This document shows positions 1 through 64,000 of a stretch of DNA of 64,000 nucleotides, in pieces. Location of the stretch: contig JANJGN010000041.1 of the NCBI GenBank assembly GCA_026770705.1, positions 5,890,001 through 5,954,000 of the forward strand, written 5' to 3'. The notes under the pieces were generated by a model, which searched no databases, had not been told where the DNA came from, and was given only the letters and a program-made list of their open reading frames with translations. The DNA comes from Isurus oxyrinchus (Eukaryota). Position 1 is the stretch's first letter, and every line of letters starts with the position of its first letter. The translations under genes and the position numbers were made by a program.

Positions 1-494
1 TTATCTAAAAGCACCCATAGCCTTTGCATCATACAGATCCTTCTGTCATTCCATAAATTCATGTGCTGAGAATCACATTGTATGAAGACTGGAAATTGTG
101 ATGCTTGTCACCCCTAGGAGGAGGCCGGGATGGTTCATCCACCCGTCAATTCAGGGTGAATGCGGCTGCAAATTCTTCAGCCATGTATATGCTGCGGTGC
201 ACTGTGCTACAGATTCATTGCCGATGGGGACATTGTTGGAGAGCCATTGAGTTGCAAAATGTTCCACCAACATTAAAGTCGACTGTGACAGGACTTCAGA
301 TCTGAGCTATCGTCATTTGTTAGGGGGATCAATGAGTCCAGTATTTCTCATACTGAACATGCTGTTTTGCTTGCAACTCGGCCTGTCTTACAATTCACCA
401 GGTTAAGCTGTTTTGTTAGGTAGGATCACTGCTGCCTTGGACATACGAAAGATGTTGGCTGGGTTCTTTTGTTTGTGCACATGACCCCGCAAGC

Positions 495-670
495 CTGGAA
501 GGACAGAGCAGAAGAGGCATGGGAACGCTGTTAATTGCAAATCCTTTCCAAGTCACACACCAAGCTGACTTAGCGATTTATCACGGTTCCTTGACTGGCA
601 CTGGATGAAAAATCTGGAAATCCATCGCTTGTAGCAAAGTGTCTGCACCCGCTTCACATGGACTGCAACG
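495..670 (+). mobile_element. LINE 3'-end fragment; also ~21690-21865 and ~43018-43195
   Basis: GGAAGGACAGAGCAG..GCATGGGAAC..TGCAA..TCCAAGTCACACACCA..CTGACTT matches 49830-49960. Confidence 0.55.
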
Positions 671-3600
671 CTAGAAAAAAAAAAAACATTTTCAAGAAGA
701 ATTAATGAAAACGGAAATCAAATCTTGTCAATATATTCAAAGAAAAGAAAATGTTGCAAGATGACCCAATGATGAATACTGATATCATTTTTGAATTGAA
801 ATTACGGCCCTGGCTGCTTCTTTTCTTCCAATTCAACAAAAATGAACTAAAAAATGCAATGCATGTTTAATTGTAAATTATTTTACGATAACACTGGCCC
901 CTAGCTGAGAATGTATATTTCAAATGAACTCCTGAATATCCAAATCTTTAAAAAAATGATTGGCTCCAATTATCGTCCGCAAGTTGGAGCCACCCCCCAC
1001 CCCAACCACGTCACCCCCAAAACCCCAAATCCCCACCACCCACCCACCTCAAATATGCAGAATTTTCACAAAGATCAATAACGTACGTTGCTTATAATGA
1101 CATTCCGTACATAAATCTCCCCAGTTGCAGATGGAGAACGGGCGGGCCCACCTTTTACCAGTTACTAATTAGCAAGTTATTAAGATTGTGAACGAGACAA
1201 TTGTATGTTTTCTTGATTCTTGCTCTGCACTTGTCATGGCCCAGACGAGAGAGAAAAGAATGTTTCTGGGCAGCTACCATCAGGCGAGAATCGCGCAGAA
1301 GAGTGGTTCTGCCTCCGGGACCATGATTAAATGTAGCAACAGATTGTGCTGGGGAAGATGGCAGCGACGTCATGTTTACTTTTCAGATTTTTGATTCTTG
1401 CCTGAGCTTTCAACCAAAAAACATTTTTTGGAAAAACAGTTTCTGTGAGCAGGTGGTCTTGAGCTTGCAACCAGACCGACTTTCTGTTTGCAGCATTACA
1501 CTCTGTCACATGATGTTCAGGTTTTCACTGCAGATGGGACGGGGAGCCCATTTTGCATCACTCATTGCTTCCTCTCCGTTGGAATTTAATGAATTGTGGA
1601 GCGGGAGGTGGTCTAAGTGAGGGTCAGTATAAAATGTTCTAATTTTACATTTCTCCAATCTCATGCTGCCGAGAACCGTAAAATCCAGACCACGGTCTAC
1701 TTATTGTACTGTTTCTTGATGCTCATATATGACGATTAACGTTCTGAGCCTGCACCGCAGGATTTGTCTCGCATATCTAGTTTAATTTCTGCTATCGAAC
1801 CTGCAGCAACGCGTCATAACCACAAACACTATTCAGTGGATCACACTCGCTGGTGCATTCGCCACAACATTCACAAGTTGACTGAAATAAATTAGTTCTT
1901 AGGTTTCTGTCTTGAATGAAACATATGGCACAGAAAATTGTTAATTTGTACTTACACTGCGAATAGAACATTGTTGTTAAAGTGACATGGATCCGGGACC
2001 CGGGAGGAAATTCCATCGCTCTGTAGTTCTTCAGACTCGGGTGTTTGCAGTAACGACACCAAGAAGCACATAAACCAAACAGCAAATTAATAACAGGTCA
2101 GGAGCAGAGTGCATTTGCAGATTGCAAGGGATCATTCTGTGGCATATATATTTTTTCATTTCTCTACTTTATTTAGCAATGAATAACGCTGATAATATAT
2201 TCGATGACTGTATACTTAATTTGCCAGGTAATCAATGGATAATGGTTTCGATAGATCACCATTTCATTCGGTAGATAATTGGATGGCTCAATCCAGGGCA
2301 TTTCAAAGTTTAATTCGGAAGCAAATACTGGAAATATACTGATAATTTATTGGACAACAGTTTTGATCTTTAATTTGTTCAAAGATTGACTGTTTCATTA
2401 TATAACCGTTTAAATTACGGTATTTTATAAACTGCCCCTTATTCACAGTGTCAACCAATACAGTTTCAAGTGATGATAATTTGGCTAACAGTCTTTGGAT
2501 AAATCACAATACTGCACGGATAATTATGTCACTCAGTTGAAAAGCATGTCATTGTAGGAATATTATTATTTGGTTTGCTCAAACAATAACAGGTATCGGG
2601 TAAATAAAGGTTATTTTGCATTTTTGACATATGTTTTAAACTGGAATTGTGTCAAAATAGCTTTGAATTCTAAAACTTCCATTCTTTCCAGTGCAGCCTA
2701 CAATGTCAACAGAAACTCAAACTTTGATTTGTATCTATTGCCTGGCATTTTCAAAGCTGCTTGTGATTACCTTTGACAGCTCCATTAAGTCAATTAATGT
2801 TGATGTTTGCATGCGAGTTAGAAAATTGTGCATCGGAGGCTGCCAACTGGACTGCGTTTGTAACAGAAATAGCCATTTTTGTGTGTGTATCGTTAAAGCA
2901 TACCAAATTGCAAACTGATTTAAAAATGTAAAAAGCTGTTTATATTTATCCGACTAATTCGCCTTACTTCATTCAAAGTTCATCTAAATCTTTAACCAAC
3001 ATTGACTGAATTAATATCATTCAAAATGTTAATTCACCACCCCTTTTACAGACGTTCAATGCATTGTTGTTTCCTTGAGTACAAGTTTGCGAAAACTCCA
3101 CGTTCAGTCTGCAGCATGTTGCAGAGCCTTGACTACACCTGGTAAACGAATTAACTCTCTATCTACTTATACAATTATTGTGGGAATGTTTTCCATTATC
3201 TAATGTGTGCCTCCCGAATCTAATCGGAGATTTCAATCAGAAAGCTATTCTGCACCTTTACCAGATCCATGACATCTTATCCTATACCATCGCCAACAGA
3301 ACTATATAGAAAATGTCGGCAGCGATCCGATGACATACTTTCGAAGATAATTCAGGCTAGATCATTTAACTTGCTTCGAAATGCAGACAATAATTTAATA
3401 AACGTGCGTATCAAGTTATCACATATCTGGCAGCTACAAATTAGTTCACTGAGATTCACTAAGAAAATGTATTGTTCAGAATTCAAATGGAACTTCACTT
3501 ATTAAGCAACAGAAATCATGATGCAACCGTGATTATCTGAAGCTCACGTCAATTTTCCTTGACTTATATACATCATTTAGTTTAATCAGTATAAATGTTT

Positions 3601-4765
3601 TGAATTAATCTTCAGCATTCTAATGCAGCATTGAATAACTTTGCTAATTCACTAAAAATGTTCCTGCATTTTGAAGAAAAAAGAAATATGCTTTTTATAG
3701 CCGATCAATGATTGGAAACTCTGCCCTGTCTACTTGAAAGCAAAAAGCCAGTTATGACCTCACCAGAATCAAATCTTCGAATTGCTCATTAATATTGCTT
3801 TGCAAGCAATGTGCCCTTATGGCCAAAAAATCATGCCAACTCCATCTGATAACAATGTCACCGTTCCCATTCTGGCATTAAAGTGCCCTCTTGATCACGA
3901 TGGGCTGCACCCATTCTGCATAGCAACTTTGCTTCGTTCTTTCTGCAATGAATTAGCGATGCATTCACCTGAAATTCTCCTCAGCATTGCCCAGCCAGCA
4001 TATCAATCACACACATGATTGAGCAGCTCTCTGGAATAAAACTTCTCACTGGGAACCTGCATAATACTATCACTCTGTACTGATTTTCATTGTACAGCCA
4101 CTATGACAACTCCTGTGTCAACTTGCATCAGGCCTTTCCGAATGCTGGTCTTTTATTGAGCTCAGTGACTAATCTTTGGCCCTGTGTGTTTACCTTTCCA
4201 TCTTTACCCACACAAGCGTTCAGATTATGTTCGTGTCCCTGGGCAATATTTTACCCTCAAGCTCTAAGTCCTGTTGCACAGTCGTCCTTCCCACTACTTA
4301 TCACAACTATAGGTCACCAGCACGCATTGCACCAGTACCTCTTCCAGAGTATAATTTCACATGGCCCAAATGCTATTTTGTGCATTTATTTCCCACTTCA
4401 CATCGTAACAACACACATGGATTGGCTCTTTATACCTTTCATTTACCTTTTAATATTCAACATACCCAGCCGTTTGTATGCTTGCAAATTGTCCAATTCA
4501 AATTTGCTTTCAGCAAACTCAATCATAATTGCAGAATTGTTGTCCAGTTTACTTTGGCATTCGTTTCAAAAGCAGAATTATGAACTGACGTTTCTCTTCC
4601 CTATCCATTTTCACTGGGTCCCGTTTACATTTAGAACATGGTCACGTCAAAAAGCAGGTTGTGCATATTTGGGTCAAATGGACGATCCTTTGCTGCAACA
4701 GGAAGAAGATTAATTATATTCATCTGTGTCGTCAACCTCATGCTCTCTCTATCTCTCTCTTACAG

Positions 4766-5670
4766 TTAATGTTGTTGCCATTGTGATTCTTTCAGGAGGA
4801 ATGTGTGGCCTCTCCAAATGTATTACCCATTATATGATCGCCATGGCTACGGCAGATCTCCTGGTTGTTTGTGCTCAAGTCATGTTGAACAATAAGCTGG
4901 ATATGTATTTTCCTGCTTCATTCTTGACCATGAGCACAGTCTGCCCTCTAACTGTGACATTGACTTATGCAGTCATATCAGCTTCTGTCTGGTTAACAGT
5001 GGGGTTCACCTTCGATCGTTTTGTGGCCATATGTTGTAAGAAGCTGCGAAAAAAATATTGCAAGGCGACGACAGCAGTAACTGTCATATCAGTGGTGAGT
5101 GTGTTGAGTTGTTTGACGAACATTCCCTGGTACTTTGCGTATGAACCTGCATATACAATGGACAATGTAAATCGTGGTTGTGTCCTAAAACTGACATTTT
5201 TCATTTCTGATGAATGGGCCGCATTTAACTTGCTTAACCTTGCCTTGACCCCATGTGTTCCATTTATTCTAATTTTGTTGCTAAATCTTTGGACGGCAAG
5301 ATGTATTTTGGCAGCCAGTAAAGTTCGCAGGGGTCTCCACGGTTGCAACAATGGAGAACATCACAAGGATACTGAAATAGAAAACCGAAGAAAGTCCATT
5401 GTTTTACTCTTCAGTATAACCGGTAGCTTTATATTGCTCTGGACAGCTCCAATTATATATATTATTTCTCTGCATGTAACAATCACATCGATTTCTGGGA
5501 CAAACGAGATTGAGACAGTTAGTTTCATGCTTGGATTCCTCAGTTGCTGCACAAATACATTCATTTATGTGCTGACACAGGCTAAGTTTAGGGAGGAGCT
5601 GAAGAGAGGAATACAGTATCTTGTGAAACTGTGCGTTAAAATAGGCAAATTACAGCTGAAAACCCATTGA
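4766..5670 (+). CDS. GPR139/GPR142-like class A GPCR, copy 1, exon 2 (exon 1 upstream of window)
   Basis: Open frame with TM1 end to TM7: MATADL (TM2), TFDRFVAIC (TM3), NIPWY, TPCVPF (TM5), FILLW (TM6), NTFIY (TM7), FREEL (helix 8). Preceded by polypyrimidine tract and TACAG acceptor (AG 4764-4765); stop TGA ends 5670. Confidence 0.92.
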
Positions 5671-5858
5671 CCTTTACAGGAGGACATAAAAATTTTGTGC
5701 TGAATGAGCTCATCTTAGCAATAGGCTTGTAACAAAGTTTAACACTCTGGATAAAATAATATCCTACTATAGATGCATGTTTTGTCATATAATGTCGAAT
5801 TAAACTACTTTTCACACTAAACTGTAATCAATGGTGAAATGTAAGCTGTGATAATAAT

Positions 5859-5875
5859 AATAAATAAATAATAAA
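5859..5875 (+). terminator. Polyadenylation signal cluster (AATAAA x3), GPCR copy 1
   Basis: Overlapping AATAAA hexamers ~190 nt after the stop; conserved in all three copies. Confidence 0.55.
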
Positions 5876-8800
5876 AATATTGAACTGTCCCTGTTAGCGT
5901 TGCAGAGTTAGAAAGTTTGAATTGTGATACCAGGTCCTGACAGCCTCGTATTCATTGGAACAGCTGTTCCTATAAATAAAAGAACACCCAAAACAGTAGT
6001 TGCTGGATCTCTGATAACTCGACATATGTAACATAGACAAACGTCACCAATTTCCTACAAATCACTTCTGAGCCAAATAGTACATGGGGGAATTTTCAGA
6101 ACAAGTTTCATGAAGTCTGACACCCTCCAAATTTCGGACAGTTGTAGAATGAGCTGCTTCCCAGATTTCCATATAACTCACATGATTTAAACAAGGAAGG
6201 CCTGCTCTTCACGTGTTTTGTGAAAGGATGGGAATTGGCATAATTGATCAATCATTCCCATGGTACATCGGGCTGAGCGACGGCTCTATATCATGGATTC
6301 AAAACTTTTAAACTCAATTTCCCTACGATTCATTTGAAAACGCATATAGCTCACACTTATTTTTTCACGATTTATGCGGCTACCTCTTCCGCAAATGCTC
6401 ATTCACAACACTCTCTGTTTCATGTTATCGGGTGCTTTCACACAGAAAGCCACCAAATGGCTGTTGTCTTAATTCTCGAATGTTTAAATATGTTTAACTT
6501 GATATCCACTCATAATTATAGCGAGTGACGTCTCAACCATGTATCAGCACGATTTCCCAGCCAAGAAACGGCTGATCACACCTGGCCCCAACATTAATTT
6601 CCTTCTTGGCTTACCTACACATGATGAATGTGAAAAAAATATAATGTAATTCTTCCTGTGGCATATACTTCTAATTTCTTTAACTTCAATGCCATTCATA
6701 GAATTGCACCATAGACGGGCAACAGCATAGAAGCAGCTCATTTGGCCATTCTTTTCCTTATTGTCTCTGATAAGGAAGTTGCAACTGGCAGCCACTGATA
6801 GAATAGAGGCACAAAGGTGCAAGTGCTTCGATGTTAGAACATGGCAGACTGACCTGTCCCTCGGGTATGGATAATTGTGGCGACCGTGCCTGGCACCATG
6901 CTTTGGGGGAGGGTGGGGGGCGGCGGAATGTGTTGTGCGCTGTGGTGACCATTGAAAGCGGGTGACCTTTCATATCTGGGTAAGTTTGAAGGCGTCTGTT
7001 TAAGTGACACAAATGAGCGGCCCCATTCGTATTTAGGATTCAATGGCCAGCATGAGCAGGGACACTGGAAATGGGGCTATATTGCTCGCGTGCGGAGGAA
7101 ATGCAAAGCAAAAAAGCAGGAAATGAAGAGACCCTGATATGTTCTCCAGAAAACTAGAAGGCTGTGAAAAATGTTCCGGAAAATCTGTAAAATATTCAAT
7201 TAATGCACTTTAGCGAATGCAGCACCGAGTCTGTGGAAGAGGGAAAAATCTACACAGGCTGATGAAATAGCAAATTCTTCTGATGCGCTTCCCAGTAAAG
7301 AATTAATATATGGTCCAACAAATTGGCGAGATACCCTATTCAACAAGAAGACGATGGACATTCCTTTGGGAAAGGGGCCTGTGAAAATATTGGGCAGTGC
7401 CTATGTCTTTCCAAACGATGATGAGAACGAAACTTTTCAGAAGACTTAAACTCACTGGAGATTCCAAACGGAAAAATAGTTGAAACAAATTGCCTGGTTA
7501 CATGAAAAATCTCTGATGCAGATTTATGATTCTGCTGCAATTTGTACGGCGCAGAAAACGCACGCAAAATATGCAAGGAATGCGGCTGTGTCTGGAAACA
7601 TCACAATGACAGATTGCAATGTGATCGAAATACTTAAGGAGCATTTTCAAAACGCAACAAAATGAATTGAAACAAAGCGAATGTTCCCAGAATTGAAGGC
7701 ACTGGATGATAAAAAAAAACAGAGAGATAAATAAACAAAGTGAAGAAAGAAAAGGGCAATCCGCGTTCATAGATATTATAGCAGTCGTTCAGCTCCAGTA
7801 GATCATTACTCAGAGTTTCGTTGAAAACCTGCAAGGATTTATGAACACATCAATGAATCTTTTCCGGGATTAATTGCCATTAGAGCAAAATTGGACTCTA
7901 CCATACAGGGATATGCCCAATGCATCAAAACATAACACGCTCTTGACGATTTTCTTTGCTCTTCTATTAGAAATGAGATAATTTTGATAAAGGCGTTGCA
8001 GGTGAAAGAAATAAACGTTATTGTAATGGTGCAGGCTGCAATAAACCTTGTGCTTATTCTATTCAGTACCCCGGGTCTGAGTGATGAAGATCAGATATTC
8101 CTTGTGTTCATTAAGTTGATCTGACTTCTGAAGATGTGAATCGAGTAGAGGATTTATTCATTTTATGCTGACTCAAGACAACAGTTGGCCAGGCCTGATT
8201 CTCTCAATGATGCGCCAGATAAGCTTGGCCTTCGCATCACTGACAGTAAGATGCCGGGACACCACAAACGGGTAAACATTAAGTGTCAGAAACGAGGCGT
8301 ACAGGCCTGCCCCCTTCATCAAAAACCTCGAGGCTTGTTAACTCCATGAGGCTGACTCAACTTATCTCTGGTATTAGAAGTTATGGCAAAGTGCAGTGCT
8401 AAAACCATGACATTGATTCGGAATAGTGCACCGAAATTACATAATTATTACAGTTTAAAATAGATGGCATATATTGAGAGCGGATGCTTTCTAAATAATG
8501 TGAAAGTCGTTGTCAGACTGCTGGTGGAATTTCGAGTGTAGAGTGGGAATGAAATCTGTTACCAAACAGCTGAATTTAAATGGCATTGATTACATTTGCT
8601 GAAGAAGGTGAAAACTCAACCCTTAACATTAAGGCTCAGTCTACGATCAACGACAGAGTCGAAGCTTTCGAATTTTGCTTTGCAAAGGTTGAGTGGGACG
8701 ACAGCATATTTGCATAAGCATTGTTCCCCAGACGATTCCATCTTTCGAAATGCAGTTTCAGGCTGCTTTCTCATTACGGCGAAATAGCGAAAATGAGAAG

Positions 8801-8879
8801 CAGGCTGCATAGCACTCTTAATAATTTAAGATATTATTTGCAAGAGCGGTTCTTTCATGAAACGTTGATGGGCCAATTT

Positions 8880-10985
8880 GTGAGTAGCTGGAAAACGGCA
8901 AATGGATCAGATATTGGTGGATTGGTTTCAGAACCAGTATGTTGACGAGCCGACTAGGAATCGAGCAATGCAGATTTTAGTGCTCTGCCAAGTGAAAGAC
9001 TCATGGATTTCTATGCTCCCAAGTAGTATTACGGAAATAGTCACAATAAAGTGATAGAACTTCGCAATAAGTATGGCAGCAAAATGCTGATTTCTGAAAC
9101 TCCGTTCTTCAATCTGGAGAAAGGAAACTATGATGTAACACAGGCAAGTTGGCAACGATGGATTGAGAAAGTATTGGAAAATATTTGCCAGTGGACAGGC
9201 AAAGGCGAGTATTTAAGCAAATAATGTCAACATCAGACATGCATTCATCGAACGCTCAAGCACATACACGGAAAGAAATCACAAGCATTGTTACCAAATG
9301 AAGTTAAATGTTGCAGTACATGAAATTAAATTATGTGTCGAGACACAGGAAGAAAAGTAGTAAATCTGGGGGTTGTGGGAAATTTAGAACACAGCAAAGA
9401 GAGAACTAAGAAAGTTATTTAGAAATGGGAAGATAATAGAATGCAATCCAGCGAGGAACATAAAGAGCAAATCTGTGCAATTTACAAGTAGTTTCTGGAA
9501 CGTTTACATGTGAATAGTGAAACAGCTTAGAAACGAAACAGTATTTTTTGCCAGTCGAAGACATAAAGGATATATCCAAGATAAGCTCGGCTACGAAGGA
9601 ACTTGTGAAACGGGGCAGCGAAAAGAAATAAATAGTTTCAATGTGAACTGAATTGTAGGTTAAATAATGTGCTGGACTAGAATTCCTTCATCTCAAGAGT
9701 GCTGAAGGAGGAGGCTAAAGGAACAATGGATACTTTGGTTGTTTTCTTTCGAAAATCTTTAGCTTTTGGAAAGCCTCCAGCGCATTACAAATTATCAGAA
9801 GTACCTGGAGAAACTCAGCATGTCTGGCAGGATCGATGGAGATCCAGTCCTCATGACCCTTCAATAGAGCTAAGTGGAAATGGAAAAGCGGTGAAAGATA
9901 AATTGGTTCAAGGGGAGAGGGGAGAAAACAGTGATGAGAGGAGATAACCAAAAGATGTCACAGACAATAGAACAAAAAGGTGTCGAAGGTGCTGATAGCA
10001 TCTAAAAGAATGTGCTACATAATAGGGAATGTGGGACAAGCAAGGTAGCTCTAGTGGGAGTGGGGTGAAATAAAAGATGGGTAGAATACATTTAAAAAAT
10101 GGAAATAGTTGGGAAAAGAAAAATCTAGATAAATTATTCGAAAGAAAATAAAAGGGAGGGGGAAGAAATGGAAAGGGGGTGGGGATGGAGGAGGGAGTAT
10201 AAGATCTAAAGTCGGTGAACTCAATATTCAGTCCGGAAGGCAGTAAAGTACCTAGTCGGAAGATGAGGTACTGTTCATCCAGTTTGCGTTGAGCTTCACT
10301 GGCACAATGCAGTAAGCCAAGGACAGACATGTGGGCAAGAGAGCAGGGTGGAGTGTTAATATGGCAAGCGAAAGGGAAATCTGGGTAATGCTTCCGGACA
10401 GACCGAAGGTGTTCTGAAAATCAGGCACCCAATCTGTGTTTGGTCTCTCCAATGTAAAGGAAACTGCGTTGGGACCAATGAGTGCAGGAAGTTAATTTGG
10501 GGGATTTGCAAGTGAAATGCTGCTTAACTTGAAAGGAGTGTTTGGACCTTTGGACGTTGAGGAGAGACGAAGTGATGGAAGAGTGGTCTATGGTGTCAGG
10601 GAAGGAACGATCACTATGGAATGCCGAAAGGGGGTTTGAAGTGAAGTTTGATGGTCGTATCATGCTGGAGTTGATGGAAATGGCCGAGGATGATCCATCA
10701 AGTGGGAAGGCTGGTGGGGTGTTCAAAAAGGACAAGGCGGACCCTATCATGTTTCTGGTAGGCAGGAGAAGGCGTGAGGGCGAATGCAAATTATTAGATG
10801 TTGCATCACGATTTAAGAATGGAATAAGCGTGAAGAGACTGTACTGCAGTCATGTTAGTTTGACATAAGTGGTCTGGAAAATGACAAAATCTCTTAGTAC
10901 AGATGCGATAACTTGGTATTTAGTAAATAATGGTAAAATTGCGCAGTTAAAAAGGGTATATGAAAGGGGAATCATATTAGACAGA
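8880..10985 (+). mobile_element. Degenerate CR1 LINE ORF2 relic, interrupted by the Penelope element
   Basis: Residual CR1 peptides QYVDEPTR..ILVLC and VLKEEA..TLVVFFRKSLAFGKPP; resumes after 10787 (DVASRFKNG, cf. NVTPLFKKG). Boundaries approximate. Confidence 0.65.
9796..10786 (-). mobile_element. Penelope-like retroelement fragment (GIY-YIG endonuclease region plus terminal repeat)
   Basis: Minus frame FQVKQHFTC...LYIGETKHRLGA*...MSVLGLLHCASEAQRKLDEQYLIFRLGTLLPSGLNIEF is a Penelope GIY-YIG domain with one stop. Flanked by CAAATTAT at 9788-9795 and 10787-10794. Confidence 0.85.
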
Positions 10986-11237
10986 CAATTAAACAACTCA
11001 CCGGATAAGGAAGTTCCTCAAATATTCACATTTCCAATGCTGTGAGGGCCCAACGCAGCAGTGGAAAATATTAAGCTGAACCATTCGCAAAAAAACTTCC
11101 TCTACAAGTACCGAGTCGATGACCCATCTTGGCCTCCTCTGTAGGTTCCCAAAATCAGACATGATAGACTTCAGCCAAATGTCTTCACTCTCCGTGATAT
11201 CAGGAAGCCACTGAACCTCTGGATACTGCAAGACGAT
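10986..11237 (+). mobile_element. Non-LTR retrotransposon ORF fragment (RTEX-like, tentative); also ~32290-32541
   Basis: Degenerate RVDDPSWPPL.VPKIR..LQP..FTLRDIRK; homologous to the minus-strand relic at 1-340. Confidence 0.5.
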
Positions 11238-11803
11238 GAATATTGCTGCAATTGTTTGATTTCCATTTTTATAGAAAGATGTGAATGCACGGAGGCGCTT
11301 CAGAGAAGGCTCACTAGTTGTCACTTGGAATGAACGGGATGGCTTGTGAGGAAAGGTTAGGAAGATCGGAGTTGCCTGCACAACATTTTAGAGGAGGAAG
11401 GGGTGAAATACTTGAAGTGGATGCGAACCTGAAAACTTTTTTCAAGGCAGTGGGAAATTATTTTTCATTTTTTGGGTGAGACCTGAATTAGGCGACGTTT
11501 ATTAAAAAATGCTTTGCTCTTTTAGGATAGAGTTTATGAATTTGTGTGTTTTTATGTTTGTTTCTCCTCGAGGTTTATCTGACTGTGGAACTCTCTACTT
11601 TAGAAGGTGGTGGAGGCTCGATCACTGATATTGTTAAGATGGAGGTCAAAATATTATTGCAAAGAAAAGGAATCAAACCTTAGCGGGTTGGTTTGGAAAA
11701 TGTAACTCGAAACAATCATATAAACAATGGACTATATGAATGGTGGAGAAGTCCGATGGTCCAAATAGCTTATGTCTGCTCATATCTTCTATGTTCGTAT
11801 GTT
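11238..11803 (+). mobile_element. CR1 LINE 3' end; also ~32542-33107
   Basis: End of ORF2-like sequence, TGTGGAACTCTCTAC 3' region and tail CTGCTCATATCTTCTATGTTCGTATGTTC. Confidence 0.65.
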
Positions 11804-12851
11804 CCTAATCGTGACGACATGGACGAATCTGATCACAACAATATAAACTTTCAATTTAAGTTGTTGTGAGAGCGAATGAGTTCAGTGAGCACAAAGCGGT
11901 GAGGGTGAATTTAGTTTCATGAGAGTTTATATATAGCCTGCACAGTTTTTGGTGAGATTTGATCATACAGTTTTGTAACTGGTTGTTGCCAGGAAAATCA
12001 TTACAAACATTGAGCCTGGATTTCACGAAAAGGACACGTGAGGCCTTGAGCAACAGATGGTCTGGAGTAAAGGTTCTGATATAGTGTGGAGGATCGAGTA
12101 TAAAGCACTGAGTGAGTGTGATGATATGGACCGCATGTTAATCAAAGCCAAATAGATCACACAGGTTCTGACCTGTCTGTTTCAGCATCAGATATTGTCC
12201 AGACACTCGTCCAGGAGCAAATATTGATTAGAAATGAGGAGAATTACCGCCATCTTCACAATCTTGAGAAACATCGACTGTATTGCAATGAATCATTGAT
12301 TTCTGGCATCGCATCTAGATACAATGGTTTACCAGGAAGTACGCCAAAGCAAAGATGGGAGAGTAAGATAACAAGATCTCTATTAAGATAAGAATGGGTT
12401 GTTGAAGTAATAACTGATTGCAGAGATTCATAAAAAAGACAAAACAGGGCAGATTAAACTGCTACAAGAGTGAGAGCATCAGACATCGTTCTACAATCTT
12501 ACTGGGGCAAAAACAATAGCCACGATAACGAATAAATGTATTAAAGCACTAGTCGGAAATGGATCTGTTTGGCTTAGTTAACGACGAATCATATCCAGAA
12601 ATAACATTCAAAAAATGTAAGATAATACGCTGTCCCTTGTTTGTACATTCCGTCTCTTGTTCCCATATCGACTGTATTGTGTAACTATCGAACCAATTGA
12701 TCTCAGATTCAGATCCAGTTTTGCAACATTCAAATCTATTGTTCCCAGATTCAGATCTGTGCAGGCAAACTAGGTAAATGTTGGTCGAAAATGGAAATCC
12801 AACGGCAAAGTGGAATCTCATTGACTCCCCTAGAATGCAATGGCAGCCATG

Positions 12852-12923
12852 TTTTCCTGAGTATAGTGGTGAGTGTCCATACCTTCCACACGGGGGACCA
12901 GGGCTCAATTCACCACTGTGGAG
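12852..12923 (+). pseudogene. tRNA-Asp-derived pseudogene
   Basis: 72 nt aligning without gaps to vertebrate tRNA-Asp(GTC) (about 52/72 by eye). AGTATAGTGGTGAGT A-box region intact; B box decayed (GGCTCAATTC); anticodon position reads TCC; stems broken. Confidence 0.7.
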
Positions 12924-13929
12924 AAAATTTGTTATTTGGATTGTGCGCTGCAGAAGAAGTGCTCACGGTTTTGGTTAGCAAATCGGTTTTCATTTCTGCA
13001 TGATGATCGAGCTAAAGATCACCTCCTCATCATTTGGGACAGAAGGCAGTTTTGCAAATGTACATCATGAATAATGTTTCTGGAAAGATCCCCTGTGGGC
13101 AACGTCCCTTCAATTCATCATGCTGCCTGCTTCCACTTTGTAGACGTCGCAACGTTTACCCAAAATAACGCTTCCCATTGTTTATTCAGGGCAATTATAT
13201 AAAAAAAACATGCTTTAGCATCGACAAGTGCAAAAGTTACCCCACACTTTGCGGTAACCAATAAGGTCAACATAATTCACATCCCGACCACGATTGAACA
13301 TCCGGGGCTCACTGATGTCAATAGGTTCCAGGCAGGATCACAGCTCCACCTCGCCTGTACCCGAAGATGTGGGAGCCTTAAGTAAGATTAGGATGGCCAG
13401 AGTGCCACTGCAATGTACGCAATGTGTTTCAGTAAGCTCCAAACAGGCAAAATCACCAAAGAAAAACATTTGAATGCAAGGTAATTTTCATTTCGCACTC
13501 CACCCTTCTTTCAATTCATTCCTAAATTGGTACATTACTTATGGCATGTGAACACTTCCTTGCAGCACTTAAAATTCGATTGGAAGGAAATAACAACTTG
13601 TGTGCAGTCACCAGAAAAAGGCTAAGGTAATCACATGTATACACACAGTTTCTCCAAGAATCCCGTGGTTCTGTCAGCATCGCATCAAGTCTTTGTCACC
13701 TGGTAACTCGACTTCAACTAAAGTTCCGGCTGCCAAATGAGCCTGGATTTTGAAAGCCGCTCACTGAACTCTGCAGAACACGCTGTGCCTAAAGGTGAGA
13801 TATGCTTTTTCAGCTTGGTATGCAGCCCGAGTTATGCATGGCTTCTTCGTCCTAACTAAGAGTTCCTGTCCCAGGTGTGACGTGCAAATGTCCAAAATGT
13901 TCACTGGGCGAGAAAACCGTCAGTTTTCA

Positions 13930-14030
13930 CAGAAACCCAAATTGTTGGAAAAACACAGCGGGCCTGAAAGCATCTGTCGAAAGAAAGACACGGTTTACTT
14001 CAGGAGTCCGTGTGGCACTTCTTAAAAACG
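13930..14030 (-). mobile_element. Old degenerate Penelope-type terminal repeat (also ~35237-35337)
   Basis: TGGAAAAACACAGCGGGCCTGAAAGCATCTGTCGA... resembles the arm TGGTAAAACTCAACAGGTCTGGCAACATCGGCGGA at 14216. Confidence 0.5.
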
Positions 14031-14163
14031 GTAATTTGTCAACTGTGTTTGGACGTGTTTGCATGTGTTGCCATAGGAAAGCGATCCCAACTCATTTCTG
14101 CACTGCTCCTTAAGCAGTTAACATTCAGTTTGAAATGAAAACAGCCGTGTGGATACCTATATA

Positions 14164-14412
14164 TAAAAACAAAAATCTGCGGATGCTAGAAATACAAAAC
14201 AAAAACAGAATTACCTGGTAAAACTCAACAGGTCTGGCAACATCGGCGGAGAAGAAAAGAGTTGACGTTTCGAGACCTCATGACCCTTCGAAGGGTCATG
14301 AGGACTCGAAAAGTCAACTCTTTTCTTCAGTCATGAGGACTCGAAACGTCAACTCTTTTCTTCTCCACCGATGCAGCCAGACCTGCTGAGTTTTTCCAGG
14401 TAACTCTGTTTT
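14164..14412. mobile_element. Fold-back (palindromic) element made of two inverted Penelope-type terminal sequences
   Basis: Inverted arms ~14202-14289 and 14290-14412 centred on GACCCTTCGAAGGGTC; right arm has a 35-bp direct duplication; arms match the end of the Penelope element at 9796-9870. Confidence 0.8.
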
Positions 14413-15579
14413 GGTGTCGATAACTATCCTGTTGTGTTGTAAGCAAATGAATTACAGCTTTGCCCCGGTCCCCAATCCTCCATCCTCACAGTGCTTTTCG
14501 CCTGAAGCCGGCCTGTGAACCCCATATTTGAGTACCAGGTTTGCAGTGCGCTGGGTGTAGGCTACATATGGCACAGCCACACCACATTGCTTTTAGCAAG
14601 GTGCTATCAGGACCTCATGTACTGGGAACCAGATTGGCCTTGAGATTTCAGACATTCTGTAGTGGAGCTTCCTGTGCTCACCGTGTGTGGCATTTTGGTA
14701 CATAGGCATATTCCAAATGAACTGCAAGACCTACCCAGAGAACCGGGCCTCTAATGAACATATTTCCGAAAGCAGGCATGCAGCACTTTGCAAGATTATC
14801 GGTTTTGCGGATTTTGCCCTGCCTACAACAGTTGGAAATGGTTCACCGGCAGTGAGTTTGTAAATTTTCATTGGCTTTCTATGAGGCTGAAAGGATATGC
14901 AAGTCTTGCACTGACATCAAAGTGAATTAAAACAAACTGCCTGGCAGGCCTTGAGCTACCATCTGAGGATTTGCAGAACTCAGTGAGTGAAGCCTGCCAT
15001 GTTCTAAACTTGTTTTTGTCAGGCGGTATTTAATTTGCCCATCCAGTTAGTGGCCTTGGAGTGCTTTCTGCCGAATTATCAAACTTCCGCAATGAACAGA
15101 GGGGTGCGTTATTCAAAGCGGCTCTGGTATCTTGGAACACATGACCAGCAACGGTTTTTAACAACATCTCTATCCTCAGTTATATTGTCAATTGAAAACA
15201 TTCTGAGTTAGCAGCAAAGCGCTCGCACGCAGCTGACTGCCTCCGTGTACTGACATATGAAAGGCCATTGGTCCGTGAATACGACTTCCCTCTGTAGCTA
15301 CCCAGTAGCATCTCTGCAAGGTTTTATACTTGGCTCTTTGAAAAGGCTGCCAGTGGTCCTGAAATGAATGTGTAATCCTGTGTCAAGCTCTTTGACCGCA
15401 TTCTTAGACAAACATCGACAAATATATGACAAACAGAGCTGGAGAAATTAAACAGCCTTAAATGGTGCCACAAGTGGCATGAAATGGGTTCACACAGAGA
15501 ACCACTTTGCATCGCTCTGATTATGACGCCATCGTCATGAAGTGAATGACACTGATCATCTGCTCAGGGCTGTTGCATA

Positions 15580-15795
15580 TTCATGGCTGAGTTGGATGTT
15601 TTATTGACCAATAAGGGAGACTAGGATCATGAGGATGTACGTGTGTGCTGTGAGGGAGGTGACTGAGCGGGCCAACGGAAGTTGCTGTTTGGGGGAGAGC
15701 AGGCAGGATAGCGGGGCTGAGGCCACGATCGGATAAACCATGAATTTTCCGATTTGCAGAACAGGCACAATGGGCTGACATTTAACTATTCTGTT
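15580..15795 (+). mobile_element. Old CR1 3'-end fragment; also ~36887-37102
   Basis: GAGCAGGCAGG..GCTGAGGCCACGATCGGATAAACCATGA..GAACAGGC resembles a CR1 3' UTR. Confidence 0.45.
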
Positions 15796-16967
15796 TTAGG
15801 TGTTTGTTGAAATGCAACCCACACCAAAGCAGCAGGCGCCATTGATTGGGATTCATTGTAATCAGTGTTTCCATCTGCAAACGATTGTCTAAATAATACA
15901 TTTCAGGGCGAGGCGATTTCGGTGCGGAATGCCTTCCCAGCGATGTGCTATATATATCCCATTATTTTATTCAAAACATTGTTTTTCATTCACTTCAAGC
16001 ATCACTCTGGATTGAGTATGTGTGTGCGTGAGCAGGAGGATTGGATGGCACGGGGAAGCGTTACTGAGGCTGGATAGGGCTGGATTGTCTTGAACGCATT
16101 ATGTTGAAATATTTCGGTTGGGAATACAAAAGCCTTCTCCATACACTTTCTATTGCAGATCAGGTCACCACCAATACCAACTTGCCAGGCCCTACGGTTG
16201 TGTTTATAATTTCCAGTCATAATGGTGTAGATTAATGTGCAATGAAAGAGAATGTCAGTCAAGTCACCGACCAAAGTGTCAGTGCCACAGGAATCCACAA
16301 AGCGATTTGGGCAGTGTATGAGTTCCATCTGGAAGCTTAAATGTCAAAGACAAACATCACACATGTGCCCCGTTGGAACATGGAATGTGTCCCGAAACAC
16401 ATGACAGTGGTGGACATCTGAAATTTCCCCCATTACCTCTGCTGGCAATTCAGGCCAATTGAGTTTCTTAAAATTATTTTGATCTAAATTAGTAACGATT
16501 TGATTCCCAACATCGCTATTCAGGTCAATCACTTCCCGCCGTGACTGTCCAATATGGGATCTACCCATTGCTCGTTAAAATATAACCCCTTCAAATTTTT
16601 GACCGCACACATCATTCCAATGTTCGACTTTTCACTTCGATAAGGTTCCTTTCAGAAGGAGAGTGACTGACGTAACCTGTTTGTTCAAGGACTGAAATTA
16701 ATTAATTTCTTTAGGGGACATGAATGTGCTCATGGGGATTTATCTGCTGTCTACATAACTGTTTCTCTGAATGTCACATTTCTTGTTTCGCAAAAGGTTC
16801 AGTGCATCTGTTTCAACAGGAGTTAGCTCTTCTGACAGTGGGTATAATTTCTTGTACTTCTTCAGATACCTGGGCCATTTAGAGACACATTCTCGAAGCT
16901 CTCAGTTTCCGATGTACATTTATGAACATGCTCTCGGAATAACAATGTAAATTTCTGTCCTTATTTC

Positions 16968-17240
16968 CATTCATGGATGATGGCAACACTGGCAAGGCCA
17001 GCATTTATTGCCCATCTCTAATTTCACTTGTGAAGCGGGTGGTGAGCTGCTGCGGTCCTTGTGCTGTAGTTACATCCACGGTATTAGTATGGGGGAGCTA
17101 TTAATTTGACACAGGGACAGTGAAGGAACGGCGATATTTTTACGAAATCCGGACGATGAGTGGCTTGGAGAGGAACATTCAGCGAGTGGCTTTCCCTTGT
17201 TCATGTTGCCTTTGTCTTTCCACATCGTAGCGCTCGTGGT
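16968..17240 (-). mobile_element. LINE 3'-end fragment (same family as 49800-50100); also ~38274-38546
   Basis: CACTGGCAAGGCCAGCATTTATTGCCCATCTCTAATT...GGTGGTGAGCTGC is the reverse complement of the 3' end seen at ~50010-50090. Confidence 0.6.
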
Positions 17241-17500
17241 TTTGATTAGTTAACTAATGGGCTGCATTTTAGGTAAAGGTAGCAACTTTTCTCTGATCCC
17301 TGTTACGAATGCTATCTTGTCAGTTTTAACATGATGCTCTAGAACAATTAACGTGGCATCTCTTCCGAATCTCTTGTGTTTGTAACGTGTTTCCCTTATT
17401 TCCCTGCGATGAATTTAAAAAGAGGATTTCTACGCTTCAGCTCCCAAGTTCATTCCATCTTGTGCATCCATCTCTGCAGGAAAGACATCTCCTCTTAAAG

Positions 17501-17570
17501 ATGGGAGAACTGATACTTCATCAGATAGAAGCCATTTATTATCCTATTCTCGCGGCTATTGGCGTTCCTG
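17501..17570 (+). CDS. GPR139-like GPCR copy 2, coding exon 1 (MGELILHQIEAIYYPILAAIGVP + 1 nt)
   Basis: ATG in strong Kozak context (AAGATGG); 70 nt followed by GTAAG donor at 17571. Phase 1 joins in frame to 25877 giving ...YYPILAAIGVPVNVVAIVILS, parallel to GPR139 TM1 ([21 protein letters not shown]). Confidence 0.88.
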
Positions 17571-18739
17571 GTAAGAACCTAAACACAACCATTACCTGTA
17601 TAAATTAATGTTGACGTTCTTCTCAAAGGACGGTTCCAATAATATATGAATAGTTTATTTAATGTTGGGCAGTCATCGAAGAAGGGATGTATGTTTAACC
17701 ATAACGTTAACAGGTTTCTTCCTGTTGGTCTATCTTTCACTCCGTGGTCCCCAAAGCTGACACCGTATTCATGCTTTAGGGAAGGCCTTGTGGGCTCTGC
17801 AATAATTATCAAAATCAAGTGCAAACCCAGTTTGAACTGGTAGAAAACACCATCTATGAAAATCTGTGCAGAGGCAAATTCGTATTCTGAAAAATTGTGC
17901 ATGAAATACTTCAAGTCTTTGCCAGTGCTTTTCCTCCATTTTCCAATATTTAAAAGAAAGGGATCCCTGTCAAATCAAATAGTTATTGCGACAGCGATAC
18001 TTGTACAAATCTGTAGGCAGAGACGATTTCTGGAAGTTCTGGTGAAAAAGATAAGTGTGTGTGCTGAAGATATTTGATGTCTAAATAATTTGTCTGTTGA
18101 AATACATGCATTTCTACAGCCTCATTTATCGAACCTAATGAATGTACATTTGGTGTACTCACTGAAGTACCGCAAAAGGTGAAAGGCAATTTTTGGTCGG
18201 GAAGCTTGCACCAGCAGCAAGTTGACAATGACCGAATGATCCGTTTTGTAGGCTTTTGCAGATGTTTAAATAGTGTTCAGGACATAAGGGCTACGACAAT
18301 GTTGTTCTTTAAAATAGGGGCATGGAATATTTGACGTTTACCTTGTGCAATGATCTGACATCTGTTCTGAAAGTTACTACTGCCGATAGTGCAGAACTAC
18401 TTCACTACGGCCACTGGAGCATTATCCGAGAATTTTGTTTTCAATTACTGATGCATGACGTAAGTAATCAAACATCTATCTCAGCATGGAGATTGCTAAC
18501 TCAGACATAAGTGGTCCGACTTCTGAACATCTATGCAACCCGAGTAGTTGTCACATTCTCATTATTCTGCTCACATCAATTTCTAGCCATCCACTTCCTG
18601 CTGTTGAAAACGCTGCTTCCAAATCTAACTGATTTACATTGAGGATTGGAGTGGATTGATATTAAGCATTGTCAGAATACCCTGCTGCCTTTGGAAACTC
18701 ACATTGCCAGGTTACATAGTGGCAATGACAGAGGGATAT

Positions 18740-19150
18740 AGGAGCATAGGAAATACGAGTAGAATTTGACCATTTGGCAACACGAGGGTGCCCCACTACT
18801 AAAGTATATCTTAGCTGAAATTATGCCTCCACAGCATTCCGTGCACTATCTTAAATTTTTGGATGCATTTAATATTGCGAAATCGGTTCATTGACACCTT
18901 CAATATACTCAATGAATGCCCATGTGCCGAAGATGCAGTACATAATTTCGAACATTTACCCTTCCCTGAATGACGAATTCTTCCTAATCTCAGTTCTAAA
19001 TGCAAACCTCTTATCCTGATTTTGCTTTTCCTGGTTTTAGACACAACCGCCAGGTGAAATATGCATGCAAGATCTACATCACCACAACTTATCAGAACTT
19101 TGAATTCTGCAGTGAGGTCTCTTCTCGTTTCCCAATGCTTCAGAAAGCAG
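18740..19150 (-). mobile_element. Old CR1 3'-end fragment in the GPCR intron; also ~40046-40456
   Basis: Antisense CR1 3' UTR-like text (CATAGGAAATACGAGTAG..GACCATTTGGC; CCTTCAATATACTCAATGA; TTCTTCCTAATCTCAGTTCTAAATG). Confidence 0.5.
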
Positions 19151-20149
19151 AGGATGAGGCTCGTCAAAGTCTCCACAAAGGACAATACCAGATAAAACCC
19201 TGTAATCCAACAAGTAACCAGTTCAAAATTCCTTGTCGCAGAGCTACAGCAACACCTGATGAAACCTACACCAAAGGAGCAGAATGGAATTTTTGACCGG
19301 CACCACAAACATCACCATCAACACTCCACATGACAATTGCAAAGTTGGGGATACTCTGGCTTGGGTTTACAAATTATTGTTGCACAAATCAGCTAAAGCT
19401 GATTATCCACAGTGCCTCCTGAATGCCCACTTTTGAGTTGTTAATCAATGTGAAATCTACCCCAATTTGCACAATGGTTGTCTCACGCAGTATGATGGAG
19501 GGAAGCCCTAATGTGAGGAGGAATTATTCTGCACAAGGACCGCGCGGTGCTTAACCCTATCAATCCTTTAATGGACAGATGCACATGTGGTGGGTAGCTT
19601 GTTGGAGCGAATTCACTTAGATTTTTGCATCTGGTTGGTTCCTTCGTCATCTGCTAAAATCCAATCTAGAAGTTATCTTTTTACCTCGGCCAGCTCGGCC
19701 ATTATTAATTCTACAGATCCCCTCTTACTCACAGATATCGAGGTGCCCGTTGTAAAGCTTTTTTTCTTGTCAATCTCCAAAACGTGGGCCTTTGAAGACC
19801 ATCGATTCATTCGCTACACAGCAGGAGGGGACAGTCATTGTCCATATGGTACGTGACGTCATTGATTTCATTTCAGTACCACGTGCTCTCAAGGATATTT
19901 AAAATGATGCAAACTGAACGTGTTGCAAAATGCTATTTAGGAATGCAATAATACAGTGGAGCGATATCGAAAAATTCGGTGGATATTTCACCTTTTAGAT
20001 TAGATTATTTCACTCAGATTTTTGCTGATGATTCATATGAACTTTAAAGCAGTAAGAGGAATTATCAAATATAGAAAAACAGCATGAATAATTAAGTTCA
20101 CGGAATGATTGCAAATCAAGCAGTCTGCTGTGTCCTGGATTAAATCAAT

Positions 20150-21530
20150 ATTCTTGAATTCTATTGGAGCATAAGGCATCAAGAAAGTTATAGAGTATCC
20201 CATCACACTCCTGATTTGTGCATTTTAGATGGAAGAAAGATTTTAGAGAGTGCCTTGCTCACCACAGCAGTCACAACTTCTTGTCAATGTTTTGTCCAAG
20301 GACATTGAATACGGGGGCTTAAGCGATGGTAACGTGATTAAAACGCAAGTGTATATTGTTGGATGATCTTTTGGTGCAGGTGTTCATTGGCTGTCAATTT
20401 TCTGCGCCGGATATTACCTGTCATTTTTTTCAGCACAAGTCTCGCTATTACACAGTTCTTGATGTAAATGGGCATGGATTTCAACAGCATCAATTTTGTC
20501 GCAAATTGAACATTGAACAATCATCAATGGACACAATCCCCTCCCAATACCCCACCCCTCCCCACTACACCAAATATTCTTCTGTGTATAAAATGCAGAA
20601 AAGTTCATTGATGCAGCAGCTTAATATGGCTGTGCTCAGGACACTGCCCACAGGCTCTCGTCTAGTGATGTCATGGGGCTGACATAAATCTCTGGAAAAC
20701 AAAAGAAAAATGTAAAGAAAAAATATTTTCGCTTGGTATGACTTCAAGCAGTGGAGAACCGGCTCTTTAATCTTATTGACTATAATTCTTATAGCCCTCG
20801 TTGATACGCTAGTGTAATGACTGTTCTCCTGATCTAAAACACAGCCCCTCTCTCCTCATCACATGAGTACAGCACTTTTGAACATGTTTAGACCAAGGCA
20901 AAACGGAGATTTGGAGCACGCACAAAGCAAGAATTGAGTTTCATTGAGCAGTTTACCGCTGAGCATGTGGTGATAAGAAGCATTGCCCATGATACTTTTT
21001 AACACTTTGGTTATGATGAAATGTGGGCCGATGGGGCTGTAATTAGAATGCTAGGATTTGTCGTGGTTTTTTTGTGGATAGGTATACCAGTGAAAATGCT
21101 CACACTTTTGCTTCGATGCCAGTGTTTTAGATGCACCATACCAGCTTCGATAGGAAGGCTTATTCAGGAGCACTGATTTCCCATCCTCTTGGCTTTATCT
21201 AAAAGCACCCATAGCCTTTGCATCATACAGATCCTTCTGTCATTCCATAAATTCATGTGCTGAGAATCACATTGTATGAAGACTGGAAATAGTGATGCTT
21301 GTCACCCCTAGGAGGAGGCCGGGATGGTTCATCCACCCGTCAATTCAGGGTGAATGCGGCTGCAAATTCTTCAGCCATGTATATGTTGCCGGGCACTGTG
21401 CTACAGATTCATTGCCGATGGGGACATTGTTGGAGAGCCATTGAGTTGCAAAATGTTCCACCAACATTAAAGTCGATTGTGACAGGACTTCAGATCTGAG
21501 CTATCGTTATTTGTTAGGGGGATCAATGAG
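20150..21530 (-). mobile_element. Fragmented non-LTR retrotransposon relic (RTEX-like, tentative) in the GPCR intron; also 1-340 and ~41456-42860
   Basis: CCCATCACACTCCTGATTTGTGCATTTTAGATGG is antisense to an IYKAQVRSVMEYS-like motif also seen near 63880-63915; further antisense ORF remnants to ~21530. Boundaries approximate. Confidence 0.5.
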
Positions 21531-24500
21531 TCCAGTAATTCTCATACTGAACATGCTGTTTTGCTTGCAACTCGGCCTGTCTTACAATTCACCAGGTTAA
21601 GCTGTTTTGTTAGGTAGGATCGCTGCTGCCTTGGACATACGAAAGATGTTGGCTGGGTTCTTTTGTTTGTGCACATGACCCCGCAAGCCTGGAAGGACAA
21701 GAGCAGAAGAGGCATGGGAACGCTCTTAATTGCAAATCCTTTCCAAGTCACACACCAAGCTGACTTAGCGATTTATCACGGTTCCTTGACTGTCACAGGA
21801 TGAAAAATCTGGAAATCCATCGCTTGTAGCAAAGTATCTGCACCCGCTTCACATGGACTGCAACGCTAGAAAAAAAAAAACATTTTCAAGAAGAATTAAT
21901 GAAAACGGAAATCAAATTAGTAATCTTGTCAATATATTCAAAGAAAAGAAAATGTTGCAAGATGACCCAATGATGAATACTGATATCATTTTTGAATTGA
22001 AATTACGGCCCTGGCTGCTTCTTTTCTTCCAATTCAACAAAAATGAACTAAAAAATGCATGTTTAAATGTAAATTATTTTACGATAACACTGGCCCCTAG
22101 CTGAGAATGTATATTTCAAATGAACTCCTGAATATCCAAATCTTTAAAAAAATGATTGGCTCCAATTATCGTCCGCAAGTTGGAGCCACCCCCCACCCCA
22201 ACCACGTCACCCCCAAAACCCCAAATCCCCACCACCCACCCACCTCAAATATGCAGAATTTTCACAAAGATCAATAACGTACGTTGCTTATAATGACATT
22301 CCGTACATAAATCTCCCCAGTTGCAGATGGAGAACGGGCGGGCCCACCTTTTACCAGTTACTAATTAGCAAGTTATTAAGATTGTGAACGAGACAATTGT
22401 ATGTTTTCTTGATTCTTGCTCTGCACTTGTCATGGCCCAGACGAGAGAGAAAAGAATGTTTCTGGGCAGCTACCATCAGGCGAGAATCGCGCAGAAGAGT
22501 GGTTCTGCCTCCGGGACCATGATTAAATGTAGCAACAGATTGTGCTGGGGAAGATGGCAGCGACGTCATGTTTACTTTTCAGATTTTTGATTCTTGCCTG
22601 AGCTTTCAACAAAAAAACATTTTTTGGAAAAACAGTTTCTGTGAGCAGGTGGTCTTGAGCTTGCAACCAGACCGACTTTCTGTTCGCAGCATTACACTCT
22701 GCCACATGATGTTCAGGTTTTCACTGCAGATGGGACGGGGAGCCCATTTTGCATCACTCATTGCTTCCTCTCCGTTGGAATTTAATGAATTGTGGAGCGG
22801 GAGGTGGTCTACTTATTGTAGTGTTTCTTTATGCTCATATATGACGATTAACGTTCTGAGCCTGCACCGCAGGATTTGTCTCGCATATCTAGTTTAATTT
22901 CTGCTATCGAACCTGCAGCAACGCGTCATAACCACAAACACTATTCAGTGGATCACACTCGCTGGTGCATTCGCCACAACATTCACAAGTTGACTGAAAT
23001 AAATTAGTTCTTAGGTTTCTGTCTTGAATGAAACATTTGGCACAGAAAATTGTTAATTTGTACTTATACTGCGAATAGAACATTGTTGTTAAAGTGATAT
23101 GGATCTGGGACCCGGGAGGAAATTCCATCGCTCTGTAGTTCTTCAGACACGGGTGTTTGCAGTAACGACACCAAGAAGCACATAAACCAAACAGCAAATT
23201 AATAACAGGTCAGGAGCAGAGTGCATTTGCAGATTGCAAGGGGTCATTCTGTGGCATATATATTTTTTCATTTCTCTAGTTTATTTAGCAATGAATAACG
23301 TTGATAATATATTCGATGACTGTATACTTAATTTGCCAGGTAATCAATGGATAATGGTTTCGATAGATCACTATTTCATTCGGTAGATAATTGGATGGCT
23401 CAATCCAGGGCATTTCAAAGTTTAATTCGGAAGCAAATACTGGAAATATACTGATAATTTATTGGACAACAGTTTTGATCTTTAATTTGTTCAAAGATTG
23501 ACTGTTTCATTATATAACCGTTTAAATTACGGTATTTTATAAACTGCCCCTTATTCACAGTGTCAACCAGTACAGTTTCAAGTGATGATAATTTGGCTAA
23601 CAATCTTTGGATAAATCACAATACTGCACGGATAATTATGTCACTCAGTTTAAAAGCATGTCATTGTAGGAATATTATTATTTGGTTTGCTCAAACAATA
23701 ACAGGTATCGGGTAAATGAAGGTTATTTTGCATTTTTGACATATATTTTAAACTGGAATTGTGTCAAAATAGCTTTGAATTCTAAAACTTCCATTCTTTC
23801 CAGTGCAGCCTAAATGTCAACAGAAACTCAAACTTTAATTTGTATCCATTGCCTGGCATTTTCAAAGCTGCTTGTGATTACCTTTGACAGCTCCATTAAG
23901 TCAATTAATGTTGATGTTTGCATGCGAGTTAGAAAATTGTGCATCGGAGGCTGCCAACTGGACTGCGTTTGTAACAGAAATAGACATTTTTGTGTGTGTA
24001 TCGTTAAAGCTTACCAAATTGCAAACTGATTTAAAAATGTAAAAAGCTGTTTATATTTATCCGACTAATTCGCCTTACTTCATTCAAAGTTCATCTAAAT
24101 CATTAACCAACATTGACTGAATTAATATCATTCAAAATGTTAATTCACCACCCCTTTTACAGACGTTCAATGCATTGTTGTTTCCCTGAGTTCAAGTTTG
24201 CGAAAACTCTACGTTCAGTCTGCACCATGTTGCAGAGCCTTGAATACACCTGGTAAACGAATTAACTCTCTATCTACTTATACAATTATTGTGGGAATGT
24301 TTTCCATTATCTAATGTGTGCCTCCCGAATCTAATCGGAGATTTCAATCAGAAAGCTATTCTGCACCTTTACCAGATCCATGACATCTTATCCTATACCA
24401 TCGCCAACAGAACTATATAGAAAATGTCGGCAGCGATCCGATGACATACTTTCGAAGATAATTCAGGCTAGATCATTTAACTTGCTTCGAAATGCAGACA

Positions 24501-25876
24501 ATAATTTAATAAACGTGCGTATCAAGTTATCACATATCTGGCAGCTACAAATTAGTTCACTGAGATTCACTAAGAAAATGTATTCTTCAGAATTCAAATG
24601 GAACTTCACTTATTAAGCAACAGAAATCATGATGCAACCGTGATTATCTGAAGCTCACGTCAGTTTTCCTTGACTTATATACATCATTTAGTTTAATCAG
24701 TATAAATGTTTTGAATTAATCTTCAGCATTCTAATGCAGCATTGAATAACTTTGCTAATTCACTAAAAATATTCCTGCATTTTGAAGAAAAAAGAAATAT
24801 GCATTTTATAGCCGATCAATGATTGGAAACGATGCCCTGTCTACTTGAAAGCAAAAAGCCAGTTATGACCTCACCAGAATCAAATCTTCGAATTGCTCAT
24901 TAATATTGCTTTGCAAGCAATGTGCCCTTATGGCCAAAAAATCATGCCAACTCCATCTGATAACAATGTCACCGTTCCCATTCTGGCATTAAAGTGCCCT
25001 CTTGATCACGATGGGCTGCACCCATTCTGCATAGCAACTTTGCTTCGTTCTTTCTGCAATGAATTAGCGATGCATTCACCTGAAATTCTCCTCAGCATTG
25101 CCCAGCCAGCATATCAATCACACACATGATTGAGCAGCTCTCTGGAATAAAACTTCTCACTGGGAACCTGCATAATACTGTCACTCTGTACTGATTTTCA
25201 TTGTACAGCCACTATGACAACTCCTGTGTCAACTTGCATCAGGCCTTTCCGAATGCTGGTCTTTTATTGACCTCAGTGACTATTCTTTGGCCCTGTGTGT
25301 TTACCTTTCCATCTTTACCCACACAAGCGTTCAGATTATGTTCGTGTCCCTGGGCAATATTTTACCCTCAAGCTCTAAGTCCTGTTGCACAGTCGTCCTT
25401 CCCACTACTTATCACAACTATAGGTCACCAGCACGCATTGCACCAGTACCTCTTCCAGAGTATAATTCCACATGGCCCAAATTCTATTTTGTGCATTTAT
25501 TTCCCACTTCACGTCGTAACAACACACATGGATTGGCTCTTTATACCTTTCATTTACCTTTTAATATTCAACATACCCAGCCGTTTGTATGCTTTCAAAT
25601 TGTCCAATTCAAATTTGCTTTCAGCAAACTCAATCATAATTGCAGAATAGTTGTCCAGTTTACTTTGACATTCGTTTCAAAAGCAGAATTATGATGTGAC
25701 GTTTCTCTTCCCTATCCATTTTCACTGGGTCCCGTTTACATTTAGAACATGGTCACGTCAAAAAGCAGGTCGTGCATATTTGGGTCAAATGGACGATCCT
25801 TTGCTGCAACAGGAAGAAGATTAATTATATTCATCTGTGTCGTCAACCTCATGCTCTCTCTATCTCTCTCTTACAG

Positions 25877-26781
25877 TTAATGTTGTTGCCATTGTGATTC
25901 TTTCAGGAGGAATGTGTGGCCTCTCCAAATGTATTACCCATTATATGATCGCCATGGCTACGGCGGATCTCCTGGTTGTTTGTGCTCAAGTCATGTTGAA
26001 CAATAAGCTGTATATGTATTTACCTGCTTCATTCTTGACCATGAGCACGGTCTGCCCTCTAACTGTGACATTGACTTATGCAGTCATATCAGCTTCTGTC
26101 TGGTTAACAGTGGGGTTCACCTTTGATCGTTTTGTGGCCATATGTTGTAAGAAGCTGCGAAAAAAATATTGCACGGAGACAACAGCAGTAGCTGTCATAT
26201 CAGTGGTGAGTGTGTTGAGTTGTTTGATGAACATTCCCTGGTACTTTGCGTATGAACCTGCATATACAATGGACAATGTAAATCGTGGTTGTGTCCTAAA
26301 ACTGACATTTTTCATTTCTGATGAATGGGCCGCATTTGCCTTGCTTAACCTTGCCTTGACCCCATGTGTTCCATTTATTCTAATTTTGTTGCTAAATTTT
26401 TGGACGGCAAGATGTATTTTGGCAGCCAGTAAAGTTCGCAGGGGTCTCCGCGGTTGCAACAATGGAGAACATCACAAGGATACTGAAATAGAAAACCGAA
26501 GAAAGTCCATTGTTTTACTCTTCAGTATAACCGGTAGCTTTATATTGCTCTGGACAGCTCCAATTATATATATTATTTCTCTGCATGTAACAATCACATC
26601 GATTTCTGGGACAAACGAGATTGAGACAGTTAGTTTCATGCTTGGATTCCTCAGTTGCTGCACAAATACATTCATTTATGTGCTGACACAGGCTAAGTTT
26701 AGGGAGGAGCTGAAGAGAGGAATACAGTATCTTGTGAAACTGTGCGTTAATATAGGCAAATTACAGCTGAAAACCCATTGA
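25877..26781 (+). CDS. GPR139/GPR142-like class A GPCR, copy 2, exon 2 (gene join 17501..17570,25877..26781; 324 aa)
   Basis: Intact 7TM frame with the same motifs as copy 1; acceptor AG at 25875-25876; intron 17571-25876. Confidence 0.92.
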
Positions 26782-26969
26782 CCTTTACAGGAGGGCATAA
26801 AAATTTTGTGCTGAATGAGCTCATCTTAGCAATAGGCTTGTAACAAAGTTTAACACTCTGGATAAAATAATATCCTACTAAAGATGCACGTTTTGTCATA
26901 TAATGTCGAATTAAACTACTTTTCACACTAAACTGTAATCAATGGTGAAATGTAAGCTGTGATAACAAT

Positions 26970-26986
26970 AATAAATAAATAATAAA
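26970..26986 (+). terminator. Polyadenylation signal cluster, GPCR copy 2
   Basis: Equivalent of 5859-5875. Confidence 0.55.
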
Positions 26987-29982
26987 AATATTGAACTGTC
27001 CCTGTTAGCGTTGCAGAGTTAGAAAGTTTGAATTGTGATACCAGGTCCTGACAGCCTCGTATTCATTGGAACAGCTGTTCCTATAAATAAAAGAACACCC
27101 AAAACAGTAGTTGCTGGATCTCTGATAACTCGACATATGTAACATAGACAAACGTCACCAATTTCCTACAAATCACTTCTGAGCCAAATAGTACATGGGG
27201 GAATTTTCAGAACAAGTTTCATGAAGTCTGACACCCTCCAAATTTCGGACAGTTGTAGAATGAGCTGCTTCCCAGATTTCCATATAACTCACATGATTTA
27301 AACAAGGAAGGCCTGCTCTTCACGTGTTTTGTGAAAGGATGGGAATTTGCGTAATTGATCAATCATTCCCATGGTACATCGGGCTGAGCGACGGCTCTAT
27401 ATCTTGGATTCAAAACTTTTAAACTCAATTTCCCTACGATTCATTTGAAAGCGCATATAGCTCACACTTATTTTTTCACGATTTATGCGGCTACCTCTTC
27501 CCCACATGCTCATTCACAACACTCTCTGTTTCATGTTATCGGGTGCTTTCACACAGAAAGCCACCAAATGGCTGTTGTCATAATTCCCGAATGTTTAAAT
27601 ATGTTTAACTTGATATCCACTCATAATTATAGCGAGTGACGCCTCAACCATGTATCAGCACGATTTCCCAGCGAAGAAACGGCTGATCACACCTGGCTCC
27701 AACATAAATTTCCTTCTTGGCTTACCTACACATGATGAATGTGAAAAAAATATAATGTAATTCTTCCTGTGGCATATACTTCTAATTTCTTTAACTTCAA
27801 TGCCATTCATAGAATTGAACCATAGACGGGCAACAGCATAGAAGCAGCTCATTTGGCCATTCTTTTCCTTATTGTCTCTGATAAGGAAGTTGCAACTGGC
27901 AGCCACTGATAGAATAGAGGCACAAAGGTGCAAGTGCTTCGATGTTAGAACATGGCAGACTGACCTGTCCCTCGGGTATGGATAATTGTGGCGACCGTGC
28001 CTGGCACCATGCTTTGGGGGAGGGTGGGGGGCGGCGGAATGTGTTGTGCGCTGTGGTGACCATTGAAAGCGGGTGACCTTTCATATCTGGGTAAGTTTGA
28101 AGGCGTCTGTTTAAGTGACACAAATGAGCGGCCCCCTTCGGATTTAGGATTCTATGGCCAGCATGAGCAGGGACACTGGAAATGGGGCTATATTGCTCGG
28201 GTGCGGAGGAAATGCAAAGCAAAAAAGCAGGAAATGAAGAGACCCTGATATGTTCTGCAGAAAACTAGAAGGCTGTGAAAAATGTTTCGGCAAATCTGTA
28301 AAATATTCAATTAATGCACTTTAGCGAATGCAGCACCGAGTCTGTGGAAGAGGGAAAAATCTACACAGGCTGATGAAATAGCAAATTCTTCTGATGCGCT
28401 TCCCAGTAAAGAATTAATATATGGTCCAACAAATTGGCGAGATACCCTATTCAACAAGAAGACGATGGACATTCCTTTGGGAAAGGGGCCTGTGAAAATA
28501 TTGGGCAGTGCCTATGTCTTTCCAAACGATGATGAGAACGAAACTTTTCAGAAGACTTAAACTCACTGGAGATTCCAAACGGAAAAATAGTTGAAACAAA
28601 TTGCCTGGTTACAAAAAAATCTCTGATGCAGATTTATGATTCTGCTGCAATTTGTACGGCGCAGAAAACGCACGCAAATTATGCAAGGAATGCGGCAGTG
28701 TCTGGAAACATCACAATGACAGATTGCAATGTGATCGAAATACTTAAGGAGCATTTTCAAAACGCAACAAAATGAATTGAAACAAAGCGAATGTTCCCAG
28801 AATTGAAGGCACTGGATGATAAACAAAAAACAGAGAGATAAATAAACAAAGTGAAGAAAGAAAAGGGCAATCCGCGTTCATAGATATTATAGCAGTCGTT
28901 CAGCTCCAGTAGATCATTACTCAGAGTTTCGTTGAAAACCTGCAAGGCTTTATAAACACATCAATGAATCTTTTCCGGGATTAATTGCCATTAGAGCAAA
29001 ATTGGACTCTACCATATGCCCAATGCATCAAAACATAACACGCTCTTGACGATTTTCTTTGCTCTTCTATTAGAAATGAGATAATTTTGATGAAGGCGTT
29101 GCAGGTGAAAGAAATAAACGTTATTGTAATGGTGCAGGCTGCAATAAACCTTGTGCTTATTCTATTCAGTACCCCGGGTCTGAGTGATGAAGATCAGATA
29201 TTCCTTGTGTTCATTAAGTTGATCTGACTTCTGAAGATGTGAATCGAGTAGAGGATTTATTCATTTTATGCTGACTCAAGACAACAGTTGGCCAGGCCTG
29301 ATGCTCTCAATGATGCGCCAGATAAGCTTGGCCTTCGCATCACTGACAGTAAGATGCAGGGACACCACAAACGGGTAAACATTAGGTGTCAGAAACGAGG
29401 CGTACAGGCCTGCCCCCTTCATCAAAAACCTCGAGGCTTGTTAACTCCATGAGGCTGACTCAACTTATCTCTGGTATTAGAAGTTATGGCAAAGTGCAGT
29501 GCTAAAACCATGACATTGATTCGGAATAGTGCACCGAAATTACATAATTATTACAGTTTAAAATAGATGGCATATATTGAGAGCGGATGCTTTCTAAATA
29601 ATGTGAAAGTCGTTGTCAGACTGCTGGTGGAATTTCGAGTGTAGAGTGGGAATGAAATCTGTTACCAAACAGCTGAATTTAAATGGCATTGATTACACTT
29701 GCTGAAGAAGGTGAAAACTCAACCCTTAACATTAAGGCTCAGTCTACGATCAACGACAGAGTCGAAGCTTTCGAATTTTGCTTTGCAAAGGTTGAGTGGG
29801 ACGACAGCATATTTGCATAAGCATTGTTCCCCAGACGATTCCATCTTTCGAAATGCAGTTTCAGGCTGCTTTCTCATTACGGCGAAATAGCGAAAATGAG
29901 AAGCAGGCTGCATAGCACTCTTAATAATTTAAGATATTATTTGCAAGAGCGGTTCTTTCATGAAACGTTGATGGGCCAATTT

Positions 29983-32289
29983 GTGAGTAGCTGGAAAACG
30001 GCAAATGGATCAGATATTGGTGGGAGTTGGTTTTAAGCCACCAAACAATGGTGCTAATTTGTGGCACAGTATATATCAAGAAATTCTAGCTGAATGTAAC
30101 ATGTTAATACAGGAAAATGAGAAACTTCAGTTTGCAAAATGAACGTGGTTAACCAGATCAATACTAATATCCTGTTAGACGAATTTATTGAATGTGTACT
30201 AGATTGGTTTCAGAACCAGTATGTTGACGAGCCGACTAGGAATCGAGCAATGCAGATTTTAGTGCTCTGCCAAGTGAAAGACTCATGGATTTCTATGCTC
30301 CCAAGTAGTATTTTGGAAATAGTCACAATAAAGTGATAGAACTTCGCAATAAGTATGGCAGCAAAATGCCGATTTATGAAACTCCGTTCTTCAATCTGGA
30401 GAAAGGAAACTATGAATGTAAGACAGGCAAGTTGGCAACGATGGATTGAGAAAGTATAGGAAAATATTTGCCAGTGGACAGGCAAAGGCGAGTATTTAAG
30501 CAAATAATGTCTACATCAGACATGCATTCATCGAACGCTCAAGCACATACACGGAAAGAAATCACAAGTATTGTTACCAAATGAAGTTAAATGTTGCAGT
30601 ACATGAAATTAAATTATGTGTCGAGACACAGGAAGAAAAGTGGTAAATCTGGGGGTTGTGGGAAATTTAGCACACAGCAAAGAGAGAACTAAGAAAGTTA
30701 TTTAGAAATGGGAAGATAATAGAATGCAATCCAGCGAGGAACATAAAGAGCAAATCTGTGCAATTTACAAGTAGTTTCTGGAACGTTTACATGTGAATAG
30801 TGAAACAGCTTAGAAACGAAACAGTATTTTTTGCCAGTCGAAGACATAAAGGATATATCCAAGATAAGCTCGGCTACGAAGGAACTTGTGAAACGGGGCA
30901 GCGAAAAGAAATAAATAGTTTTAGTGAAAAGGGTAGTACTTTAAATGTGAACTGAATTGTAGGTTAAATAATGTGCTGGACTAGAATTCCTTCATCTCAA
31001 GAGTGCTGAAGGAGGAGGCTAAAGGTACAATGGATCCTTCGGTTGTTTTCTTTCGAAAATCTTTAGCTTTTGGAAAGCCTCCAGCGCATTACAAATTATC
31101 AGAAGTACCTGGAGAAACTCAGCATGTCTGGCAGGATCGATGGAGATCGAGTCCTCATGACCCTTCAATAGAGCTAAGTGGAAATGGAAAAGCGGTGAAA
31201 CATAAATTGGTTTAAGGGGAGAGAGGAGAAAGCAGTGATGAGAGGAGATAACCAAAAGATGTCACAGACAATAGAACAAAAAGGTGTCGAAGGTGCTGAT
31301 AGTATCTAAAAGAATGTGCTACATAATAGGGAATGTGGGACAAGCAAGGTAGCTCTAGTGGGAGTGGGGTGAAATAAAAGATGGGTAGAATACATTTAAA
31401 AAATGGAAATAGTTGGGAAAATAAAAATCTAGATAAATTATTCGAAAAAAAATAAAAGGGAGGGGGAAGAAATGGAAAGGGGGTGGGGATGGAGGAGGGA
31501 GTATAAGATCTAAAGTCGGTGAACTCAATATTCATTCCGGAAGGCAGTAAAGTACCTAGTCGGAAGATGAGGTACTGTTCATCCAGTTTGCGTTGAGCTT
31601 CACTGGCACAATGCAGTAAGCCAAGGACAGACATGTGGGCAAGAGAGCAGGGTGGAGTGTTAATATGGCAAGCGAAAGGGAAATCTGGGTAATGCTTCCG
31701 GACAGACCGAAGGTGTTCTGAAAATCAGGAACCCAATCTGTGTTTGGTCTCTCCAATGTAAAGGAAACTGCGTTGGGACCAATGAGTGCAGGAAGTTAAT
31801 TTGGGGGATTTGCAAGTGAAATGCTGCTTAACTTGAAAGGAGTGTTTGGACCTTTGGACGTTGAGGAGAGACGAAGTGATGGAAGAGTGGTCTATGGTGT
31901 CAGGGAAGGAACGATCACTATGGAATGCCGAAAGGGGGTTTGAAGTGAAGTTTGATGGTCGTATCATGCTGGATTTGATGGAAATGGCCGAGGATGATCT
32001 ATCAAGTGGGAAGGCTGGTGGGGTGTTCAAAAAGGACAAGGCGGACCCTATCATGTTTCTGGTAGGCAGGAGAAGGCGTGAGGGCGAATGCAAATTATTA
32101 GATGTTGCATCACGATTTAAGAATGGAATAAGCGTGAAGAGACTGTACTGCAGTCATGTTAGTTTGACATAAGTGGTCTGGAAAATGACAAAATCTCTTA
32201 GTACAGAGGCGATAACTTGGTATTTAGTAAATAATGGTAAAATTGCGCAGTTAAAAAGGGTATATGAAAGGGGAATCATATTAGACAGA
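29983..32289 (+). mobile_element. Degenerate CR1 LINE ORF2 relic (unit C copy, ~180 bp longer)
   Basis: ORF 30139-30336 DEFIECVLDWFQNQYVDEPTRNRAMQILVLC matches the CR1 endonuclease C-terminal region. Confidence 0.65.
31100..32090 (-). mobile_element. Penelope-like retroelement fragment (unit C copy)
   Basis: Duplicate of 9796-10786 with the same flanking CAAATTAT repeats. Confidence 0.85.
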
Positions 32290-34156
32290 CAATTAAACAA
32301 CTCACCGGATAAGGAAGTTCCTCAAATATTCACATTTCCAATGCTGTGAGGGCCCAACGCAGCAGTGGAAAATTAAAAGCTGAACCATTCGCAAAAAAAC
32401 TTCCTCTACAAGTACCGAGTCGATGACCCATCTTGGCCTACTCTGTAAGTTCCCAAAATCAGAGATGATAGACTTCAGCCAAATGTTTTCACTCTCCGTG
32501 ATATCAGGAAGCCACTGAACCTCTGGATACTGCAAGACGATGAATATTGCTGCAATTGTTTGATTTCCATTTTTATAGAAAGATGTGAATGCATGGAGGC
32601 GCTTCAGAGAAGGCTCACTAGTTGTCACTTGGAATGAACGGGATGGCTTGTGAGGAAAGGTAAGGAAGATCGGAGTTGCCTGCACAACATTTTAGAGGAG
32701 GAAGGGGTGAAATACTTGAAGTGGATGCGAACCTGAAAACTTTTTTCAAGGCAGTGGCAAATTATTTTTCATTTTTTGGGTGAGACCTGAATTAGGCGAC
32801 GTTTATTAAAAAATGCTTTGCTCTTTTAGGATAGAGTTTATGAATTTGTGTGTTTTTATGTTTGTTTCTCCTCGAGGTTTATCTGACTGTGGAACTCTCT
32901 ACTTTAGAAGGTGGTGGAGGCTCGATCACTGATATTGTTAAGATGGAGGTCAAAATATTATTGCAAAGAAAAGGAATCAAACCTTAGCGGGTTGGTTTGG
33001 AATATATAACTCGAAACAACCAGATAATCAATGGACTATATGAATGGTGGAGAAGTCCGATGGTCCAAATAGCCTATGTCTGCTCATATCTTCTATGTTC
33101 GTATGTTCCTAATCGTGACGACATGGACGAATCTGATCACAACAATATAAACTTTCAATTTAAGTTGTTGTGAGAGCGAATGAGTTCAGTGAGCACAAAG
33201 CGGTGAGGGTGAATTTAGTTTCATGAGAGTTTATATATAGCCTGCACAGTTTTTGGTGAGTTTTGATCATACAGTTTTGTAACTGGTTGTTGCCAGGAAA
33301 ATCATTACAAACATTGAGCCTGGATTTCACGAAAAGGACACGTGAGGCCTTGAGCAACAGATGGTCTGGAGTAAAGGTTCTGATATAGTGTGGAGGATCG
33401 AGTATAAAGCACTGAGTGAGTGTGATGATATGGACCGCATGTTAATCAAAGCCAAATAGATCACAGAGGTTCTGACCTGTCTGTTTCAGCATCAGATTTT
33501 GTCCAGACACTCGTTCAGGAGCAAATATTGATTAGAAATGAGGAGAATTACCGCCATCTTCACAATCTTGAGAAACACCGACTGTATTGCAATGAATCAT
33601 TGATTTCTGGCATCGCATCTAGATGCAATGGTTTACCAGGAAGTACGCCAAAGCAAAGATGGGAGAGTAAGATAACAAGATCTCTATTAAGATAAGAATT
33701 GGTTGTTGAAGTAATAACTGATTGCAGAGATTCATAAAAAAAGACAAAACAGGGCAGATTAAACTGCTACAAGTGTGAGAGCATCAGACATCGTTCTACA
33801 ATCTTACTGGGGCAAAAACAATAGCCACGATAACGAATAAATGTATTAAAGCACTAGTCGGAAATGGATCTGTTTGGCTTAGTTAACGACGAATCATATC
33901 CAGAAATAACATTCAAAAAATGTAAGATAATACGCTGTCCCTTGTTTGTACATTCCGTCTCTTGTTCCCATATCGACTGTATTGTGTAACTATCGAACCA
34001 ATTGATCTCAGATTCAGATCCAGTTTTGCAACATTCAAATCTATTGTTCCCAGACTCAGATCTGTGCAGGCAAACTAGGTAAATGTTGGTCGAAAATGGA
34101 AATCCAACGGCAAAGTGGAATCTCATTGACTCCCCTAGAATGCAATGGCAGCCATG

Positions 34157-34228
34157 TTTTCCTGAGTATAGTGGTGAGTGTCCCTACCTTCCACACGGGG
34201 GACCAGGGCTCAATTCACCACTGTGGAG
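34157..34228 (+). pseudogene. tRNA-Asp-derived pseudogene (unit C copy)
   Basis: Duplicate of 12852-12923. Confidence 0.7.
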
Positions 34229-35470
34229 AAAATTTGTTGTTTGGATTGTGTGCTGCAGAAGAAGTGCTCACGGTTTTGGTTAGCAAATCGGTTTTCATTT
34301 CTGCATGATGATCGAGCTAAAGATCACCTCCTCATCAATTGGGACAGAAGGCAGTTTTGCAAATGTACATCTTGAATAATGTTTCTGGAAAGATCCCCTG
34401 TGGGCAACGTCCCTTCAATTCATCATGCTGCCTGCTTCCACTTTGTAGATGTCGCAACGTTTACCCAAAATAACGCTTCCCATTGTTTATTCAGGGCAAT
34501 TATATAAAAAAAAAACATGCTTTAGAATCGACAAGTGCAAAAGTTACCCCACACTTTGCGGTAAACAATAAGGTCAACATAATTCACATCCCGACCACGA
34601 TTGAACATCCGGGGCTCACTGATGTCAATAGGTTCCAGGCAGGATCACAGCTCCTCCTCGCCTGTACCCGAAGATGCGGGAGCCTTAAGTAAGATTAGGA
34701 TGGCCAGAGTGCCACTGCAATGTACGCAATGTGTTTCAGTAAGCTCCAAACAGGCAAAATCACCAAAGAAAAACATTTGAATGCATGGTAATTTTCATTT
34801 CGCACTCCACCCTTCTTTCAATTCATTCCTAAATTGGTACATTACTTATGACATGTGAACACTTCCTTGCAGCACTTAAAATTCGATTGGAAGGAAATAA
34901 CAACTTGTGTGCAGTCACCAGAAAAAGGCTAAGGTAATCACATGTATACACACAGTTTCTCCAAGAATCCCGTGGTTCTGTCAGCATCGCATCAAGTCTT
35001 TGTCACCTGGTAACTCGACTTCAACTAAAGTTCCGGCTGCCAAATGAGCCTGGATTTTGAAAGCCGCTCACTGAACTCTGCAGAACACGCTGTGCTTAAA
35101 GGTGAGATATGCTTTTTCAGCTTGGTATGCAGCCCGAGTTATGCATGGCTTCTTCCTCCTAACTAAGAGTTCCTGTCCCAGGTGTGACGTGCAAATGTCC
35201 AAAATGTTCACTGGGCGAGAAAACCGTCAGTTTTCACAGAAACCCAAATTGTTGGAAAAACACAGCGGGCCTGAAAGCATCTGTCGAAAGCAAGACACGG
35301 TTTACTTCAGGAGTCCGTGTGGCACTTCTTAAAAACGGTAATTTGTAAACTGTGTTTGGACGTGTTTGCATGTGTTGCCATAGGAAAGCGATCCCAACTC
35401 ATTTCTGCACTGCTCCTTAAGCAGTTAACATTCAGTTTGAAATGAAAACAGCCGTGTGGATACCTATATA

Positions 35471-35719
35471 TAAAAACAAAAATCTGCGGATGCTAGAAAT
35501 ACAAAACAAAAACAGAATTACCTGGTAAAACTCAGCAGGTCTGGCAACATCGGCGGAGAAGAAAAGAGTTGACGTTTCGAGACCTCATGACCCTTCGAAG
35601 GGTCATGAGGACTCGAAACGTCAACTCTTTTCTTCGGTCATGAGGACTCGAAACGTCAACTCTTTTCTTCTCCACCGATGCAGCCAGACCTGCTGAGTTT
35701 TTCCAGGTAACTCTGTTTT
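35471..35719. mobile_element. Fold-back Penelope-end element (unit C copy)
   Basis: Duplicate of 14164-14412. Confidence 0.8.
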
Positions 35720-38700
35720 GGTGTCGATAACTATCCTGTTGTGTTGTAAGCAAATGAATTACAGCCTTGTCCCGGTCCCCAATCCTCCATCCCCACAGAG
35801 CTTTTCGCCTGAAGCCGGCCTGTGAACCCCATATTTGAGTACCAGGTTTGCAGTGCGCTGGGTGTAGGCTACATATGGCACAGCCACATCACATTGCTTT
35901 TAGCAAGGTGCTATCAGGACCTCATGTACTGGGAACCAGATTGGCCTTGAGATTTCAGACATTCTGTAGTGGAGCTTCCTGTGCTCACCGTGTGTGGCAT
36001 TTTGGTACATAGGCATATTCCAAATTAACTGCAAGACCTACCCAGAGAACCGGGCCTCTAATGAACATATTTCCGAAAGCAGGCATGCAGCACTTTGCAA
36101 GATTATCGGTTTTGCGGATTTTGCCCTGCCAAGAACAGTTGGAAATGGTTCACCGGCAGTGAGTTTGTAAATTTTCATTGGCTTTCTATGAGGCTGAAAG
36201 GATATGCAAGTCTTGCACTGACATCAAAGTGAATTAAAACAAACTGCCTGGCAGGCCTTGAGCTACCATCTGAGGATTTGCAGAAGTCAGTGAGTGAAGC
36301 CTGCCATGTGCTAAACTTGTTTTTGTCAGGCGGTATTTAATTTGCCCATCCAGTTAGTGGCCTTGGAGTGCTTTCTGCCGAATTATCAAACTTCCGCAAT
36401 GAACAGAGGGGTGCGTTATTCAAAGCGGCTCTGGTATCTTGGAACACATGACCAGCAACGGTTTTTAACAGCATCTCTATCCTCAGTTATATTGTCAATT
36501 GAAAACATTCTGAGTTTGCAGCAAAGCGCTCGCACGCAGCTGACTGCCTCTGTGTACTGACATATGAAAGGCCATTGGTCCGTGAATACGACTTCCCTCT
36601 GTAGCTACCCAGTAGCATCTCTGCAAGGTTTTATACTTGGCTCTTTGAAAAGGCTGCCAGTGGTCCTGAAATGAATGTGTAATCCTGTGTCAAGCTCTTT
36701 GACCGCATTCTTAGACAAACATCGACAAATATATGACAAACAGAGCTGGAGAAATTAAACAGCCTTAAATGGTGCCACAAGTGGCATGAAATGGGTTCAC
36801 ACAGAGAACCACTTTGCATCGCTCTGATTATGACGCCATCGTCATGAAGTGAATGACACTGATCATCTGCTCAGGGCTGTTGCATATTCATGGCTGAGTT
36901 GGATGTTTTATTGACCAATAAGGGAGACTAGGATCATGAGGATGGACGTGTGTGCTGTGAGGGAGGTGACTGAGCGGCCCAGCGGAAGTTGCTGTTTGGG
37001 GGAGAGCAGGCAGGATAGCGGGGCTGAGGCCACGATCGGATAAACCATGAATTTTCCGATTTGCAGAACAGGCACAATGGGCTGACATTTAACTATTCTG
37101 TTTTAGGTGTTTGTTGAAATGCAACCCACACCAAAGTTGCAGGCGCCATTGATTGGGATTCATTGTAATCAGTGTTTCCATCTGCAAACGATTGTCTAAA
37201 TAATACATTTCAGGGCGAGGCGATTTCGGTGCGGAATGCCTTCCCAGCGATGTGCTATATATATCCCATTATTTTATTCAAAAAACTGTTTTTCATTCAC
37301 TTCAAGCATCACTCTGGATGGAGTATGTGTGTGCGTGAACAGGAGGATTGGATGGCACGGGGAAGCGTTACTGAGGCTGGATAGGGCTGGATTGTCTTGA
37401 ACGCATTATGTTGAAATATTTCGGTTGGGAATACAAAAGCCTTCTCCATACACTTTCTATTGCAGATCAGGTCACCACCAATACCAACTTCCCAGGCCCT
37501 ACGGTTGTGTTTATAATTTCCAGTCATAATGGTGTAGATTAATGTGCAATGAATGAGAATGTCAGTCAAGTCACCGACCAAAGTGTCAGTGCCACAGGAA
37601 TCCACAAAGCGATTTGGGCAGTGTATGAGTTCCATCTGGAAGCTTAAATGTCAAAGACAAACATCACACATGTGCCCTGTTGGAACATGGAATGTGTCCC
37701 GAAACACATGACAGTGGTGGACATCTGAAATTTCCCCCATTACCTCTGCTGGCAATTCAGGCCAATTGAGTTTCTTAAAATTATTTTGATCTAAATTAGT
37801 AACGATTTGATTCCCAACATCGCTATTCAGGTCAATCACTTCCCGCCGTGACTGTCCAATATGGGATCTACCCATTGCTCGTTAAAATATAACCCCTTCA
37901 AATTTTTGACCGCACACATCATTCCAATGTTCGACTTTTCACTTCGATAAGGTTCCTTTCAGAAGGAGAGTGACTGACGTAACCTGTTTGTTCAATGACT
38001 GAAATTAATTAATTTCTTTAGGGGACATGAATGTGCTCATGGGGATTTATCTGCTGTCTACATAACTGTTTCTCTGAATGTCACATTTCTTGTTTCGCAA
38101 AAGGGCAGTGCATCTGTTTCAACAGGAGTTAGCTCTTCTGACAGTGGGTATAATTTCTTGTACTTCTTCAGATACCTGGGCCATTTAGAGACACATTCTC
38201 GAAGCTCTCAGTTTCCGATGTACATTTATGAACATGCTCTCGGAATAACAATGTAAATTTCTGTCCTTATTTCCATTCATGGATGATGGCAACACTGGCA
38301 AGGCCAGCATTTATTGCCCATCTCTAATTCCACTTGTGAAGCGGGTGGTGAGCTGCTGCGGTCCTTGTGCTGTAGTTACATCCACGGTATTAGTATGGGG
38401 GAGCTATTAATTTGACACAGGGACAGTGAAGGAACGGCGATATTTTTACCAAATCCGGACGATGAGTGGCTTGGAGAGGAACATTCAGCGATTGGCTTTC
38501 CCATGTTCATGTTGCCTTTGTCTTTCCACATCGTAGCGGTCGTGGTTTTGATTAGTTAACTAATGGGCTGCATTTTAGGTAAAGGTAGCAACTTTTCTCT
38601 GATCCCTGTTGCGAATGCTATCTTGTCAGTTTTAACATGATGCTCTAGAACAATTAACGTGGCATCTCTTCCGAATCTCTTGTGTTTGTAACGTGTTTCC

Positions 38701-38806
38701 CTTATTTCCCTGCGATGAATTTAAAAAGAGGATTTCTACGCTTCAGCTCCCAAGTTCATTCCATCTTGTGCATCCATCTCTGCAGGAAAGACATCTCCTC
38801 TTAAAG

Positions 38807-38876
38807 ATGGGAGAACTGATACTTCATCAGATAGAAGCCATTTATTATCCTATTCTCGCGGCTATTGGCGTTCCTG
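38807..38876 (+). CDS. GPR139-like GPCR copy 3, coding exon 1
   Basis: Identical to 17501-17570; GTAAG donor at 38877. Confidence 0.88.
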
Positions 38877-41800
38877 GTAAGAACCTAAACACAACCATTA
38901 CCTGTATAAATTAATGTTGACGTTCTTCTCAAAGGACGGTTCCAATAATATATGAATAGTTTATTTAATGTTGGGCAGTCATCGAAGAAGGGATGTATGT
39001 TTAACCATAACGTTAACAGGTTTCTTCCTGTTGGTCTATCATTCACTCCGTGGTCCCCAAAGCTGACACCGTATTCATGCTTTAGGGAATGCCTTGTGGG
39101 CTCTGCAATAATTATCAAAATCAAGTGCAAACCCAGTTTGAACTGGTAGAAAACACCATCTATGAAAATCTGTGCAGAGGCAAATTCGTATTCTGAAAAA
39201 TTATGCATGAAATACTTCAAGTCTTTGCCAGTGCTTTTCGTCCATTTTCCAATATTTAAAAGAAAGGGATCCCTGTCAAATCAAATAGTTATTGCCACAG
39301 CGATACTTGTACAAATCTGTAGGCAGAGACGATTTCTGGAAGTTCTGGTGAAAAAGATTAGTGTGTGTGCTGAAGACATTTGATGTCTAAATAATTTGTC
39401 TGTTGAAATACATGAATTTCTACAGCCTCATTTATCGAACCTAATGAATGTACATTTGGTGTACTCACTGAAGTACCGCAAAAGGTGACAGGCAATTTTT
39501 GGTCGGGAAGCTTGCACCAGCAGCAAGTTGACAATGACCGAATGATCCGTTTTGTAGGCTTTAGCAGATGTTTAAATAGTGGTCAGGACATAAGGGCTAC
39601 GACAATGTTGTTCTTTAAAATAGGGGCATGGAATATTTGACGTTTACCTTGTGCAATGATCTGACATCTGTTCTGAAAGTTACTACTGCCGATAGTGCAG
39701 AACTACTTCACTACGGCCACTGGAGCATTATACGAGAATTTTGTTTTCAATTACTGATGCATGACGTAAGTAATCAAACATCTATCTCAGCATGGAGATT
39801 GCTAACTCAGACATAAGTGGTCCGACTTCTGAACATCTATGCAACCCGAGTAGTTGTCACATTCTCATTATTCTGCTCACATCAATTTCTAGCCATCCAC
39901 TTCCTGCTGTTGAAAACGCTGCTTCCAAATCTAACTGATTTACATTGAGGATTGGAGTGGATTGATATTAAGCATTGTCAGAATACCCTGCTGCCTTTCG
40001 AAAATCACATTGCCAGGTTACATAGTGGCAATGACAGAGGGATATAGGAGCATAGGAAATACGAGTAGCATTTGACCATTTGGCAACACGAGGGTGCCCC
40101 ACTACTAAAGTATATCTTAGCTGAAATTATGCCTCCACAGCATTCCGTGCACTATCTTAAATTTTTGGATGCATTAAATATTGCGAAATCGGTTCATTGA
40201 CACCTTCAATATACTCAATGAATGCCCATGTGCCGAAGATGCAGTAGATAATTTCGAACATTTACCCTTCCCTGAATGACGAATTCTTCCTAATCTCAGT
40301 TCTAAATGCAAACCTCTTATCCTGATTTTGCTTTTCCTGGTTTTAGACACAACCGCCAGGTGAAATATGCATGCAAGATCTACATCACCAGAACTTATCA
40401 GAACTTTGAATTCTGCAGTGAGGTCTCTTCGCATTTCCCAGTGCTTCAGAAAGCAGAGGATGAGGCTCGTCAAAGTCTCCACAAAGGACAATACCAGATA
40501 AAACCCAATAATCCAACAAGTAACCAGTTCAAAATTCCTTGTCGCAGAGCTACAGCAACACCTGATGAAACCTACACCAAAGGAGCAGAATGGAATGTTT
40601 GACCGGCACCACAAACATCACCATCAACACTCCACATGACAATTGCAAAGTTGGGGATACTCTGGCTTGGGTTTACAAATTATTGTTGCACAAATCAGCT
40701 AAAGCTGATTATCCACAGTGCCTCCTGAATGCCCACTTTTGAGTTGTTAATCAATGTGAAATCTACCCCAATTTGCACAATGGTTGTCTCACGCAGTATG
40801 ATGGAGGGAAGCCCTGATGTGAGGAGGAATTATTCTGCACAAGGACCGCGCGGTGCTTAACCCTATCAATCCTTTAATAGACAGATGCACATGTGGTGGG
40901 TAGCTTGTTGGAGCGAATTCACTTAGATTTTTGCATCTGGTTGGTTCCTTCGTCATCTGCTAAAATCCAGTCTAGAAGTTATCTTTTTACCTCGGCCAGT
41001 TCGGCCATTATTAATTCTACAGATCCCCTCTTACTCACAGATATCGAGGTGCCCGGTGTAAAGCTTTTTTTCTTGTCAATCTCCAAAACGTGGGCCATTG
41101 AAGACCATCGATTCTTTCGCTACACAGCAGGAGGGGACAGTCATTGTCCATATGGTACGTGACGTCATTGATTTCATTTCAGTACCACGTGCTCTCAAGG
41201 ATATTTAAAATGATGCAAACTGAACGTGTTGCAAAATGCTATTTAGGAATGCAATAATACAGTTGAGCGATATCGAAAAATTCGGTGGATATTTCACCTT
41301 TTAGATTAGATTATTTCACTCAGATTTTTGCTGATGATTCATATGAACTTTAAAGCAGTAAGAGGAATTATCAAATATAGAAAAACAGCATGAATAATTA
41401 AGTTCACGGAATGATTGCAAATCAAGCAGTCTGCTGTGTCCTGGATTAAGTCAATATTCTTGAATTCTATTGGAGCATAAGGCATCAAGAAAGTTATAGA
41501 GTATCCCATCACACTCCTGATTTGTGCATTTTAGATGGAAGAAAGATTTTAGAGAGTGCCTTGCTCACCACAGCATTCTCAGATTCTGACCTGTCCGTTT
41601 AGTCACAACTTCTTGTCAATGTTTTGTCCAAGGACATTGAATATGGGGGCTTAAGCGATGGTAACGTGATTAAAACGCAAGTGTATATTGTTGGATGATC
41701 TTTTGGTGCAGGTGTTCATTGGCTGTCAATTTTCTGCGCCGGATATTACCTGTCATTTTTTCAGCACAAGTCTCGCTATTACCCAGTTTTTGATGTAAAT

Positions 41801-44800
41801 GGGCATGGATTTCAACAGCATCAATTTTGTCGCAAATTGAACATTGAACAATCATCAGTGGACACAATCCCCTCCCAATACCCCACCCCCTCCCCACTAC
41901 ACCAAATACTCTTCTGTGTTTAAAATGCAGAAAAGTTCATTGATGCAGCAGCTTAATATGGCTGTGCTCAGGACACTGCCCACAGGCTCTCGTCTAGTGA
42001 TGTCATGGGGCTGACATAAATCAACTGGAAAACAAAAGAAAAATGTAAAGAAAAAATATTTTCGCTTGGTATGACTTCAAGCAGTGGAGAACCGGCACTT
42101 TAATCTTATTGACTATAATTCTTATAGCCCTCGTTGATACGCTAGTGTAATGACTGTTCTCCTGATCTAAAACACAGCCCCTCTCTCCTCACCACATGAG
42201 CACAGCACTTTTGAACATGTTTAGACCAAGGCAGAACGGAGATTTGGAGCACGCACAAAGCAATAATTGAGTGTCATTGTGCAGTTTACCGCTGAGCATG
42301 TGGTGATAAGAAGCATTGCCCATGATACTTTTTAACACTTTGGTTATGATGAAATGTGGGCCGATGGGGCTGTAATTAGAATGCTAGGATTTGTCGTGGT
42401 TTTTTTTTTGTGGATATGTATACCAGTGAAAATGCTCACACTTTTGTTTCGATGCCAGTGTTTTGGATGCACCATACCTGCTTCGATAGGAAGGCTTATT
42501 CAGGAGCACTGATTTCCCATCCTCTTGGCTTTATCTAAAATCACCCATAGCCTTTGCATCATACAGATCCTTCTGTCATTCCATAAATTCATGTGCTGAG
42601 AATCACATTGTATGAAGACTGGAAATTGTGATGCTTGTCACCCCTAGGAGGAGGCCGGGATGGTTCATCCACCCGTCAATTCAGGGTGAATGCGGCTGCA
42701 AATTCATGTATATGCTGCGATGCACTGTGCTACAGATTCATTGCCGATGGGGACATTGTTGGAGAGCCATTGAGTTGCAAAATGTTCCACCACCATTAAA
42801 GTCGACTGTGACAGGACTTCAGATCTGAGCTATCGTTATTTGTTAGGGGGATCAATGAGTCCAGTATTTCTCATACTGAACATGCTGTTTTGCTTGCAAC
42901 TCGGCCTGTCTTACAATGCACCAGGTTAAGCTGTTTTGTTAGGTAGGATCGCTGCTGCCTTGGACATACGAAAGATGTTGGCTGGGTTCTTTTGTTTGTG
43001 CACATGACCCCGCAAGCCTGGAAGGACAAGAGCAGAAGAGGCATGGGAACGCTGTTAATTATAAATCCTTTCCAAGTCACACACCAAGGTGACTTAGCGA
43101 TTTATCACGGTTCCTTGACTGTCACTGGATGAAAAATCTGGAAATCCATCGCTTGTAGCAAAGTGTCTGCACCCGCTTCACATGGACTGCAACGCTAGAA
43201 AAAAAAAACATTTTCAAGAAGAATTAATGAAAACGGAAATCAAATTAGTCATCTTGTCAATATATTCAAAGAAAAGAAAATGTTGCAAGATGACCCAATG
43301 ATGAATACTGATATCATTTTTGAATTGAAATTACGGCCCTGGCTGCTTCTTTTCTTCCAATTCAACAAAAATGAACTAAAAAATGCATGTTTAAATGTAA
43401 ATTATTTTACGATAACACTGGCCCCTAGCTGAGAATGTATATTTCAAATGAACTCCTGAATATCCAAATCTTTAAAAAAATGATTGGCTCCAATTGTCGT
43501 CCGCAAGTTGGAGCCACCCCCCCACCCCAACCACGTCACCCCCAAAACCCCAAAACCCCACCACCCACCCACCTCAAATATGCAGAATTTTCACAAAGAT
43601 CAATAACGTACGTTGCTTATAATGAAATTCCGTACATAAATCTCCCCAGTTGCAGATGGAGAACGGGCGGGCCCACCTTTTACCAGTTACTAATTAGCAA
43701 GTTATTAAGATTGTGAACGAGACAATTGTATGTTTTCTTGATTTATGCTCTGCACTTGTCATGGCCCAGACGAGAGAGAAAAGAATGTTTCTGGGCAGCT
43801 ACCATCAGGCGACAATCGCGCAGAAGAGTGGTTCTGCCTCCGGGACCATGATTAAATGTAGCAACAGATTGTGCTGGGGAAGATGGCAGCGACGTCATGT
43901 TTACTTTTCAGATTTTTGATTCTTGCCTGAGCTTTCAACAAAAAAACATTTTTTGGAAAAACAGTTTCTGTGAGCAGGTGGTCTTGAGCTTGCAACCAGA
44001 CCGACTTTCTGTTCGCAGCATTACACTCTGCCACATGATGTTCAGGTTTTCACTGCAGATGGGACGGGGAGCCCATTTTGCATCACTCATTGCTTCCTCT
44101 CCGTTGGAATTTAATGAATTGTGGAGCGGGAGGTGGTCTAAGTGAGGGTCAGTATAAAATGTTCTAATTTTACATTTCTCCAATCTCATGCTGCCGAGAA
44201 CCGTAAAATCCAGACCACGGTCTACTTATCGTAGTGTTTCTTTATGCTCATATATGACGATTAACGTTCTGAGCCTGCACCGCAGGATTTGTCTCGCATA
44301 TCTAGTTTAATTTCTGCTATCGAACCTGCAGCAACGCGTCATAACCACAAACACTATTCAGTGGATCACACTCGCTGGTGCATTCGCCACAACATTCACA
44401 AGTTGACTGAAATAAATTAGTTCTTAGGTTTCTGTCTTGAATGAAACATATGGCACAGAAAATTGTTAATTTGTACTTACACTGCGAATAGAACATTGTT
44501 GTTAAAGTGATATGGATCTGGGATCCGGGAGGAAATTCCATCGCTCTGTAGTTCTTCAGACACGGGTGTTTGCAGTAACGACACCAAGAAGCACATAAAC
44601 CAAACAGCAAATTAATAACAGGTCAGGAGCAGAGTGCATTTGCAGATTGCAAGGGGTCATTCTGTGGCATATATATTTTTTCATTTCTCTAGTTTATTTA
44701 GCAATGAATAACGTTGATAATATATTCGATGACTGTATACTTAATTTGCCAGGTAATCAATGGATAATGGTTTCGATAGATCACTATTTCATTCGGTAGA

Positions 44801-47288
44801 TAATTGGATGGCTCAATCCAGGGCATTTCAAAGTTTAATTCGGAAGCAAATACTGGAAATATACTGATAATTTATTGGACAACAGTTTTGATCTTTAATT
44901 TGTTCAAAGATTGACTGTTTCATTATATAACCGTTTAAATTACGGTATTTTATAAACTGCCCCTTATTCACAGTGTCAACCAGTACAGTTTCAAGTGATG
45001 ATAATTTGGCTAACAGTCTTTGGATAAATCACAATACTGCACGGATAATTATGTCACTCAGTTTAAAAGCATGTCATTGTAGGAATATTATTATTTGGTT
45101 TGCTCAAACAATAACAGGTATCGGGTAAATGAAGGTTATTTTGCATTTTTGACATATATTTTAAACTGGAATTGTGTCAAAATAGCTTTGAATTCTAAAA
45201 CTTCCATTCTTTCCAGTGCAGCCTACAATGTCAACAGAAACTCAAACTTTAATTTGTATCCATTGCCTGGCATTTTCAAAGCTGCTTGTGATTACCTTTG
45301 ACAGCTCCATTAAGTCAATTAATGTTGATGTTTGCATGCGAGTTAGAAAATTGTGCATGGGAGGCTGCCAACTGGACTGCGTTTGTAACAGAAATAGCCA
45401 TTTTTGTGTGTGTATCGTTAAAGCTTACCAAATTGCAAACATTTAAAAATGTAAAAAGCTGTTTATATTTATCCGACTAATTCGCCTTACTTCATTCAAA
45501 GTTCATCTAAATCATTAACCAACATTGACTGAATTAATATCATTCAAAATGTTAATTCACCACCCCTTTTACAGACGTTCAATGCATTGTTGTTTCCCTG
45601 AGTTCAAGTTTGCGAAAACTCTACGTTCAGTCTGCACCATGTTGCAGAGCCTTGAATGCACCTGGTAAACGAATTAACTCTCTATCTACTTATACAATTA
45701 TTGTGGGAATGTTTTCCATTATCTAATGTGTGCCTCCCGAATCTAATCGGAGATTTCAATCAGAAAGCTATTCTGCACCTTTACCAGATCCATGACATCT
45801 TATCCTATACCATCGCCAACAGATCTATATAGAAAATGTCGGCAGCGATCCGATGACATACTTTCGAAGATCATTCAGGCTAGATCATTTAACTTGCTTC
45901 GAAATGCAGACAATAATTTAATAAACGTGCGTATCAAGTTATCACATATCTGGCAGCTACAAATTAGTTCACTGAGATTCACTAAGAAAATGTATTCTTC
46001 AGAATTCAAATGGAACTTCACTTATTAAGCAACTGAAATCATGATGCAACCGTGATTATCTGAAGCTCACGTCAATTTTCCTTGAATTATATACATCATT
46101 TAGTTTAATCAGTATAAATGTTTTGAATTAATCTTCAGCATTCTAATGCAGCATTGAATAACTTTGCTAATTCACTAAAAATGTTCCTGCATTTTGAAGA
46201 AAAAAGAAATATGCTTTTTATAGCCGATCAATGATTGGAAACTCTGCCCTGTCTACTTGAAAGCAAAAAGCCAGTTATGACCTCACCAGAATCAAATCTT
46301 CGAATTGCTCATTAATATTGCTTTGCAAGCAATGTGCCCTTATGGCCAAAAAATCATGCCAACTCCATCTGATAACAATGTCACCGTTCCCATTCTGGCA
46401 TTAAAGTGCCCTCTTGATCACGATGGGCTGCACCCATTCTGCATAGCAACTTTGCTTCGTTCTTTCTGCTATGAATTAGCGATGCATTCACCTGAAATTC
46501 TCCTCAGCATTGCCCAGCCAGCATATCAATCACACACATGATTGAGCAGCTCTCTGGAATAAAACTTGTCACTGGGAACCTGCATAATACTGTCACTCTG
46601 TACTGATTTTCATTGTACAGCCACTATGACAACTCCTGTGTCAACTTGCATCAGGCCTTTCCGAATGCTGGTCTTTTATTGAGCTCAGTGACTATTCTTT
46701 GGCCCTGTGTGTTTACCTTTCCATCTTTAACCACACAAGCGTTCAGATTATTTTCGTGTCCCTGGGCAATATTTTACCCTCAAACTCTAAGTCCTGTTGC
46801 ACAGTCGTCCTTCCCACTACTTATCACAACTATAGGTCACCAGCACGCATTGTACCAGTACCTCTTCCAGAGTATAATTCCACATGGCCCAAATTCTATT
46901 TTGTGCATTTATTTCCCACTTCACATCGTAACAACACACATGGATTGGCTCTTTATACCTTTCATTTACCTTTTAATATTCAACATACCCAGCCGTTTGT
47001 ATGCTTTCAAATTGTCCAATTCAAATTTGCTTTCAGCAAACTCAATCATAATTGCAGAATAGTTGTCCAGTTTACTTTGACATTCGTTTCAAAAGCAGAA
47101 TTATGAACTGACGTTTCTCTTCCCTATCCATTTTCACTGGGTCCCGTTTACATTTAGAACATGGTCACGTCAAAAAGCAGGTTGTGCATATTTGGGTCAA
47201 ATGGACGATCCTTTGCTGCAACAGGAAGAAGATTAATTATATTCATCTGTGTCGTCAACCTCATGCTCTCTCTATCTCTCTCTTACAG

Positions 47289-48193
47289 TTAATGTTGTTG
47301 CCATTGTGATTCTTTCAGGAGGAATGTGTGGCCTCTCCAAATGTATTACCCATTATATGATCGCCATGGCTACGGCGGATCTCCTGGTTGTTTGTGCTCA
47401 AGTCATGTTGAACAATAAGCTGTATATGTATTTACCTGCTTCATTCTTGACCATGAGCACGGTCTGCCCTCTAACTGTGACATTGACTTATGCAGTCATA
47501 TCAGCTTCTGTCTGGTTAACAGTGGGGTTCACCTTCGATCGTTTTGTGGCCATATGTTGTAAGAAGCTGCGAAAAAAATATTGCACGGAGACAACAGCAG
47601 TAGCTGTCATATCAGTGGTGAGTGTGTTGAGTTGTTTGATGAACATTCCCTGGTACTTTGCGTATGAACCAGCGTACATAGTGGACAATGTAAATCATGG
47701 TTGTGTACTAAAACTGACATTTTTCATTTCTGATGAATGGGCCGCATTTGCCTTGCTTAACCTTGCCTTGACCCCATGTGTTCCATTTATTCTAATTTTG
47801 TTGCTAAATTTTTGGACGGCAAGATGTATTTTGGCAGCCAGTAAAGTTCGCAGGGGTCTCCGCGGTTGCAACAATGGAGAACATCACAAGGATACTGAAA
47901 TAGAAAACCGAAGAAAGTCCATTGTTTTACTCTTCAGTATAACCGGTAGCTTTATATTGCTCTGGACAGCTCCAATTATATATATTATTTCTCTGCATGT
48001 AACAATCACATCGATTTCTGGGACAAACGAGATTGAGACAGTTAGTTTCATGCTTGGATTCCTCAGTTGCTGCACAAATACATTCATTTATGTGCTGACA
48101 CAGGCTAAGTTTAGGGAGGAGCTGAAGAGAGGAATACAGTATCTTGTGAAACTGTGCGTTAAAATAGGCAAATTACAGCTGAAAACCCATTGA
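47289..48193 (+). CDS. GPR139/GPR142-like class A GPCR, copy 3, exon 2 (gene join 38807..38876,47289..48193; 324 aa)
   Basis: Intact 7TM frame; acceptor AG at 47287-47288; intron 38877-47288. Confidence 0.92.
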
Positions 48194-48381
48194 CCTTTAC
48201 AGGGGGACATAAAAATTTTGTGCTGAATGAGCTCATCTTAGCAATAGGCTTGTAACAAAGTTTAACACTCTGGATAAAATAATATCCTACTATAGATGCA
48301 TGTTTTGTCATATAATGTCGAATTAAACTACTTTTCACACTAAACTGTAATCAATGGTGAAATGTAAGCTGTGATAATAAT

Positions 48382-48398
48382 AATAAATAAATAATAAA
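48382..48398 (+). terminator. Polyadenylation signal cluster, GPCR copy 3
   Basis: Equivalent of 5859-5875. Confidence 0.55.
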
Positions 48399-49799
48399 AA
48401 TATTGAACTGTCCCTGTTAGCGTTGTAGAGTTAGAAAGTTTGAATTGTGATACCAGGTCCTGACAGCCTCGTATTCATTGGAACAGCTGTTCCTATAAAT
48501 AAAAGAACACCCAAAACAGTAGTTGCTGGATCTCTGATAACTCGACATATGTAACATAGACAAACGTCACCAATTTCCTACAAATCACTTCTGAGCCAAA
48601 TAGTACATGGGGGAATTTTCAGAACAAGTTTCATGAAGTCTGACACCCTCCAAATTTCGGACAGTTGTAGAATGAGCTGCTTCCCAGATTTCCATATAAC
48701 TCACATGATTTAAACAAGGAAGGCCTGCTCTTCACGTGTTTTGTGAAAGGATGGGAATTGGCATAATTGATCAATCATTCCCATGGTACATCGGGCTGAG
48801 CGACGGCTCTATATCTTGGATTCAAAACTTTTAAACTCAATTTCCCTACGATTCATTTGAAAACGCATATAGCTCAAACTTATTTTTTCACGATTTATGC
48901 GGCTACCTCTTCCGCAAATGCTCATTCACAACACTCTCTGTTTCATGTTATCGGGTGCTTTCACACAGAAAGCCACCAAATGGCTGTTGTCATAATTCTC
49001 GAATGTTTAAATATGTTTAACTTGATATCCACTCATAATTATAGCGAGTGACGCCTCAACCATGTATCAGCACGATTTCCCAGCCAAGAAACGGCTGATC
49101 ACACCTGGCCCCAACATAAATTTCCTTCTTGGCTTACCTACACATGATGAATGTGAAAAAAATATAATGTAATTCTTCCTGTGGCATATACTTCTAATTT
49201 CTTTAACTTCAATGCCATTCATAGAATTGCACCATAGACGGGCAACAGCATAGAAACAGCTCATTTGGCCATTCTTTTCCTTATTGTCTCTGATAAGGAA
49301 GTTGCAACTGGCAGCCACTGATAGAATAGAGGCACAAAGGTGCAAGTGCTTCGATGTTAGAACATGGCAGACTGACCTGTCCCTCGGGTATGGATAATTG
49401 TGGCGACCGTGCCTGGGACCATGCTTTGGGGGAGGGTGGGGGGCGGCGGAATGTGTTGTGCGCTGTGGTGACCATTGAAAGCGGGTGACCTTTCATATCT
49501 GGGTAAGTTTGAAGGCGTCTGTTTAAGTGACACAAATGAGCGGCCACAGAGTAGGAACTTTGCAGTGATAAATTCATGGTTTGACTCCCCAATGCTTGGC
49601 CGCCATCTATAATGCACAACCCAGGAGTTCCCAGATAAAGGCTGCTCCAACAGCACTTAGGAATCTCAAAACCATCCACGACTAAGCTTGATTGTCAGCT
49701 ATTCAATATAAGTGCGCTCTCTCCAATACTTATGAACAGCAACGGTAGTAAGTAACAGCTGCATTGTTTTCCTCAGGAGCACAGCAGCCTACCTCAAAC

Positions 49800-50100
49800 A
49801 ATACATCCAAATCCAGAACAGCTGCCAACTAGAAGGAAAAAATGAGCAGGCATTGGGGAACACCAACACTTGCAAGTTTTCCTCCCAGCCACTCAGCATC
49901 CTGGCTTGGGACTATCACCATTCCTTCATTGTAGCTGGGTCAGACCATGGATCTACCTCCCAAAATAAACTGTGGGTTTATCTGTTCCAGGTGCACAGCC
50001 ATGGATCAAGAATGTAGCTCCCCAACACCATCTCAAGGGTAATTAGGACGAGAAGTAAATGGCTGCCTAGGCAGCGATGCCAATATCCTGTAAAAGAATT
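49800..50100 (+). mobile_element. LINE 3'-end fragment (RTEX-like, tentative)
   Basis: CTAGAAGG..GCAGGCATTGGGGAACACCAACACTTGCAAG..CATCCTGGCTTGG..CACCATCTCAAGGGTAATTAGG; same family as 63520-64000. Confidence 0.6.
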
Positions 50101-50371
50101 TAAAAAACCGTAGACATGCTAATGAAGTGAGTATTTTTTCTTAATTTTCGTCACAATGTGGCATTCTGTTAGGAAACAATAACGGCTATGTCATCGAACT
50201 TGTTCAAGGTAGAGTTAGAATGATTTTTGGTAGAGCAAGGAGTTATGGTTTATGGATCATGTCAGAAGTACGGAGAACTTGCAGTTCAGTTATGACCTTA
50301 AGGAATATTGGAGCAGGATAGAAGAGGCGATTGACATTGTCTAGCTGCTAAGCACTACATTTAAATCTTAC

Positions 50372-50506
50372 NNNNNNNNNNNNNNNNNNNNNNNNNNNNN
50401 NNNNNNNNNNNNNNNNNNNNNNNNNNNNNNNNNNNNNNNNNNNNNNNNNNNNNNNNNNNNNNNNNNNNNNNNNNNNNNNNNNNNNNNNNNNNNNNNNNNN
50501 NNNNNN
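50372..50506. other. Assembly gap (135 N)
   Basis: Run of n. Confidence 1.
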
Positions 50507-51449
50507 CCACTAACAAATAATGTCAACGTTTCATCTGCCCTCGTAATTTATTTGTTCACATCAAGCCCTGGCGTTTCACACTTTTTAAATATTATACACT
50601 GCTTTCACAATATTAGGGTGGAGGTCAGTGGCTTCACACTTCGACACAGGACACTTCATTTATCACGATATTGACAGCTTAATTCATCATTCTATATCGC
50701 TCTGCAACATTACTGTTCTCCCCCTCAGCTTAACTTTCTCCATAGGTCTATATCATCAGCAAAATTAGATACATAATTCTTTGTCTGAACTCTCGAGTCA
50801 TTAAGATTGATTTTAAGAGCCATTCAGCAACTTTCAGCCTTTTACCCAGTTGCAGGAAAAGGTCATTCTGAGCGTCAGGCATTTGCGAATTGAAATGGAA
50901 TAGGTTTTCAATACCTCAAGCCAATTTCGCAGAAATAGAAGGAGTCTACTCAATCCTTCTTCTGTTTGTTACAGACGAGCAAGCAGAAGACATTCAGCCT
51001 ATCTCTTTCTTATTACCCAGGGAACGGGGGGAACACAATTCATTCTAATTTCGACCCTGTAAGACTGTCATATGGCACCCACAGTCTTGCCGTGGAACAC
51101 TGTGGAATTACTCTATGGGAGGATTAATCACGTCGTTGGACTGCTCAAAATAGGCCCTAATGGATTACAAAAGTTTGAAAAGTTTTGCTTCTCTTGTGAA
51201 ATAGTTTATGCTGCGGAACATCAATGTTAATGATTTATGTTTTGTTGTTGGTTTTCATGACCTGACAGTACACAAGCGGAAGCTCTGATGGGTGTCCCTG
51301 GTGCATGGAGCTGTGAGGAATGGGAGACGCATGGTGGTGGAGTGATGCTGTCAGATGATAACAGGGGTTTCAGCAAGCACTCCCCGACATCGGTTTGGGT
51401 GGCTGTAATTTATGACAAGATTCACAAGAAGAAATGTTGGGCGTTCATG

Positions 51450-53590
51450 GTCCAGGAACAGATCATGTGTGATTTCAATTTACATTTAAACTGGGAAAGC
51501 ATTAATTAATAGCTTCAGAGTAAAAGCACTCCTAGGTAGCAGCGAATACAATATGATTTAAATTCACCTCCAGTTTCAAATGGAGAAGAGTGTGCTTAAG
51601 ACAAGTATTTTAAGCTTACCTATTCACATCTATGTGGGCAGGAAATCTGAGCGAGCTGAAGGGAATGGGGTTATTAAGCCAGGGGATAGACCAAAGGAGA
51701 AGCAGTGACTGACATTTAGTGAGGCATTTCACAAATCTCGGAATAAATTTACCTCTGCAGTAAAGGAAGATTCTTAAGCGAGAACCTGCCAACTACAGAT
51801 AACTAAAAAAGAAAGGGAAAGCATCGAGCTGAGGACAAATGCAACAGACGGTGAAAAGTTTACTGCCAGGTCGGATGATTGGCCAAGTTAAAATGAACAT
51901 CAAAGAATGACTAAAAGGTTACCAGGAATAAGAAATTAGATTATGAGCGGGAACCACTGTGAAATGTAAAACGTTTAGCTACAGATTCAACAGATTTTCG
52001 AAAGCAAAAGAGTAAGTTAGGAAAATGAGGTTCCCGTTCTGAGTTAAAAATGGAGTCCATGTTAGCTAATAAGGAAGTGGCTTTCGAAATTAAGACTTAT
52101 TTTGTTTCTGTAATCAACACACAAGTAACCCAAATGTTCCACTAATAGCTGTAAAGCAGGAGTGGAAATGGAGAGATCAACCTTCAATCACTAGGAAAGA
52201 GGTCATTACCAAACTGATGGAGCTGAAGGCAGACTCGTCTCAGGGTCCTCAGGAACATCATCCTCAGATCTTAGAAGAGGTGACGAATCAGGTAATAGAT
52301 GCGTTGTTGTTAAAATTCGAATATTCTCTAGTGTCTGGAAACGTTCCATTGCACTGGGAGCACGAAAAAAACCGTACTATTCAAGAAGGGAGGGATATGG
52401 AAAACATGAAACTATGGGCCAGTTAGCTTGACATCTGCCATGGGGGCGGTGTTAGAAACGATCAGGCAGGAGGTTATAACTGGACACATGGAGATAATCA
52501 AGATAATCGGGAAGAGTATCCAAGGTATTGTGAAAGGGAAATCTTGTTTAATCATTTAACTGGTGATGCTTGAACGATTAACGTGCAGTGTGGATAAAGG
52601 ATTGTTTTTTCCATGTGCTCTATTTAGGAATCTCGGAAGGCATTTGAAAAGTTCCCGCATCAACGTTTATTTTGGATGAAAAATGTTCATTGGCAATGGG
52701 TTAACCTATTAGAATGGACGGAAGATTGGTTAACCTGAAGATAACAGAGACAATGGAGTGTAATGTGGGAAAAAGGGATGTTTTCACTTTGGCAGGGACA
52801 ATAAAAATACAACTGGTTGATACCTTACCTGAGAAGGGCTTCAGGATTCCGAACTGGAGAGAGATCAAGCTGGTCAAGTTACGGAGTCGGAAAAAGTGGC
52901 CATGAAAGTAGAGCATGTCACTCAGAAGGGTAATGATATGCTCTGCTATTTTGTGAGGGGAATTGAGAATTAACGTAAGGAGGTTTTGCTTCATTTAAAC
53001 AGGTTATTGGTGAAATTTGGAATATTGTGCTTAGTTTTGATTTTCATTTTTATGGAAAGATGTGAATGCATGGAGGCGCTTCAGGGAAGGCTCACTAGGT
53101 TGTCACCTGGAATGAACGGGATGGCTTGTGAGGAAAGGTCAGGAAGATCGGAGTTGCCTGCACAGCATCTTACAGGAGGGAGGGGTGAAATACTTGAAGT
53201 GGATGTGAACCTGAAAACTTTTTTCAAGGCAATGTGATATTATTTTTCATTTTTTGGGTGAGACCTGAATTAGGAGACATTTATTAAAAAATGCTTCGCT
53301 CTTTTATGATAGAGTTTATGAATTTGTGTGTTTTTATGTTTGTTTCTCCTCGAGGTTTATCTGACTTTGGAACTCTCTACTTTAGAAGTTGGTGGAGGCT
53401 CGATCACTGATATTGTTAAGATGGAGGTCATAATATTATTGCCAGGAAAAGGAATCAAAGCTTAGCGGGTTGGTTTGGAATATATAACTCGAAACAACCA
53501 GATAATCAATGGACTATAAAAATGGTGGAGAAGTCCGATGGTCCAAATAGCCTATGTCTGCTCATATCTTCTATGTTCGTTTGTTCATGA
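51450..53590 (+). mobile_element. Old degenerate CR1 LINE (ORF2 remnants plus 3' tail)
   Basis: CDFNLHLNW (cf. GDFN), MELKADSSQGP..HPQILEEV..VIDALLLKF..SLVSGNVPLHW, AFEKVPHQRL-like, MEALQGRLTRLSPGM; tail CTGCTCATATCTTCTATGTTCG at ~53560. Confidence 0.75.
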
Positions 53591-55188
53591 TAGTGACGAC
53601 ATGGACGAATCTGATCACAACAATATAAACTTTCAATTTAAGTTGTTGTGAGAGTGAATGAGTTCAGTGAGCACAAAGGTGTGAGGGTATATTTGGTTTC
53701 GTGAGAGTTCAGATGTAGCCTGCATGGTTTTAGATGAGTTTTGATCATACAGTTTTGTAACTGGTTGTTACCAGGAAAATCATTACAAACGTTGACCCTG
53801 GATTTCCCGAAAAGGACACGTGAGGCCTTGAGCAACAGTTGGTCTGCAGTAGATGTTCTGATACAGTGTGGAGGATCGAGTGTAAAGCACTGAGTGAATG
53901 TGACGATATGGACCGCATGTTAATCAAAGCCAAATAGATCAAAGAGGTTCTGACCTGTCTGTTTCAGAATCAGATATTGTCCAGACACACGTTCAGGAGC
54001 ACATATTGATTAGAAATGAGGAGAATGACCGCCATCTTCATAATCTTAAGCAACACGGACTGTAATGCAATGAATCATTGATTTCTGGCATCGCATCTGG
54101 ATACAATGGTTTACCAGGCAGTACGCCAAAGCAATGATGGGAGAGTAAGCTAACAAGATCTCTATTAAGTTAAGAATGGGTTGTTGAAGTAATAACTGAA
54201 TGCAGAGAATCATAGAAAAAAGACAAAACTGGGCAGTTTAAACTGCTACAAGAGTGAGAGCATCAAACATCGTTCTACAATCTTACTGGGGCAAAAGCAA
54301 TAGCCACGATAACGAATAAATGCATTAAAGCACTAGTCGGAAATTCATCTGTTTGGCTTAGTTAACGACGAATCATATCCAGAAATAACATTCAAAAAAT
54401 GTAAGATAATACGCTGTCCCTTGTTTGTACATTCCGTCTCTTGTTCCCACATCGACAGCATTGTGTAACTATCGAAACAATTGATCTCAGATGCAGATCC
54501 AGATTTGCAACATTCAAATCTATTGTTCTCAGACAAAGATCTGTGCAGCCAAACTAGGTAAGTGTTGCTCGAAAATGGAATCCAACGGCAAAGTGGAATC
54601 TCATTGACTCCACTAGAATGCAACGGCAGCCCTGCTTTCCTGAGTATAGTGCTGAGTATCCCTACCTTCCACACGGGGGACCAGGGCTCAATTCACCGCG
54701 GGGGAGAAAATTCGTTGTTTGGTCTGTGCGCTGCAGAAGAAGTGCTCGCGGTTTTGGTTAGCAAATCGGTTTTCATTTCCGCATGATGATCGACCTAAAG
54801 ATCACCTCCACATCAATTGGGACAGAAGGCAGATTTGCAAATATACATCATGAATAATGTTTCTGGTAAGTTCCCCTGTGGGCAACGAGCCTTCAATCCA
54901 TCATGCTGCCTGTTTCCAATTTGTAGACGTCGCAACGTTTACCCAAAATAACTCTTCCCATTGTTTCCTCAGGGCAATTATAAAAAAAAAACATGCTTTA
55001 GAATCGACAAGGGCAAAAGTCACATCACACTTTGCGGTAACCAATAAGGTCAACGTAATTCACATCCCGACCACGATTGAGCATCCGGGGCTCACTGATG
55101 ACAACAGGATCCAGGCAGGATCACAGCTCCACGTCGCCTGTTCCCGACGCTGTTGAAGCCTGAAGAAAGTTTAGGATGACCAGAGTGC
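53020..55188 (+). repeat. Older paralogous block of 11238-13405 / 32542-34712
   Basis: Colinear over ~2.2 kb including non-transposon sequence and the tRNA pseudogene; roughly 90-95% identical by eye. Confidence 0.9.
54635..54706 (+). pseudogene. tRNA-Asp-derived pseudogene (older paralogous block)
   Basis: Same element; retains GAGTATCCC and the 3' GGGGAG of tRNA-Asp. Confidence 0.7.
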
Positions 55189-55189
55189 T

Positions 55190-56955
55190 CCAAGCTTCAG
55201 TAGGGGAACATTTCCAGAAACGTGACCGTAATTCAGTCATTTTCAAGTTACTGGTGTATAAGGATAGCAGGAGTCCTCGGGTCAAGGTGCATAATTGGGG
55301 CAAGGCTAATTAGAACAATATTAGGCAGGAACTGAGGAACCTAGACTGGAGGCAGATGTTTGAAGACAAATCAAAAACTGACATGTGGGCGGCTTTCAAA
55401 CTTCAGTTAATCAGATTTCAGGACTGGCATGATGAACGATAAGTATGGCAAGGTTCAGGAACCTTGGATAAGGAATGATATTGTGTGATTAGGCATAAAT
55501 GAATCAAAAACATTCGTAAGGGTTAGAAGGCTGAAGCAAGGTGTCAGGAGGACAAAAAGGGGTCACTGGCAAGCAGGATTAAGGAAAATGGCAAGATCTT
55601 TTCCACATATGTAAAAAGCAAAGGTTTAGCCTGGGAAAGGATTGGCCAGCTCAGGGAGAGAGGTGGGGATCTGTGTATGAAGCCTACAGAACTGACAAAG
55701 ATACTAAATGAGGACTTCTCATCAATATTCACCAAAGAGAAGGACTTAGCGTTCTATCAGTGGAGGGAAGAATGCGTAGATAGCCTGGATCATGTTGAGA
55801 TCAATAAAGAGGAGATGTTATACGTATTGAAGAATATTAAGTTGGATAGGTCCCCAGGGACCAGATGAAATCTAGCCCTGAGTGCTGACGAAGGCAAGGG
55901 AGGAGAATGCTGGAGCTTTTCCAGAAATCTTTGTATCCTGACAACGTACGGGTGAACTCCCAGAGGACTGGAGAATTGTCAATAATGTTCCTTTGTTTAA
56001 GAAGGGTAGGAGGGACAATCCAGGAAATTACAGGTCGGTGAGCTTTACGTCAGTGGTAGCGAAATTACTGGAGAAGATTCTTCGTAACAGTATTTCCTAC
56101 CATTTGGAGGCAAATTGGCGCATTATTGAGAGGCAGCATGGTTTTTTGAACGGAGGTCTTGTCTCACTAACTTGATCGAGTTTTTCGAGGAAATGACAAA
56201 GATGATCAATGATGGAAGGGCAGTGGATGTTATCTACATGGATTTCAGTAAGACCTTTGACAAGGTCCCTGATGGCAGACTAGTACAAAAGGTAAAGTCG
56301 CACAGGATCAGAGGTGAGCTGGCAACATGCATACAGAATTGTCGTAGTCATAGAAGACAGAGGGTAGCAGTGGAACTATGCTTTTTTGAATGGAGCGTTG
56401 TGACAAGTGGAGTTCCACAGTGATCAGTGCTGAGACCTTTCCTGTTTGTAGTATACATCAATAATTTGGAGGAAAATGTAACTGGGCTTATTAGTAAGTT
56501 TGCAGATGAGAAGAAGTTTGGAGGAGTTGCAGATTTTGAAGAGGATTGCAAGGGATACAATGGGCTATAGATCGGTTGGCTGCTTCGGCGGAGAAATGGG
56601 AGATGGATTTTAATCCAGACAAATGCTGCGTAATGCATTTCGGAATGTCTAATACATGTATGATTTACACATTAAATGGAAGAACCCTTCAATGCAGCGA
56701 CGGGCAGAGGGATCAGGGTGTACATGTGAACGTGTCATTGAAACTGACAACTCGGGTGGATAAGGTAGTCAGGAAGGCAAATGGAATGCTTGCCTTCATC
56801 GGCATTGAGTATAAAAGCTGGAAAGTCATGCTGCAGCTGCATAGAACCTTCATTAGGCCACACTTTGAATATTGCATGCAAATCTGGTCAGCACATTACC
56901 AAAAGCATATGGAGGCGTTGGAGATGGTGCAGAAGATGTTTTCCAGGATGTTGGT
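55190..56955 (+). mobile_element. CR1 LINE, 5'-truncated ORF2 with reverse transcriptase (inactive)
   Basis: FKKGRRDNPGNYRSVSFTSVVAKLLEKI, AVDVIYMDFSKTFDKVP, TSGVPQ*SVL, SKFADE, FNPDKCCVMHFG, IRPHFEYCMQIW; multiple stops and frameshifts. Confidence 0.92.
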
Positions 56956-56959
56956 ATTC

Positions 56960-58828
56960 TTGAGAGCAGTTCCTGGCAGGGTTTCCTGAGAGGTGATCCT
57001 GAGAGGGGTTCCTGAGAGGAGTCACTGAGTGGAGTTACCGAGAGTATTCCAGTGAGGAGTTTCTGAGATCCCTTCCTGAGAGTAGTTCCTGAAAGGATTT
57101 CAGAGAGCTGTTGCTGAGAGGAGTTTCTGAGAGTAGATCTTGAGACGAGTTCCTGAGATGGGCTTCTGAGTGGAGTTCCTGAGCTTATTTCCTACGATGA
57201 GATCCTGAGAGGGGTTCCTGAGAGATATTACTGAGACGAGCTCCTGAGAGGAGTTCCTGAGACGTGTTCTTCAGAGCATTTCCTGACAGGGTTCCTGAGA
57301 GGGGATCCGGAGACGTGATCCTGAGAGGGTTTCCTGAGAGGAGTCACTGAGGGGAGTGACTGAGAGGGTTCTAGTGAGGATTTCCTGAAAGGCGTTCCTG
57401 AGAGGAGTTACTGAGAGGCGTTACTGAGAGTCGGTTTTTCTGAGTAGTTCCAGAGAGGAGCTCTTGAGAGGAGTTCATGAGAGCAGTCGCTGAGAGGAGT
57501 TCCTGAGCAGATTTCCTGAGAGGAATCTCTGAGAGGAGTTCCTGAGAGGAGTTCCTGAGAGGAGTTCCTGAGAGGAGTTCCTGAGAGGAGTTCCTGTGAG
57601 GAGATCCTGAGTGGAGTTCCTGAGAGGACGGCCATGAGAGGGGTTTCTGAGAGTAGTTCCTGGAAAGAGTACATGAGAGGAGATCCTCTGAGGAGTTCCT
57701 GAGAGGATTGCCATGAGAGGGGTTTCTGAGAAGAGTTTCTGTGAGGAGATACTGAGAGGAGATTCTGTGAGGAGTTCCTGAGAGGTGTGCCTTAGATTTA
57801 GCAGAGAATGGGATAACTGAGAGGACGTCCTGAGAGGAGATCGTGAGAGGAATCTCTGAGGGGAGTTCCTGAGTGGTGTTCCTGAGAGGGGTTCCTGAGA
57901 GGAATACCATAGCTGAGTTCCTGAGTGGAGTTCCTGAGTAGAGTTCCTGAGACGAGTTTCTGAGAGGGGTTCCTGAGAGGAATTCCTGAGAGGGGATCTT
58001 GAGAAGGGTTCCTGAGAGCAGTTTCTGAGAGTGGCTCCTGAGAGGAGCTTCTGAAGAGCGTTGCTGAGAGGTTTTACTGAGAGGAGACCCTGAGATGAGT
58101 TCCTGAATTGAGTTGATGAGTGGAGTTCCTGAGATGGGTTTCTGAGGGTAGTTACTGAGAGGAGTGCCTGTGAATGTTTCGGAGAGTATTTCCTGACAGG
58201 AGATTGCGAGAGCCGCTTCTGGGAGGGGTTATGGCATTCCTGAGTTGAATTATTGAAAGGAGTTCCTGAGAGGAAATCCTGAGAGGAGATCCTGAGTGGA
58301 AATCCTGTGAGGATTTTGTGGGAGGTGTTTATGAAAGGAATTATGCGAGAGGTTACTGAGAGGGATTCCTGAGAGGCGTTGCTCAAATGGGGAACTGAGA
58401 GGAGTTTCTAAGTGGAGTTGATGAGAGGGGTTCCTGGGAGTCGTTCCTGAGCTGATTTCCTGAAAAGTATTCCTGAGAGGAATTTCTGAGAGGTGTTGCT
58501 GAGCGGAGTTCCTGAGACGGGTTCCTGTGTGGATTTCCGGATAAGAGTGTCAGAGACGGGCTCCTGGGAGAAATTCCTGAGGGCAGTTCCAGAGTGGAGT
58601 TTCCAACAGGAGTTCCTGAGACGTGTTCCAGAGAGCAGTTACTGAGATGAGTTCCTGAGAGGGGTCCCTGAGTGGAGTTCCTCACAGGAAATACTGAGAG
58701 TGGTTTCCGAAAGGCTTTCCTGATAGCAGTTCCTGAGGTGGTTTGATGAGTATTGTTACTGATTGGAAATCCTATGCTGTTTCCGGAGAGGAGGTCCTGA
58801 GAGCGGTACATTTTAGGTGAGGCTCCTG
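56960..58828. repeat. 13-bp satellite/minisatellite (CCTGAGAGGAGTT)n, ~140 units
   Basis: Perfect units at ~57528-57596, increasingly degenerate toward both ends. Confidence 0.95.
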
Positions 58829-59489
58829 TCAGCACAGTTCCCTGGAGGCAGGCGGGTGGGGGTCAGGGGGACTCTGTTTCCCATGACAACGGCAAAATAT
58901 GGCAGGCAGTTCATGTGCCAGCACAACGGACAAGGGGCTGGATTGTTCTTCATATCGATTGCATAATAGAAAGGGCGGGAACTGTTGCGCAATCGTAAGC
59001 AGGGGGTTAGACCTCGTCGTCTTGTGACGGCTTAATAGGAGGGCTGGGTCCTCTGAGTGCGCAATGGAAATGGGGAAAGGACCTGGTGCCCTGATGACGT
59101 CATAAGAAAGAGGGGAATGCTCTGAGAATGTAAAATGAATGGGGAAGTGATATTGGCCCATTTATGACGGCACAATGGAAAGGAACTTCTCATGATTCCT
59201 TTGTCAGGGCACAAATGGCGTTTGAAACTTCATGCTAAATATTTGTCCTGCACCGCCTTCCATTGGGCTCTTGAATTTTACCCTGTAATACTTTAATAAT
59301 GGTGAAGAGAATCAATAAAGATTCATGTGGTAAAAAAAAATCTAAATGTTCGCCAGTAAAAACACAATGTTTCTGAAACCTTCCCATCATTTACACCGAG
59401 ATGCACTCACCAACATCAGATAGTAGTGAGTTAGAAACCAGATTATAAGAAATGATGATCATTAGCAAAGTGAGGAATTGAGAGCCCCT

Positions 59490-59825
59490 CCACATACACA
59501 CACAGACCCACACACAGGCAGAGACACAAACACAAAGACACACACACACACAAGCATAGGCACAAAGATGCAGGCACACACATATACAGACACACACAGA
59601 TATAGACAGACACACACACGGGTACACTCGTGCATAGATACATACAGGCGCACACATACACACACACACGTGCACTCACAAATACTATGCACATAGGCAT
59701 ACACACATAGCCACAAAATCACACCAGAACATGCAGACACACACAAACAGAGGCACAGACGGACACGAAGAAACAATTCACAGAAGCACACACAGACATG
59801 CGCACAAACACATACACAGACATAG
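59490..59825. repeat. Degenerate (CA)n-rich simple repeat
   Basis: CACACAGACAC-type low-complexity run. Confidence 0.9.
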
Positions 59826-60399
59826 TGGATGGAACGATGATGCAATGTGAAATGAGCTGATCCAGATGTCGGGATTAACACCGTAACTGGAAAATGGAAA
59901 GGACCCAGTGACAGAGCTCACTTCCATCCACAGCTCACATTGCATCTGAACTCCTCTTAGTTCAAACTGACCTGAGCACCGATGTTCGCATTGTGAGATG
60001 TGGGAACAATCTCTCCGGGAGGCAGTCTACATATAGCTGGTTTCAAAGCTCACTGTGAGATGCAGAAAATTGGGAACCCCCCATTTCATCTCATTGTTAA
60101 GAGAGCCGGTACTTTTGGCCCTTGAGAAGCTCCACCGGGACATTTGCACAGCCGTGGAAGTCGTTGGCCGTGAAGGTGCCACAACATGGAAGTTCCCTCA
60201 TTGTTCTTTACATCAATCACCGAATGACCATTTCTATACTGATGATGAGGTACCCGCCGCTCTACTTGTCTGCGAACTCTCACAAGAGTAGTCCCATCCT
60301 TTGAGCATTAATGGGACCAGGAACATTCAGCCAAAACAAACTCACCCCATGTTTTAAACTCTCTAAAACAATGTTTTTTTTTCGCACTCCTTAAATCTT

Positions 60400-60975
60400 A
60401 CCCTCTCACCCCGTTGTTACTCCCCATCACACCATCTCTCTTTCTCTCTCATGTTTTGCACTCTGACTCCCTGTTTGTCACTCTCCCTCAAACCACTTCT
60501 CATTCTCGCACATTCCTTCACTCGCCCTCCGACCCCCTCATTGTCACTGGCTCTCACACTATCTCTGTCCCTCTCATATTCTTTCACTCTCACTCCATGT
60601 TTGTCAATCGCTCACGCACCTTCTCTCTGTCCCTCGTATTCCTTCACTCCCACTCCCTGTGTCACTCTCTCTCAAACCATTTTGTAATCTCATTCCTTCA
60701 CCCTCACTCTCCATCCCTGCCTGCTTCTCCCTCTCTCAGACCATCACTTTCTTCATATCTGTCCTTCTCCCTCTCTGTTTCCAAGTACTTGACACTCTCT
60801 TTCCCATTAACTGCTGGTCTTTCCTACAATATGTTTCTCCCTGACTAACGCCTTGTTACTCCCTCGCTGACTTTCTACGTCCCTGTGTCTGTCCCAGATT
60901 CTGGTTCCCTGACACTTGCTGCGATATTGTTCCTCTCTCTCCACCAGCAAGTGCCCTCCAATACTCTCTCTCTCC
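60400..60975. repeat. CT-rich low-complexity tract
   Basis: Pyrimidine-rich CTCTCAC/CTCCCT motifs. Confidence 0.75.
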
Positions 60976-61014
60976 GACTCAGTATTATTTACACGATTTT
61001 TTTTTTTACTTCCT

Positions 61015-61615
61015 GGATATGTATTAGTGTCAAGATATGAATTAGTTTAATGGTCTTCATTTTTCTCAGGCAATCTGTTAGTTTCAGGATCTGTATTACC
61101 TTCATGATCTGATCCGTTTAGCATTTGAATCATTTTTTCGATTAAATTACTTGCAGGTACTGTTCCATTTTCAGGGGCTGTATAAGTTTCAGGGGCTGTA
61201 TTAGTTTCAGGGACTGTATTAGTTTCAGGGACTGTATTAGTTTCAGGGACTGTATTAGTTTCAGGATTTGTATTTGCTTAAGGGTCTGTTTCAGGATATG
61301 AATTAGCTTCGGTGTCTGTGTTCGTATCAGGCTGTCTATTAGTTTCAGGGACGGCTTTAGCTTTAGGGTCTGCATTATTTTCACGATTTGTAAAGGATTC
61401 AGGGCCTCTAACTTTTCAGGGCTTGTATTAGTTTCAGGGTATGTATCTGTTTCAGGATATGAATTTGTTTAAGAGTCTGTATTCGTTTCAGGATCTATAT
61501 TAGTGTTTGGGTCTGTATTCGTTTCTACTCTGTATTAGTTTTAGGGTCTGTATTTATTCCAACGCCTGTATTCGTTTCTGAGCCCCTAATAATTTCGCAC
61601 ACCATATTAATTTCA
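61015..61615. repeat. 18-bp minisatellite (TGTATTAGTTTCAGGGAC)n
   Basis: Three perfect units plus a partial at ~61197-61265, with degenerate units on both sides. Confidence 0.88.
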
Positions 61616-61995
61616 GACAGGATATCATATCTACAACACTCGAGCCCTCTAGTGTCCCTTCCCTCTCTAAGGTAGATGGAAAAATTATGTCCAGTCGCTC
61701 TGCTATTTCCATTGTTCCTTCCCTCAGCAACCATTATACATCTTATTGATCACTTGTAAGTGTTCCACAATATTGTGGATCAAAAGTGGTTGATTGAAAT
61801 GATCTTACTAAACCTGTTTTTTCACTGATTGTAATGAATGTCATTCTCCATGGATGGTAATTGTATCACTGGAAAGTTTTTTCTTCCAATAACTATAATG
61901 GATTCCTTTCAGTGAGCCGAAGCTGGCAGTTGGAGCATCACCTGTACGAACAGGGACCGAACGCTTCAGAGAGAGAGAGAGAGAGGAGGAGGAGA

Positions 61996-62170
61996 GTTCA
62001 AAATCTGAGAGCAATAGTTCGAATGATTCAAGAATGGATCAGATTCTGTGAGCAATAGAATCGAATGTTAAAACAATGGATCAGAATCTGGGAACAATAG
62101 ATTTGAATGTTACAACAATGGATCAGAATCTGGAAACAATAGACTGGACTGATACAACAATGGACAGGAT
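61996..62170 (+). repeat. 21-bp (42-bp higher-order) repeat in the pseudo-exon 1
   Basis: ATGGATCAGAATCTGGGAACA / ATAGATTTGAATGTTACAACA alternating; ATGGA at 62034, 62076, 62118, 62160 (42-nt spacing). Confidence 0.85.
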
Positions 62171-62297
62171 TTTCTTGGTTGTGCTTTACGTTCTTTCTGA
62201 AACTTATAATTTGCTATAATTAGAAGATCGGATAAATTTGATACGTGCGGTTTTGAAAAGCTATACTATCCCAGCTTCGGGGCTGTTGGTGTCCCTG
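62034..62297 (+). pseudogene. Disabled exon 1 of a divergent GPR139-like receptor (exon 2 not in window)
   Basis: Ends EKLYYPSFGAVGVP + G, then GTAAG donor at 62298: same motif and phase as the intact exon 1s. Upstream frame MDQIL*AIESNVKTMDQNLGTIDLNVTTMDQNLETIDWTDTTMDR... has TGA (62049), TAA (62217) and a frameshift before 62255. Confidence 0.75.
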
Positions 62298-62689
62298 GTA
62301 AGCATCTCTATCAGGCTATAATTTTCGAAGTCCAAGATTCGCTGTGCCAATGTTAATGTTATTGAGATAATCAGATAAACGAATCCATTGTCTGCAATTG
62401 AATTTAGTCAAACTCCATTCTCTATCTATTGTCTCCAGAACAACTCACTGGCCAGTATCTGAGGCTGAACCGAATTGTTTCCAACCTCTTTGATTCCTTT
62501 AACCTTGGGCTACGCTCCGAACACATATCCTCACATTTGCCAATCCTGCCCACTGTGACCAGCACAATCTCACCAGCCTCCTCATCGGCATCAGGGCATC
62601 AGTAGGGTAAGCGCTCATCTGTATGGTGTCATTGTGAATTAACCAATTGAACGGTATTCATGAACGCTCCCAGTTACAAACCTTCATAA

Positions 62690-62830
62690 ACCACAGCCCT
62701 TCTGAAGTTCTGCTGCACGTCTCTGAACTCAGACCAAACGCCGTTCGCCCATCTGTGCTTTTGTCACGAACGAGCATGGCTTCTAGGTGTTGGAGCTACT
62801 GAGTTTGAATTTTCTCATCCTTGTGTTTGA
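62690..62830 (+). mobile_element. L2-type LINE ORF2 C-terminal relic
   Basis: TCTGCTGCACGT..CAGACCAAACGCCGTTCGCCCATC..CATGGCTTC..TTTCTCATCCTTGTGTTT resembles L2 SAAR.L..TK..SPI..LHWLP..KILILVF. Confidence 0.45.
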
Positions 62831-63519
62831 CAGACCCCGGGGTACCGACCCTGCTGTGACTTCTCTCCCCGTAGGTGTTTCCCCTTTTGGTGCAAAGCTT
62901 GCTTTTTCTCTTTTTCCTTGCCTTCAATTGTCTCATCAATTTGACTGTTTAGAGTGAATTGATTTGCTTTCCCCTCCCTTACGCATACCTGGCCACAGTT
63001 TCCGCCTCTCCAGCCTCACTTATTCCAGACGCTGGAAGTTTGGATTTAGTGCGACCCACAATGTTGGCCAATTCCATTCTGGACATGACTCTAGCCCGGG
63101 TGGACTGTGCATGCGGCGAATTGGTGAGGGAGGGTCTAAAGGTGACGCTAATCAGCCCTTCCACCAGCTTTATCCCACTGACTTTGAAATTTGGTCTGTG
63201 CAATTCCGATGTCCTCCTGTGTTAGGCGCCGTCAGGTGATCCATTGCTGAGCTGCGTGGGGACCAAGCCCTGGGCCTATTTCTACTGAACAGCTGTGCAC
63301 GTGGCCTGTGACAGTTCATGACTGCTTTGTGTTATGAGTAACTTAATGGACGTGCTGCGCGTGCTTTGCTGGGGGTTGCTATGAGCTGCTGCATATCCTC
63401 AGGGAGTTCTGAGGATTCAGAATCCATCCATGGAGTAGACATGGAGCGTGATGTTACAGTTAATCTGTTTCTGTAATATGAGCAACAAATTGAGCAGAGG
63501 CAGCTTCGATTCAGTAAGT

Positions 63520-64000
63520 TGGTGGTCATAGTGCTGGAGGTGTTTCAATGGTTTGAGCTGGCGGCAGTGAAGTAACGGCAAATATATTTCCAAGTAAGGA
63601 TGGTTATTGGCTTGGAGGGGACCATCCAGGGGGTATTGTTCCCATGTGTCTGCTACCACTGTCCTTCTAGATGGAAGCGATCGCTGGATAGGCAGGTGAT
63701 GCCGAAGAAGCCTTGGTGAAGGCAATGCATCTTGCAAATGGTGCACACGGCTGCTTCTGTGCATTGGTGGTGGAGGGAGAGGATGTTTTTGTGCCAATCA
63801 AGTGGGGCTGCTTTGTCCTGGACGGTGTCCAGTGTCTTGAGTGTTGTGGGAGCTGCACTCATCCACTCAATTGGCGATTATTCCAACATACTCTGAATCT
63901 TTCCTTGTAGATGATGGACAGATCTTTGGGAGTCAGGAGGTTAGTTATTCGCTGAAGGATTCCTTGCTTCTTGCCCTCATTTAGCGACATTGTTTGCATA
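63520..64000 (-). mobile_element. Non-LTR retrotransposon ORF2 C-terminus and 3' region (RTEX-like, tentative)
   Basis: Minus ORF SAAPTTLKTLDTVQDKAA...SLHHQCTEAAVCTICKMHC, a typical LINE post-RT segment; runs off the window end. Confidence 0.7.

Follow-up and report, generated by a model that had tools for sequence, protein, structure and literature searches.

What kind of receptor is repeated along this stretch of the Isurus oxyrinchus genome, and how far does the repetition extend? The 64,000-nt stretch analysed here (the window) had been described, in an earlier sequence-only reading, as a recently expanded tandem array of GPR139-like orphan receptors and a candidate chemosensory or metabolite-sensing repertoire. 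Sequence comparison shows the window to hold part of a four-copy array drawn from a shark/ray family of more than 2,000 copies, which may well constitute a chemosensory-type repertoire.

Array and gene structure

The array comprises four intact two-exon class A GPCR genes, each with a spliced product of 324 aa free of internal stops, repeated with a period of about 21.2-21.4 kb and a unit identity of 97-98.7% (Table 1). Only copies 3 and 4 are complete within the window, and copy 1 lies wholly upstream of it (exon 1 at -25125, exon 2 at -16644). An AG acceptor precedes each of the three exon-2 frames in the window, and AATAAA signals lie behind each of them. The three ~21 kb units with intact receptor genes described earlier thus stand as regards frames, splice sites and polyA signals, but the genes number four, two of them complete here. 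Nor is the receptor gene the sole family piece in each unit, since the units also carry a decayed minus-strand exon-1 relic (~12.7 and ~34.0 kb). The "fourth, divergent, dead member" at 62 kb is indeed broken and of a divergent subtype, but it consists of exon 1 only; its exon 2 is absent from the window, and several downstream pieces are candidates for it, one of them open (98.9 kb). Seven further long frames in the window gave no Pfam matches.

Table 1. Features of the receptor array and of related relics in the window
Feature	Position	Strand	Remark
Four-unit tandem segmental duplication, window part	1..49545	+	Starts ~28 kb upstream of the window; last unit ends at 49545
Exon 2, array copy 2 (TM1 from Asn1.50 to stop)	4766..5670	+	Exon 1 at window position -3709 (3.7 kb upstream of the window)
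Decayed exon-1 relic, repeat-N-terminus subtype, inside unit	12696..12757	-	
Exon 1, array copy 3 (ATG to phase-1 donor GTAAGA)	17501..17570	+	
Exon 2, array copy 3	25877..26781	+	Spliced product 324 aa, Pfam 7tm_1
Second copy of decayed exon-1 relic	34001..34062	-	
Exon 1, array copy 4, donor GTAAGA	38807..38876	+	
Exon 2, array copy 4	47289..48193	+	
Broken exon 1, divergent family member with repeated N-terminus	62037..62299	+	Carries an in-frame stop plus a frameshift; retains the GTAAG donor

Receptor class and conserved core

The array proteins match Pfam 7tm_1 with 62.8-67.9 bits against a cut-off of 30.5, which places them in class A; at E<=0.001 this was the only domain, and the odorant-receptor domain 7tm_4 was not found. 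An AF2 model has the seven-helix fold (pLDDT 87.8) and its Foldseek matches are all class A receptors, peptide-type GPCRs best, with chemokine, complement and neuropeptide receptors as fold neighbours. Across 126 aligned rows, N1.50, D2.50, the C3.25-ECL2 cysteines, D/E-R-Y/F, W6.48 and Y7.53 are kept in 115-126 rows per tabulated site, and D2.50, R3.50, N7.49 and Y7.53 are nearly invariant. The TM3 and ECL2 cysteines noticed earlier are both present in the array proteins. The NPxxY proline is missing from the family (Thr in 118/126 rows), and the intracellular half of the proteins is conserved.

Relationship to GPR139, GPR142 and GPR210-type receptors

In a tree rooted with protostome-type relatives only, the family is monophyletic (support 100/100) and nested among GPR139, GPR142, GPR210-type genes and amphioxus relatives, in a clade of 59 rows (99/97). 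They join the C9-type orphans (93/84) and then the C6-type (99/95), GPR139 and GPR142 falling outside that grouping. The family stem is long (0.96), with ~35% identity to C9/C6-type orphans, and shark and ray proteins interleave within the family. Four related single-copy genes lie elsewhere in the shark genome (gpr139, gpr142, C9 and C6), the genuine gpr139 on scaffold C15 being 95% identical to houndshark GPR139. Since single-copy gpr139 and gpr142 exist at other loci, the array genes are not GPR139 orthologs: they do not cluster with GPR139, and the genome holds another ortholog. A clade separate from true GPR139 had been proposed from the window, and the tree bears this out, with a pair of other single-copy vertebrate orphans, not GPR139/142, as the closest relatives. 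The orthologs of the C9 and C6 genes are proteins from the coelacanth and the bichir (59% and 50%), and the family stands in no one-to-one orthology with GPR210-type single-copy orphans. The family and the gpr139, gpr142, C6 and C9 genes all have a phase-1 intron at one position, where the acceptor is followed by 2 nt and then by the codon of Asn1.50.

GPR139/142 provide the best sequence match of known structure (E 7e-11), at an identity of about 24-33%. Both groups are without the NPxxY proline and keep W6x48; GPR139 lacks the C3.25/ECL2 cysteine pair, whereas the family has it, along with DRF in place of DRY. The pair is shared with GPR139/142-like orphans of fishes, amphibians and reptiles (74/74 C9-type rows), which are single-copy with conserved pockets, each having its own ortholog in the shark genome (C9, C6). 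These orphans are probably the GPR210A/B of PMC6504862, a match made by description alone. GPR165 was considered as their identity and ruled out, as the same paper groups it with GPR83.

A resemblance to the invertebrate FMRFamide/sex-peptide-receptor clade and to nematode srw receptors appears in the Pfam Srw/Srx matches carried by GPR139 orthologs, and Atlas neighbours include one nematode Srw cluster together with rotifer and echinoderm clusters. The srw chemoreceptors may derive from the FMRFamide/sex-peptide-receptor clade; a literature search for support of this origin found none. Relative to these groups, the expansion in sharks took place independently, within vertebrates. PMC12208981 also ties GPR139 to FMRFamide/AST-B receptors.

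Family size

Far from a handful, paralogs are numerous genome-wide. Motif searches of the assembly returned 2,267 matches for TM7 (control 4), 1,805 for TM3 (control 1) and 1,087 for exon 1 plus donor (control 0), and sampled matches fitted the family HMM in 40/40 and 20/20 cases. Exon 2 was open in 23/40 and 8/20 sampled loci, about half overall, with open frames partly counted by eye. A capture-recapture total of ~6,000-11,000 loci presumes independent motifs and covers large scaffolds only, and is not relied on. Among public proteins, 2,085 clusters are related at E<=1e-10, and 119 of the best 120 are named elasmobranch proteins from 15 species, the remaining one bearing no name. "Lineage-specific" therefore understates the extent of a family that is elasmobranch-wide with thousands of copies here, and "recently expanded" suits the array and its subfamily but not the whole family, which spans sharks and rays.

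False duplication of haplotypes is a very improbable source of the array and of much of the count, although many copies lie on small scaffolds, locus L010 (on a small contig) matches L013 at 99.7% identity across 3.9 kb and, in several cross-scaffold pairs, 5-7 of 876 coding bases differ. The four collinear units differ by 1.3-3.0% with 7-24 indels and show signs of inter-unit exchange, coding sequences are distinct in 67/67, and the nearest neighbour, the L010/L013 pair aside, is 95-99.2% identical for 29/30 loci. Clusters of the family also occur on chromosome-scale scaffolds (C2, C18, C20, C21), and two other sharks supply 49 and 35 of the best 120 public clusters. Allelic duplicates could inflate copy counts, but >1,100 loci remain even after halving.

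No description of the family was found in the openly searchable literature. Term look-up found none in PMC11979771, PMC10620051, PMC10115646, PMC13621994, PMC12208981 and bioRxiv 2025.06.08.657570, nor in PMC8455134 with its 24 supplements; tandem-cluster tables in the supplements of PMC11979771 and bioRxiv 2025.06.08.657570 may list family genes. The one unnamed protein, P0120 from Logan, starts with acceptor-like sequence instead of exon 1 and so gives no sign of splicing.

Pocket variability and selection

Of the four GPR139 residues critical for Trp/Phe (F3x33, H5x43, W6x48, N7x38; PMC5430874), the window copy keeps W6x48 alone, which leaves the suggested amino-acid sensing by analogy with GPR139 unsupported. 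At the positions of GPR139 F109, H187, N271 and R244 this copy has Y, N, F and P, and these positions are highly variable across the family. Entropy at 17 pocket sites is 2.54 bits, a level that 0 of 10,000 random sets reached, as compared with 1.16 for the other TM sites and 1.78 for the remaining outer-half TM sites (p 0.001). The same comparison of pocket with other sites gives 0.44 vs 0.44 in GPR139 orthologs and 0.68 vs 0.91 in C9-type singletons.

Omega among 67 subfamily genes is 0.62 overall (outer half 0.72, inner half 0.53), and their nonsynonymous rate in the pocket is twice that of the rest (p 0.0016). Model M2a beats M1a with an LRT of 43, or 30 with segment-wise trees; recombination, which can inflate site tests, is strong here (segment trees gain ~440 lnL units). 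The top positive-selection site, 7x42, lies in the pocket, and A182, also among the top three, is intracellular and has a CpG-prone codon; the positive class covers 2-4% of sites only, half of sites being near neutral. As in chemoreceptor-type repertoires, the family is large and clustered with gene birth and death, and its pocket is hypervariable and positively selected, an excess that weakens to p 0.048 with the 34 own-genome rows alone. The birth-and-death evolution of a separate clade, anticipated from the window, agrees with the clustered copies, about half of them broken in samples, and the diversified pocket.

An omega of 0.6, together with breakage in about half of the copies, would also agree with weak constraint, and most of the amplification could be non-adaptive, with segmental duplication in the unstable parts of a 5-Gb genome dragging along one or a few functional receptors and leaving most copies redundant or silent. 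Whole 21-kb units copied along with their relics, about 45-55% of sampled copies broken, half of sites near neutral and the reported scaling of tandem gene numbers with genome size in batoids (bioRxiv 2025.06.08.657570) fit this scenario. We consider it unlikely, in that subfamilies only ~35-45% identical stay open side by side (median 45%, 34 own rows), shark and ray lineages intermingle in the tree, variation is focused on the pocket with signalling motifs fixed and M2a is significant.

Proposed function

A chemosensory-type repertoire would comprise many receptors with a common signalling core and differing pockets, each detecting different external molecules. The genes would be expressed in sensory cells, such as those of nose, taste or skin, with their products reaching the membrane, coupling to G proteins and binding a diversity of ligands. 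Our best guess for these ligands, in view of the peptide-receptor relatives of the clade, is small peptides or waterborne cues that resemble peptides. Duplication of units on the 20-kb scale, both tandem and segmental, would supply new copies, and units would exchange sequence; most copies would decay, and some would diverge in the pocket.

An immune or barrier-surveillance repertoire, with receptors on leukocytes, skin or gut cells that sense peptides from microbes or damage in the manner of the mammalian FPR and MRGPR clusters, would likewise fit the huge clustered family, its high turnover and its variable pocket. Chemokine and complement receptors, beside neuropeptide receptors, are among the fold neighbours and point the same way, but the fold matches are of a generic kind, with TM-scores of ~0.67-0.75 at 15-22% identity, and the nearest kin are neuro-type orphans, so that this role appears somewhat unlikely.

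The chemosensory reading finds its parallels in OR, TAAR, V1R/ORA, V2R/OlfC, FPR and MRGPR, likewise clustered birth-and-death families with many pseudogenes, a conserved signalling half and a variable pocket. Those vertebrate repertoires have another ancestry, and the shark family differs from them in its two coding exons and the lack of an odorant-receptor Pfam match. Known shark repertoires are far smaller: PMC10116579 gives 34 V2R and 4-9 each of other types in the catshark, and bioRxiv 2025.06.08.657570 a largest V2R cluster of 65 genes. PMC10116579 also reports that V2Rs dominate the microvillous nose of the catshark, where all V2R probes were expressed; such a nose needs no further receptor family, which speaks against the chemosensory reading.

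Tentatively, sharks and rays could own an undescribed chemosensory GPCR family from the GPR139/GPR210 clade, with ~1,000-2,000 intact genes in this genome, which would account for the mismatch between keen shark chemical senses and tiny known receptor sets. On the same sequence-based reading, it is possible that the automatic label "probable GPR139" conceals the family and that its size rivals the largest mammalian odorant-receptor repertoires. The old question of how sharks sense chemicals becomes directly testable, since a new count of reads for "probable GPR139" loci could draw on tissue RNA-seq that already exists. Whatever the tissue, thousands of loci with a diversified pocket contradict the picture of cartilaginous fishes as poor in GPCRs and olfactory receptors (PMC8455134, PMC6368271 and PMC10116579). 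The family also supplies a library of naturally occurring pocket variants for an orphan clade, one with a human drug target among its members, and it reveals a mass mis-annotation, most shark "GPR139" entries not being GPR139.

The receptor array and its surroundings

Self-alignment of the window gives a ~21.3 kb repeat period at 98% identity, with class A GPCR exon 2 carried by three 318-codon frames; spliced to exon 1, these are predicted to encode a 324-aa protein. The tandem receptor array of the sequence-only reading stands, its three units becoming four intact genes once the flanks (80 kb upstream, 120 kb downstream) are included, and the "dead" divergent member at 62 kb is indeed broken, being more exactly exon 1 of a different subtype. 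Window and flanks together span 264 kb and contain six exon-2 frames that are open, besides about eight pieces that have decayed. Array units are 1.3-3.0% apart with 7-24 indels (compared over 11.5 kb) and their products differ by 3-12 residues. Informative sites do not keep one pattern throughout a unit (28, 12 and 5 sites in the three pairings), suggestive of exchange among the units.

The 2.15-kb unit piece found again outside the array is a remnant of an older duplication, and the older unit copy in the L050 region has its own exon 1 and an open exon 2. Read on the minus strand, the degenerate repeats form long open frames of low complexity; 57475-58404, the one such frame tested, has no Pfam match. 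Array genes have a 24-residue N-terminus, unlike the repeat-built N-terminus of the 62-kb subtype, possibly a glycosylated stalk.

Coordinates of features in the window and the shark's own genome (G000)
Feature	Position	Strand	Remark
Exon 1, 70 bases	17501-17570	+	phase 1 splice to acceptor at 25877
Exon 1, 70 bases	38807-38876	+	phase 1 splice to acceptor at 47289
2.15-kb unit piece	53036-55188		93% identity; in array at 11255-13405, 32559-34712
Degenerate tandem repeats	56954-58807; 60341-61555		about 68-70% between copies
N-terminus of 62-kb subtype	62037-62160		short tandem repeats from Met, N-x-T-like sequons
Older unit copy, L050 region	165082-177217 (window-equivalent)		about 80% identical, 120 kb downstream
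Different-subfamily gene pairs	G000:C41: 1796061/1844307, 3804007/3852976, 5463254/5511448, 6334536/6383550		examples, ~48 kb apart
L104, single-copy C9-type gene	G000:C9:126713131-126714114	-	one in-frame TGA in ECL2
L054, conserved GPR139-like singleton	G000:C6:157839131-157840036	-	

A large shark and ray receptor family

The suspected expansion is borne out, with paralogs far beyond a handful. Whole-genome exact matches number 1,805 for the TM3 motif DRF[VI]AIC-C/W (control 1), 2,267 for the TM7 motif S[CS]CTNTxIY (control 4) and 1,087 for the exon-1 end plus donor (control 0). Samples were drawn from the first 100 places per motif among matches listed, all on large scaffolds. All 40 sampled TM3 matches fit the family HMM (77-503 bits), 12 also containing the TM7 motif, and exon 2 is open in 17 by strict filter and 23 on inspection; 20/20 TM7 matches without a listed TM3 match are likewise family members (nine through the filter, eight truly open). 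The whole-genome counts thus give a hard floor of about 2,260 loci. Where both lists are complete, 28 loci among 100 TM3 matches are common to both motifs (by eye); if that overlap holds genome-wide, the union extrapolates to about 3,600 loci and roughly 1,800 open exon-2 frames. Allelic duplicates could inflate these counts up to twofold, but a comparison of 30 loci over 3.9 kb shows just one near-allelic pair, and 67/67 coding sequences are distinct. We judge an assembly artefact very improbable.

Among the 131 scored of 7,982 candidates in an own-genome protein search, 128 belong to the window subfamily (63-100% identity; scaffolds C41, C45, C39, C56, C153 and C1209), 22 with stops and 10 further partial (by eye); other queries lead mostly to different loci on dozens of scaffolds. 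The gene pairs recurring at several places on C41 indicate that multi-gene cassettes have been duplicated over megabases.

Among 3,673 public-protein candidates, 2,085 clusters pass E<=1e-10. Of the best 120, one is unnamed and 119 are named proteins, spread over 15 species of sharks and rays (Heptranchias 49 and Heterodontus 35, by eye). Lamniform sharks supply the two closest, at 74-76%. Nearly all of the 120 are automatically named 'probable GPR139', and since RefSeq and UniRef carry the family under this misleading name, it is annotated, yet apparently unrecognised. In three public models (P0024, P0046, P0053) the intron at the common position is short, in frame and read through, so that intron length in the family varies between tens of bases and tens of kb.

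We found no description of the family in the literature searched; one may exist in subscription papers or in supplements that could not be read. It is absent from the term-matched text of PMC11979771, PMC10620051, PMC10115646, PMC13621994, PMC12208981, PMC10116579 and bioRxiv 2025.06.08.657570, from the abstract of PMC6368271, and from a term search of PMC8455134, which describes cartilaginous fishes as relatively poor in GPCRs, and its 24 supplements. We regard the family as a new vertebrate birth-and-death GPCR repertoire.

Pocket variability, selection and function

AlphaFold2, given a 104-row alignment, returned a confident seven-helix fold (pLDDT 87.8), for which Foldseek retrieves generic peptide-type class A receptors, GPR139 at rank 28. 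The proposed GPR139-like Trp/Phe sensing finds no support: of the four residues critical to GPR139 activation by Trp/Phe in PMC5430874, the window copy keeps W6x48 alone. Over 17 pocket positions from the same paper (5x40 and 6x58 set by hand from helix register, the alignment being unreliable there), mean entropy in 126 family rows is 2.54 bits, against 1.16 at other TM sites, 0.78 in inner halves and 1.78 at other outer-half sites (p 0.001; p 0.048 for this outer-half test on 34 own-genome rows alone). This excess was not found in GPR139 (86 rows) or C9-type orthologs (74 rows).

Selection was analysed in 67 of 70 subfamily loci fetched from the better-scoring of the 128, three being dropped as their full frame was not parsed. 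Omega is 0.62 overall, 0.72 in outer and 0.53 in inner parts (parsimony counts 353.5 N/172.5 S vs 343.5/233.5, p 0.009). Our own M1a/M2a code, whose M0 likelihood agrees with IQ-TREE, gives LRT 43.4 with omega2 3.3 on 4% of sites; F257 (7x42), A182 (ICL3 start) and P60 (after C3.25) exceed 0.9 (exon-2 numbering). With four segment-wise trees the fit gains about 440 log units, which shows recombination, and the test still gives LRT 30.4 and these three sites.

Chemoreceptor and some immune-sensor families evolve with an invariant signalling core, a pocket that varies, duplication in clusters and numerous pseudogenes. Since the family shows this pattern, we give even chances to a chemosensory-type repertoire, with expression, coupling, ligands and tissue all presumed. 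Immune surveillance is a distinctly weaker candidate, and mostly neutral amplification of the loci is slightly less probable again.

Relatives and origin

True gpr139, located by motif search on C15, is 95% identical to a houndshark GPR139, and gpr142 lies on C22. A third singleton on C6 is about 50% identical to bichir proteins and a fourth, on C9, shares 59% identity with a coelacanth protein that has relatives in sharks, ray-finned fish, amphibians and reptiles. By description, not by accession, these two singletons recall GPR210A/B, fish and coelacanth orphans beside GPR139/142 in Ensembl data, sharks being unmentioned in the portion consulted (PMC6504862). The acceptor lies two bases before the Asn1.50 codon in 5/5 lineages (family, gpr139, gpr142, C6, C9).

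In an IQ-TREE LG+G4 tree (72 rows hand-picked from about 500 proteins, 319 columns) the family forms one long-stemmed clade of 28 rows (100/100), separate from GPR139+GPR142 (100/99), which agrees with the earlier view that the array genes are not GPR139 orthologs. Its sister is the C9 type (93/84, not starred), followed by the C6 type (99/95) and three amphioxus proteins (98/96); one long amphioxus row falls among the outgroup. The window subfamily groups with a basking-shark protein (100/100). Because own-genome subfamilies interleave with shark and ray proteins, the expansion predates the shark-ray split.

The in-frame TGA of L104, a GPR210-like gene, reflects either loss in this lineage or a mistake in the assembly; full-length orthologs occur in catshark and zebra shark, and a public zebra-shark ortholog is named as a TMEM183A isoform. 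Close relatives of L054 among the proteins compared are those of bichirs only (about 50%).
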